In this document: positions 1-64,000 of the stretch, in pieces
Layout of the letters: each line of letters begins with the position of its first letter
Position numbering within the stretch: position 1 is the stretch's first letter
Source of the DNA: Chiloscyllium plagiosum
Lineage: Eukaryota
Direction: 5' to 3'
Assembly: GCF_004010195.1 (NCBI RefSeq)
Contig: NC_057718.1
Coordinates: 49,174,021 to 49,238,020, forward strand
DNA length: 64,000 nucleotides
Program-made: the position numbers and the translations under genes
The notes under the pieces: generated by a model
Seen by the model: the letters and a program-made list of their open reading frames with translations, nothing else
The model's database searches: none
What the model was told of the DNA's origin: nothing

Positions 1-2280
1 ACAGAATTTATTCACTGCTAACCTTTTGTTACTTCTATTCATACACAAAAAAGACAATTAATCAGAAGTCTAGTTTTGAACATTAGCTGTGCTTGCTCAA
101 CTGGCACTGAGTCAATTCATCCCCTGGCCCCACCAGAGAAAATTGAACATGTTTTATGCAAATTACAACGTGTTTTGATATGCACTTGGAATTGTAATTT
201 CAAAGTGATGACCAGAGAGCATTGTCATCTCATGCATACAAAGCAAGTACCATGATGTAACAGTTAAAAATAAATGTAGACCTACCTTACAACAGAGTGT
301 CATTGAAGTGAAAGGTCTTTTATTCACTGGGATCCGTGAACATCCCCATCTTGTATATTTTCCTTCAGGAGAAGAAATATCACATCTTTGTTGAGTGCAC
401 ATAATTTTACTCTACAGCTAGCATATTGCTAAAATTTCACTTCCCAGCTCATTCACTGTGATCTTGAGTATGAGCATTATTTTAGCACAGTCAGTTAAAG
501 TTCTCCACACCAACAACATACTCTTACTTACAATTCAGAATAATTATTTTATAGAGTTGTAGGGTAAGCTGGTTAACAACTACCAGATGTAACCACACAT
601 ACCTGAATTAAACATTAGAATCCATTGGGCACAGGACATTGAAACCTTTTAACACTCCAACTAATGAATAAACAGATGGGCACACTGACAGCTTTGTATA
701 AGCCTGCTTAGATTAAACCTCTGTGTATTAGGTGTGGGTCAGTAATAACAGTCGTTTTGTTTTGTGGTTAGACTTTTAGGAAAGAATATGGTTTCATTTA
801 TCTGAGGATGAAACACAAACACCAAGAAAAGCCATCAAACATGTCGGTTGATACCCAGACCACAAGTGCAGTGGCAATGCTTCATTAGCTTCAAACTATA
901 TTTGTTCTACCATTCACTTACTGAGCCCCTTCAACGGGACAGAAGAAAAAATGTCAATGAGAAAAATGTTTTATTTTAAAAATTATTCAGCATTTTAACT
1001 GGATGAGTTCAAACATCACAGATTCTTTGCCTGTCAATGAGATGAAATCTTGGCTAAATTTTCCACGGGGAATCAGATGGCTTTATATTTCAAAACATTA
1101 AAGTCTATTAATTTATAGGTGCAATTCCTGGAATGTATTAACTGTTATTTGTAACTGTAACATGGGTTTGGTGTTATGAAACACAGTGCTGATGTTAGTC
1201 AAAAGCATTACCATTGATTTAAGATAATTAGAGATAACTGCAATATCATTACTGCAGAATGGTGATTGTCAGAAAAGTAAAGCAAACAAATTATTTTGCA
1301 GTGTTCAAGTAGAATTAGAAGGGAATTAAAGGCCTAGTGTATACAATTCAGCATCATTGTTTATTTGCAATATCTCTCTTTCTTCTGTGTCTGTTCTGAA
1401 TTGAATTGTTTCAATGAATGATGTCATTGGTGGAATGATGAGTTGTGTGCAACAGGTCTGACAATGGTTGTGATATAAGATAAGGAGAAAGGATAAGCAA
1501 CCAGGCAAGATAATTACAGTGAAAAATGGCCTCCACTGTATTAGCTAAAGCTCTTTTATTCATTTTTTTTTGTTTGCACGTTCAGTGAACTTTAGTATCA
1601 AAGTGCTAACGTAAAGAGTGAATCACCAGCAGAATCACTTTGATTGTATTCTTCATGGTGAGGTCATTTTCTGTCATCTCTGGTCAGCAGCCTGGTAGGG
1701 GAGTCAGCACTAACTGTACTTTTAACAAAAAAGTGGAATCAATGTGACAGTCCATCTGCACCGTGTCATAAGCTAATTCCCAATCTTTTAAATATCTACC
1801 TTATTTTCACTTCACCTTTTCCAAACTCTCTGCTAACCTATGTGCTTGTGCAAAAGTCAAGCTGCTGAGTTTAAATTTTTAGCCAAAAATAGGAAACTGA
1901 CTGATACGTGAGTGATACATTCAAAGAGTTGAAATCTATCCACTTTCACCATCTCGTTACATAGTATTTTACAGCAGTACATCAGCACTTTGTACAGTTC
2001 ACAAATTGGAGACTGTGCTCACCAAACCCACCTCAAAACTGATCTGAAAGGTACCAGAAGTACTTTTATTCTTTAATTTTTGTTTACAATCATGACAAAT
2101 CTTGCTCTTTGGTTGGAGTACAAAATTGCTTGTCTTCGTAAGCCTGGCACAGCATCCAGGGCTGCTTTGAAAAGACAAAGCCAATTTTATTTACTTAATT
2201 ATCTTTTTTTTCCCCAAGGTGGAATGTGAATGCAACTGGGTAGCCTATGCCCATTCTTGGTTGGCCTTGAGAAGATGGTG

Positions 2281-2508
2281 AGGAGAAAGTGAGGTCTGCA
2301 GATGCTGGAAATCAGAGCTGAAAATGTGTTGCTGGAAAAGCGCAGCAGGTCAGGCAGCATCCAGGGAACAGGAGAATCGACATTTCGGGCATTAGCCCTT
2401 TTTCAGGAAAAGCCCTTTCCTGAAAAAGGGCTTATGCCCGAAACGTCGATTCTCCTGTTCCCTGGATGCTGCCTGACCTGCTGCGCTTTTCCAGCAACAC
2501 ATTTTCAG
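2281..2508. mobile_element. Palindromic PLE-derived mini-insertion with an HHR-like motif in each arm
   Basis: Arms ~2316-2410 and ~2416-2510 are near-perfect reverse complements. 15 bp TSD cttgagaagatggtg at 2266-2280 and 2509-2523. Sequence matches the 3' end of the GIY-YIG element at 63076. Confidence 0.9.
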
Positions 2509-3293
2509 CTTGAGAAGATGGTGGTGAGCTGGCTTCTTGAACTGCTGCAGTCCATATGCAGTAGGTAGATCCAAATGCCATTCGGAAGGGAGGTTCAAAA
2601 TATTGACCTAGTGATACGGAATAAATGGTGATATATTTCGAAGTAAAGATGGTAAGTGGCTTAAGGGGGAACTTACAGGTGATGGTGTTCTCATATATCT
2701 GCTGTTCTTGTCCTTCTAGATGGTAGTTGTCATGAGTTTTGAAGGTGCTTTCTAAGGAGTTTTGGCAAATGTTTGCAGTGCATCTTGTAGATGATGAACA
2801 GTGTTGCTACTAAGCGTTGGTGGTAAAGGAATGGATGTTAGTGAATGCAGTGGCAATCAACCAGGCTGCTTTGTCCTGGTAGTGTTAAGCTTCTTCAGTG
2901 TTTTTGGAGCTGCACCCATCCAGGCAAGGGGGAAGTATTTCATCACACTCCTGACTTGTGTCTTGTAGATGGTGGGAAATCAGAAAGTGTGTTACTTGTT
3001 GCACTGTTCGCAGTCTTTGACCTGCTATGTTTATATAGAGAGTCCATTTGAGTTTCTGGTCAACGGTAATGCTCAGGATGTTGATAGTAGGGAATTCTAT
3101 GTGGTAATGCCATTGAATGTCAAGAGACAATGGTTAGGTTGTCTTTTATTGGAGCTGGTCATTGCCTGGCATGAATGTAACTTGCCCCTTTTCAGCACAA
3201 GCCTGGATATTGTGCAGGTCTCGTTGCATTTGAACATAAACTGCTTCAATATCTGAGGGGTCGTGAGTAGCGCTAAGCATTGTGTAATCATCA

Positions 3294-3479
3294 AGGTGGG
3301 TAAAAACAACGACTGTAGATGCTGGAACCCAGATTCTGGATTAGTGGTGCTGGAAAAGCACAGCAGTTCAACTTTGCCTGTATTCCTGATGAAGGGCTTT
3401 TGCCTGAAACGTCGATTTTACTGCACCTCGGATGCTGCCTGAACTGCTGTGCTTTTCCAGCACCACTAATCCAGAATTA
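3294..3479. mobile_element. Asymmetric palindromic PLE-derived insertion
   Basis: Inverted arms attctggattagtggtgctggaaaagcacagcagttca / tgaactgctgtgcttttccagcaccactaatccagaat. TSD tgtaatcatca at 3283-3293 and 3480-3490. Confidence 0.85.
3386..3413 (+). ncRNA. Minimal type I hammerhead ribozyme core
   Basis: CTGATGA-A-GGGC-tttt-GCCT-GAAA-CG-TC. All conserved core nucleotides are present, with a GUC cleavage triplet. Confidence 0.75.
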
Positions 3480-4249
3480 TGTAATCATCAGCAAACATTC
3501 ACAATTCTGATCTTATGATGAAATAGCTGAAGATGGTTAGGTCTAGGATACTACCCTGAGGAACCCCTGTAGTGATGAACTGGAGTTGAGATGACTGACC
3601 TTCAACAACCAGAACCATCTTCATTAGTTTGGAAGAGAAGATAAATAATGAAAACAAAATCTGTCATGGTGGGAGATGTGCTAATGGGTGGGTGAATGGG
3701 GATGTAATCTTTAGCTTTCACCTAACAGGGGTAAAATTGAGGGCTCAACTGTGCTACTTGTCCACTCAAGACAAATGTTGGAAGGTGTGAACCATTTTTT
3801 TACTTGGGGCCTGCTTAGATGGCAGGCAGTAAGATCAAATGTTTATATATTAACCCAATCAATAAGCTGGGCATGGGGTTTGGAGGAAGGGAGGTTGTTG
3901 GGGTTGATTTTGCCAGGGATTGGGTGCAGGGGATGTAATGAATGCTGGCTAGTCAGACATAGCATGGAACATAGACACATTACTGGCTGGTACAAGTGGA
4001 TGGTTAGTATTCACAGACAGTCTGCTTATTCCTGCCTGAAAATTGCATGTCAGCTCCTGCATAGTACATTCTTTGATTTCCTTATTTGTAAAAGTGTTCT
4101 ATATGCAATGCCCATGGAAATATTGCATTTTGACCAATGAGACATGCATAAGAAGCAGTTTAAAGTCCACTGGAACCATTGTGGCTTATGATAAGGATTA
4201 GTCAGTAGGACAGGTAAACTATTATTATTTAGTTTTTTTTCCTAAATCC

Positions 4250-5350
4250 AAAGAACAAAGAACAGTACAACACAGGAACAGGCCCTTTTGCCTACCAAGC
4301 CTGCGCTGATACATGATGCTTTTAAAAATTAACTTTTACGCAGTCTATATCCCTCTACTCCTGTCTATTCATTTATCTGTTAAGATGCCTCTTAAACATT
4401 GCTATTGTATCTGTTTCAACCAGGTCCTCTGGCAGTATATTCCAGGCATTTACCACCCTCTGTAAACAATTTGCCTCTCACATCTCCTTTGAACCTTCCT
4501 CCTTTTACGTAAAACTTCATCCCTAGTAATTGACATTTCTACCCTGGGAAAAAGACTCCTACTATCCATTTCATCCATGCCTCTCATAATTTTGTAAAGC
4601 TTTTGACAGGTCACCCCTCAGTCTCTGACGTTCAAATGAAAACAATTTATGTTTGTCCAATCTTTCTTCATAGTTAACACTCTCCAAACCAGGTATCATC
4701 CTGGTAAACCTGTTCTGTACCCTCCCCAAAGCCTCCACATCCTTCAGGTAGAGTGATGACCAAAACTGTTCACAAAGTTTGAAAGATGGCCTAATTAACG
4801 TTCTCCACAACTACAACTTGACTTACCAATTTTTACACTCTAGGCCCCAAATAATGAAGGCAAGCATGCTGTACGCCTTCTTGACCACCTCATCCACTTG
4901 TGTGGCCACTGTCATGGAACTGTAGACTTGTACATTAATGTTTCTGTATGTTAATGTTTCTAAGGATTCTGTTATTTACTGTATACTTCCCTCCTGCATT
5001 ACATCTTCCAAAATACATCACCTCGTATTTGTCAGGATTAGATTCTATGTTCCGTTTCTCCGCCTGAGTTTCCACCTATCTACATCCTGCTGTATCCCCT
5101 GGAAATCCTCCTCAGAATTCATAGTGCCCCCAATCTTTGATCCGCAAAATTACTAATCAGACCACCTATAGTCTCCTCCAAGTTCTTTGTATATATTATA
5201 AGTAACAGGGGTCTCAGCACTGATCCCTGTGGGACACCACTGAGCACAGATCTCCAGTCAGAAAAAAAACACCCTTCCACTGCTACTGTCTGTCTTCTAT
5301 GACCAAGCTAATTCTGTATCCATCTTACCAGCTCACTACAGATCCCACGA
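4250..5350 (-). mobile_element. CR1 LINE 3' fragment
   Basis: ORF 4571-4810 (QFWSSLYLKDVEALGRVQNRFTRMIPGL...RRLRGDL-like) is the typical CR1 ORF2 C-terminus. GVPQGSVL at ~5220-5240 on minus. Confidence 0.9.
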
Positions 5351-6365
5351 GACTTCCCTATTGTCATTACCAATCCTTGGGCAAGAGTCCCTACTTTATT
5401 GGGGATGCAGATGGGTAACCCCAAATTGGCAAGGTCCTACGTGAGGTGGGATGACTGGCTCACCTTCTATATTTACATGTCCCCTTGGTTGGCCACAACA
5501 AGTATTATTTACAAAGGATACCTTCTCTATAGATGCCTTTCTCAAAGAGAAAAAAACATTTTAAATAGTCTTTCTTGAGCTAACAATGGAGTTTTGTCAC
5601 TAAATGCAACACGCACTCTCACACTTTGTCAAGATGTGCCTCACACAGCACACACCTTCTTCCATCAGCACACACAGACAAAGGCTGGAGCTGCCTTCTG
5701 CTCTTGTGTATTACTGGAAGGAAAAGGCACAAATGTGTCTTTTTGCCCCAACTGCTCTGTTTGCTGCCATTGTGTTCACAGTCTGAGATAATTTACAGGG
5801 GATTACAGTTCAGTTTACAACACATTTCTCCATATTGAAGTCCATATGGCAATACACTCACAAGGTATGACATTCTTGGATCTTTCTCAATGCTAAGGAT
5901 AATCTACAAAGGCCTTTTAGACAGTGATTTAATCACATTGCTCAGAATTTATACTTTCACTCATTTTTTTAGCTTTATGTACTCTTTTAAAAAGCACATG
6001 TTTTATGAAAAAGTTTAACATGTCTATGCATGATCCATGGTTATGATCCATTATCATAACATTACTATGCTGGCCAGAAATTTTCTGGATCTCAGTGAAG
6101 CAGAAATTACACTGAAGTTGACCTTGATCATTAGGAAACTAATACGATTTTAAACCCAACAACGTAAATCATGCCACCATGCCTGGGAATGGTGCCAGCA
6201 CATGGATCCAGTGCTGGAAAAAGCTGCGTAAGGTCAGAGTTTGAACCTTTAATGGTTCCATTGTAGACCAGGAGAAGTAGGAGTGCTCCTCAGTGCATCA
6301 GTAGGCCATCTGTAGTCTCAGCTCTGCATCCCCCCAATCATGACCACTCATATGCCTCACTTTAG

Positions 6366-6555
6366 TGTCAAAACATGTGGCACTGGAAAAGTACACCAGG
6401 CAGCATCTGAGAAGCATGACAGTCGACCCTCCAGAAGGGTTTATGCCCAAAACATCGACTGTCTTGCTCCTCTGATGCTGCCTGATCTGCTGTGCTTTTC
6501 CAGCATCTACTTTTTGACTCTGATCTCCAGCATCTGCAGTCCACACTTTCTCCTT
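6366..6555. mobile_element. Older palindromic PLE-derived insertion with degenerate HHR
   Basis: Inverted arms of the same family. TSD cctcactttag at 6355-6365 and 6556-6566. Confidence 0.8.
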
Positions 6556-6789
6556 CCTCACTTTAGCACCAAGAACCAGGCTTTTGAAACTTTGGTGATT
6601 GTGTTCTGCTGCCTGAAATTTTGCCCGCATCTACTTTCCTGTTCATTAGTCACAATGTGTTATTCATCTTGGAGTATGGTGATCTGGTGATGAAGGACAT
6701 GGATACAATAGGCAGCACTTGTCACTGTAAGACTATTATGGCCCTCACCATCCGCCCTGCCAAACTCACTGCTAAACTTTTCTTAATAT

Positions 6790-7095
6790 ACATTCATGGG
6801 ATTTGAGTGTTGCTGTCTAGACTAACACTTATAGCCATCCTGAACTGTAGGTGAGAAGATGGTGGCGAGCTGCCTTCTTGAAGCACTACAGTCCATGGAT
6901 GATTGGTACATCCACCTACTGGTAGGGATCAAAAAGTTCCAGGGTTACGACCCAACAACAGTGAAGGAGCAGTGATTTCAATCCGAGTCAGGATGGTGCG
7001 TGATTTGGTGGGGATCTTGAAGCTGGTGATGGCCTATGCATCTGCTGGCCTTGTCGTTCTAGGTGGAAGAGCTTGTGATTTGAAAGGTGGTGTTA
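6790..7095 (-). mobile_element. LINE 3' UTR fragment (same family as 2205-3625)
   Basis: gagaagatggtggcgagctgccttcttgaa matches ~2511-2545. Confidence 0.7.
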
Positions 7096-8454
7096 AAGCT
7101 GCTGTTCAAAAACTTAAATTTACAATGTTTATTTGACAGATTTGACAGCAGCTGAGAATCTAATTATTTAAAATAAGATTCATCGCTCCATTTTATCTAG
7201 TAAAAGAATAAAACTGAAAAATCTTGCATGTACCATTAGAGATTTGAGTGAGGTCCGTTTTAAACTTTGTCTGGACCAAATCGGATCTGTGACAAATCAT
7301 TGCACCTGACAGATTGGTGATTGGCAAAATCAATGCTTAGTTCAGCTTAAATTCCAAATGTCAGTTTAAGGTACACCTGTGCTAAGCTTAGTAATTTTAT
7401 ATTTGTGGCCAGATCCTGTATTGCCAGCACAAACACCCTCTCTCTAACTGTATACTACTTTTTCTGCCTGCCTGCTTCTCCCTCTGAGTCTAATGTGGTT
7501 TCGATTCTGCTTCTGTGATAAGGGAGCTGACTCACAGTTACTGCTCTCCTGGAATTTCAATTAAAGCTGCATCAGTACAAAAGTGGTTTAAATATCGACA
7601 GTGTCTGATAGTGCATCAAGAGCCACTATCGCAAAATAGAGTCATCCCGTCTTATCTGAGAAGCAGCGAATTGTGTAATCACTCCTTATATGAATTCAGT
7701 TCCATCACTTGGTTGGGATGTGGAAGGTCAACTTTTTAATCTGTGTCCCTACTGCACTTTCAGCATGTATTCTGTACACTGGAGGCACCTGTCACAACTG
7801 GAGTGTGTTTAGTTTGGTAAGCTGAGAAAATTGCATGGCTGGATATGAATATCTTCAGCAGCCACCACTCCCCCACTCTGTTTCTGGAAATGTGTGTCAA
7901 GTGTGGGGAGGGGGAGGGGAGAGTGGTGGTGGTAAGACATAGAACCTTAACCGGAGGCCTAAAGGTCAACAACTGTGATCCTAGCCACTGCCGTTAAGGA
8001 CTCCTGGTTGCTGCTGGAGAAGTTTACGTTTCGCAAGGCCTGAAAATGAATTGCCTTAAGTCCAAAGATTACTCTGCAAAGTAGGAAGATATAAATGCTA
8101 TATTGTTGGAATATAACAGCACATAATCAGTTTAGGAGAGTCATGTTTGTCAACGTGATGATGAATGCGTGAAACACCATTCTGGTAAAATTGGCTCACA
8201 GATACAGACCGCACTTTTGACCAAAATGTCAAACCCTGCAGTTTATCCATTTTGGTGATCGTTACCAGATTGTTACATTTTTTAACAAATGTGTTATTTT
8301 AATAATTCTGTCATTTATATGTTGGTAGGATATGTTTCCATGATGGTTGCCTCATCATTAATTTTATGACCAAACAACTCCATAATATGAATCAGGTTCA
8401 CCTCAGACAAGACATCAGCTCTCTTTGGTAGCGCAACAAAATTAGGTATTTAAA

Positions 8455-8700
8455 AACAGAAAGTACTGCGGATGCTGTAAATCAGAAACAAAACCAGAAA
8501 TTGCTGGAAAAGCTCAGCAGGTCTGGTAGCATCTGTGAAGAGAAATCAAAATTAATGTTTTGAGTCTGATGACCCTTCCTCAGAAGTACTTATTTATTAA
8601 CTGATTAAAATTATTTATTTACCTGATAGGTCTCGATTTTCTCCACAGATGCTGCCAGACCTGTTGAAAATTTGTAGCATTTTCTGTTTTTATGTTCAGC
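8455..8700. mobile_element. Second PLE family terminal repeat, inverted pair, degenerate HHR on minus (8554-8583)
   Basis: Matches the 3' end of the GIY-YIG element at 23030-23140. Minus strand reads CTGAGGA-A-GGGTC-atca-GACTC-aaaa-CA-TT. The right arm resumes at ~9342 after a CR1 insertion. Confidence 0.7.
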
Positions 8701-9341
8701 AAACAATTCAAAAGGCAAACTATATATTAGCTTTAATCACATGAAAATTTGATATGGGAGCAAAGACGTTTTGCTTCTTATGTACAGACAACTGGTGAAA
8801 CTATATTAACTAATGTTAATCCTAACCTTGTACTTTGTACAGTCTGGTCTCCTTGCCTGAAGAAGGATGTACTTACCATAGAGGGAGTTCAGCAGAATTT
8901 CACCAGACTGATTCCCAGGATATTGGAGGAAGAGAGATTGAAAAGATTGGGACATATTTCCTAGAGTTTAGTAGAATGAGAGGTGATCTCAGAAAGATGT
9001 ATGGAATTCTTAAAGGGTAAGTGGAAATATTTTCCCTAGCTAGGGTATTTAAATCCAGGGTACACAGTGTCAGAGTAAGGAGTAGGGTATGTAGGGCTGA
9101 GATCAGGAGGAATTTCTTCATTCAGAAGGTAATGAATCTTTGAAATTCTCCCCCAGAGATCTGTCAAAGCTCAGTCATTAAGTAAACTCCAGAGAGACAC
9201 CGAGAGATTTCTAGTTACTAATTACATTAAGGATTTTGGGATTGCAATATGGCGTAGTGGTAGTTGATGAACTAAGTCCCAAAATGATGGGGCAGGATTG
9301 CTGAGGGACTGACTGTCCTACTCCTGCTCCAATGTTCCTAT
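8700..9341 (+). mobile_element. CR1 LINE 3' fragment
   Basis: WSPCLKKDVLTIEGVQQNFTRLIP and RMRGDL motifs. Confidence 0.85.
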
Positions 9342-12300
9342 TTCAGATTTCCAGTATTTGCAGATTCTCCGCATGTATCTCAGGAAACTGAGCTCAGTTT
9401 TAATGCCTACTCTCAGCTTTGTAGAAATCAGCTAATTTGGTACATGCTAGGTACAATGGATTAAATTTTGCCAGCCATTGAACCCCATTAAAATTGGTGA
9501 GCCAGTTGGGAAAACATGGTGAGATGAGTAAAAGGAGATTCTTGACATTGAGAAAACAAAGCCAATTTTTTTGCCCAAGGTTTGAATGATGAGAATCTTG
9601 CTGGCAAAGATGACAGACTTATTTGCATGAATTAATATCTCATTAGTCTCACCTCATTTCTCTGCTTTTTGCTATTTACCCACACAACAGAGAGAAACTA
9701 GACAGTGACAATTCCTGACATGAAAGTCAAAATGGATATCAGGCAGCTCCAGAATGTCATTTGCTTCTCCAGGTCTCCCTCTTGGTCACCAATCCCCAAC
9801 ACCTCAGGGTATGTGCATGTGCAGCAATGGCCGACATCCACCCCCAGATCCATAGAAATTGGCATCGGGGACACACACAAACCTCACCACATCACCTTGG
9901 AACATTTGAGGGTAATACAATTCACCACTTTAATGCTGCTTTGGAGCTTACCTTTCATTGCGATGCTGCTGCTGAGACACTTTTAATGCAAGAGCAGGCA
10001 CACATCTCATGCATTGGAGCAGAGTGCATCTCAGGGCTGTGGGCTTCCTCGCTTAGTGCCCCCATACTTTGCTTGAATGCTCACAGCATCATTCTCCTTG
10101 CTCTTTAGTTTTGTTAAAAGACTTACAGCAATTCTGTTTTGTCTTGCAGTTTAGTTCAGACACAAAGCTAGGTAATTTATCATGTTTGCCAGTAGTGATC
10201 AATTGAAGGGGTGGACAATGTTGATGTACAGCACCATGCTACATCAATGTCACACCTACAGCATGTGCCAGTAGCTAGTAGTGTACGAGGCTAACACACT
10301 GCATCAACTCAAAAGCCATGTCTCAAAGTCTACAAGGTCAACAGTCAAAAGGTCCCAAGATAGTCAGTCAAGGACAGTGTCTGATCTCAGCTCAGTGGTT
10401 TGTTGTTTAGGAACAGTACAGTCTGAGGTGTGGGTCATGGTCAGTGTTGAAGGTCCAGTGCACACAGTCTGGGCAGTCATGGTAGGTCAGATGAGAAGCT
10501 GCACAGAAATCAGTCAGGGTTCTGGTCACACATCATTCAGGGATTCTGTGCTATGTCATTCAGAGGGTTGGGCCATGGTCGGTCCTGAAGGTCTGCTGAC
10601 TGAAAGGGCTTATCTCTGGTTGCTTCTATGATCAGTAAGTTGGGGAAGTGAATTGTGGAGATTGGAAGCAGCATGCTGGGATGCAGAGGGGACAATAATT
10701 GTGAAGAGGGAAGAACTCAGCCTATAAAGGCTAGAGCTGATATTGCATTGGTGGACATTGGTTACTGTGGGAGTGGGTGGGCCATCAATCTCACTACCAA
10801 TTTCTGGTTGTTGGAGGGCCGGAATAACACAATAGTCAGAATGGCAGGGCCTGGGCCAAGGGATAATTGTTGAAAGATTTTTTAAAAATTATATGGGCAT
10901 GTGTAGAAGCTCAGAACTGATTGGGTTGACAGGGAGTGCAAGGAAGAAAGGAACATGAAGGTTTGAGGGGGCCCTTAGATTAAAAGGCTGAGACTGAGAC
11001 TCACTTTGAAAGTACATGGTCGTCTTTCATCATCTGTTTTGCAAACACGTAATGGAAATGGAAACTGGCTGTGACAACACCTAATGAAGAAAGGGGTTTT
11101 TTTTCTGTCTGAATAGGTGGGCTCTACTTGTGAGCAACATAAGGCCCTTGAAAGGGCAATTGTATTAAGCAGACCCTTATACATTTTAGGTTACAATAAT
11201 CTGTAATTATGATGCCCTGCATTGGAAACATATTAGTGTTCAACTGTGTGAGATGTAAATCCTGATCACAAACAATCCTGACCTTGTCATTTGTCATTAC
11301 AGATTGATCATTGCTATTTCTATGAAGCAGAAGTGATAACAGGTGTCACCTGTGGGCCACAACTCACAAAGACAATCCAAAGCCTCATATAATACTTTAC
11401 ACAAGGACATGGAGCTGATTTCCTCTCACTTTGAACTGTAAATATTTGTCAACATAATCTTATGAGAAGTGCTGGCTTTCTTGGGTGATGAGCATGGAGG
11501 TTAGTGTTAGGAGTCAAGGCTTCAGGACGGACTTAAATCTAGGCCTCCTGGTCCAGAGGTAGGAACACTACCATGAGAGCCCAGTCATTCAGTAGGTAGA
11601 CTTCTCACTTGATTGACTTTACATGGGTGTCAAAATAGTGTCTTTCTCAGGGATGCACAGAATGAGTTTAGTTTTAATATAGCAAACTCTCTATAAGGTG
11701 CAAACAATTGCCTCAATAGCTTAGCCACAGCAAATGAGTGAATGTCTGGATTTAATGGAGTTCACTGGTTTGAGTTTCAGAGATGATGGAGGAGGCTGTG
11801 CAACCCATTTCTGCCAGCAGGAAAAACTCACCCCTATTAAGTCAACAGCAGGAGCGGCCTGGTGTGGAGAACTCCACCATTGGCTAATTAGGCTCATGAA
11901 CAAGCCGCTTGAAGGTAATGATTCATCCCATGATTCCCCCCAGACACGACCACTGCACACACTCCCCATCCCCACCACCAACTCACCTATCTTGAGGGGA
12001 CAATGATTTCTGGTGAAGGTCTCACTGCACTGGCAGCAGCCACTAGGGGCAGTGTTGTGCCTGTACTGTGCTGTTGGCATCTGACTTGCTGTCCACTCTC
12101 AGCGAGCTAGATTTATGCTGCTGGTCCTGAGTCCAATCAACACAACACTGATCTCCTGTTCCTTCTCCAACCAAAGGGCAGGATCCACATCAAAAACACT
12201 AAATCCAACTGACTGGTCCAATTAATCAGATGGATATTGCTTTTGATCATTCAGGAAAAGACAATTGATGAAAAACTCTTAATTTAAGTATTTATGTAAA

Positions 12301-12424
12301 TCAGTTATTCTTTACTGATGACAAAAATTCCATTGCACTATTCGCAGGAGATCTCTATGGTGTCATGGCAAATAGTCATAATTCAACTGGCATCACTGAG
12401 TCCAAAATACTTGAACCCATAATA

Positions 12425-13591
12425 TGTTAAAGCTAGTCCCTAGGTGAGGTTCCCCAATCTGTTCCAGCTAGGGGACCTCAAACCAGGTGAGGAGAGATCA
12501 ATTGACTGCCCTGAGTTGTTCATCCACTTCCATGGTTGGTTGCAACAAGGTTAATTTAGAAGAGGATCCCTTCCCCTGTGGATATCTTTCTTCCAGATCC
12601 AAATGAATTTATGTTTTACAATGAGCTTAATAGCCAGGCTTCTTGAACTAGCAATTACTAAACATCAAAAGAAATAATAATGTAATGCACACATCAAGAA
12701 TAAGAGGTGAGTCCAAAAAGATAAAAGTTATAAGAAGATGTATGGGTCAGTCTCTGAATTATTTGAAAAGAATGGATATTGAACATTACAGTCATTACAG
12801 GATATTGTAGTGTCTCCCTGTGTCTGCGTGGGTTTCCTCCCACAGTCCAAAGATGAGCCGGTTAGGTGGATTAGCAATGCTAAATTGCCCATACTGTCCG
12901 AGGATATGTCAGTTAGGTGGATTAACCATAGGAAATGCAGAGTTACAGGGATGGAGTGGAGATGAATCTGGATGGGATGCTGTTTGGAGAGTTGGTGTGG
13001 ACTTGTTGGACCTAATGGCCTGTTTCCACACTGTAGAGATTCTATGAATTCTATGAAAACAAATTCAATGGTGGTGTTAATGTTGGTTGTTGGACAGTCA
13101 ACTGTGAGATTCTTAACTTTGTAAGTTGATTGAAACTCTTTTGTCCTGATTCCTTTCTGCATTAGTAGTACCAGGAGGGTAGAGATGTTTAAATAGCCAT
13201 TCTCAGATAGTAGACTTCACAACACATTAGTCTAGACACTGACCCATATAGACTAGTGCTGTAGTCAGTTTTAATTCCCTTTTGTTGTTTATTCCCAGAA
13301 GGCCGAAGCATATAAATTCTGCAAGAATGGGCTTTCTGTTGAGTTGAGTGATGTAGTCATCTTTCTTGTTATCTCTTCCTGTTACTTTTCTCTCTTTCTA
13401 GTTGAAGTTTCCCCGACACACTTATAATTGCAACTTTCCATGCAATTCACACAAGATTTTGCAAGACATTGACTGAATTTACATCTACTCCATACTTTGG
13501 CTATAACAAACTTCCTTTAAAAGACAGATCTTGGAGTTAAAAGTTCATAATATCCATGGTTCTTTTAGGGTTCTGATCCATTGTCATGACA
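12425..13591. mobile_element. Solo-LTR-like repeat (TG...CA) containing a SINE
   Basis: Begins tgtta and ends tgaca. 6 bp direct repeat ataata at 12419-12424 and 13592-13597. Colinear with 34417-35365. Confidence 0.6.
12810..13050 (+). mobile_element. 5'-truncated tRNA-derived SINE with CR1-type tail (HE1-like)
   Basis: Body gtgggtttcctcccacagtccaaagatg and tail ggcctgtttccacactgtagagattctatga are shared with the other SINE copies. Confidence 0.85.
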
Positions 13592-14097
13592 ATAATACAA
13601 TGCAAAGTAGCAAGAGTTCTGCCTTTCAGAGGAAAGAAGTCCCAGAGGGTGGGGCTCCAGCAATCCTGACAACTACAGAATTCCATTGTGGAAGCTGCTG
13701 GCACTTTGATCGGTGTCAGAATAAAGATCCAAATGTATCCAGTTCAATAAGCAATAGGGTGGGTTTAGTGACCTTGGATGATAATGGTGGTAATGGGTGT
13801 GGGCAAGAGTTCTGGGGAGGGCTGAATTTTAAATTCCATGTATGGAGGGTACTGTGGAACTACTTTACATTTACAGGTAGATAGAATTAAGATATGGATT
13901 GGTTCAAAATATGATAAAATAGACTCACAGGGATGAATGGCCTACTCTTGATCTGGCAATACTGAAGATTTGTTCCTTTTTTTATGAAAAGGAATTTCTT
14001 GTATGAAGAAACAACATTCGAGTAGTCATTTTTTGTTCCTCAATTTCGTTTTTTAAAGATTTAATTTATTTCATGCAAGAATCATAAAATACAGAAT

Positions 14098-14420
14098 GGC
14101 ATGGTGGCTCAGTGGTTAACACTGCTGCCTCATAGCACCAGGGACCCAGGTTCAATTCAATCTTTGGGTGACTGTCTGTGTGGAGTTTGCACATTCTTCC
14201 CATGTCTGTGTGGGTTTCCTCCCACAGTCCAAAGATGCGCAGGTTAAGTGGATTGCCCATCGTGTCCAGGGATGCGCAGTGAAGGTGGGTTAGCCAGGGG
14301 AAATGCAGGGTGATAGGGATAGGGTAGGGGGTGGATCTGGGTGGGATGCTCTTCAGAGGGGCGTTATCGACTCAGTGGGCCAAGTGACCTGCTTCCACAC
14401 TATAAGGATTCTGTGATCTA
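14098..14420 (+). mobile_element. tRNA-derived SINE (HE1-like)
   Basis: Pol III A box tggctcagtgg and B box ggttcaattc; same body and tail as the other copies. Confidence 0.9.
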
Positions 14421-14449
14421 TATTCTACAGTGTGTCTCGATACAAAAAG

Positions 14450-14880
14450 GACATCCTCTGAATCTAATATGTCCTTTTCCCATCGCTGCTGAAACCATGC
14501 TCATATGATATCCAACCCTTTGGCTGATCTGACCATGGCTTGGACTCCATTTTCCAGTCTGGTCCCCATAACTCTTGACTAATAAAAAGTCTGTTTGAGT
14601 GAACCTTGAATTTATTCAATGATCCTGCTGACATTGTTCTATCCAGAAGAGAATTTCACAGACATTTGACTTTCTGAGAGGGAAAAAAAGTCTCCTCATT
14701 TCAGGCCTGAAAGGAAGGTCCCTAATTTTTAAGCTGTGTCATCTAGTTCTAGATTTTCCCACTGAAACATCCTCTTTGTATCTGCTCTGTCAAATTCCCT
14801 CAGAATTTCATGTTTGAATAATATCACCTCTCAGTTTTCTAAACTGCAAGGGTTATAGGTCCAACATGTCCAACCTAATC
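14450..14880 (-). mobile_element. Old CR1 3' fragment
   Basis: Diverged reverse-complement similarity to the CR1 3' ends in this window. Confidence 0.55.
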
Positions 14881-15908
14881 CCTTCAACCCTGTCTTAAAA
14901 TTACTCAATATACCATTTCCCTATTATTCAATAACATTGTTTTAATTAATATTCCTCCTTTGACTAATACCATTTTAATATACTTATCTGTAGAAGTATA
15001 TTAAAAACGTCATGATGATTTCGAGAGCTTTGGTAACATAGAACACTTACTGTCTTATGTACCAATAGTAACTACAATTAAACAATTAATTTTGTCACAT
15101 AGTTTACAGCATTTTAATATGGCAAGTTCACATAAATGCAAATATCACTTATTTTTCCTTTTAATTTGGATTTTCTTTGAAGAAAAAGCTGCTACTGTTT
15201 CTGATAATTAGCTTTTCATTCAGCCGCACTCACTTGATAACAGAATCTGATTCTCTGTGAGTCAAACAGGATTTCAGTCATCGTATAAAAGCAAACTTTT
15301 CAGTTTGTTTATGTAAATGTCATATTTAGTGAAGCAGCAGGTATGAATTTCAGACTTCCAACCCTCTAGAACTAGTAATATAGCTTTCATTACCAACCAA
15401 TCTTTAGCCCTTTGGGGTCACTTCCAAATATGCAGCTCAAGGATACAACCACCTGCTTATCTTTTGTCTCCAGCGTAGCTTTTCACAAATTTGTCAAGTT
15501 CAGATAGTGCAGCAACATACTGGTTTATCAGCTATAATTCTAGCTTTACATGTGAATTCCAAAACTAGTTTCTCTCGCTTTGAAGTCTCTATCCACATTA
15601 ACTACAGACAAAAGGTGGTAAAAACCACATTGCGTATATGTTATTTAAATTCATTCTCAGTAATTAATAAAAAAGCCTAAAAAAATTCTACTTATATGCC
15701 AAAAGATTGCTGCTGGCATGTTCCCATTGAGGGAACAACCTAACCAAACTTGACAGAATTGTACAACCATTTCCTGAAGATTTTCGACAATACTTCTTTC
15801 ATGACCGATATACTTGGTATATGTGTGTGAACAGACATTAATCAGTTAAAAATCACACATCTCAGTTTATCAGGCAGTCAAGTCTGAACCAAACTATTTG
15901 CAAAATGA

Positions 15909-16122
15909 GCTAGGACCGCAGATGCTGGAGATTAGAGTTGAGAGTGTGGTGCTGGAAAAGAACAGCAGATCAGGCAACATCCGAGGAGCAGGAAAATTGA
16001 CATTTCGGACAAAACCCATTCATCAGCAATTCTTGATGAAGGGTTTTGCCTGAAACATCGATTTTCTAGCTCCTCGGATTCTGCCGGACCTGCTGTGCCT
16101 TTCTAGCACCACACTCTCGACT
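15909..16122. mobile_element. Palindromic PLE-derived mini-insertion with two HHR-like motifs back to back
   Basis: Centre reads ...cccattcatcag-caattc-ttgatgaaggg... Perfect 15 bp TSD ctatttgcaaaatga at 15894-15908 and 16123-16137. Confidence 0.9.
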
Positions 16123-17314
16123 CTATTTGCAAAATGATACTGGAACATGGAGACATTAAATAATGTACTCCTGCCAGGCCTCTCAGTAACATACTTTCTT
16201 TCAGTTTCAGAATTTCTCAAACAGTCATCTGAAAATCCCCTCTGACTCAGTTTGGTGGGGTCAAAATATTTCATCTATTTTGTGTAGAATGTGATAACGT
16301 AACACTGTCAGGTGAACAACAACAAATGGGACGTACAACTTACAGCTTAAACTTCTTTAAAAGGAATGAGAGCAAGTTTGGATAAAAGAACAAGAAGGTG
16401 CTGAAGTTATGAATGTTTGAGGAAAAATGTTCCGTAGCCCTTTATTGGAGCATTATTGAACATAATTTAACATCAAATCAAACACAGAAATATTAGAACA
16501 AGTGACCATAAGCTCGTCAAAGAGGAATAGTCAGGTCTCGAGGTAACAGTATCTCAGCAGCTGATAAACTCAATCAGGGCAGAGTCAGGAAATGTTATGA
16601 TGGTGGAATTATGTGACCCTAATGGTAATGTAGAGCAATGGTCGGTAACCATCCCAGAGTCAAATACAACACCAAATTAGTTTAATGTCAGTTACTTTCC
16701 AGACAGAATCAGTGAGTAGGAAATAGAGTTTGTGTCAGGGATGGAACATAATGACACTTGATCTCAGTCACCTGTCACACTCATGCTCTCTGCTGTCTCA
16801 GAATATCTCGATTTGTAAACTGTTACACCTATCTTCAAAATCTTTAGTGACTTGTTTTTATCTTTGTAGCTTCCTCCATTCTACATCCCACTGAGACCCC
16901 AGTCCACCTTCAGTTCAAACCCCCTGCATCAAGTCAATTTTCATCACTACATAATTTGCAGCCTAGGTAAAAGCTCTGGAATTCCTTCAGTAGACTTGTT
17001 TACCTCATACATCCCTCCCTATCTTTGACATGCTCTTAAAGCCTGCCTCTTTGGCCAGTCATTTTGTCATTTGCCATATATTCCCTATTAGTGATTTTCT
17101 CTGCCTGAAAGCTAAATAATCAGATGTTGAGAATATTCAAGTTAGAGAAACAGGAATTTGCATCCTGTTGGAATCCAGGGATATGTGATGGTGCAGGGAA
17201 ATCTCACTGAATGGCCCACTCTCATTCCTATTTCTTATGCCCTCATGGTCTAAGATACTCCACAGGAATATCTGCCATATGATTGTTGCTCGGTGTCTTG
17301 TGGAGTATTTTAGA

Positions 17315-18740
17315 CCATAAGAATATAAGAAGAAGGAGCAAGAGTGGGCCATTCAGTAAGATAGTTTTACACTATCTCATATCCCTGGATTCTATATGTC
17401 TACAAATGTCTGTCTCTCCACTTTGAGTATGCTGATCATTGAGTTTTCAGGCATAGAGAATTCCAGAGATTCCAATTTTTTGAGTGAAGAACTTTCTCCT
17501 CCTTTCAGTTGTAAATAGTCAGCTCCTTCTGAGATGTGTGTGTACCGATTCTCAGAAAGGAGGGACTCGATGTAGTTTGGGCACATTAAATAATGTGAAA
17601 ACCAATGTGCTGAACTCTCTCCTTGTTTAGAGTCTCCCTTCAGCAGAAACATCTTGTACTCTGCCAAGTCTGTTAAAAATTTTATATGTTTCAATGAGAT
17701 CACCACTCACTCTTCTAAATTCTAGGAAATGAAGGTCAAATCCACCTCTTAAAAGACAATTAATTGGACCCTTGTTGCACTCCCTCTAATGCAAATATAT
17801 TCTTCATTAGGTAAAGAAAGCAAAACTGCACATAACTAGGCGCGTCCTCACCAAAGCAGTACATAATTAGAATTATAGAGTCATGAAGTCATACAGAACC
17901 GAAACAGACCTTTTGGTCCAACCAGTCCATGCTGACCGTAATCCCAAACTAAACTCATCCCACCTGCCTGATCTTGACCTATAACCATCCAAACCTTTCT
18001 TATTCATGTACTTACTTAAATGTATTTTAAACATTGTATCTGTACCCGCATTCACCATTCCACACATGAATCACTCTCTGTGTAAAAACATTGTCCTTCA
18101 TGTCTTTTTAAAACCTGTCTTCTCTCAGCTTAAAATATGTCCCCTAGACTTGAAATCCCCAATCCTAGGGAAAAGACACTTGCAATTCACTTTATCTATA
18201 CTTCTGATTATTTTATAAACTTCTGCAAAGTCATCTCACAACCTCCTATCTTCCAGTGAAAGAAGTCCCAGCCTATCCAACCTCTTCTGCTAACTTAAAC
18301 CCTCCATTCCTAGCAACATCCAGGTAAATCTCTTCTGAACTCTCTCCAGCTTAATAATATCCTTCCTATAATAGAACTGGACACAGTACTCTGGAAGAGG
18401 CCTCACCAACATCCTGTACAACATCAATGTAATGTCCATTCTTGACTATTACGTCTAATAATTTTGAGGCAAAAATTAACATATCATTTGCTTTCCTTTT
18501 TGCTTGTTGTATCTGCATGTTAATGCTGTGATTTACATGTGATGACACCTAAATCCTTTTGAGAACTATCATATCCCATATCTTTCCATTGTAAAAACAC
18601 TCTACCGACTAAAATTTCTCATTTTTCTTACTAAAATGGGTAACTTCATATTTTTCTATGTGAAATGTTCATATGCTATCTTCTTACCCACACATTCCAC
18701 TTGTCATTTTCACCCTTTCTGCAAATTCTTCAGTGCTCTC
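17315..18740 (-). mobile_element. Old CR1 fragment with a younger CR1 3' end (~17875-18440) nested inside
   Basis: The younger copy starts with a (atagagtc) tail on plus. The flanking older copy gives MQIQQAKRKANDMLIFA (CR1 ORF2). Confidence 0.75.
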
Positions 18741-18767
18741 TTCACAACCTTAATTTACATTATTAAC

Positions 18768-18915
18768 AGGATGTGGCACTGGAAAAGAACAGCAAGTTAG
18801 GCAATATCCAAAGAGCAGGAGAATTGTCATTTCAGGCATAAGCCCTTCATCAGGGCTTTCCAGCACCACACTAATCTTGACTCTAATCTCCAGAATCTGC
18901 AGTACCTACTTCCGC
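18768..18915. mobile_element. PLE-derived inverted mini-insertion; HHR on minus (18826-18853) with mutated cleavage site
   Basis: Minus strand reads CTGATGA-A-GGGC-ttat-GCCT-GAAA-TG-AC. It is followed by an opposite-orientation 3' end. Confidence 0.75.
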
Positions 18916-19232
18916 CAAAAGGATACAGTTGTCAGAAATTATTGCTATGAGGAAATAGGTATTAATGATGAATTTGAAGTGGTTGGGGACAGTATCTGAG
19001 ATATGGAAACATTAGGAACACCATCTAATACAGGATATCGTTGAACAGGAGCTGGCTGTAGATGCTGAAATGACAATACCATACATGGCAGCTAGATGCA
19101 CAGCTCACCGAGGCTTCTCTGACAGCATCTTTCAAACTTGCAACCTCTACCAGCTAGAAGGCAAGGTCAGCAGTGGTGCGCAGACCCCAAAATGCGCAAG
19201 TTTCCCCCCAACTGGCAGTAAATACTGACCTA

Positions 19233-19361
19233 GGCGAAGGTGAATACTGCAGATGCTGGTGATCAGAGTCAAGATTAGAGTGGTGCTGGAAAAGCACAGC
19301 CCATCAGGCAGCATCTGAAGATCAAGAAAATCGATGTTTCAGGCAAAAGTCCTTCATCAGG
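19233..19361 (-). mobile_element. Single-arm PLE terminal-repeat insertion ending at the HHR
   Basis: Ends ccttcatcagg. 16 bp TSD with 2 mismatches (19217-19232 / 19362-19377). Confidence 0.8.
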
Positions 19362-20094
19362 AGTAAATGTTGACCTAACCAACAATGAATAAACAAAATG
19401 AAACTAATATGACATACTGGCAAAAGTTGTCCTAAGGGTTAAAAAAATGTTGAAACGTAGAATGTTCAGTACATCAATCAGTCCACTAATTACCCAAAAA
19501 TAAATCTGAACAGTTACTCTTCCACATGAAACCTCCCATCATTGCATTTGCTGCTTAATGTAAAGATTGATGAATTATTTCAAATATTTAAAAACATACA
19601 TAGCAGTTCGTGCAATTACATCATTGTGTCTTGTGGTAGTTTCTCAGGTTTCTTTGCATGAATTTTATTACGTGACTCAGCAGCTGCTTGAAAATCCCCA
19701 AGGAGCCCAGACACATTCTGTATTATCAGTAAGCATACCAATTTGAATGCTATAAATTCATTGACAGAATAAATCTAAAAATATTGTAAGTTGTATTTTT
19801 CAATTGCTTGCACGATATTGAGGGACCTATAAAGGAAGAGAGGAAATCAGTTAAGGTTATGAAACTCTGGGCTCATTTTTGCACATTGCTGATAGGTTAG
19901 TTTGGAAAATATATGTCCTAATTAGTTATGAAAATCATTTGCAAAATGATCAGCTTCTGTCGAAAATACAACATAATTAAAATCAAATATTCTAAGGAAC
20001 AGACTGAGAGTCATTCTTTTCATTACAGTGAAAGAAAGTGCCCATCAAAGTTGCGCACTGAAAAATTACATATGGATGATGGCTTCAGATTGAT

Positions 20095-20170
20095 TTCACA
20101 GTTTGGCGCAACATCAAGGGCTGAAGGGCCTGTAGTGCGCTGTAATGTTCTATTTTCTATATGTTCTATT
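20095..20170 (+). mobile_element. Extreme 3' end of a CR1 subfamily with (gttctat)n tail
   Basis: ggcgcaacatcaagggctgaagggcctgt...gttctat matches 57830-57892. Confidence 0.75.
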
Positions 20171-20689
20171 GTCGATATGTGCTTTGACATGGGTGATGTT
20201 GCTCACGGCAGGTACAAACTCAGAAAATATAAATTATACAGTGCGAAATTTTGAATTTATTTACTTCCGTGGAATATTTTAAGATAATACAGTCCCAAAG
20301 TCTAGAAAAGAAGTCTAACATGTGGATAATGCTGGAAACCAAGACAAAGTTAAGGGTGTCTCTGATAAGATGAGAGACAATAGGAGCAAACTATTTGAGC
20401 CTTTAAATCTATTCTCCCACTCAATCTGATCACCATCAACCTGTACTACAACTTCATTTATCCATCATTGATTTATATCTCTTGATTTTATTATTGAGCA
20501 AGAAACAGTCAAGCTCAGTTTGGAAAATTTGAATTGACGTTACATCCATAATCTTTTGGAAAGCCAAGTTTATCTATTTTCTAACTGTCCTTGTAATTTG
20601 ATTGGTAAACCCTACACTAATTCCAGTGGGTGGAATTTCCCCATTTGCACCATGCTACTTTGTTGGGCCCAGTGTGAAGAGTACAGCAT

Positions 20690-20950
20690 GCCACAAAGAT
20701 GCAAGGCTCAGGCAGGAGGCTGGAAGTACACAACAAAGCAGGCAGCATCAGGAGTTGGAGAAGTCAACCTTTTGGGTAATCCTTCTTTAGGACTGGGGGT
20801 GGGTGTAGGGGGAGCTGCAGATAAAAGGGTTGGCAGGAGTAGGGTGGTGAAGTGGGTTAGGTAAAAACAGGTAGAGGGTATGACCTGGTTGGTCAATGGG
20901 AGGAATCAATCCGGTTGGTGGCAGGGAGGAGTGGAAGGGGTGGAGCATGA
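20690..20950 (-). mobile_element. Third PLE family 3' region with degenerate HHR (~20765-20792)
   Basis: gcaggcagcatcagg...aaccttttgggtaatccttctttagg followed by a G-rich 3' UTR, the same layout as 63076-63400. Confidence 0.55.
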
Positions 20951-22004
20951 CTCTCTCTCTCTTGGCAAAACACAAACTGAAGATAAGGAACATTCAATCC
21001 AATATTTCACAGAGAGTCAGAGCAGAGATTTTTACATCTGAAGCACCACTTCTTCTCACTTGTATTCTCGGTCCCTTGAGATAAAAGCCAATATTCTATG
21101 AATCCCTTTCATTACTTTTTGTACCTATGCATTAATCTTAGTAATTTTGCATAGGGGCATCTATCTCCCTTTGCTGCTCCACATTTCCTCGTCTCTTGCC
21201 AAATTGATATCTGTCTGTACTATTCTGTAATTTTCAGCTGTCAACCATGCAACTCAGTGCACCTCTTGAATGTCTGGACCCTCCTCTGTACCTCAGCTTA
21301 AGATGAAGTACAGAAGAAGCCTGGCTCATCGGGTAGTTTTAGAGGAAACTAGCCTTTACCTACTGGTGAAGGTAGTGTGTACCATCTACAAGATCCTGTC
21401 CTTCTAAGCACACTAAGCTTATCTCCAGCTGAGCTAAGAACAGTACTAAACAATGTTTAGGAACTCATCAATGAGTTCTATCACCATTGGTGCCAGATTT
21501 GAACACCATCCTCCATGCCATGGATTACACTGGAATTAACTTTATAAGGTAATACTACATTGAATTTCTACATTGTTGGGTTGTTTTAGTTGATTTTTGT
21601 GGATATTTGCAGTTTTTCCTTTCCTACCCAGTGTGGTCAGATGTGCCAATTCACATTATTTCCCACAGCTGTTGAGCATATTGACTTTTTCACAGACATT
21701 GACCCCAGGTGATGGAGCTGTGCACTTTTATCATGTAACAGGGTTTCTCAATCCAAGGGGTTTGAGATTTCAGCCATATGATCTCCTTCACTATCTTATT
21801 AATAAGTAAAGTACCATTCATGTACTGTTCACCTGGTTTTGAGCCAACAGCTCAAATTACAGATGTGGAGCTTCACTTTCCTGGCACCTTCCAGCTCACT
21901 ACTGTCCAGATTAAACAGACAGGTATCTGGCTAGCTGTAATGTTCAATAAAAACAAACTTTTCCACCGGTTAGTGAATAGCTTTAATCAGCCTCTGCCCG
22001 ACTT

Positions 22005-22415
22005 ACAGTCATAGAGACATAGAGATGTGCAGTACGGAAACAGGCCCTTCGATCCAACTCATCCTTGCCGACCAAATATCCTAAATTAATCTAATTCCAT
22101 TTGCCAACACTTGGCCCATATCCGTCTAAACCCTTCATGTTCATGTACCCATCCAGATATCTTTTAAATGTTGTAATTGTACCAGCCTCCACCACTTCCC
22201 CTGGCAGCTTATTTCATACACACATCACTTTCTGCAGGAAACAGTTGCCCCTTAGATCCCTTTTAAATCTTTCCCCTCTCACCCTAAACTTCTGCCGTCT
22301 AGTTCTTGACTCCCCAAACCCAGGGAAAAGACTTTGTCTATTTATCCTATCCATGTCCCTCATGATTTTATAAACCCCTATAAGGTCACCGCCTCAGCCT
22401 CCAAAGCGCCAGGGA
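22005..22415 (-). mobile_element. CR1 3' end
   Basis: High similarity to the other young CR1 3' ends; (catagag) tail. Confidence 0.9.
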
Positions 22416-22465
22416 AAACTTGCTCATCCAGCAAAGACTTATCCTTTCACCTCCTTCTTCCTCAC

Positions 22466-23140
22466 TGTCCAGGGCCCAACAATTTTCCAGGTGAGGCAGT
22501 GACATTTCACTTATACTTCTTTCGATGTAGTCTACTGCATTCCTTGCTCACAATGCAGCTTCCTTTACATTGGCGAGGCCAAATGCATATTGGGTGATGG
22601 CTTCTTGGCTCTATCTGTGGGACTGACCCTGAACTCCCTGTGACTTGCTATTTCAATACACCATGCTGCTGTATGTCCTGGTTCTGCTGGTATGTTCAAA
22701 AGAAGCACAATGCAAGCTCAAGAAACAACACCTCATTTTTCACTTTGGCACTTTATAGCCTCGAGGTTTCAATACTGCATTCAAAAACTTCAGAAATTGA
22801 CAACATTATATCAGTTCTCATTTTACTTACATTCTCTCCACCCACCTCCAACCCCACAGTCTTGTCCTGTTTATGTCTTTTTAATTTTATTCTCAGTGGT
22901 GAGGACCTTTTCACACCTTACTTTACACCCATTTTACATTTTGTTCTCTCTTTCTCCACTATTAACAACTACTTTGTCTTTTGCACTGTCAAAAGTGTTA
23001 AAAACATTTTCCGACACCTCTCAGTTCTCACACAGGACTGAAAATGTTAACTCTGATTCTCTAACCACAGGCGCTGCCAGACCTGCTGAGTTTGTTCAGC
23101 ATTTTCTGTGTTTGTTTCAGATTTTCAGCATCTTCAGTGA
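22466..23140 (+). pseudogene. Penelope-like element remnant: GIY-YIG endonuclease plus 3' terminal repeat
   Basis: Translates to DVVYCIPCSQCSFLYIGEA (GIY-YIG with CxxC). The 3' end matches the 8455 and 46160 repeats. Confidence 0.8.
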
Positions 23141-25345
23141 AAATACAGTTAGTCCATGGCAATGACATAAATTCATCTTAAAAATGATTGTCTTTCAATA
23201 TGAATTTCTATTAAACAACCAATAACTACAGTAATTGTATAGTAATAAACAACTTATAATTATAACAGCAACGTAACACAGCAGCACACAAGGAGACAAG
23301 TTGCAAGATCAGTGGTGAGCTTCATGTTTACACATCTTACTGAAATCATTTCATGCATTGCTTTGACCTTTGCCCTAAGTGTGATTCATAACATTTTTTT
23401 CATGACATGTGAAGACAAGCATCTTCAGAATGCATTGATACTGTAAACAATGTGAGGTAATTGATTTACTGATAAACACATCAAAACAAATAGTACAGAA
23501 TGCTTCATGAAAATAATAACATTTGTAATCTGTAAATAGTCTTTTTAAGAAGTTATAAGCCTAGCTATCTCAGTGGCCTATTGGCTGTTGTAGTGTTTAA
23601 AAAAACACACAGCAGTTTTACCTAAACAAAAAAAGATTCTTGCACTGATGTCCTACAAATGACATTACACTAGCTATCTTTATATCATATACCAGTCATG
23701 ACTGGCCTTAGTCAAGTTTACATGAACCAGAGCAATGTAGTCTTTTATTATCTTTAACCTCATGAAACTCCTCAATATTTTCAAAGACCTCTCTGACATG
23801 GAGAAATTACACGAGAAGACAGGGCGAGAGCAATGGAGTAGAGTGGCCCTTCACACTAACATTGCACTCTTATTCCTGCCATCAGAACAGTCCTGCAGAT
23901 TCCTTGATCTGTAAACAAAAGGTCACTGTGTGAGTGCTAGCAAGTTGAAAGATTATAAAATCCTCACGGACAGTCAGACTGGACAGCCTCCTGGATGGCA
24001 AGGAGATCGAAGCCTCTGCAGTTCCACTGTTTTTATGACACATTGGCCTCATAAGTATGGTGGAGCCAATGACATCCGGCCCATCCTGACTGATGCTAGG
24101 CCAGGGCCCTCAACTCTGCTGTCTAATTGGCTGGATACCACATGATTGTGCGTGGCCAGCATTCAGCTTGCCAGTGAGGAGATGATTTCACCATGGTGAT
24201 GCAGACAGCAATGTGTGGGCCACCTGGCTCTTTGCTATACTCATGGTTTAGGTGGGTTTACCAAATTTGCTTGCTCTCCACCTCAATTTCTGTGGTTGCC
24301 AGGCAAAAAAAGGGTCTATCACCAATCTCAAGCATGTAGATATTTATGAAGCAAATTTGCTCATTATTGTAAGTATTAGTTAGAAAAGTGTACATGTGAT
24401 TGGATGGCTAAGTGTGTTGTACAATGCAGCACTGAGCTACCAATATCAGAATGTTCAAAGCTGCGGACAGTGCTAATTTTCTAGATGATGGATAAGGCGC
24501 TAGAGTTAACCCCAGTTTCTCCCAAGCAAGTGACCTGAGAATCAGGGAGAGCAGCTGCTCCTGATATGCAATTCTAGTTCCCAGGATTTGATTTTACTTG
24601 CCTTTATTTGATGTTAACAGTCTCAAAATATAATTGATATTCTTCCTACCTCATTAAAACCAGTAACATGGTCAGCTCCAAGAAAAAGGTCCACATAGCA
24701 CCCATTTGTTTCAGGCCTTTTTTAATATGAAAGTCATACTCTTAAGCTGCAAATATACTACTGGTTGTCATTTTAGATTTTTGGTAGTTGCATTGCATAG
24801 GCTGCTACTGGCTAACAGCCAAGGAGGCCACCAAAGGTGAATTATGTGCATTAATCCTGAAGAATTAGGGTCGTTCTTCCATGGATAATCTGATTGTCGC
24901 CAGTGCTCTCACAATTTGCATGAATCATCTCTTTACATTGCAATCGTTCAGAGCTATTTTCCTTTTACCCACGCTGGTCATATCAAACATTCCTATCCCC
25001 TTCTGAAATGTAAAGATATCTTCTGAAAGGCTCCTGTAACCTTTGAAGTTTTAAAGTTCTAGCTGATGCAATCTTATCATTAATTTGTGATTTATCTTGT
25101 CTTCTGTTTTCTTCTATGTGAGATTTCTCTCAATATGAGCTTTTACCGTGGGTCTTAGGTTTCCCAATCAACATTAGAGTTGTAAAAACAAACTTGGTCT
25201 CATTGAAAATATCCCTGCGTGAGCCACCAGCTTCACAGGAGGAAGAGAGTCATTGAGTATAAAAATAGCCCTGCAGTAGAATAGATTGGTAATTTATTGT
25301 CACTTATAATTTTACAAAAAGTACAGTGGAAAGTGCATAAGTTGC

Positions 25346-26560
25346 CATGGAGGACATGGCCTAGTTGTATTATCACTGGACTCTTAATCCAGAGACCCAG
25401 GTAACCCAGGTTTGAATCCCATCATGACAAATTGTGGAATTTGAATTCAACTAAAAACCTGGAATGAAGAGTCTAATGATAATCATGAATTGATTATTGG
25501 GGAAAAACCCATCTGGTTCATTAATACCTTTAAGGAAGGAAACTGCCATGCTTACCTGGTCTAGCCTAGATGTGTGTCCATACCCACAGCAATGTGGTTG
25601 ACTCTTAAATGCCCTCTGGATAATTAGGGATGGGCAATAAATGCTGGCCTGGCCAACAATTCATAATTTGTGTTAAACGACTTGTCTTTTGTCTGTCTTA
25701 ATCATGATTCAATGTGTGTTTATCTTTAAGGTTTTGAAAAGATATTGTTTAAGTTGCATACATTAGAAATCCTTTCTTTTCACTGCTCTTATTGAAGTTA
25801 ACTGGGCTACAATAATTCTTTTTCTCTTTAAGGTTCATAGCTCCTTGAAAGTGGAGTCGCAGTTAAATAGGATAGTGAAGAAGGTGTTTGGTATGCTTTC
25901 CTTTATTGGTCAGAGTACTGAGTACAGGAGTTGGGAGGTCACTTTGCGGCTGTACAGGACATTGGTTAGGCCACTGTTGGAATATTGCATGCAATTCTGG
26001 TCTGCTTCCTTCGGAAAGATGTTGTGAAACTTGAAAGGATTCAGAAAAGATTTACAAGGATGTTGCCAGGGTTGGAGGATTTGAGCTATAAGGAGAGGTT
26101 GAATAGACTGGGGCTGTTTTCCCTGGAGCGTTAAAAGCTGAGGGCTGATCTTATAGAAGTTTACAAAATCATGAGAGGCATGAATAGGATAAATAGACAA
26201 AGTTTTTTTCCCTGCGGTAGGGGAGTCTAGAACTAGAGGGCATAGGTTTAGGGTGAGAGGGAAAGATATAAAAGAGACCTAAGGGACAACTTTTTCACGC
26301 AGAGGATGGTATGTGTATGGAATGAGCTGCCAGATGAAGTGGTGGAGGCTAGTACAATTGCAACATTTAAAAGGCATTTGGATGGGTATATGAATAAGAA
26401 GGGTTTGGAGAGATATGGGCCGGGTGCTGGCAGGTGGGACTAGATTGGTTGTGATATCTGGTCAGCATGGTCAGCTTGGACTGAAGGCTCTGTTTCCATG
26501 CTGTACATCTTTATGAGTCTATGACTCTAATGCCCTCATCCTGTGAATGAATAAGAAAAA
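25346..26560 (+). mobile_element. Second tRNA-derived SINE family (25346-25660, tail resumes ~26529-26560), interrupted by a CR1-containing insertion
   Basis: A-box-like tggcctagttg and B-box-like ggtttgaatccc. Tail agggatgggcaataaatgctggcc...atgccctcatcctgtgaatgaa is shared with the LINE 3' end at ~55297. Confidence 0.7.
25831..26528 (+). mobile_element. Young CR1 3' fragment
   Basis: LRLYRTLVRPLLEYCMQFWS; (gactctat)n-type tail. Confidence 0.92.
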
Positions 26561-27167
26561 AATCTCTGACACTTACATTAATAATAGAAATTACATTTAA
26601 AAAAAAATAAGACAGAGACGTTGTTCAATTCATGGTTACTGGGTTCCCAAGGTCAAGGAGAAGACAGGAATCACATTCTCCACTTCAGCAGAAAGCCAAC
26701 ATCGAAGCCGCCAAATCTTGTGCCGTTGGGATTCCGGGCTGGACCACTGTGCTGCCAAAGAGTCTGCAGAAGCTGCGTGAAGGCCCAGCTCATTACCAAA
26801 GCAGCTGCTGAAACTGGCCAGCACACCGGCTCATTGTAATCCTGCTCTGGAAGACACCGCAGAAACCTCCTCAAATAATCCTGGATCATTGGAACCCTGG
26901 GCTGTACCCACCATGCTGTTGAAGTCGCCAAAGCAGACTACCACTCTGCAGAAGCCACTAGGACACTGTCGCTATGGTCACAAGAGATAGACCACATGAC
27001 CTTCGTCACTGCTGCAGCCTCCCTCTGCATCCACTGAAGTCATTCAAAGAAGGTAAGACAAATTTTGAAGTTAAACATAAATAAATGGAAAAAGTACAAA
27101 AAAGGATGGAGCAGGCCTGTCTAGTAAAAGCCTATTTAAATTTTTAAAAATCTCATTAGTTAGAGAA

Positions 27168-27508
27168 TCATAGAATCCCTATAGTATGGAAGCAGGCGAT
27201 TCAGCCCACTGAATCCATACCAACCGTCCGAAAAATATTTCATTCAACCCTCCCTCTATTCTATCCCTGTAACCCTGCATTTTCCCACGGCTAATCCATC
27301 TAGCCTGCACATCCCTGGACACTATGGGCAATTCAGCATGGCCAATCCAAACTGACCTGCACATCTTTGGACTGTGGGAGGAAACTGGAGCACCAGCAGG
27401 AATCCCACACAGACAGAAGAATGTGCAAACTCCACACAGACAGTCGCAGCATCCCACGTTCCTGACGCTGTGAGGCAGCAGTGTTAACCACTGAGCTACT
27501 GTGTCACC
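27168..27508 (-). mobile_element. tRNA-derived SINE (HE1-like)
   Basis: Reverse complement of the 14098 SINE. Confidence 0.9.
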
Positions 27509-28339
27509 TCATATAGTACAGTGAAAGTCGAATATTGTGTAAATATCATTTAGAGAATAAACTCTGAGAAAGGATTGTGTTAATAAAAAAGAAGATCCCT
27601 TGACTTTCATTGTAGAACTACAAAGACAAAGGTAAGGAATTGTGGAATCACAAAGGAGACTTCTTTTCAGAAAGTTCCATTTTTCCTTATGCCACACCTT
27701 AGGCTCAATTTTAACAGAAATTGCTGAGTGTCAATTTTCGCATGTTTCAGGGAGGCTTTCTCTCCATGAGGTTAATCTGGATTTTTCATGTTGTCTTATA
27801 AACCCACCTCATGCCCTATTCACCACACACCAGTGGTACCTCGCTGGTCATATTCTCCCACTCACCATGAGTGGAAGTACTCGCCACTTTGAGATTCTTG
27901 GCACTGGTGCCATCTTTAAAACCCAGCCAGGCAGCTGGTGAAGTGCTGGCAGTCTGGTGTTGCCCCTCACTGTGCTTGTTGTGAAAGGGCAACCCCAATT
28001 AGTTTCCAGGGCATATAGGTGGCACAGCTGACACTCTGTTACACATTTATATATCTATTGCTATTTGGGGGCCAAGCTACACAATGTAACTGTCCTCACA
28101 TCCCATCCCGTCTTCAAAGCCTGTCCAAAGCGTGCTACTTGTTATCCAGTGCCAAGTGTAGCCCAAGTTCCCTTCTTTGTTCAAGGTAGGGCCATCACAT
28201 GCTGGGAACCCTTCGAGACGTTCAAAACATTCACTTTTATCCAGCAGCAGCAAACATGCATAACATGAAAACAGACTAAAGATGCACTGCCTCTGGGCAC
28301 AGACAGGAGCCATTTGTCTTTCGAACAAATATACAGTCA

Positions 28340-29300
28340 GTCATTGCATCCAGCTCACATCAATGAAAGCCCATTGCCTGTCCAGCTGGGTGCCTCTGAT
28401 GAGGCTGAGCTCCGTCATGAAGAAGGTTATATTCCTCTTGTTCAATGCTCTCATCTTCCTCTTGGAAAACTGCTGCTGCTGTGCAAGCTCTTCCAAGTCC
28501 CCGTCCATCCCCTTGGCCCTGCTCCAGTGGCTCAAAGTGCAGCATGCTAGGATTATACAGGACATTCTATCCACGCTGTACTGCAAGTCACCCTCCAGGC
28601 TAATCAGAGCATTGAGCCCTCATCATCAGAAGAGCTATTGTCTGTTCCTGGTCGAAAAGAAAGGCTATGTTGTATCAATGCTCAGTCTCAGTCGGGAACT
28701 TGGGTAACTCAGTCATAAACCATGGTTGCAGATGGGTACCTCTTATCTCCCAATGACCATTTTTATAAGGCATCCAACCTTTGAAACAAAGCAGGAACTT
28801 GAGAGCTTTGAAGGATATAAGCACCTTAGCAGCTCTGAGGGTACCTGGCACAAGCTTCCAAGAAATGGTATGGATGAACTCAAATGACTTTACCTTGATG
28901 GATGGAACCCTTTCCTATTGATGAAGTCAGCTGCATTAGCATATGGCTCTCCCAATGCGATTTGTGTACAGACTATAACCCCTTGCAGCTATATTGGCAA
29001 GGCAGTCTGCAGCACTGACCTTGTTACAGCAAAACAAGATGAACTGGAGTGATTTAGCACAAATTGCGTACAATGGTAACAGCCTTGATACAAGAGAGGT
29101 CCCCAGTGGATGTTTGGAAGCAGCCAATTAAATAGAAAATCAGCTCTGTTGTCACCTTATTGGTGACTGGGATAGGATGGCTGCCCACTCTATGTTCCAG
29201 ATGCCATCGTTCTGTGACAGTGTGCTGGGACATCCTCAGTCTGCAGTGACACTGCAACTTGCTCATCCAGAAGAAATGACATTGAGGGCATTAGACTCAG
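28340..29300 (-). pseudogene. PIF/Harbinger DDE transposase relic (HARBI1-like)
   Basis: Motifs in order on minus, with frameshifts and stops: GCFQTSTGDL, QGVIVCTQIA (GAIDCTH), FINRKGFH, CARYPQSC*GAYILQSSQVP, LGDKRYP, LQYSVDRMSCIILACCTL. Confidence 0.85.
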
Positions 29301-30827
29301 GCCCTCCTGTGCATCATGAGGCAAGCTTCAGCTCAACCTCTTTATTTGGAGGCTATTCAATATCCTCTGAAGACCAATGCTGGCTTGGGCTTCCTGATGA
29401 ATCTGTTCTCCTACATTTCTCTAAGCCTTTGTTGCATGCTGCAATGGTGATGAGAACTCCTTTCAATTGAGCTGTTTTGGGACTGAAAGAAGCAGAGCAG
29501 GTTCTCAGTAATCAGAGTAGTCAGCACTCGTATCTCGTTTTAGCATAGTCCTCCTTACCATGGGACATGGAAGACCTCTTGTAAGGTGGGCCATGGAATT
29601 GAGTTGACTTAGGGGCCATACACCAATGAATTCAGCGTAAGCCATGTCGCAATGAGACAATTGGAGATTGTTGGCAGTGTACGATTACTGGTATACTGTC
29701 CTCACACATCACCCACAAATCGCATCATTGCATATCACAGCATGTTGGCAAATGCTTACGGTTCAATGGAGTGAAACCAGATGAGGTAAAATCAGTTCTG
29801 TGGCGCTATGCAGCCTATGAGATCTTGGATTTTCTTTGTGAATTGTGGCTCACGGGTTCCACGTTTAAGGTTCTATCTGACCAGGAGCCTGGGTCAAGCC
29901 CCATATGCTCCAGAGGTGTGTAATAAAATTGCTGAACAGGTTGATAAGAAAATAGCTTACTTCAGCTGGTAGAGATGATTATTTTCAGTTTTCAATTGCC
30001 TGTGGCCAGCATTTATACTCCAAACAGACAAACACTGCATTTTCTGTACAGGAAGCTATGATTACAGATGACCTGTACTCTGTAAGTGTCTGATTTATCC
30101 AATTGCACCTGGGAGGGCCTCACATCACCTCAAATTTGAGCAAAAACATAAAAAAAACTACTTGCTTTGCTCATTTTGGGTGTGGTTGTAGTCATTTTTG
30201 ATTTCCATTAGACATTTGCAAGATAGAAGGCGACAAAGGATGCATTTAGCACCATGAGTCACAGGGTTTTACAAGGGCTCCTGAATCTCCATTCTCCTTC
30301 CTTCCTGGAATTCCCGGTCAAGTCCATCAGTACTGAGCCTCCACATAGTCCTACCCATCACTGAGAATCAAGACTTCATCTCTCAATGTTATCCTCTGGG
30401 CCACACTCCTTAGAGCTTAATCATGGCAACTATTGCACTGCACTGTCCCCCATTGAGGCCAGGGTTGTTGCGACTGTCAATGACCACCTGTCCTGCAGCA
30501 TCCCATTCTCCTTGGTATGTTACTGTTTTCCCCTTGCTAAATTTCCCCCTTGGTAATTATTATCCCCTCTGCATTCCAGCAGGCTTCCTCTCCTCTCCAG
30601 CATTCCAATAAATGGTGCCAGTGTGCTCCAAAGTACAGCATGGAAATGAAGAACCATCTTTCAAATGGATCAGAAGATGTGCCATAAAGATTTGGAGAGG
30701 CTAGTATGTGTCAATGCCAATGCCCATGGATTGGGAGTTCATGCTATCACTGTCATTGGGGTATGCCTGACATGCTGGTGACTGATGTATTGGATAAAGG
30801 GCTGAGGAACAAGCAGTGCCCTTGTTA

Positions 30828-31510
30828 TAGAGTCATAGAGTCATAGAGATGTAAAGCACGGAAACAGACCTTTCAGTCCAACTCGTCCATGCTGACCAGA
30901 TATCCTAAATAAACCTAGTCCCATTTGTTAGCATTTGGCCCATATCCCTCTAAACCTTTCCTACTCATATACCCATTCAGGTGCCTTTTAAATGTTTGAA
31001 TTGTACCATCCTCCACCACTTCCTCTAGCAGCTCATTCCATACACTCACAACCGATTGCATGGAACAGTTGTCCTTCAGAACCTTTTTGAAACTTTCTCC
31101 TCTTACCTTAAATCTATGCCCTGTAGTTTTGGAATCCCTCACCCTGGGGAAAATACCTTGTCTATTTAGCCTATCCAAGCACCTCAAGATTTTACAAACC
31201 TCTATCAGTTCATCTCTCAGCCTTCAACACTCCAAGGAAAACAGCTCCAGCCTATTCTGCCTCTCTCTATAACTGAAATCTTTCAGCCCTGGAACGTCCT
31301 TGTCAATCTTTTCTGAACCCTTTCAAGTTTCACAACATCCTTTCTGTAGCAGGGAAACCATAATTACATGCAATATTCCAAAAGTGGCCTAACCAATGTC
31401 CTGTACAGCTACAACATGACCTCCCAACTCCTATACTCAATGCATTGATCAGTAAAAGAAAGCATATGAAACTCCTTCTTCACTATCCCATCTACCTATG
31501 ACTCCACTTT
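30828..31510 (-). mobile_element. CR1 3' fragment
   Basis: (atagagtc)n tail; CR1 ORF2 C-terminal ORF 30915-31187. Confidence 0.92.
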
Positions 31511-31912
31511 CAGGCAATTGCTCTGATTTTCATGGTAGGAATTGTTTGTATCCAGTGAGTGGGAGAATGGAAAACTGTGTATAAATAATGGGAAATTAAT
31601 TTAAAATATGTTAACAAATGCTGATGCATGCAAATAGGCTTACTGATGAGAACTTTGTCTTGCTGTTCAACACTAGATTGGAAAAAGAGAATTTCTGCTG
31701 TCAACATTGTGAAGCTCCTTATTGCTAATCTCATGATTTTCCCAACATCTTTGCCAGTACCCACATTGTTCAGTGCCTAGGAAGATTCTGCCCATATATT
31801 TAAAATAAAAATAATCCTTACCACTCCAATTAATGTGAAATACATTATGCAAATAATTTCCATTTTAAATTGAACATTTGTGATTCTGTTTGCCGAGCTG
31901 GGAATTTGTGTT

Positions 31913-31952
31913 GCAGATGTTTCGTCCCCTGTCTAGGTGACATCCTCAGTGC
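31913..31952 (-). ncRNA. Minimal hammerhead ribozyme (left arm)
   Basis: gca-CTGAGGA-t-GTCACCT-agac-AGGGGAC-GAAA-CA-TC-tgc. Confidence 0.75.
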
Positions 31953-32720
31953 TTGGGAGCCTCCTGTGAAGCGCTTCTGTGATGTTTCCTCCGGCATTTA
32001 TAGTGATTTATATCTGCCGCTTCCGGTTGTCAGTTCCAGCTATCCGCTGCAGTGGTCGGTATATTGGGTCCAGGTCAATGTGTTTATTGATTGAATCTGA
32101 GGATGAGTGCCATGCCTCTAGGAATTCCCTGGTTGTTCGCTGTTTGGCTTGTCCTATAATAGTAGTGTTGTCCCAGTTGAACACATGTTACTTGTCATCT
32201 GAGTGTGTGGCTACTAAGGATAGCTGGTCGTGTCGTTTCGTGGCTAGTTGGTGTTCACGGATGCGGATCATTAGCTGTCTTTCTGTTTGTCTGATGTAGT
32301 GTTTTGTGCAGTCCTTGCATGGGATTTTGTACGCTACATTGGTTTTGCTCATGCTGGGTACATATATAGGACACTACATAGGTCAAACAGGAAGACAGCT
32401 AATGATCCTCATCCATGAACACCAACTAGCCACGAAACGACACGACCAGCTATCCTTAGTTGTCACACACTCAGATGACAAGCAACATAAGTTCGACTGG
32501 GGCAACACTACTATTATAGGACAAGCCAAACAGAGAACAGCCAGGGAATTCCTAGAGGCATGGCATTCATCCACAGATTCAAACTATAAACACATCGACC
32601 TGGACTCAATATACCGGCCACTGCAGCGGACAGCTGGAATTGACAACCAGAAGTGGCAGGTACAAATCACTATAAATACCGGAGGAAACATCACACAAGT
32701 GCTTCACAGGAGGCTCCCAA

Positions 32721-32760
32721 GCACTGAGGATGTCACCTGGACAGGGGACGAAACGTCTGC
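32721..32760 (+). ncRNA. Minimal hammerhead ribozyme (right arm)
   Basis: gca-CTGAGGA-t-GTCACCT-ggac-AGGGGAC-GAAA-CG-TC-tgc. Stem I is gca/tgc; predicted cleavage after C32757. Confidence 0.82.
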
Positions 32761-34416
32761 AACACAAATTCCCAGCTCGGCGAACAGAACCACAAGAATG
32801 AGCACCCGAGCTACAAACCTTCTCACAAACTTTGAACATTTGCGAATATTTTATTTATTTTATTTGACATTTTAGTAGAAGTATTATGAGGGTCAGGACT
32901 AAATTACATCTCTCTGGTTTGTCCTGCATCTGGGTTTCTCAATATATAAAAAAAATGAATGTAATCGTTAGCAATGTTTTAAAAAATTTCAATGATTGAG
33001 GTAAACAAAAGAAATGAAGATTCACCTCATATTTATAGATAGCATTATGGCACAATGATTTGATCAGTATATTGATTATTGCTCTAGGTCAACAGGAATG
33101 GTCTATAATACTTAATTTATTCTCATTACAAGTATTTTGTCTTTGTCATTTAACTGAATTTAATGTCTTATTCACTGATGAACATTTAACTGTGAAGGAG
33201 AAAACAAACAAGACCATGTTATGATCTCAGCTAATGTTATTTCTAGACAAGGCAGATCTCAGATTAAAACCCAGCTTGTGAGATCATATATTTTGTTTTG
33301 GTTTTGGATAAGCAGACTTTCATTGAAATATAAGCACCCAATGCTAAAGATTTTGTTTTAACTGAAAAACAGAAGTTTATTAGCATAAGAAATAAAAAAT
33401 AAAATAGAATAAACCAAGCTATTACAAATTCAAAGAGCTTTAATTACACAATAAAAGTATAATATATTCCTCCCCAAACAGTCGTTTATAAGTTGAAAAG
33501 AAAAACAACAGCAATTATATACTATCCAAAGCATACCTTGAATTGTACCTAAAAATACCACTCATACAATACTCACACAAGAGTCCCTACCTCTAACACC
33601 TCAAAAGGATTAAGTCACTTGTGATTTCAACTTTTAGACTGGAACTGCAGATAGCTTCTTGCTGGAGCCATTACACATCTGAGCTAAATGCATTCAGCTT
33701 TAAGTAACCTTTTCAGAGCTTTAGTTCAATTAAGAAACTAAACCTCTCTGTCAGTATGGGTGTTTCTCCTAAGCTTAATAAAAACAAGTTCCAGAAATCG
33801 TTAACAAGCATTGACACCCAATTGGTGGGTCACAAAACAGTCTAAGGTGACCAAAAACCCATTAGTGGCACGCAGAACCCATTGATGAAAGCTAAGCCTC
33901 TAAAATTCTTTTAAAACAAATCTTCCTGGCTACAAAAATGCTGAGAAGTTAAATATTAATTTCAGACACACAGGAAACCCACAAATGTGGCCTTGGTAGT
34001 TCATCCTGATGAATCATCCATTCCTCCCAGCTGGTTCTTTGGAGGGGTGAAGAGGAGTGTGGGGCTAAGAGAACATAGTCTAAGTCTGAGTTGTTGTTAG
34101 TACTGTCAAGTTGTTAACCTCTTCACATGACCCAACACCCATCTTTCCTGCCGGCATTGGCTTCCCTCCCACCAAACACTCTCTCATTGGTCCTAACAGC
34201 CCACTTGCCTTCCATCCCTGACACTGTCACTTACTACCATATCTATTCCCAACACCCACACTCCTGGTGACTCACTTGCCCCGACATCCAAACTTCTATC
34301 ACCTCTGGCCCTGACACACCCACAACTGCAAACACTATCCTGAGCATTCCATCACTTAACTGCCATCCTACCTACCTGGCTCCCTACTTACCTGGCCCCT
34401 ACTTACCTGGCACCAT

Positions 34417-35365
34417 TGTTACAATCCAACCCTGGGTCTCCTACATTTGTTATGGTTCCAACAGGATACCCCAAATTGTTGAGCTCCAAGATGAGGAGGC
34501 TGAATTGGTTATCTTTGGTTACTCACCCATCTCTTCAGCTGGTTACAACAAGGTTAATTCAAAAAGGATTCCTTTACTTTGTGGATACCTTTCTCCAGAA
34601 GCAAATTTAAACAGGCTTTTTTGAATTATCAAAAAGAGTGAGTTTATTAAATACCAAGACAAACATAATTTCAGAACAAAATAGTAGCCAAACACACATG
34701 CATACAGAGTAGAAATAAGAGATGAGTCTAAACAGTTAGAAGTGGAATAAAGTGATATATGGACCAATTTCTGAAGTGCTGATGAAGAGCACATAGAAAG
34801 ATATTTTGGCTGTTACTGAATGACACCAATAAATATTGACATTGGCATTTGAGCAGGCAATCTCAAGGTTCTTGGTTTTGCATATTGGTTGAAATTCCTT
34901 CGTCCTGAATCCTTTTGAACTGACTGACACCATTCAGAGTAAGAGTCTTTCACATTAACACATATGCAGTGTATGTATGAAAAAGGCAGTTCTTCAAACT
35001 ATCCCCCTCACAGCATTCCACACTAGGACGACCCAATCGATAATATAGACTGATGTTATGTTCAGCTTCAACCCTTTTTTTTCTGTATTCCTGGAGAATA
35101 ACACAGACATGTCTGCAAAAGTGGCTTTCTGAGAGGGAGGATAGTCAGCCCCCTTGTTATCTCTTCTTTTGAAGTTTCCCTGTCTCTTTATATGTGCAAC
35201 ATTCCTTTAGCTTCATGGAGGACCTTAAGAGGGAGTCACTTTAATTTACATCCATGGTTTTTGTTTCTCTATAGGAGTTCCTTTTGTTAAAGAAGGGCAA
35301 ATTTTGTAATTAAAAGTGAAAAATTACCATAAAATTACTTTAGGGATTCTGATCTGTGTCATACA
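34417..35365. mobile_element. Second copy of the solo-LTR-like repeat
   Basis: tgttac...cataca ends. Internal blocks (caacaaggttaatt, ttgaaa..cttt/ttcgtcctga, ttaggg.ttctgatc) align with 12425-13591. No clear TSD. Confidence 0.55.
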
Positions 35366-35574
35366 TGTTACCCACCTGGTACTCTAGCACCCTAGATGTC
35401 TGGCACCCTAGTTAGCTGTCAAACTTCACAACTGGCATGCCACCCCATTTCACTGGTACCCTACCCAGCTAGAGTTATAATCACTGAGTTGCCCAACCTG
35501 CTATAGTGTACTGTCACCTTAATTCCACACTTACCTATATGCTGGGTCATTCACTGCAGCTCTGCATGTGTTCA

Positions 35575-36738
35575 GTAAAGCACTCAACAATGGTACGCAT
35601 GGGAGACTTGTTAGCCAGGTTAGATCACATGGAAAACAGGGAGAACTAGCCATCTAGATACAAAATTTGCTCAAAGATAGAAGACAGAGGGTGATGATGG
35701 ACAATTGCTTTTTAGACTGGAGGCCTGTGACCAGCAGCATGCCACAAAGATCAATTCTTGGTCCACTGTTTTTTGTCATTTATGTAAATGATTTGGATGT
35801 GAATACATGAAGTATGGTTAGTAGGCTTGCAGACGACACCAAAATTGGTGGAGTAGTGGACAGCTAAGAATATTAGCTCAGAGTACAATGGGATCTTGAT
35901 CAGATGGGCCAATGGGCCGAGGAGTGGATAATAGAGTTTAATCTAGATAAATGTGAGGTGTGCATTTTGGAAAGGCAAATCAGGGCAGGACTTACAGGCT
36001 TAATGGGAAGGTCCTGGCAAATTTTACCAAGCAAAAAAACTTTGGAGTGCATGTTCATTGTTCCTTGAAAGCAGAATGACAGGTAGACAGGATAGTGAAG
36101 AGGCCTTTGATACACTTGCCTTTAATGCTCAGTGCATTGAGTTGGGAGGTCCTTTTGTGGCTGCACAAAACATTGTTTAGAACACTTTTTGAATACTGCA
36201 TTCAGTTCTGTCCCCCTGCTATAGGAAGGATGTTGTTAAACTTGAAAGGGTCCAGAAAAGATTTACAAGAATTTTGCCAGTGTTGGAGGGTTTGAACTAT
36301 AGGTAGAGGCTGAATAGGCTTGGGCTATTTACCCTGGAATTTCAAAGACTGAGGGGTGACCTTATAGAGGTTTATGAAATCATGAGGGGCATGGATAGGG
36401 TGAATAGTCAAAGTCTTTTCCCTAGGGTGGGGGTGTCTGAAACTAAAGGGCAAAGGTATAAGGTGAGAGGGGAAAGATTTACAAAGGACCTAAGGGGCAA
36501 CGTTTTCATGCAGAGGGTGGTGACTGTATGGAATTAGCTGCCAGAGGAAATGTTGGAAGCAGGTACAATTACATATTTAAAAGGCATCTGTATGAGTATA
36601 TGAATAGAAAGGGTTTAGAGGGATATGGGCCAAATGCTGCAAGTGGGACTAGATTAAGTTAGGATATCTGGTCAGCATGGATGTGTTGGACTGAAAGGTC
36701 TGTTTCCATGTTTTACAGCTCTATGTCTCTATGACTCT
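35575..36738 (+). mobile_element. CR1 RT-to-3' end fragment
   Basis: LADDTK and EYCIQFC motifs; (ctctatga)n tail. Confidence 0.92.
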
Positions 36739-36769
36739 AAATATGGTAATCAATTGTGCTTACTACTCC

Positions 36770-37520
36770 ACTGAATATTTGGATTATTGTTTAAATGGAG
36801 AGAGACTCCAGAATGACAGCACTGATGGATTTGGTTGTCATTGTATCTTTCCTCAGAACAGTGAGCACACATGTACAGCTAATGAAGATGATGGGTGGAC
36901 CACTGGTCTTTGTGGACCTGGAGCCGAAATATTGGAATGTTTTGTTACAATGTGTTATGAGTCTAGATCTAGACAACCACATACAGTTGAGATCTTCTTA
37001 TTTAAGAATGAAGTTCCTGCTTTTAATAGAATACAGAAAAAGGCTTCATTAAAAACTTGGTTCATTCCTGACATGAAGTGTCTGTTTTATGAAGAAAGAT
37101 TCATCAGCTTGGGTCTGTACTCATTGTAGTTTAGAAGAATGGTAAGTGATCGTATTGAAATATATAAAACCCTTAAGGCACTTGTCAGGTTCAATGTTAA
37201 GAGGATGTTTCTCCTTTTGTAGAAATTCAAAATGAGGGCACACAGTTCCAGAATATGGCCTCTCCCACTGAAGATGGAAATGTGGAAGAACTTCATCCCT
37301 GGGAGAGTTGTTGATCTTTGGAATTCTTTACCCCATTGGGTTTGGACATTGAATAGGTTTGTGGCTGAGTTCGACTGATTTTTAATCTATAATAAATAAA
37401 TTGTTATGTGGAGCAGGCAGGAAAATGGAGCTGAGGCCATGATCTGATCACCTGATTGAATGGTGGAGCTGGCTTAAGGGGCCAAATGGTCATTAGTTCT
37501 GCTCTTATTTCTTTGTTCTT
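36770..37520 (+). mobile_element. Older CR1 3' fragment
   Basis: YCLNGERLQ...YEERFISLGLYSL motifs. Confidence 0.75.
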
Positions 37521-38722
37521 ATGTGTGCACTGAGCAAGTGGGTAGAGAATCACAACAAAGATTTCAGACTTGTGTTATTTAAATCCTGGGCCATATTTAC
37601 ATATTTCAGTGAAATCCAAGTTATCTGGGTATGATATTAAAGCCAGCGGCCAAGCCTAAGGAAATTATCATTCCACCAGAACAATCATCAATATGCAGCT
37701 AGTATTGGGTTGGAGTGAAGGGGTGGAGTTTCCACAGGCAATGGAGGGAAGCATTTCTATTGTCGCAGCCAGAGTGTGAGGGGGAATAACTGGAATATAA
37801 TTGCTTTAGGTCATCCATGGACTTGGAATTACATGAAACATGCACTCATACTTCCAACTAATATTTTTATCAACACCGTCTGAAATTCATGTTTTAATGC
37901 TATTCAAAGCAATAGATTTCATTGGCATCAAGCAGTTGAATTAATATTTTATTTTAAATATAATTTATTTTAATTCATTAATTACTGTCTACTAAGAGAG
38001 TTGAGTGTGACAAGTTTCAATCATGGACTGGAGAGATTGCTAATTTATACGAACAGAGAGTTTGGCTGAGAGCCTTATCTCTTCATTGTGGCAGAACAGC
38101 TGAGTTTCACAGCTGAGTGAAACGCCAGGAGATTGTTCAGTCAATTTGAAAGGTTTGGTTAATTTTTGACTGAAAGATTTTCCATGGTTCATTCTCAAGG
38201 TCTGTGTAAATTTCAGTGAAAATCACCCATCTTTTTACAAGCAGTAAATTGTGATTGAAGTTTGATGGAAAATGTGAGACAGATCAGAATTTTAGATCTA
38301 TTTGATGATCTTGGTTAGTGTGGGTTGTTGCTAGTTTTCTGAGAAATCGACTGATTGGAATGATTAGTAGATAACGTTGCTAGTCTCAACCTAACAGGAC
38401 ATCAAACTTCATTACATTCAGTTTGTGAAAGGGCACAAGCGTAGGTTCGGACACAATCCATTACCTTGGCACAGATTTTCCGAAGAGAATATCTTTGTTG
38501 CAGCAATGTAGTTGGGAGCTGTGCTTTGGGGCCATATGGAGGACCTGATATAGCTGACTTCACAGGAACTGTGTGGGAAAGTGAAACTTCTGATGGGCAA
38601 CTACCCAGTGTCTTAAACCCACTGAAAAGGTCCCCAGCTCAGAGTTAAAGCTGGAGTCATTGGACGGCCAAGTACCCCAGAAACCTTCAGAACTGACTTC
38701 CACCCTTGATCCCCATACACCT

Positions 38723-38875
38723 GCGAAAGTGAATACTGCAGATACTGGAGATTAGAGTCAAGAGTGTGGTGCTGGAAAGGCACAGCAGGTCAGGCAGCAT
38801 CCGAGAAGCAGGAAAATCAACATTTCGGGCAAAAGCCCTTCATCAGGAATTGGCCCACTTGAACCACGCTCTTGG
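38723..38875 (-). mobile_element. Single-arm PLE terminal-repeat insertion
   Basis: Perfect 12 bp TSD ccccatacacct at 38711-38722 and 38876-38887. Confidence 0.85.
38819..38846 (-). ncRNA. Minimal hammerhead ribozyme core
   Basis: CTGATGA-A-GGGC-tttt-GCCC-GAAA-TG-TT with a perfect stem II. Confidence 0.7.
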
Positions 38876-39038
38876 CCCCATACACCTTATTGAGTGGTGG
38901 AGCAGACTAAGGGCTGAATGATTACTTCTGTTTCAATTTTGGTTCTGACTTGCTTACTTTAGTGACAAGTAAAACCTGCTCCAACTTCAGGCAAGTTATA
39001 AAACTGAAGCCCTCTGATCCAGCGATGAATACCTTCCA

Positions 39039-39262
39039 GGAGAACTTGAGGACTTCAGATGCTGCAGATCAGAGTTGAGAGTGTGGTGCTGGAAAAACAC
39101 AGCAGGTCAGGCAGCATCCAAGAGCAGGAGAATCGATGTTTTGGGCATAAGCCCTTCATCAAGAATCATTCCTAATGAAGGGCTTATGACCAAAACGTCG
39201 ATTCTCCTGCTCCTCAGATGCTCCCGAGCCTGCTGTGCATTTCCAGCACCACACTCTTGACA
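39039..39262. mobile_element. Palindromic PLE-derived mini-insertion with two degenerate HHRs
   Basis: Centre reads cccttcatcaagaatc-attcctaatgaaggg. 14 bp TSD with 2 mismatches (39025-39038 / 39263-39276). Confidence 0.85.
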
Positions 39263-40699
39263 ATGTATGCCTTCCACCAGCCAATTACCCATCAACCAAC
39301 CCTCCTGAAAGCCCGCCTCATACCTTCCACAGACACCTAACACCTCCTCTCCCACCCTGGATCAGAATCTTGACTCCTCGCAGACTTTTCAGAACCACTT
39401 CCTGACCCTCCACTTCCCGCAGGTGTCACCATCCTGACCACTTTCTCGACCATTTCCTCGACTCCCAGTTCGCCTAGACCGCCTCGTCTCCATGACCCAA
39501 CAGCCCCACCCAAGTGGCACACCGATGGCTACCAACTGTCCCAGATTCACGTGACCTACCCTCCTCCCTCAGTCACTTGGCTGCTACCCTTCCTCCCTCA
39601 CAAGCCATGCATCTGTAACCCCCCCCCCACTCACCTCCCTGCTATCCAATTACTTTACCCATTCTCAATCTACCTATTCTTGGAACATTGCCCATACATC
39701 CAATCTGCACTAAATCTCCTCAGTCACTTTCCACTTACACCTCTCACCTGTTGGGCACCCTATCCCCTTATCTATCTGACTCTTTATATACCTGTCCCCT
39801 TCGACCATCACTCTGTTTCTGCCCGTACCTCATACACTTACCTTCACTCAATAGCTATCTAAGTAGCTTTAGGAGCCTTAAACCACACAATATGACACTT
39901 AATGCTGATGAAGAGATCATGGTTTCAGCTGAATTTGCTTTGCAGCTGGCTGCAGGTATCCCTGGACTCATTGCTTCAGCTGGAGAGCTCTCGGTGCAGA
40001 TGTTCACCTGAAAAACTGCACCCAAATCAAATTAGCAACTTTTAATCTGATCTGAGTTATAAATTGTTTTGAAGCATATAAGATGTTTTGGACCCATGTT
40101 TCAAAATAAGATAACAAAAGGGAAGTAGAAAATTAGAGACAGATGGAGTGGAAGGGATAACAATATCTCTTGTCACAAATTATAAACATAGCATTGTGGG
40201 AAATATGTAACATTGTTAATTCTCCTGAGGCACCAAAGATCATTGCTTGATGATTAATAAAAAAATTAATTGCTATTTTTGTTAGTTTCCTATTTAATAA
40301 CAGAAATTGGTGGATAATAACTCTTTTATTTGTTTAGTCATGTAAAAATCAATAGAATAGATTGCTTTTACAACTACAATGACTACCTATGTTTTCTTCA
40401 ACTTCAAGCTGATATTAATAGCAAAATTTAAAATGTTCTTTCTCACATTTCCCAGGGAATGTGAAGTTAATTAGCCTGTAATATCCTGTGTTTGGAATTA
40501 TTCAAAAATGTTATCTAATAACTTACTTTTACAAGTGTTGTGCAGATCTGGAATATCCCAAAGTTAGGGCTTAGAATGTAACTAACTCAGATCTACCCTA
40601 TTGCAACATGCAAGTTCAATGCATTCTCCAGAGCTCAAGTTCAGTGTGGTCAATAGCTTGCCTCAGTATTGACTCAAACCCATTAATTTTAATGGACAG

Positions 40700-43142
40700 A
40701 ATATAGGAAACTAGGAGGAGGTTAAAAAGTAAATTCTCGAGGGTAGTAATATTTGGACTACTTTTGGTGCCATGTGCTAATGACAGTAGGAATAGGAGGA
40801 TAGAGCAGATGATTGTGTGATTGAGGAGCTGGTAAAGGGGGCAAGGATTCACATTTTTGGACCATTGGGATCTCTTCCGGTAAAAATAACTGGATTAAGA
40901 GGGACGTGTTCTACCTAAAATGGAAAAGGACCAATATGCTCATGGGGAAATTTGCTAGTGTGACTCAAGAGGCTTTAATCTTGTAAGGAGAGTGCATTGA
41001 GAACCAAAGCAATAGCGAGTAAAAAGGCAAGGAATGGGGGGAGGTTATTTGCAGGAAAACAGATGATTGGGAAGTGGGAGGTTTTTAAGGACAAGGGTTC
41101 AGAGACAACATGATTCTTTTTGTGTGAAGGGCAAGACTGATAGGTGTAGGGAATGCTGGATGACTAGAGAAACTGAGGCTCTGGTCAAGAAAAGGAAGGA
41201 GGCAGTTATCAGGTATAGACAACTGGGATTGAGTGAATCCCGAGAGGAGAAAAGGGCAGTAGGAGTATACGTAAGTGGAAATCAGGAGAGCAAAAAGGGG
41301 AATATGAAATAATTTTGGCAAATAGGGTTAAGGAGAATCCAAAGAGATTCTATAAATACATTAAGGGAAAAAGAGTAACTAGGAAGAGAATGGGGTCTTT
41401 TAACGATCAGCAAGGCTGTCTGTATGTGGAACCACAGGAGATGGCTGATATACTGAATGAGTATTTCACATCAGTATTTACTTTAGAGAAGGACATGGGA
41501 GCCATTGAGCTTGAGGAAATAGATAGTGATATCATGAAAAGTGTTCATACCACAGAAGAGGAGCTGCTGGGGGTCTTAAACGCATAAAGGTAGATAAATC
41601 CCTGGGACCTGATCAGGTGTTTCATAGAACTTTGTGGAAAGTGAGGGAAGAGATTGGTGGGCCCCTTGCTGAGATAATCGTATCATTGATAGCAACAGGT
41701 GAGTTGCCAGAAGACTAGAGGTTGGCCAACATGATGCCATTATTTAAGAAAGGCTGTAAGGAAATGGCAGGGAATGATAGACCAGTGAGTCTTATGTCAG
41801 TGGTGGGTAAGTTGTTGGAGGAGATCTCAGGGACAGGATTTCCATGCATTTGGAAAGACAAGGACTGATTAGGGATAGTCAGCATTGATTTGCGCATGGA
41901 AAATTGTGACTCACTAAGTTGATTGAATTTTTTGAAGAAGTGACAATAAAGATTGAAGGCAGGGTGGTATACGTTGTCTATATGGACTTCAGTAAAGCAT
42001 TCAACAAAGACTGATTATTAAAGTTTTATCACATGGAATCCATGAGAGAGCTAGTCATTCAGATACAAAATTGGCTTTAAAGTAGGAAATGGAGAGTGGT
42101 GGTGAAGAGATGTTTGTTGGACTGGAGGCCTGTGACCAGCTGTGTGCCATAAAAATCAATTCTGGGTCCATTGCTTTTCATCAAATATATAAATGATTTG
42201 AATGTGAATGTAGGACGTATAGTTAGTAAGTTTGCAGATGACACCAAAATTGGAGGTGTAGTGGACAGCGAAGAATATTACCTCAGATTACAACGGAACC
42301 TTGATCAGATAGGCCAATGGGCTGAGGAGTGGCAGATGGAGTTTAATTTAGATAAAAGTGAGGTGTTGCATTTTGGTAAGGCAAACCAAGGCAGGACTTA
42401 AACATTAAATGGTAAGTGGGTATTGCTGAATGAAGAGACGTTAGGGTGCAGTTGCATAGTTCCTTGAAAATGGAGTCACAAGTAGATATGATGGTGAAGA
42501 AAATGTTTGGTATGCTTGCCTTCATTGGTCCTAACATTGAGTATAGGTGTTAGGATGTTATATTATGGCTGTACAGGACGTCGTGAGACCACTTTTGGAT
42601 TGGGTACAATTTTGGGTGCCCTTCTATGGGAAGGATATTGTTAAACTTGAGAGGGTGCAGAAAAGATTTACAAGGATGTTGTCAGGACTGAGGACTTGAG
42701 TTATAGGGAGAGGCTGTATCGGCTGTGGCTATTTTTGCCGGATGGTTAGAGATTTAGATATGACATTTCAGAGGTTTACAAACTCACGAGGGGCATGAAT
42801 AGGATGAATAGCCAAGGTCTTTTTCTAGAGTGGGGTTTCCAAAACTAGAGAACATATGTTTAAGGTGAGGGGGAAAGATTTAAAAAGGACTTGAGGAGTA
42901 ACATTTTCATGCAGAAAGTCGTGTGTGTATTCAACGAGCTACCAGAGGAGATGGTGGAGGCTGGTAAAATTATAACATTTAAAAGACATCTGGATGGGTA
43001 TATGAATAGGAAGGGTTTAGAGGGATATAGGCCAAATGCTGGCAAATGGGACGAGGTCAGAGTGGGATGTCTGGTCAGTGCGGATGAGTTGGACTGAAGA
43101 GTCTTTTTCTGTGCTGTACATCTTTATAACTCCATGACTCTA
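40700..43142 (+). mobile_element. Long decayed CR1 LINE (ORF1 esterase remnant, internal deletion, ORF2 RT, 3' tail)
   Basis: [25 protein letters not shown] and [11 protein letters not shown] motifs; (gactctat) tail. Confidence 0.93.
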
Positions 43143-43519
43143 TAACGGACAATCCTTTGTAAGACATCTCAGCTTTGCACTTGAATGTCTGATCATGGGT
43201 TCTGAACTGATCCGTTTCTCAATATCAGTTCATCAAACTGCAGAAATACAGATTTTTTATATTTATTCATCTAGGCCTATAATTTTAATTCCTCGTATTG
43301 AGAGTGCAACACATGTTACATGTACCTAAAGAGACCGGTAGCAAAAGTATAACAAATTAGTCCATTCTCTCATTGGCACCTATGTGTGGGTCACAGGGCC
43401 CCAGCGACAGCTCATTGGCCAAAGGTCGAAATAAAGCCATTCATCTGGGATGCTACTGGATCAAAGGTAAGTGTGGGATTGGGAATTTAGGTACTTTGGA
43501 GGGGTGACGGAAGCAGTGG

Positions 43520-46095
43520 ATTACAGCAGCTCCTGGTTCCAGTGTTTAACTGGAAACAGCATTCCCATCCCTTCTAGCTGCATGATTAAGTGAGTTTGTT
43601 TTTGAGAAAACTATTATATTGGTGGCAGTTGTATAGAAGGGCAGGAAAAAGAGCGGAAGGGCTATAGTCATAGAAGATTCAATTGTAAGCTGAGTAGATA
43701 GGTGGTTCTGTGGTTGAAAATGAAACTCCCAAATGGTATATTGCCTCCTAGGTGCACAGGTCAGGGATGTCTCAGATTGGTTGCAGGACATTCTGAAGGA
43801 AGATGGTGAATAGCCAGCTGTCGTGGTGCATATAGGCACCAATGATATATGTAATAAAGGGATGAGATCCTACAAGAAGAATTTAGGGAATTTGGAGACA
43901 AGTTAAAAAGTAGAACCTCAGAGGTAGGTATCTTCGGATTGCTACCAGTGCCACGTGCTAATCAGAGTAGGAATAAAAGAATAGGGAGGATGGATGAGTG
44001 GCTTGTGAGATGGTGCAAGAGGGAGGAATTCAGATTTTTGGGGCATTGGGACTGGTTCTGGGGGAGGTGGACTTGGTGTTCTGAAATGAGCCCGATCAGG
44101 TGGTTGAAGTTTTAGAAGGGGATTACTTTGAGAAAAGTGATCACAATTCCGGTAAGTATAAGAGTACTCATGGACAAAATCGAGAGTGGTCCTAAAGGAA
44201 GAGTGCAAAACTTGGGGAAGGCCAACAATAGCAAAATTCGGCAGGAGCTGGGGAATGTGAGTCAGGAGCAGTTGCTTGAGGGTACATTTGATGTGTGGTA
44301 GGTTTTTAAAAAGATGTTGATTAGAGTGCAGAACAGACAAGTCCCTTGGAAAATGGGTGATAGAAAAGGCAAGATTAGGGAACCATGGATGATTGGTGAA
44401 ATTGTGAGACTAGCTAAGAGGAAAAAGAAAGCATACATAAGGTCTAGGCGACTGAAAACAGATGAAGCTTTGGCAGAATATTGGGAAAGTATGACCAATC
44501 TGAAACGAGGAATTAAGAGAGCTAAAAGGGTTCATGAAATATCTTTAGCAACCAAGGTTAAGGAAAATCCCAAAGTTTTTTTTTTCATATATAAGGAGTA
44601 AGAGGGTAACCAGAGTTGGATTGGCCCACTCAAGGACAAAGGAGAAAAGTTATGCATGGTGTCAGAAAAAAATGGGTGAGATTCTTATTGAGTACTTTGC
44701 ATTAGTATTCACTGAGGAGAGGGACATGACACATGTTGAGGCTAGGGATAGTTGTTTGATTACTCTAGGTCAAGTCGGCATAAGGAGGGAGGACGTGCTG
44801 GGTTTTCTAAAAGGCAATAAGGTTGACAAAACCCCGTGTTCAGATGGGATATATCTCAGGTTGCTGAGGGAAGTGAAAGAGGAAATAGCTGGGGCCTTAA
44901 CAGATATCTTTGCAGCATCCTTGAACATGGGTGAGGTCCTGGAAGACTGGAGAATTGCTAATTTTATCCTCTTGTTTAAGAAGGATAGCAGGGATGATCC
45001 AGGCAATTATAGACCGGTGAGCCTGAGGTTAGTGGTAGGGAAGCTACTGGAGAGGATACTGAGGGATAGGCGCTATTTACATTTGGAAATAAATGGGCTT
45101 ATCAGCGATAGGCAACATAGTTTTGTGCAGGGAAGATCATGTCTTACCAACTTAATAGAATTCTTTAAGGAAGTGACAAAGTTAATTGATGAGGGACGGG
45201 CTGTAGATGCCATATACATGGACTTCGGTAAGATGTTTGATAAGATTCCTCAAATTAGGTTGATGGAGAAAGTGTAATCGCATGGGGTCCAGGGTGTACT
45301 AGCTAGATGGATAGAGAACTGGCTGGGCAGCAGGAAACAGAGTTGTGGTGGAGGGGAGATTCACAAAATGGAGAACTGTGACCAGTGGTATTCCACAGGG
45401 ATCCGTGTTGTGACCACTGTTGTTAGTGATATACATAAATGATCTGGAGAAAGGTATAGGTGGACTGATTAACAAGTTTTAGATGACACTAAATTTGGTG
45501 GATTAGCAGATAGTGAAGGGGACTGTCAGAGAATGCAACAGAATAAGGTAGATTGGAGAATTGGGCGGATAAATGGCAGATGGAGTTCAATATGGGTAAC
45601 TACAAGGTGATACATCTTAGAAGATCCAATTCAAGAGCGAACCATATGGCAAATGGGAAAGACCTAGGGAAAATTGATGTGCAGAGAGATCTGGGTGTTC
45701 AGGTCCATTGTACTCTCAAGGTGGCAATACAGGCTGATAGAGTGGTCAAGAAGGCAAACAACATGCTTTCCTTCATTGGATGGGGTATTGAGTACAAGGG
45801 TTGGTAGATCATGTTACAGTTGTATAGGACATTTAGAATATTGCGTACAGTTCTGGTCACCACATTACCAAAAGGATGTGGATGCTTTGAAGAGGGCGCA
45901 GAGGAGGGTCACCAGATGTTGCTTGAAATGGAAAATACTAACTCTGAAGAGAGGTTGAGTAGATTAGGATTATTGTTATTAGAAAGATGAAGGTTCAGAG
46001 GGATCTGGTTGATGTCTACAAAATCATGAGAGGCATAGACAGGGTGGATAGCAAGAAGCTTTTTCCCAGAGTAGGGGACTCAATTACTCGGGGCT
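43520..46095 (+). mobile_element. Long decayed CR1 LINE with SGNH-esterase ORF1 and ORF2 RT
   Basis: ORF1 reads IVIEDSIV...VVVHIGTND. ORF 44621-45277 reads PGNYRPVSL...GRSCLTNLIEFF...YMDFGKMFDK. Confidence 0.93.
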
Positions 46096-46159
46096 GTAAT
46101 TTTCTTTGTTCTTTGTTGTCTCTTTAACAACAGGCAAGATAAATAGACAAGGGACAGAA

Positions 46160-46256
46160 TCAAACACAGAAATTGCTGGGAAAGCCAATAGTTCTGGTAG
46201 CATTTGTGGAAAGAAATCAGAGTTAATGTTTCAGGTTGAGTGACCCTTCCTCTGGA
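46160..46256 (-). mobile_element. Second-family PLE terminal repeat ending at a degenerate HHR (46225-46254)
   Basis: Matches 8490-8585. Minus strand reads CAGAGGA-A-GGGTC-actc-AACCT-GAAA-CA-TT. Confidence 0.65.
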
Positions 46257-47989
46257 TACTCAGACAGAATACAGACCTGACTCCAGCAACGTTCACTGCA
46301 ATCTCTCCCAGCTTTCAAGTTTGGGTCCTATGACATGTTTTAGGCTTAGGTTTAGCATTTCCAATGGGTCAAATACAGGTTTTTGGCAGTTACCCAATAT
46401 GTCACTCCTAATTTGATTCACTATGCTGCTGAATGTGTCCCCTGCTGAAGTAGATCATGCTGAACTTGCTTCCTATTCAAAATCAGGTGTAACATTGTCC
46501 ACTTTGTGGCCTGTAGCATTTTTGCCATATAAGGGTGATATTTTCTTCTAAAATATTCCACAACATTTAATTATTGAACACATGATTGAAGCTTATTGTA
46601 AGTGTGCTCAGCCAAGATAAACACAATGTGTAATCTTTCCATCAGGCTTTATTTATATCCGTACTGTGGCATGTTCTTAAATATTGGGTACTTCTTAGCT
46701 TTCATTGCTCACTTGAGAACTTAACCGCTTAGAGTAAGTGTTCATGTATGTTTGCCAATTCAGATTTCATTGTATGGTTTGAACTTGCACAAGTTGTACT
46801 GCATTAGTAGTCTTGAATCGCTATTTTATGCAGTTTTGATGAATTATTGGAACACAGAACTCCCCTTGCACAAACCAATGTAGCTGTACTATTGTTATGG
46901 CTGCTCCCACATGAAGTTGGTCCAAGCAGCAAATATTCAGACCTAGGATTACCAACTTGGATATATTTAGAGAGATTTACCTTCTGACATATGATCACAA
47001 TGGGAACTGTGACTGACATCCCCTCTATTTGAATCTGACCTACGTGCAAGTCCTAACACAGGGACAGCTGTGCCTGTTGCTGAGAAAGCTTCCAAAACAT
47101 TGAACTTTTATGTATCTACATCCTGAATCTTTTTACTCAGCTGCATCAAATTGTCCTTCGCTCCTCAGTTTTGAGATGACACAGAAACGTTCGCCACATG
47201 CTTGACTTCTCTGCTGGTTTCCTGTTGTTACCCAATCTCTGCTTCTTTTACAATCCAGTAAGACAAGCAGACGAGGTATTAATAGTCCAACAACTGGTAT
47301 ATTCATTGCAGATGATCAGGGATCAGTGTACAGATAGGCCATCTCAAAGTATCTGAAGCTGATCTTCTAGTCCCTCAAGGTAAATATTAAAAGCCTCCTG
47401 TAAATTGTCAACATTAGTAGTCACAGTAGCCAGAATAATTACACTGGCGCATGGGCCAACTGTTTTCTGCAACTCCCTTCGAGATGGTCACTTACTTTCT
47501 CCACAGCAGATTGAGGTTCCAGAAACCCTAATATATGTACCGATGTTGAATCTGAACTGATTTGTTTTCTGTACCAGTTGATTTAGGGAACATTGATTTG
47601 TGAAGGATTTCATAAAGTACTTCTGACAAACTTCATCCTGTCCATATATGCACCAGTAGGGAGGTGAACAAGTGAGTTCTTATAGCAGATGCACCTTTAG
47701 CCTGAGTCCACTCTTCCTCATGTTGCTGCTTTAATGTGGCCATCTATGGTTCTTGCTTTGTTTCTGGCATATGTAGATAATTTCAATTTGGGCCCTGGAG
47801 CAATATCTACAAATTAGATCAATAAATTCAGGTATAGGGTTTCTTATTTATTGAGGAAAACTGTAATATACATCAGGAGAACATTGATTGGAAAGTGAGG
47901 AGGCAAATGATAAATATATTCTAATACAATGAAGTTTAAAGTAATACTGTTAGTCAACCAAGAGTGCAGAATTTGATATTTCTGTTATA

Positions 47990-48720
47990 AAAAGCACATT
48001 ATGTGAAAGCTTTTTGCCTTGCATTCTTTAGAACAATTCACAAGAATTCATGGGGAAAACCAACATTTTGAGTGATGAGAGGAGAGTGCTAATCGATAGA
48101 CAAGTGGACTCTGATTGGTAGAGACATTGACATGGAAAATGCACCCATTAATGTTGATTGACAGTTTACTGACAAGCTTTGTTTGATTTTTAAACTAGGA
48201 ATTTAACTCTGATTTGTCAGGACAGATTCCTGAGAATCACACCAGTGAAGGGCTGTCATCTATTTTGTTGAGTTGACGCAGGTGCTGTGCATGTACATGT
48301 TCTTTCTAACTGCAAAGAACAAGGCTCTCTATATTAATAAATCTAGTTTCCAGTACACAAATGTGCTGTACTGTAAACCTGACTGACAATCCTAAATTAG
48401 TGTAAGTGTAATTCTTTGTAAACCCAGGATTATCCAGCAGATGTGCCTATCTGCAAAATTATTCTTAACGCTTGATACTGTGTTGTGTGTGTTACAAGCA
48501 GGGGTCGGTTGGTTACAATCAGTACCTTGTTGCTGCAAACAGCCAAGAGATACACTGTATAATATGATCTGCCAGTATTTATGATGGCCTACATATCTTG
48601 TTTCACACCTACACTGAAGTTCAGCTCCTACATTATACATTTTTATGATAGGCACAATATCTTTTTGACTTGATAGCATCATCCTGTGAGTGGTATATAC
48701 TACTGCTACATAACTGAGCA
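47990..48720 (-). pseudogene. Old Penelope-like element (further family), GIY-YIG remnant
   Basis: ORF 48392-48865 contains SSQKDIVP...NVGAELQCRCETRYVG (VY..C.C...YVG). The 3' UTR runs to ~47990. Confidence 0.65.
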
Positions 48721-49729
48721 AGTCAAGGAGTTTCATCCCTTCACCCACCAACCCCCCTCCATTTTGTATATTTCTATAGTTTCCTACATTTTGTCTTCTT
48801 CTTTCCTTGAATACAGATTTAAATTTATCATTTTCTAACCTGCTGGGACTGTTCCAAAATCTCAATAAATTTGGAAAGTTGTGACCAATGTCTCTTTTAT
48901 CTCTATAGTCACTTCTTTTAAGGCCCTAAGATACAGGCCATCTAGTCTAGGGAGTTGTCAACATCTGTGCTGCTTTCCAACCATTTAACTCATCAGTATA
49001 TCCATATTCCTCTTAAGTATGTATCTGGCTTCCCTTTAAAACCATCTGTATTGTTCACCTCAAATACTGATGGCCTTGCAAGTCTCACGACTCGTATTGT
49101 TCTCTGGCTAAAGAGGTTCATCTTAAATTCTCTTTTTAGTTCTTGGTGAATATCCATGATTGACAACATCTAGTTTTGCTCTTTATCACAATAAAAGCAC
49201 TGTCATTCAGAGTTTTCAGAGCTTTCAGAGTTTTAAATACCTCAATTGGATCACCCTCTCAGCTTCTATATTTCCACACAGAAAGGAGACCCCAGTCTCC
49301 ATTCGTTCTTTGCATATGTAAGCTCACAATTCTGGCATTATCTTTGTAAATCTTGTTTTGCTCCTTTCCCACTACCTTCATGTCCCTTTCATAATATGGC
49401 ATCAAGACTTTTACAAAGTGCTCCAAGTGTGAAGTCCATATGCTGGAACAAGCACCTCCTCATTGTTACAAATTTCCATGTTTCAACATGTCAACCTTCT
49501 CAGAATCCTTTTAACTTGTGCTAGGTTCCTCAGAAACTGATACCTTACAACATTTTCTCAAGTTCCCAAAGTTGGATAATTGAGCTTGCAGAGTCTGAAA
49601 TGCTGCCAGATACTTAATTGAGAAACTATCTTAGAATTTGATGGTGCTCCAGCGACAGGAGGAGACAACGGGGGAACTTAATCATGCAGGAGACTAAAAC
49701 CCAGCTTTCTCACAGTGGATGAAAATATG

Positions 49730-50015
49730 ATAGGGCAAAGGTTATGGGTGAGAGGGGAAAGATTTAAAAGGGACCTAAAGGACAACTTTTTCACACAGAG
49801 GGTGGTGCATGTATGGAATGAGCTACCAATGGAAGTTGTGGAGGCTTGTACAATTACAACATTTAAAAGGCATCTGAATGGGTATATGAATAGGAAGGGT
49901 TTAGAGGGATATGGGCTGGGTGCTGGCAAATGGAGCAAGATTAGGTTGGGATTTCTGGTCGATATGCACAAGTGGACTGAAGGGTCTGTTTCCATGCTGT
50001 ACATCTCTATGACTC
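49730..50015 (+). mobile_element. CR1 3' end
   Basis: FFTQRVVHVWNELP; tail ctctatgactc. Confidence 0.92.
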
Positions 50016-53000
50016 AAAGTTGAGCCTCCCAATACTAGGTATCTCTGTATCCACACATGCTCATTAAAAGGTAATATCGCTGGAATTAAGTGCAGTTTCC
50101 CATGTAAGCTCCATATGATTGAGAAATAGGTGCTTTTAGATTCACAGCTACATATAATTGGCGTGCAGCAGGTGAGAGAACACACTTGCTAGAGTTGGAG
50201 CAATTAGCCGGAGATTTTACCACTTTGGGGAGCATTGATCCCTGGCATATCATATTGTGATCGGGTGGCACCATGCAAAAGGCATCAGGAAAAGGCTGTT
50301 TGAAGCAGGCAGGAAAGATGAAGGTGCAGGGATATGCAGAGCATAGAAAAGGGAAAGGTCTAATGTCATGGTTGTGGTGATCATGTTGATGGGGGAGAAC
50401 TTTCTGGGTAAGGAGGTTGGATCGTGGCCCGAAAGTGCAGGGTCAGTGCTCTCAATGGTGAAGTACTCAGAGTTGCACTGTGGGTACTGGGCAGCTGAGG
50501 GAACAGAAGGGGTGTGGGATGCAATAGAATGCTAGTTCTAGAATCATGGCAAAGTATTTGATTATCTTACTTGTTGGTGTGGTAAAATGGAATCATACAG
50601 TATAGTTGGCATGGACAGTGGGAGTGATCAGGTTCAAGGTGCGCACGGGGCAGTAACAGGTGTAGCTGAAGGTGTAGAGAGTCATGTGTAAGGTGATATT
50701 TGTAGAGTAAAGGGTGTAGGAGTTTCAAGGACAACAAACTGTAAAGGAGTGGTGAAATGTGGAGAATTAAGGGTGATATGGAGGTTGTAGTCAGTCACTG
50801 GAGAAAGCATAACGTTGTGGAATGATATTAAAAAAGTGACTAACACCATATCTTGCAATGGTTCTGATAATACAGTAACTCCAGAGGTGTGTTTCCTTGA
50901 AGTGGCAGGAGGATGGGTGAAGTTATTGATGAGCACGATTGGCTGGTTAAAGGTTAAATATGGTGGAGGGAAGTCATGTGATGTAATGACATCATCAGTT
51001 TTTTCAGAGGGAACCAGCTTAGTCTAACTTTGCTGCCTTTCATGTGAACACCTCCATAATAAAGCTCCTGCTGTTTAATGCCTTGGCCTCCTGGTCCTCC
51101 TACCAACTTAACAAGACATCCTGATAACCATGAGTGAAGTGGATGGGAACCATGTTCAGGTATGTTCTCATCTTTATGGCCATCCTCTGAACACAGTAGC
51201 ATTGCTACCTGACCCACAGGTCTTAATAAACCAACATCCAAGCAAGATTGGGCAAAGGAGGTGATAAGATGTTGAAAGCCAGTCATCCAGCCCCTAAGCT
51301 GAAAAGTCACATTCTTCCTTCACTACTTCTGGTGAGTTCCAGAGCTACTGGAAGATTCTGCCTAATGCTGAGCAGAGCAGCCAGCATGTTACTGACAGAA
51401 TGAATTTGGATAATGACTGAGATTATATTGGAAAACAAGATTTCTTTTGGGATGACACTGGAGCCCTATGCTGACCCTCACCCACAAATGTCTATGATGT
51501 CCACCCATACAATTCCTCATGTCAAGTGACAGTCTGCTGGTGATTGTAGCCAAGTGTTCTTTCAGAATAGTCAGAAGTTACTTTTAGTGTTTAAATGTGA
51601 ATTCTAGAAAATCTTGTAAAACATTTTGGTGGGAGATACAATCCACTCATGAGAAATTCTGCAAAACTATTGAAAATAAAAGTGGTCATGTCAAAACCTA
51701 GAGGTTGTATGAACTTTGGATTGAGTTTATTTCAGGCATATTCAATAGTGACAGTGTAATTTGGATAGAGACATGATTTATAAACATAAATAAACATTTT
51801 GTCTAACTTACACCAAACTTATAGCGGAAGATGGAAAGATCACCACAGCAAACTGACCCTTCATTATCATATCAGTAAGATTTACAGTTGAGCTATTTTC
51901 CTGATCTTTCTCGCAGGAGGTTGATGCCCCTTTCCTTAGAATGGGGTATTAAAGGCAAATGCATAGTCTACAACAAAATGTAGGCTGCAATTAGCTAATT
52001 GAGCACTATGTAGGATTGAAGTTTGGTCTTTCTTGAGATGTATATTATTTCTTTTAGTGCATTTGCTCACTAAACCACTGGAAATACTGAAGGCAATAGA
52101 TAGTGAATGAATAAATTGTTTGGTTCTGTTTTTGTAATACTATGGTAATAATTGTTAGAGTACATATTAGGTAGTACATTGAAGCATGCACAGTTGCACT
52201 GCAGTGCATTTCTTTGTGTCTTTCTGAGCATTTGCCAACATCAGGCTCCAATTTAATGAATGTCTGTCTTCATTACAATTATCTCCAGCTGCACCCTGGT
52301 GCTATGCCACTTAATATACAACGGTTTTCTCTTACTGTCCATGCCACTGAAACTTATAGACACTCACATCTGCCAAAAGCAGCTATAAAATGGCTGTTAA
52401 CATGAGTGATCAAACTATAGAGACAGCATACTATGATATCATCGTTTATTGTAAGTAATGAAGAAGAATTAATAGTTGACATCAGTTTCTGCGAAGGAGT
52501 CAAGTTACCAGAATACTCCCATGTGTAGCACTGCCATTAGTCTCCAAGTTTAAGAAAAAGTTATAAGGCAAGTGAAATGCTTAGTCAGAGGCCTGCAAGT
52601 AGAAACTGTTCAAGGAAATAGATTGTTGCATTCTTGACTCATTAAAACTTGCTTTTTAACTGATTCCAACTATGTTTTTAGTCATACGTTGAAAGCATTT
52701 TATATATGAGCTATTGCAGACAAGTATAAAATAGCCAAAGAAGGTAATGTCACATGGAAATTCTCCAAAAAGGACGGGGATTACCTTTGATGTGTGGTTT
52801 GTCAGCAGCAAAGACCATATTTAGTGACTTAATATTACCTTGAATTATCATTGAGTTTAACCTCTCAGCTATTTAAGTATTTTCATTAATTCCTCCTGTA
52901 TTTCTTTTCCTCTTATTGTTTTAAAAGTGCGGTCAAAGAACTATATATACATGTGTGATCCAAATTCCATTCCTGATAATTCTATTACAAATTTCTTGCT

Positions 53001-53419
53001 CTGTTCAAAATGTTTGGTTAATTAAATATAAAGAGAACATGACTAATTAGAAACTTTTCATATGCTAATTTTACTCTAGCAGCAAAGTCTTGAACCTGGA
53101 AATTACTGAAAAAGATTCTTTCTGAATTCTGAACATGCTTGTCTCATTCTATTTTAGTAAATGTGTCAACCAATTTATTTTAAATGGGCTAATACTTGTA
53201 TTAAAATAGTAAAAGAAGAAATATATACGAGAGCATTAAGTATTCTTATAATTACTTGCATTAGTTTCCAGACTGTCATGGCGATATAAATTTGTTCGTT
53301 CCAAACTGCCGTTTACTTAAAGTTGATGCATTTGTTTAACTACCTGGAAAAGGCAGTTAGTCCCAGTTACATCTTTCCTTTTATATATGCTTTCTCAGAT
53401 TCCATTTCATGCTCTGCTC

Positions 53420-55350
53420 CTTTACATCAAAGTTAAAGGCAACGTTCTACTTCGCACAATTATTAGGTCAGGGTCAAGGTCATGGCATCAAGGACCAATG
53501 ATGTTAATGCACAACTTTCTAGAAACAAAAGATACTGCCTCATTCCTGCCCTTTGACAGCAAGACATTATTGGGCCAGTTATGGCTTCAAAGCACTGAAG
53601 TGAAATTGCAGTCAATAGGAATTGAGGAAAAAAAACTTCACATTGGCTAGAGTCATACCTACAACAAGAAAGTTGGTTGTGGATGCTTGAGGTTGATCAT
53701 CTCAGGCTTGGGACATTACTGCAGCTGTCCAACTGTAATGTCCTGGGCCCACCTATTTCAGCTGCTTTGTCAATAAGTGTAGAAACAGAGATGGTTTCTG
53801 ATGATTTGATACTGCAATGCTCGATTCCATTCACAAACCCTGAGATAATGTTGCACTTCATGCCCACATGTATCAGAATTTTGTCACCATTCAGGTTTGG
53901 GCTCATTAATAGCAAATAACATTTGTGTCACGTATGTATCAGACAATAACCACCTCCAATAAGAGAGCATTTAACCACCTTCCCTTAACAAGAAATAGCA
54001 TCATCAAAATCATATCTCTCATTATCGACATCTCGGGGTCATCATTGACTAGAAACTTATCTGGAACAGGTGAGAAACTTTGATATTCTGTCACAAAAAT
54101 TTATCCCCTAATTCTCTAATGTGTTCCCATCATCTACAAGTCTTGTGTATGATGGAATACTCTCCATTTTCTTGGATGATTTCTCTTTTCTGTTTCTCTG
54201 TCCTGAGTTCTATCACTCAGTAACATTGCAATGCATTTCTGCAACTTGTCTAGGTTTCTTTAGTAGAACTTCCCAAATCTGCTACCTTTACTGCACTGCT
54301 GCCTCACAGCACCAGGGACATGGGGTTCGATTCCAGCCTCAGGAGGCTGTCTGTGGATTTCTTCTGGGTGCTCTGCTTTCCTCCCACAGTCCAAAGATGT
54401 CCAGGTTAGGTGAATTGGCCATGCTAAATTGCCCATAGTTTACAGGGGTGTGTAGGTTAGCCAGGGGAAATGTAGAGTAATAAGGTAAGGGAATGGGTCT
54501 GGGTGGGATACTCTTTGGAAGGTCATTGTGGACTTGTTGGGTCAAATGGCCTGTTTCTGCATAGCAGGGATTTTATGATTTACTACCTAGAAGGAGAAGG
54601 GTGCATCATCTGCAAATTTCCTCTCGGTCACACTCCAACCTGATATTGCCCTTCTTTCGTTACACTAGGTCAAAATTTGAGCTTTTTTTTCTCTTCACCT
54701 TTTATAGGAAGGATGTTATTAAGCTGGAGAAGGTTCAGAAGAAATTTATCAGGATGTTGCCTGGAATGGATGGTTTGAGTTATAAGGAGCACCTTGATAG
54801 ATTGAGATTTTCTTCACTGGTGCATAGGAGGTTAAGGCGTGACCTTATGGAGGTTTACAAAATCATGAAGGGTATAGATAAGGTGAATGGCAGGTGTCTT
54901 TTCTCTTGAGGATTTCAAGATTTGGGTCTGTATTTTGAAGGTGAAAGGAGAAAGCTTTAAAAAAAAAAGACATGAGGCGTAATTTTTTACAAAGGCAGTA
55001 GTTCATGTGTGGAATGAAATTCCAGAGGAAGTAATTGATGTGGGTACTGTTACAATGTTTAAAAGACATTTGGACAAGAACATAAATAAGAAATGTTTGG
55101 AGGGATATCGGCCAAATGCAGGCAAGTGGGACTAGTTTAATTTAGGATTATAGTTGGCATGGACTGGTTGGACCAAAGGGCTTGTTTCTGTGTTGCATGA
55201 CTCTATGGCTCTATTACCCTGGGAGAGTTTCTCAACCACTCGAACTACAACAGTTCAAGAAGATGATCCCCTGCCAGTATTCTCAACAGCAGTTCAGGAT
55301 GGGCAATAAATGTCCTTGCCAATGTGCTAACAACGCATGAAGAAGAAAAG
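53420..55350 (+). mobile_element. Old CR1/L2-clade LINE (family of 2205-3625) with nested SINE (54293-54581) and CR1 (54690-55213)
   Basis: Degenerate VLGP and SDD RT motifs; ends ggatgggcaataaatg. Nested elements recognised by similarity to other copies. Confidence 0.75.
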
Positions 55351-55374
55351 GTTTATGAATATGACATCTCCTAA

Positions 55375-55660
55375 ATGGATGGGGAAGGGGAGTCCAGAGC
55401 TATAAGTTTAAGGTTTATGGTAAGAGAGAAGAGATTTAAAAGGGACTTAAGGGGGCAACTTTGTATGGAAGGGGAGGTGGTGGAAATTGGTACAATTATA
55501 ACATTTGGAAGGCATTTGGATGGGTAAATGAATAGGAAGGGTTGAGAGAGATACAGGACAAATGCTGGCAAATGGGGCTAGATTAATTTGGGATATCTGG
55601 TTGGCGTAGTTGAGTTGGACTGAAGGGTCTGTTTCCTTGCTGCAGATCTCTATGCCTCTG
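55375..55660 (+). mobile_element. CR1 3' end
   Basis: Similarity to 49730-50015. Confidence 0.85.
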
Positions 55661-55707
55661 TTGGAGCTGAGGATAGGAGAAAGTGGATTGGCTGTGCTGT
55701 AAGCAAG

Positions 55708-56110
55708 TAGGCAAAAGTGAGTACTGCAGATGCTGGAGATTACAGCCAAAATTAGAGTAGTGCTGGAAAAGCACAGCAGGTCAGGCAGCATCTGAGGCGC
55801 AGGAACATTGATGTTTTGGGCAAAAGTCCGAAAGTCCACAAAAATGACTTAATGCTTCCAGTTGCCTGCAAATTCAACACTCCACCTTGTTCCCTGGCCA
55901 ACATTTCTGTCTCAGGCCTGCTGCAGTGTTCCAGTGAGCCTCAGCACAAGCTTGAAGAACAACATCTCATTTTACACTGGGGGACCCTGCAACCTCTGGA
56001 ACTCAACATCATATTCAATAATTTTAGAGCCTGACTACATCCTTCCATGTTTTTAATTCAAACCCTCGCCCTGGTCCTGTCATGACATGCATTATTTTCA
56101 GCATAGCCTA
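55708..56110. mobile_element. PLE terminal repeat (minus, 55708-55829) abutting a plus-strand GIY-YIG C-terminal fragment
   Basis: ORF 55816-56034 PVACKFN...KLEEQHLILHWGTLQPLELNIIF matches the PLE endonuclease C-terminus. Confidence 0.75.
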
Positions 56111-56873
56111 CCCATTCTGTCCAACTCTCTGCTCTCATTATCACTTATGCAGCTTTACTTAAGTCCTGGCCAGTTGTCAGTAATTTCTGTTTTTGTTCCA
56201 AAAGAGCCCCCCCGTGGAATCCCAGTCCTTCCAGAACTGGTAAAGTCAACTGATCAGCCCTCTGGCTTTAAGGGAAAAGAGCATGCTTTCTAATTTTGCC
56301 TGAATTAGTGCAGCTTAAATAACAGTCAAGAAGCTTGACAGCATCAGAACATATCTGCCTGCTAGTTTGGCACTACATGCTCAAACATTCACTCCCTCCA
56401 CCACCGATGCTCAGTGCAGCCACATGTACCATCTGCAAAGTGCACAGCAGAAATTTACCAAGGATCCTTAGACAACACATTCTAAATTCACAATCACTAA
56501 CATCTGGAAGGACAAGACTCTCAGGTACATGGAACATCACCCCCACCTGCAAGTTTCCCTCCAAGCCACATAGCACACTGACTTGGAAACATATCATCAT
56601 TCCTTTACTTCAAAATGAAGCACGGTGGTTCAATGGTTAGCATTGCTGCCTCACAGCGCCAGGGACCTGGGTTCGATTCCAGACTCAGGCGACTATCTGT
56701 GTGGAGTTTGCACATTCTTGTGTCTGTGTGGCTTTCCTCCTGGTGTTCCAGTTTCCTTCCACAGTCCAAAGGATGTGCTGGTCAGGTGGTTTAGCCATGC
56801 TAAATGCCTCATAGTGTCTCGGAATCTGTAAGTTAGGTTGATTAGCCAGAGGGAATGCAGGATTATAGGGATT

Positions 56874-57892
56874 AGATTTGTGAAGGGTAGGTCTTGCCTT
56901 ACAAGTCTTTTTGAATTCTTTGAGGAGGTGAACAAGCATGTGGATGTAGTGTACATGGATTTTAGTAAGGCATTTGATAAGGTTCCCCATGGTAGGCTTA
57001 TGCGGAAAGTCAGGAGGCATGGGATAGAGGGAAATTTGGCCAGTTGGATAGAAAACTGGCTAACCGGTCGAAGTCAGAGAGTGGTGGTAAATGGTAAATG
57101 TTCAGCCTGGAGCCCGGTTACAAGTGGAGTTCCGCAGGGATCAGTTCTGGGTCGTCTACTTTTTGTCATTTACATAAATGATTTGGATGCGAGCATAAGA
57201 GGTACAGTTAGTAAGTTTGCAGATGACACCAAAATNNNNNNNNNNNNNNNNNNNNNNNNNNNNNNNNNNNNNNNNNNNNNNNNNNNNNNNNNNNNNNNNN
57301 NNNNNNNNNNNNNNNNNNNNNNNNNNNNNNNNNNNNNNNNNNNNNNNNNNNNNNNNNNNNNNNNNNNNNNNNNNNNNNNNNNNNNNNNNNNNNNNNNNNN
57401 NNNNNNNNNNNNNNNNNNNNNNNNNNNNNNNNNNNNNNNNNNNNNNNNNNNNNNNNNNNNNNNNNNNNNNNNNNNNNNNNNNNNNNNNNNNNNNNNNNNN
57501 NNNNNNNNNNNNNNNNNNNNNNNNNNNNNNNNNNNNNNNNNNNNNNNNNNNNNNNNNNNNNNNNNNNNNNNNNNNNNNNNNNNNNNNNNNNNNNNNNNNN
57601 NNNNNNNNNNNNNNNNNNNCCCCGGGTACAACAGAGCGTTACAAGGGGACATAAATTTAAGGTAAAGGGTGGAAGGTATAGGGGGGATGTCAGGGGTAGG
57701 TTCTTTACCCAGAGAGTGGTGGGGGCATGGAATGCGCTGCCTGTGGGAGTGGTAGAGTCAGAATCATTGGCGACCTTTAAGCGGCAATTGGATAGGTACA
57801 TGGATGGGTGCTTAAGCTAGGATAAATGTTCGGCACAACATCGTGGGCCGAAGGGCCTGTTCTGTACTGTATTGTTCTATGTTCTATGTTCT
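56874..57892 (+). mobile_element. Young CR1 RT fragment spanning the assembly gap
   Basis: Uninterrupted frame GRSCLTSL...[11 protein letters not shown]...GVPQGSVLG...FADDTK; (gttctat)n tail. Confidence 0.92.
57236..57619. other. Assembly gap (384 N)
   Basis: Run of N. Confidence 1.
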
Positions 57893-58200
57893 AGATTCCC
57901 TACAGTGTGGAAACAGGAACTTCGGCCCAACAAGTCCACTCCGGCCCCCTGAAGAGTAACCCACCCAGACCCATTTCCCTCTGATTAATACACCTAACAC
58001 TATGGACAATTTAGCATGGCCAATTCACCCGATCTGCACATCCTTGGATTGTGGGAGGAAACCGGAGCACCTGGAGGAAACCCACACAGACACGGGGACA
58101 ATGTGCAAGCTCCACACAGGTAGTCCCCTGAGGCTGGAATCGAACCTGGGTCCCTGGAACTGTGAGGTAGCAGATGCGAACCACTGAGCCACCGTGCCAC
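57893..58200 (-). mobile_element. Full-length tRNA-derived SINE (HE1-like)
   Basis: Minus strand reads ggcacggtggctcagtgg (A box) and ggttcgattcc (B box), with a CR1 tail. Confidence 0.92.
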
Positions 58201-60734
58201 TCCCAATGGGATAGGGTAGGGGAGTGGATCTGGGAGGATGTTGTTCAGGGGTTGGTGCAGACTTGATGGGTTGAATGGCCTGTTTCCACACTGCAGAGGT
58301 TCTATGAAAATATTAGAACTATCTCTCTAGTAGCATTGTGGATGTAAAAACATTTAATAAACTGTAGCAATTTATGGAGGTAGCTTCTTTCTCCTGCAAC
58401 CAGCAGTGTCCATATGCCCTGAATGAATCAAAACAAAGTTCAAAGTTGAAAGTCAAGTTCAATTGCAAAGTACAAAAACCCAAAATATGATTCTTTTTAT
58501 GAATAATACCTGAACTGAATTTTATTCCATTTCAAAACAGAAGAGTAAAGCACTGTCTATGTTGACATTATGCAACCTGAAATGATTGAAACTAAGTTTA
58601 GTCATGACATTGAAAATGTCCTGAATTTGCCTGTTTTAGAGAACTAGATCTCTCTAATAATTATAGAATCATGAAATTCATCTCACCATATCTATGTCAA
58701 CCAACAAACACCCCCCAGCCGACACTAATCACTTCCAGATTGTCTATTTCTTTCATTCTTACTTGGACGGGAGGCAACAATTTGATTTCTGACACTTTTC
58801 CAGTGCTCTGCCTGCAGATCAGGTACTGCAGCCACCACACAAACTAGTTCCTGCCTGTCTGGCTGATGGGAGTGATACTTGAAAGCTACTTCCTGCTGGG
58901 TTCATATGATTGGCATCATCCCAAAAGAACAGGCATGATTGTTCACTGAAATAACTACCATTAATTCTACTTCAAGCAGATTTTGGGAAGGAATCTTCCC
59001 CAGATTTTTGATTAAGTCTAATTTGCATTCCCAAAATGGAAGATTTGGATGTGAATGCCACCAAAATCCTTGAATATATTGACAAGAATCTTGCAATATG
59101 ATTATCATGTTGTGCCAACTGTTGTACCTCAGTGGAAATTCAGGAGCAATAAATGCAGAGAATTGTTCTGTCAGTGGTCTGTATTGGGAATTCAGACACT
59201 TGATTGAATTCTTTGCAATTGCAATGACCAAAACTCTGAGTGGATTGGACAATTTTGTAAAGGTAATTCTACTGTGAAAATGCATTGCATACCTTAAGAT
59301 GGCCTGACAGAAAATTCTGAAATTTAACAGCTCACTCAAAATAATTAATTTAAAACTTCTAGTCAGTTTTATTTTATCCACGGCCTTTCAATTTTAATCT
59401 TCAGCCACATCCTGAGTGATTAGAAAATAATATTCAATCAGCTATAGCATCGTCTAAGGCTTATGCCTGTAAAACAACAATCTTGCTGTGAACCAGTTAA
59501 TTATTTCCACCAGGATACATGGGGAGCAAGTCAGTGCTTACACAAATGTTTCTGTAAATGAGTACTGCCATTAATAATGTCTGCTTACTGAAAAACTGCT
59601 TAAACATCTCTATTGCCTCAAACAGTACAATAGATCATTGCACCATACAATACCTTCAGACTGGGAGAAGATCCATGGTTTAGCTGTCCTTTTCTAGGGA
59701 TAGGATCCTGCAGATGCATCTGACAAAATAGTACAGCACATCTGTAAGCTGACAATCGTGCTGAGGTGCAATCAGCAATGTTTTGATTCAACATTCTGTT
59801 GAATATAATGTTAGCTAAACACAGAAGTGTTCTGATTTCAGATAAAAAATGTTACTGTTCTGCAAGCCCTTGGTGCTACAAGTGAAGGAACCTCACTGCA
59901 ATACAGGGTAAGTTTATCTCAATCTTTCTAATGGGTTAGTACAGTTAGTTCGTCTTCTGGTTAGTATGGGCTGTTCAGATATTAGGTTATGGGGGGGCTG
60001 TTTGTTAGAAAGTCATAACTGTAATTTTTAGATTTAAATTTAATTAAAATTTAACTTGTAATCTAACAGCCAAGAGAAGGTTAGTCATGTCACTTGGTGG
60101 GGTTTTGTGTTCTGTCTGCGAGATGTGGTCAATGAGAGCATCCCTGATAATTATATCCAAAAGAAGTCTCTGCTGACCTCCTGTAAATATGGCAACTGCT
60201 GACCTGGCCCTCTCTGCTGAGAAAGACCAAGCAGCCATCACCAGTTCAAAGCAAGGCAACAGTGAGTTTTCTTTCGGGGATTAACTTGTCCTCAACGTGT
60301 TTATAAAATCTCCGAATCCATCCTCCCAGCTTCAACTTCCCTTCTCAGTGATCTTTCAGTAACTCAGTGTGACGATGTCTAGGCCTGGCATGGCCTCAGT
60401 GTGGACTTCCGGTCTTGAGGTGAGTCCTCAAAGTGCGCTCCCAGCATGGCTAAGCGCTTATGAAAGATTGTAATGTTTGAACTTTAAGCTTTGTTTCTTT
60501 ATTCTTCTACTTAAAACTAAAAAGCTCTGTAATGTGTAACTTTAACCTTTTCTCCTATGTTTTACGCAATACTATCATTACTGCAAATGTTTAACTTTCA
60601 AATTTGTTCTTTCTTTCAAACTTGTTCTTAAGGATCTGTACCTAGGTACTTGTACCGAAGATGGCACTATGTGTGGCGACATTATACACATTTCACTGGA
60701 CTCCTGTACTTTTGTACTTGAGTACATGTGACAA

Positions 60735-61570
60735 TAGAGTCATAGAGTCATAGAGATGTACAGCACAGAAGCAGACCCTTCGGTCCAACCCGTCCGTGCC
60801 GACCAGATAGCCCAACCCAATCTAGTCCCACCTGCCAGCACCTGGCCCATATCCCTCCAAACCCTTCCTATTCATATACCCATCCAGTTGCCTTTTAAAT
60901 GTTGCAATTGTACCAGCCTCCAACCCTTCCTCTGGCAGCCCATTCCACACACACACCATCCTCTGCATTAAAAGGTTGCCCCTTAGGTCTCTTTTATATC
61001 TTTGCTCTCTCTCACCCTAAACCTATGCCCTCTAGTTCTGGACTCCCCCACCCCAGGGAAAAGACCTTGTCAATTTTCCTTATCTATGCCCCTCATGATT
61101 TTATAAACCTTTATAAGGTCACCCCCTCAGCCTCCGACACTCCAGGGAAAACAGCCCTAGCGTATTCAATCTCTCCCTATAGCTCAAATCCTTCAACTCT
61201 GGCAACATTCTTGTAAATCTTTTCTGAATCCTTTCAAGTTTCACAATATCCCTCCGATAAGAAGGAGACCAGAATTGCACGCAATATTCTAAAAGTAGCC
61301 TAACCAATGTCCTGTACAGCCACAACATGACCTCCCAATTCCTGTACTCAAGCATAGCATAACAAACGCCTTCTTCACTTTGTTCAGCAACACTCCCTAG
61401 GACCTTACTATTAAGTGTATAAGTCCCACTAAGTTTGCTTTCCCAAAATGCAGCACCTCGCATTTATCTAAATTAAACTCCATCTGCCACTTCTTAGCCC
61501 ACTGGCTCATCTGATCAAGATCCTGTTGCAATCTGAGGTAACTTTCTGTGCTGTTGACTAAACCTCCAAT
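60735..61570 (-). mobile_element. CR1 3' fragment
   Basis: LYRTLVRLLLEYCVQFWSPSYRRDIVKLERIQKRFTRML; (atagagtc)n tail. Confidence 0.93.
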
Positions 61571-61699
61571 AAAATCAAAATCTAAATTTGAAAAATGTGT
61601 ACCCAGCTTCAGCTGCTCACTGAATGAATGGATCAGCTTGAGTCACAGATGACAAAACTAAGGTGCGCATAAATGGTGGGCAGAATCATAGATAGAAGT

Positions 61700-63075
61700 T
61701 ATGTGGTCACCCCCAAGGTACAGGAAGATGGATGAATGACTGCTGGACAGGGCAGGCAGTCAATACAGGAGTCCCCTGCAGCTGTCCCCCTGTCAAACGG
61801 GTCTTCCATTTGGGATACCGATGAGGGGGTTGGCCCATCAGGTGACAGCAGCAATAGCAGCCAGAGCAGTGGCACCATGGCTGGCTCTGCTGTACAGAAT
61901 GAAGGGTCAAAGTTTAGTAGAGCAACAGTAATTGGAGATTTGATAGTCAGGAGTGCAGATAGGTGCTTCTGTGGCTGGGAGAGAGACACCAGGATGGAAT
62001 GATACCTCCCTGGTGTCAGGGTCATGGATGTCTCTGAGTGGGTAAAAAGCATCCTGAAACGGGAGGGTGAACAGACAGAAGTCATTGCCCATATTGACAC
62101 AAATGGCATAGCTTGAACCAGTGACACGGTCCTGCAACGACAATTCAGGGGGCTAAGTTGTAAACTAAAAAATAGGACCTCTTGGGTAGTAATCCCAGGA
62201 TTATTCCCTGTGCCATTACTGAGGCTAGGAATAGAGACAAAGTACAACTGAACACGTGACTGAAGAGCTAGTGTAGGGGGAGGCCCTAAGCTATGTGGAT
62301 CACTGAGATGGTGGGATGTGAACAAGAAGGACTGGTTGCTCCTAAACTGGAGGAGCATGGATATCCTGTCAGGGAGGTTTGATACTGCCATTCAGGAGGG
62401 TTTAAACTGGTCTTGCCGGGGGGGGGGTGGGAACCGGAGCAGCAGATCAATAAGTATAGAGACTGCGGAAGAGTGTAAGGCAAATAAAGCTAAGAGGAAG
62501 AGCAGTCAGGGAGAGGTTGCTGAGCTCAGTGGAACTGGAGGCTTGGACTATATTTGCTTCAATGCAAGAGGTATAACAGGTAAAACAGATGAACTTAAAG
62601 CCTGGATTTATGCATGCAATTGTAATGTTGTTGCTGTTACACTGACATGGTTGAAAGAGGGACAGGATTAGCAGCTTAATGTTCCAGTATATCATGTTTT
62701 AGATGAGATAGAGAAGGAAGCAAAAGCGGGGAGTTGCATTACTTGTTAGGAAGCTGTGTTGAGGAAGGACACCCTGGGGGGATATCTTGTAGCAAGACAT
62801 TATGGGTTGAGCTCAGGAATAGAATGTGAGCAATCACAATACTGGGATTGTACTACAGACCTCCCAGCTGCCAGGAGGAGATACAGGAAGAGATGTATAC
62901 AGTAGTTAGATTCTGCAAAGATCTGAAAATTACAGGATTATTGAGGGAGTTGATTTTAACCTGTCCCATATTGACTGGAACTCCCTTAGTGCTGAGGTTT
63001 AGGTGAGGAGCAATTTGTTAGGTGTGTCCAGGAGGGTGTTTTGAAACAGTATGTGAATAGTCTAATGAGGGAAGG
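61700..63075 (+). mobile_element. CR1 5' portion: ORF1 SGNH esterase and ORF2 APE endonuclease start
   Basis: ATVIGDLIVR...HIDTN in ORF1; ICFNARGITGKTDELKAWI, GGVAL and YYRPP in ORF2. Confidence 0.85.
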
Positions 63076-63976
63076 GTCAAGATTAGAGTGGTGCTGGAAA
63101 TGCACAGCACATCATGCAGCATCCGAGGAGCAGGAAAATTTACGTTTCAGGCAGGAGCCCTTCATCAGGAGTGAGGCTGGAAGCCTTGGGGGTGGAGAGA
63201 TAAATGGGAGAGTGTGGGGCTTGGGAGAAGGTAGCTGGGAGTGCAATAGGTGGATGAAGGAGGGAGTAAAGGTGATATGTCAGAGAGCAGGGTGGAGCAG
63301 AAGGTAGATTGACAGGTGGGACATGTCATGAGGATGGTGCTGAGCTGGAAGTTTGGAATTGGGGTAAGGTGGGGGGAGGGGAAATGAGGAAACTGGTGAA
63401 GTCCACATTGATGGGGTTGAAGGGTTCCAAGGCGGAAGATGAGGCGTTCTTCCTGCAGGTGTCAGGTGGTGAGGGAGTGGCAGTGGAGGATGCCCAGGAC
63501 CTGCATATCCTCGGCAGACTGGGAGGGGGATTTGAAATGTTTGGCCGCGAGGCGGTGGGGTTATTTGGTGTGGGTATCACGGAGATGTTCCCTGAAGTGC
63601 TCTGCGAGAAGGCGCCCAGTCTCCCCAATGTAGAGGAAACCGCATCGGGAGCAATGGATACAATAAGTGACATTTGTGGAAGTGCAGGTGAAATCTCAAT
63701 GGATGTGGAAGGCTCCTTTGAGGCCTTAGATGGAGGTGAGGCGGTGGGGAGGTGTGGGTGCAGGTTTTGCAATTCCTGCGGTGGCAGGGGAAGGTGCCAG
63801 GAGGGGATGGTGCGTTGTTGGGGGGCGTGGACCTGACCAGGTAGTCAAGGAGAGAACGGTCTTTGCCGAAAGCGGATAGAGGTGGGGAGAGAAATGTGTC
63901 CCTGATGGTGGGGTCCATTTGTAGGTGGCGGAAATATTGGCAGATAATGCGGTTTATGCGGAGGTTGGTGGGGTGG
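63076..63976 (-). pseudogene. Penelope-like element 3' part: GIY-YIG endonuclease, 3' UTR and HHR-bearing terminal repeat
   Basis: PGTFPCHRRNCKTC and TNVTYCIHCSRCGFLYIGETGRLLAEHFREH. Its 3' end is the same family as the mini-palindromes. Confidence 0.9.
63141..63168 (-). ncRNA. Minimal hammerhead ribozyme core
   Basis: CTGATGA-A-GGGC-tcct-GCCT-GAAA-CG-TA (GUA triplet). Confidence 0.72.
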
Positions 63977-64000
63977 TCTCCCTGACTGCTCTTCCTCTTA

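Follow-up and report, generated by a model that had tools for sequence, protein, structure and literature searches.

The 64-kb stretch of Chiloscyllium plagiosum DNA analysed here (the window) raises the question of what some twenty hammerhead ribozyme motifs dispersed along it are. An earlier note had ascribed them to mostly short, non-coding units at about one per 3 kb, derived from Penelope-like elements (PLEs), whose minimal type I hammerheads have almost no stem III. This description is borne out, with a stem III that is palindromic. Each of the 20 listed sites is a PLE end module (a minimal hammerhead plus a tail) belonging to one of at least four PLE families. The motifs are almost certainly debris of several autonomous Penelope-like retroelement families, whose end modules they represent. 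Four inverted pairs had been counted twice, so that the 20 motifs correspond to only 16 separate insertions, which are the following.

2281..2509, no single strand: two inverted stubs of family A (Neptune-type), the left one with the long tail and the right one with the short tail; G8A in each core; target duplication of 15 nt.
3300..3477, plus strand: family A stub whose minimal hammerhead is intact (C3 at 3386), accompanied by a short long-tail arm in inverted orientation and by a target duplication; its ends are approximate.
6366..6555, plus strand: family A stub from which the 5' half of the core is missing; it has an inverted arm and a target duplication, and its ends are approximate.
8455..8700, minus strand: module of the older family C, with G12A in the core and part of an inverted arm at 8627-8690; its ends are approximate.
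15915..16125, no single strand: two inverted family A stubs, each of which ends at -4; 15-nt target duplication; 16026 (minus) has an intact core and a broken stem II, 16033 (plus) has C3U.
18770..18910, minus strand: family A stub, C3 at 18853, U16.1A; short inverted long-tail arm at its head; ends approximate.
19235..19364, minus strand: single family A stub that ends at -4, with an intact core (C3 at 19360), a weakened stem II and a target duplication.
20716..20840, minus strand: older module related to family A, with C3 at 20790 and the changes G5A and G12A; its ends are approximate.
23020..23135, plus strand: family C module truncated within stem II.
31878..32845, no single strand: two inverted, 5'-truncated copies of family B (Poseidon-type) that include the endonuclease C-terminus; cores at 31949 (minus) and 32724 (plus), the latter fully intact.
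38722..38850, minus strand: single family A stub that ends at -4, with an intact core (C3 at 38846) and U17.
39038..39258, no single strand: family A inverted stub pair; both cores broken, with G12A in each.
46150..46258, minus strand: family C module, core decayed.
47960..48700, minus strand: family E decayed PLE 3' end; hammerhead remnant near 48030; broken endonuclease-like frame; upstream end approximate.
55708..55829, minus strand: family A long-tail module truncated within stem II.
63075..63976, minus strand: family A long copy; it comprises a broken zinc-finger linker and GIY-YIG frame, a 3' UTR in which a TATA-like and an initiator-like motif occur, the hammerhead and a short tail; C3 at 63168, A17, core complete, stem I lost.

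A profile search of the window recovered 23 modules (16 of family A, four of C, two of B and one of E), the three additional ones being partial inverted arms at 3370, 6433 and 8627. The minus-strand coordinates given previously mark the low end of the motif (31913, for example, has its C3 at 31949). With a strict descriptor five matches were found in the 64-kb window against 0.37 (maximum 2) in 30 shuffles; in 885 kb of genome samples it gave 62 against 3, so that the motifs are more frequent than by chance. An Rfam search with E values up to 10 did not find a hammerhead family. The weakest call is site 48010, for which a profile model seeded on 48010 itself gave four weak matches elsewhere (E 2e-4 to 0.65); a decayed endonuclease-like frame lies upstream of this module.

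The reverse transcriptase domain was recognised in family B copies (RVT_1, E 1.3e-9 and 3.5e-11), and the GIY-YIG endonuclease, with a Pfam E value of only 0.11, was identified by eye from its motif in families A, B and F. Family A is linked to an open reading frame by the module at 63168, which continues into the GIY-YIG frame. Of a full-length family A copy only the two ends were recovered, and the ORF start of family F was searched for and not recovered. The clade names Neptune (A, F) and Poseidon (B) are provisional assignments from motifs. Families A and F carry a CxxxxCxxC zinc-finger-like motif between reverse transcriptase and endonuclease, an extra motif of this type being the criterion of the Neptune clade (PMC8557442). 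Two traits of EN+ PLEs are present: a partial pLTR-ORF-pLTR tandem with an inverted truncated copy, found at locus L059, where the ATG coincides with the beginning of stem II, as it does in the anole element, and an optional 30-40 nt tail at one end with a target duplication. The hammerheads have the conserved core, a stem II with a 5' bulge and the palindromic stem III (ACGT or AGCT) of the minimal type; stem I differs in sequence among families yet still pairs, with just two contiguous pairs in the commonest family A subfamily.

The window does not hold a local concentration of these modules: its 23 modules compare with 22.1 expected from 1.27 Mb sampled genome-wide (P=0.45), and local enrichment is rejected, the density being normal for the genome. 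Extrapolation gives about 1.2 million modules genome-wide, of which about 240,000 are core-intact; core-intact motifs occur at about 70 per Mb, with an extrapolated 81,000 in the genome having a stem I of at least 3 bp.

More than half of the copies in the two Neptune-type families have their 5' end in the 10 nt that precede the core. Among 5' ends at risk, 81 of 144 fall in the first 10 nt upstream of it versus 4 of 61 in the next 10 nt; in family A the counts are 53/93 at -9..0 and 1/40 at -19..-10, and in a fresh sample 28/51 versus 3/21; two counts of such ends near the core in family F give 16/31 and 9/18. This wall of 5' ends, 8-12 nt wide, is not an alignment edge between subfamilies, because it is found at young, near-identical loci, where 44 of 67 tail-ended modules begin at -9..+1, and in joins to the ORF start, 13 of 22 of which use it (the points within the ORF start vary). 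In public reads, loose ends occur at -4 and also where either tail stops. In family B no wall was seen among ORF-selected loci with few short copies. Ends at the ribozyme cut (+28 in A) were rejected, with 5/144 at +28..+30 and 2/75, 0/67 and 1/49 in further counts; an apparent cluster of cut-site ends (L137, L139, L140) shares its flank and represents one event.

An initiator-like A stands at the wall, and a TATA-like box lies about 30 nt upstream of it. Among long family A copies 34 of 39 have the A at -4 and 34 of 39 the box at -30..-37, and TATAAA is found at -36..-40 in seven of nine family F copies, all three being counts on related copies without a chance control. As a TATA motif the box of family A, TTTAT, is weak, and the A is initiator-like by the general initiator consensus. 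On balance the wall is probably the start of the mRNA. No pile-up of molecule ends was seen anywhere in poly(A) single-cell RNA data.

At the other side the modules have two fixed 3' ends, at about +88 and +125 from C3, and most stubs measure 90-140 nt. Inverted pairs combine one long and one short tail in 32 of 44 cases in family A and 14 of 15 in family F, and are flanked by target duplications in 32/44 and 12/15, compared to 8-10% in mismatched flanks. In the anole element there are two internal priming sites, both nicked strands are extended and uncut RNA serves as template (PMC11167929). The ORF-bearing mRNA probably starts at the wall, just upstream of the hammerhead, and since it would start there each mRNA would have one priming site near its 5' end, giving stubs, and one at its 3' end, giving long copies. 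The reverse transcriptase would prime internally in its own mRNA and run off the RNA 5' end, copying the first 100 or so letters; synthesis would proceed from both nicks, and a head-to-head junction would unite the two cDNAs. What remains would be dead stubs without a promoter, in many cases inverted pairs of one long-tail and one short-tail arm that are flanked by target duplications. The stubs are likely to be such dead by-products of PLE reverse transcription, and PLE end modules, mostly left as dead stubs by internal priming and run-off, are overall the best and a probable explanation of the motifs.

A PLE origin may also be kept with a wall that does not mark the mRNA start. It could instead arise where an endonuclease cuts the cDNA intermediate, where protein at the hammerhead forms a roadblock, or by self-priming of a fold-back, possibly with an antisense template, the first arm then being the source of the second. 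We consider this rather unlikely. The family A wall overlaps ATT, the preferred cut of the anole endonuclease, but the family F wall is without ATT and lies 30 nt behind its TATAAA box. A roadblock would be expected to halt the enzyme before the structure, not past it, and single stubs with target duplications reach the wall as well (11/23, control 6%). Palindromic junctions have been interpreted as self-priming (PMC3846280), and the two arms can share an internal join (L124, L152) or a rare variant (5 of 32 family A pairs versus 2% of control pairs), shared variants also fitting one arm copied from the other. The near-fixed pairing of long and short tails is not explained by two independent primings, and PMC11167929 reports that no strand preference was seen.

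Neptune elements could, more doubtfully still, replicate by a retrovirus-like strong-stop with strand transfer. Tail priming near the mRNA 5' end would be followed by copying to the cap and a jump to the RNA 3' end, where hammerhead cleavage of the downstream pLTR would leave a 32-nt terminal repeat (-4..+27, the ribozyme itself) as R region; the million stubs would be stranded strong-stop cDNAs, and repeated jumps would rebuild pLTR and promoter. Of these features the wall is seen, as are 5' ends that are uncut and jumps that start at the wall; they fit precise transfer and priming on a read-through 3' end alike.

The earlier proposal of a short non-autonomous family, SINE or retrozyme, spreading via its own transcripts is very improbable and already largely refuted. 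In its favour, more than half of the copies are short and have both a defined 5' end and target duplications, there are a few tandems of two units that carry internal deletions (L029/L123, L124, L149), and vertebrate retrozymes are reported to derive from pLTRs (bioRxiv 2026.07.22.740005). However, the head-to-tail repeats with at least two intact hammerheads that characterise a retrozyme are absent from the window, as is any tandem array holding a hammerhead, and the joins of two-unit tandems elsewhere differ from locus to locus. A SINE would have its own lineage and promoter; each of six rough family A subfamilies has both short and long copies, so that short and ORF-linked copies are interleaved, and short/long changes on a weak tree, built on 82 columns and mostly unresolved, are not clustered (25 versus 26.3 shuffled). 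The stubs have no promoter-like upstream box, end at the parent's two tail sites and lack an A tail.

That the motifs are real cleavage sites in host transcripts crossing the region is scarcely credible: modules are present in RNA of both strands and 7 of 20 cores are intact, but 13 are broken or missing, intact same-strand cores in the window are at least 3.3 kb apart, none of eight monomers folded was predicted to adopt the hammerhead fold, and published monomers failed to cleave or required the element's protein. The seven cores holding all 11 core letters replace the five counted before (16026 and 19360 being added), and only 3386 and 32724 add the ACGT palindrome and C17. Nor is there clear selection on the core among copies. 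Family A core divergence is slightly lower than that of the tail (0.049 versus 0.066, p=0.07; all tail columns 0.111, p=0.01), but catalytic G12 is lost in 23% of family A copies, 68 of 117 cores are intact against 64 expected under independent decay, and no core excess was seen in family F; cores decay about like flanks. The ribozyme is likely to be kept by selection in active elements only and to decay in copies.

About a million insertions record the start and stop points of PLE reverse transcription. If the wall is the mRNA start, the start site is predicted to a few bases, the SINE-like look is explained without a SINE, and pLTR regeneration, for which PMC2377424 states no obvious mechanism, could be tested directly. 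Strand transfer, if true, would assign a function to the PLE hammerhead and explain the regeneration of pLTRs.

The pattern of dispersed PLE hammerheads was already described in 2014 (Cervera and De la Pena, PMC4209133), and the present finding repeats it at much higher copy number. Shared with those minimal hammerheads of metazoan PLEs are the type I core, an extra base between 9 and 10.1, G10.1-C11.1, the palindromic 15.2-16.2, and thousands of dispersed single motifs from truncated PLEs with some close opposite-strand pairs; the number differs, with about 240,000 core-intact here by extrapolation versus about 4,000 in coelacanth and 9,000 in Xenopus, obtained with different descriptors. The anole Poseidon element PAc (Frangieh et al. 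2024, PMC11167929) likewise has two internal priming sites bounding a 30-40 nt tail, an ORF start codon at stem II (family B here) and an uncut RNA template, whereas stubs ending at the RNA 5' end and long/short arm pairing are not described in the part of that paper available. Non-LTR retrozymes (PMC7229834; bioRxiv 2026.07.22.740005) are also PLE-related and non-coding with a type I hammerhead, but are head-to-tail repeats of 150-450 nt processed to circles, unlike the single or inverted stubs with minimal hammerheads found here. Another close model is the canonical EN+ PLE unit of pLTR, inverted 5'-truncated copy and tail at one end (PMC8557442, PMC3846280), with which the insertions share head-to-head arms, a one-sided tail, target duplications, partial tandems and the TATA and Inr-like motifs noted in a rotifer pLTR, while differing in that both arms are usually shorter than a pLTR and stop at a common point.

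A hammerhead-type module is present at all twenty of the sites in the window at which the earlier note had placed hammerhead motifs, which confirms the motifs themselves; they represent 16 insertions. Each module is the end piece of a Penelope-like element (PLE), a minimal hammerhead (min-HHR) with a tail, and the families are named A, B, C, E and F. Single window sites are given as the position of core nucleotide C3, from which module ends are also numbered. Seven sites, and not five as had been counted, hold all 11 core letters, and only 3386 and 32724 among them additionally keep the ACGT palindrome and C17; the core is broken at 13/20 sites. When a strict descriptor was applied, which required the core, at least 3 pairs in stem II and at least 2 in stem I, the window gave 5 matches and its 30 dinucleotide shuffles an average of 0.37; the genome samples (885 kb) gave 62, and their shuffled versions 3. 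The repeats suggest a cartilaginous fish as the host. Other features of the window include:

17200-17363: long imperfect hairpin with a weak Rfam match, unrelated to the hammerhead modules
44549-45277, 56832-57230 and repeats D2-D18 (RVT_1): many further RT-bearing LINE fragments, presumably CR1/L2-like
57234-57617 (approximate): assembly gap of 384 N within a LINE RT fragment

The density of modules in the window is ordinary for the genome (23 observed, 22.1 expected, P=0.45). Sampling was at round coordinates along the chromosome-scale contigs, in 132 stretches of 10 kb each. Six profiles, five of them seeded outside the window, detected 280 modules in the first 885 kb and 162 more in another 387 kb. 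Extrapolated to the whole genome, the samples imply about 1.2 million modules; the descriptor would be passed by about 240,000, and about 81,000 would have a stem I of at least 3 pairs.

The 5' ends of family A copies form a wall directly before the hammerhead: 53/93 copies reaching position 0 end at -9 to 0, and 1/40 in the next 10 nt, with 19/144 ends censored (gaps, edges, length) and four placed by hand where the alignment entered an inverted arm. A fresh A sample gave 28/51 ends at the wall and then 3/21 in the next stretch. Two counts in family F put 16/31 and 9/18 of the ends at the wall, with a shoulder extending to -13; in family B the ends are scattered without a wall. At loci chosen for an ORF start, 44/67 tail-ended modules start at -9 to +1, and of 22 joins between an ORF start and a downstream module (one lying behind a gap) 13 are at -8 to -1, 7 further up and 2 further down. 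The wall takes about the same share of these joins as of ends overall, and is therefore a property of cDNA ends. The cut site at +28 has no clear excess of copy ends. Among reads on one young copy, loose ends occur at -4 and at each of the two tail ends, with no accumulation of molecule ends, and RNA depth is several hundred over the module against at most 15 over the ORF start. No paper on a hammerhead 5' wall or on shark PLE hammerheads was found in the literature outside subscription journals and Repbase.

Upstream of 63168 (family A) lies a broken frame of zinc-finger linker and GIY-YIG, and at least 39 other matches of 850-900 nt exist; the family B pair at 31949/32724 is inverted and carries the endonuclease end. 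The layout of L059, a family B locus elsewhere in the genome, is inverted arm, PLE terminal repeat (pLTR), RT-EN frame and pLTR. Family F has 0 copies in the window and 56 in 885 kb genome-wide (e.g. L014, L031, L075, L080), with stem III AGCT, A17 and the linker motif as in A. By this motif, a Neptune criterion in PMC8557442, A and F are called putative Neptune-type; B is called putative Poseidon-type. No intact frame was linked to C or E.

Promoter-like motifs lie at and before the wall. Long A copies, which reach into the ORF side, have an initiator-like A at -4 in 34/39 and a TTTAT-type box at -30 to -37 in 34/39, and F copies have TATAAA at -36 to -40 in 7/9, their initiator-like A lying at -8 (4/9), all counted in related copies without a chance control. 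TATA and Inr-like motifs are noted for a rotifer pLTR in PMC3846280, and an internal promoter without TATA for Drosophila Penelope in PMC2377424.

The 3' ends cluster around +88 (short tail) and +125 (long tail). In family A, 44 inverted pairs (5 in the window) comprise 32 of a long-tail arm with a short-tail one, 4 long with long, 1 short with short and 7 with a decayed end; 14/15 F pairs are long-tail with short-tail. Target duplications flank 32/44 A pairs and 12/15 F pairs (mismatched flanks 8-10%). The A tail, e.g. at 2465-2495, resembles a splice acceptor (branch-point-like CTGAC, pyrimidine run, CAG), and in a young A subfamily the first in-frame ATG lies beyond the long tail; judged from sequence, an intron in the 5' UTR of family A is possible.

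Most likely, a pLTR promoter starts the mRNA directly before stem I, and priming at the tail then gives short copies (stubs) and long copies. The PLE protein would prime at the tail, the 5'-proximal site yielding stubs that halt at the RNA end and the 3' site long copies; both nicks would be extended and the cDNAs joined head to head. Alternatively to joining, the cDNA could jump to another RNA position, and the strict long-tail/short-tail pairing may mean that one arm was copied from the other. A rare variant is common to both arms in 5/32 A pairs against 2% of control pairs, which would fit a template shared by the arms, one arm having been copied from its partner, or gene conversion. The window pair 2281-2509 has the core change G8A in both arms. 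Internal joins are repeated in both arms of L124 848-1824 (263 to -111) and L152 1047-1803 (272 to -31; both in element orientation), a pattern expected if the template was circular or chimeric, or if copying was of the fold-back kind.

The PLE parentage proposed by the earlier note stands; its proposal that short units had spread locally as a SINE or retrozyme family is not supported, the 64-kb window having no tandem arrays and stubs and long copies being mixed on a weak A tree. This tree holds 50 stubs and 34 long copies (84/160 A copies, those scoring at least 70 whose 5' end is either at the wall or upstream of -40), and the stub/long label changes 25 times against 26.3 when shuffled, with 170/500 shuffles as low; each of six rough A subfamilies contains both. 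A few internally deleted tandems occur elsewhere in the genome, the join differing in each; L029 2080-2780 and L149, two-unit tandems of ~330-360 nt that keep both hammerheads intact but lack an internal segment, may be starting points for retrozyme-like units.

The core is invariant between families, and the stems, although variable, still pair, which points to probable selection on the hammerhead in active elements. Core divergence among A copies is 0.049 against 0.066 in non-diagnostic tail columns (p=0.07) and 0.111 over all tail columns (p=0.01), G12 being lost in 23% of copies and other CpG sites in 32%; F copies have no excess of core conservation. The hammerhead was the lowest-energy form in 0/8 folded monomers. 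Dimeric cleavage of PLE hammerheads was reportedly described in 2017. Published min-HHR monomers gave no cleavage (PMC4209133).

The stubs and modules are further members of the known PLE hammerhead elements, and the value of the finding lies in a testable inference on where PLE reverse transcription ends. One comparison is with the anole element (PMC11167929): its ribozyme needs protein and insertion is possible without the ribozyme, its ATG, like that of L059, sits where stem II begins, and its two priming sites and tail are matched by the two 3' ends found here.
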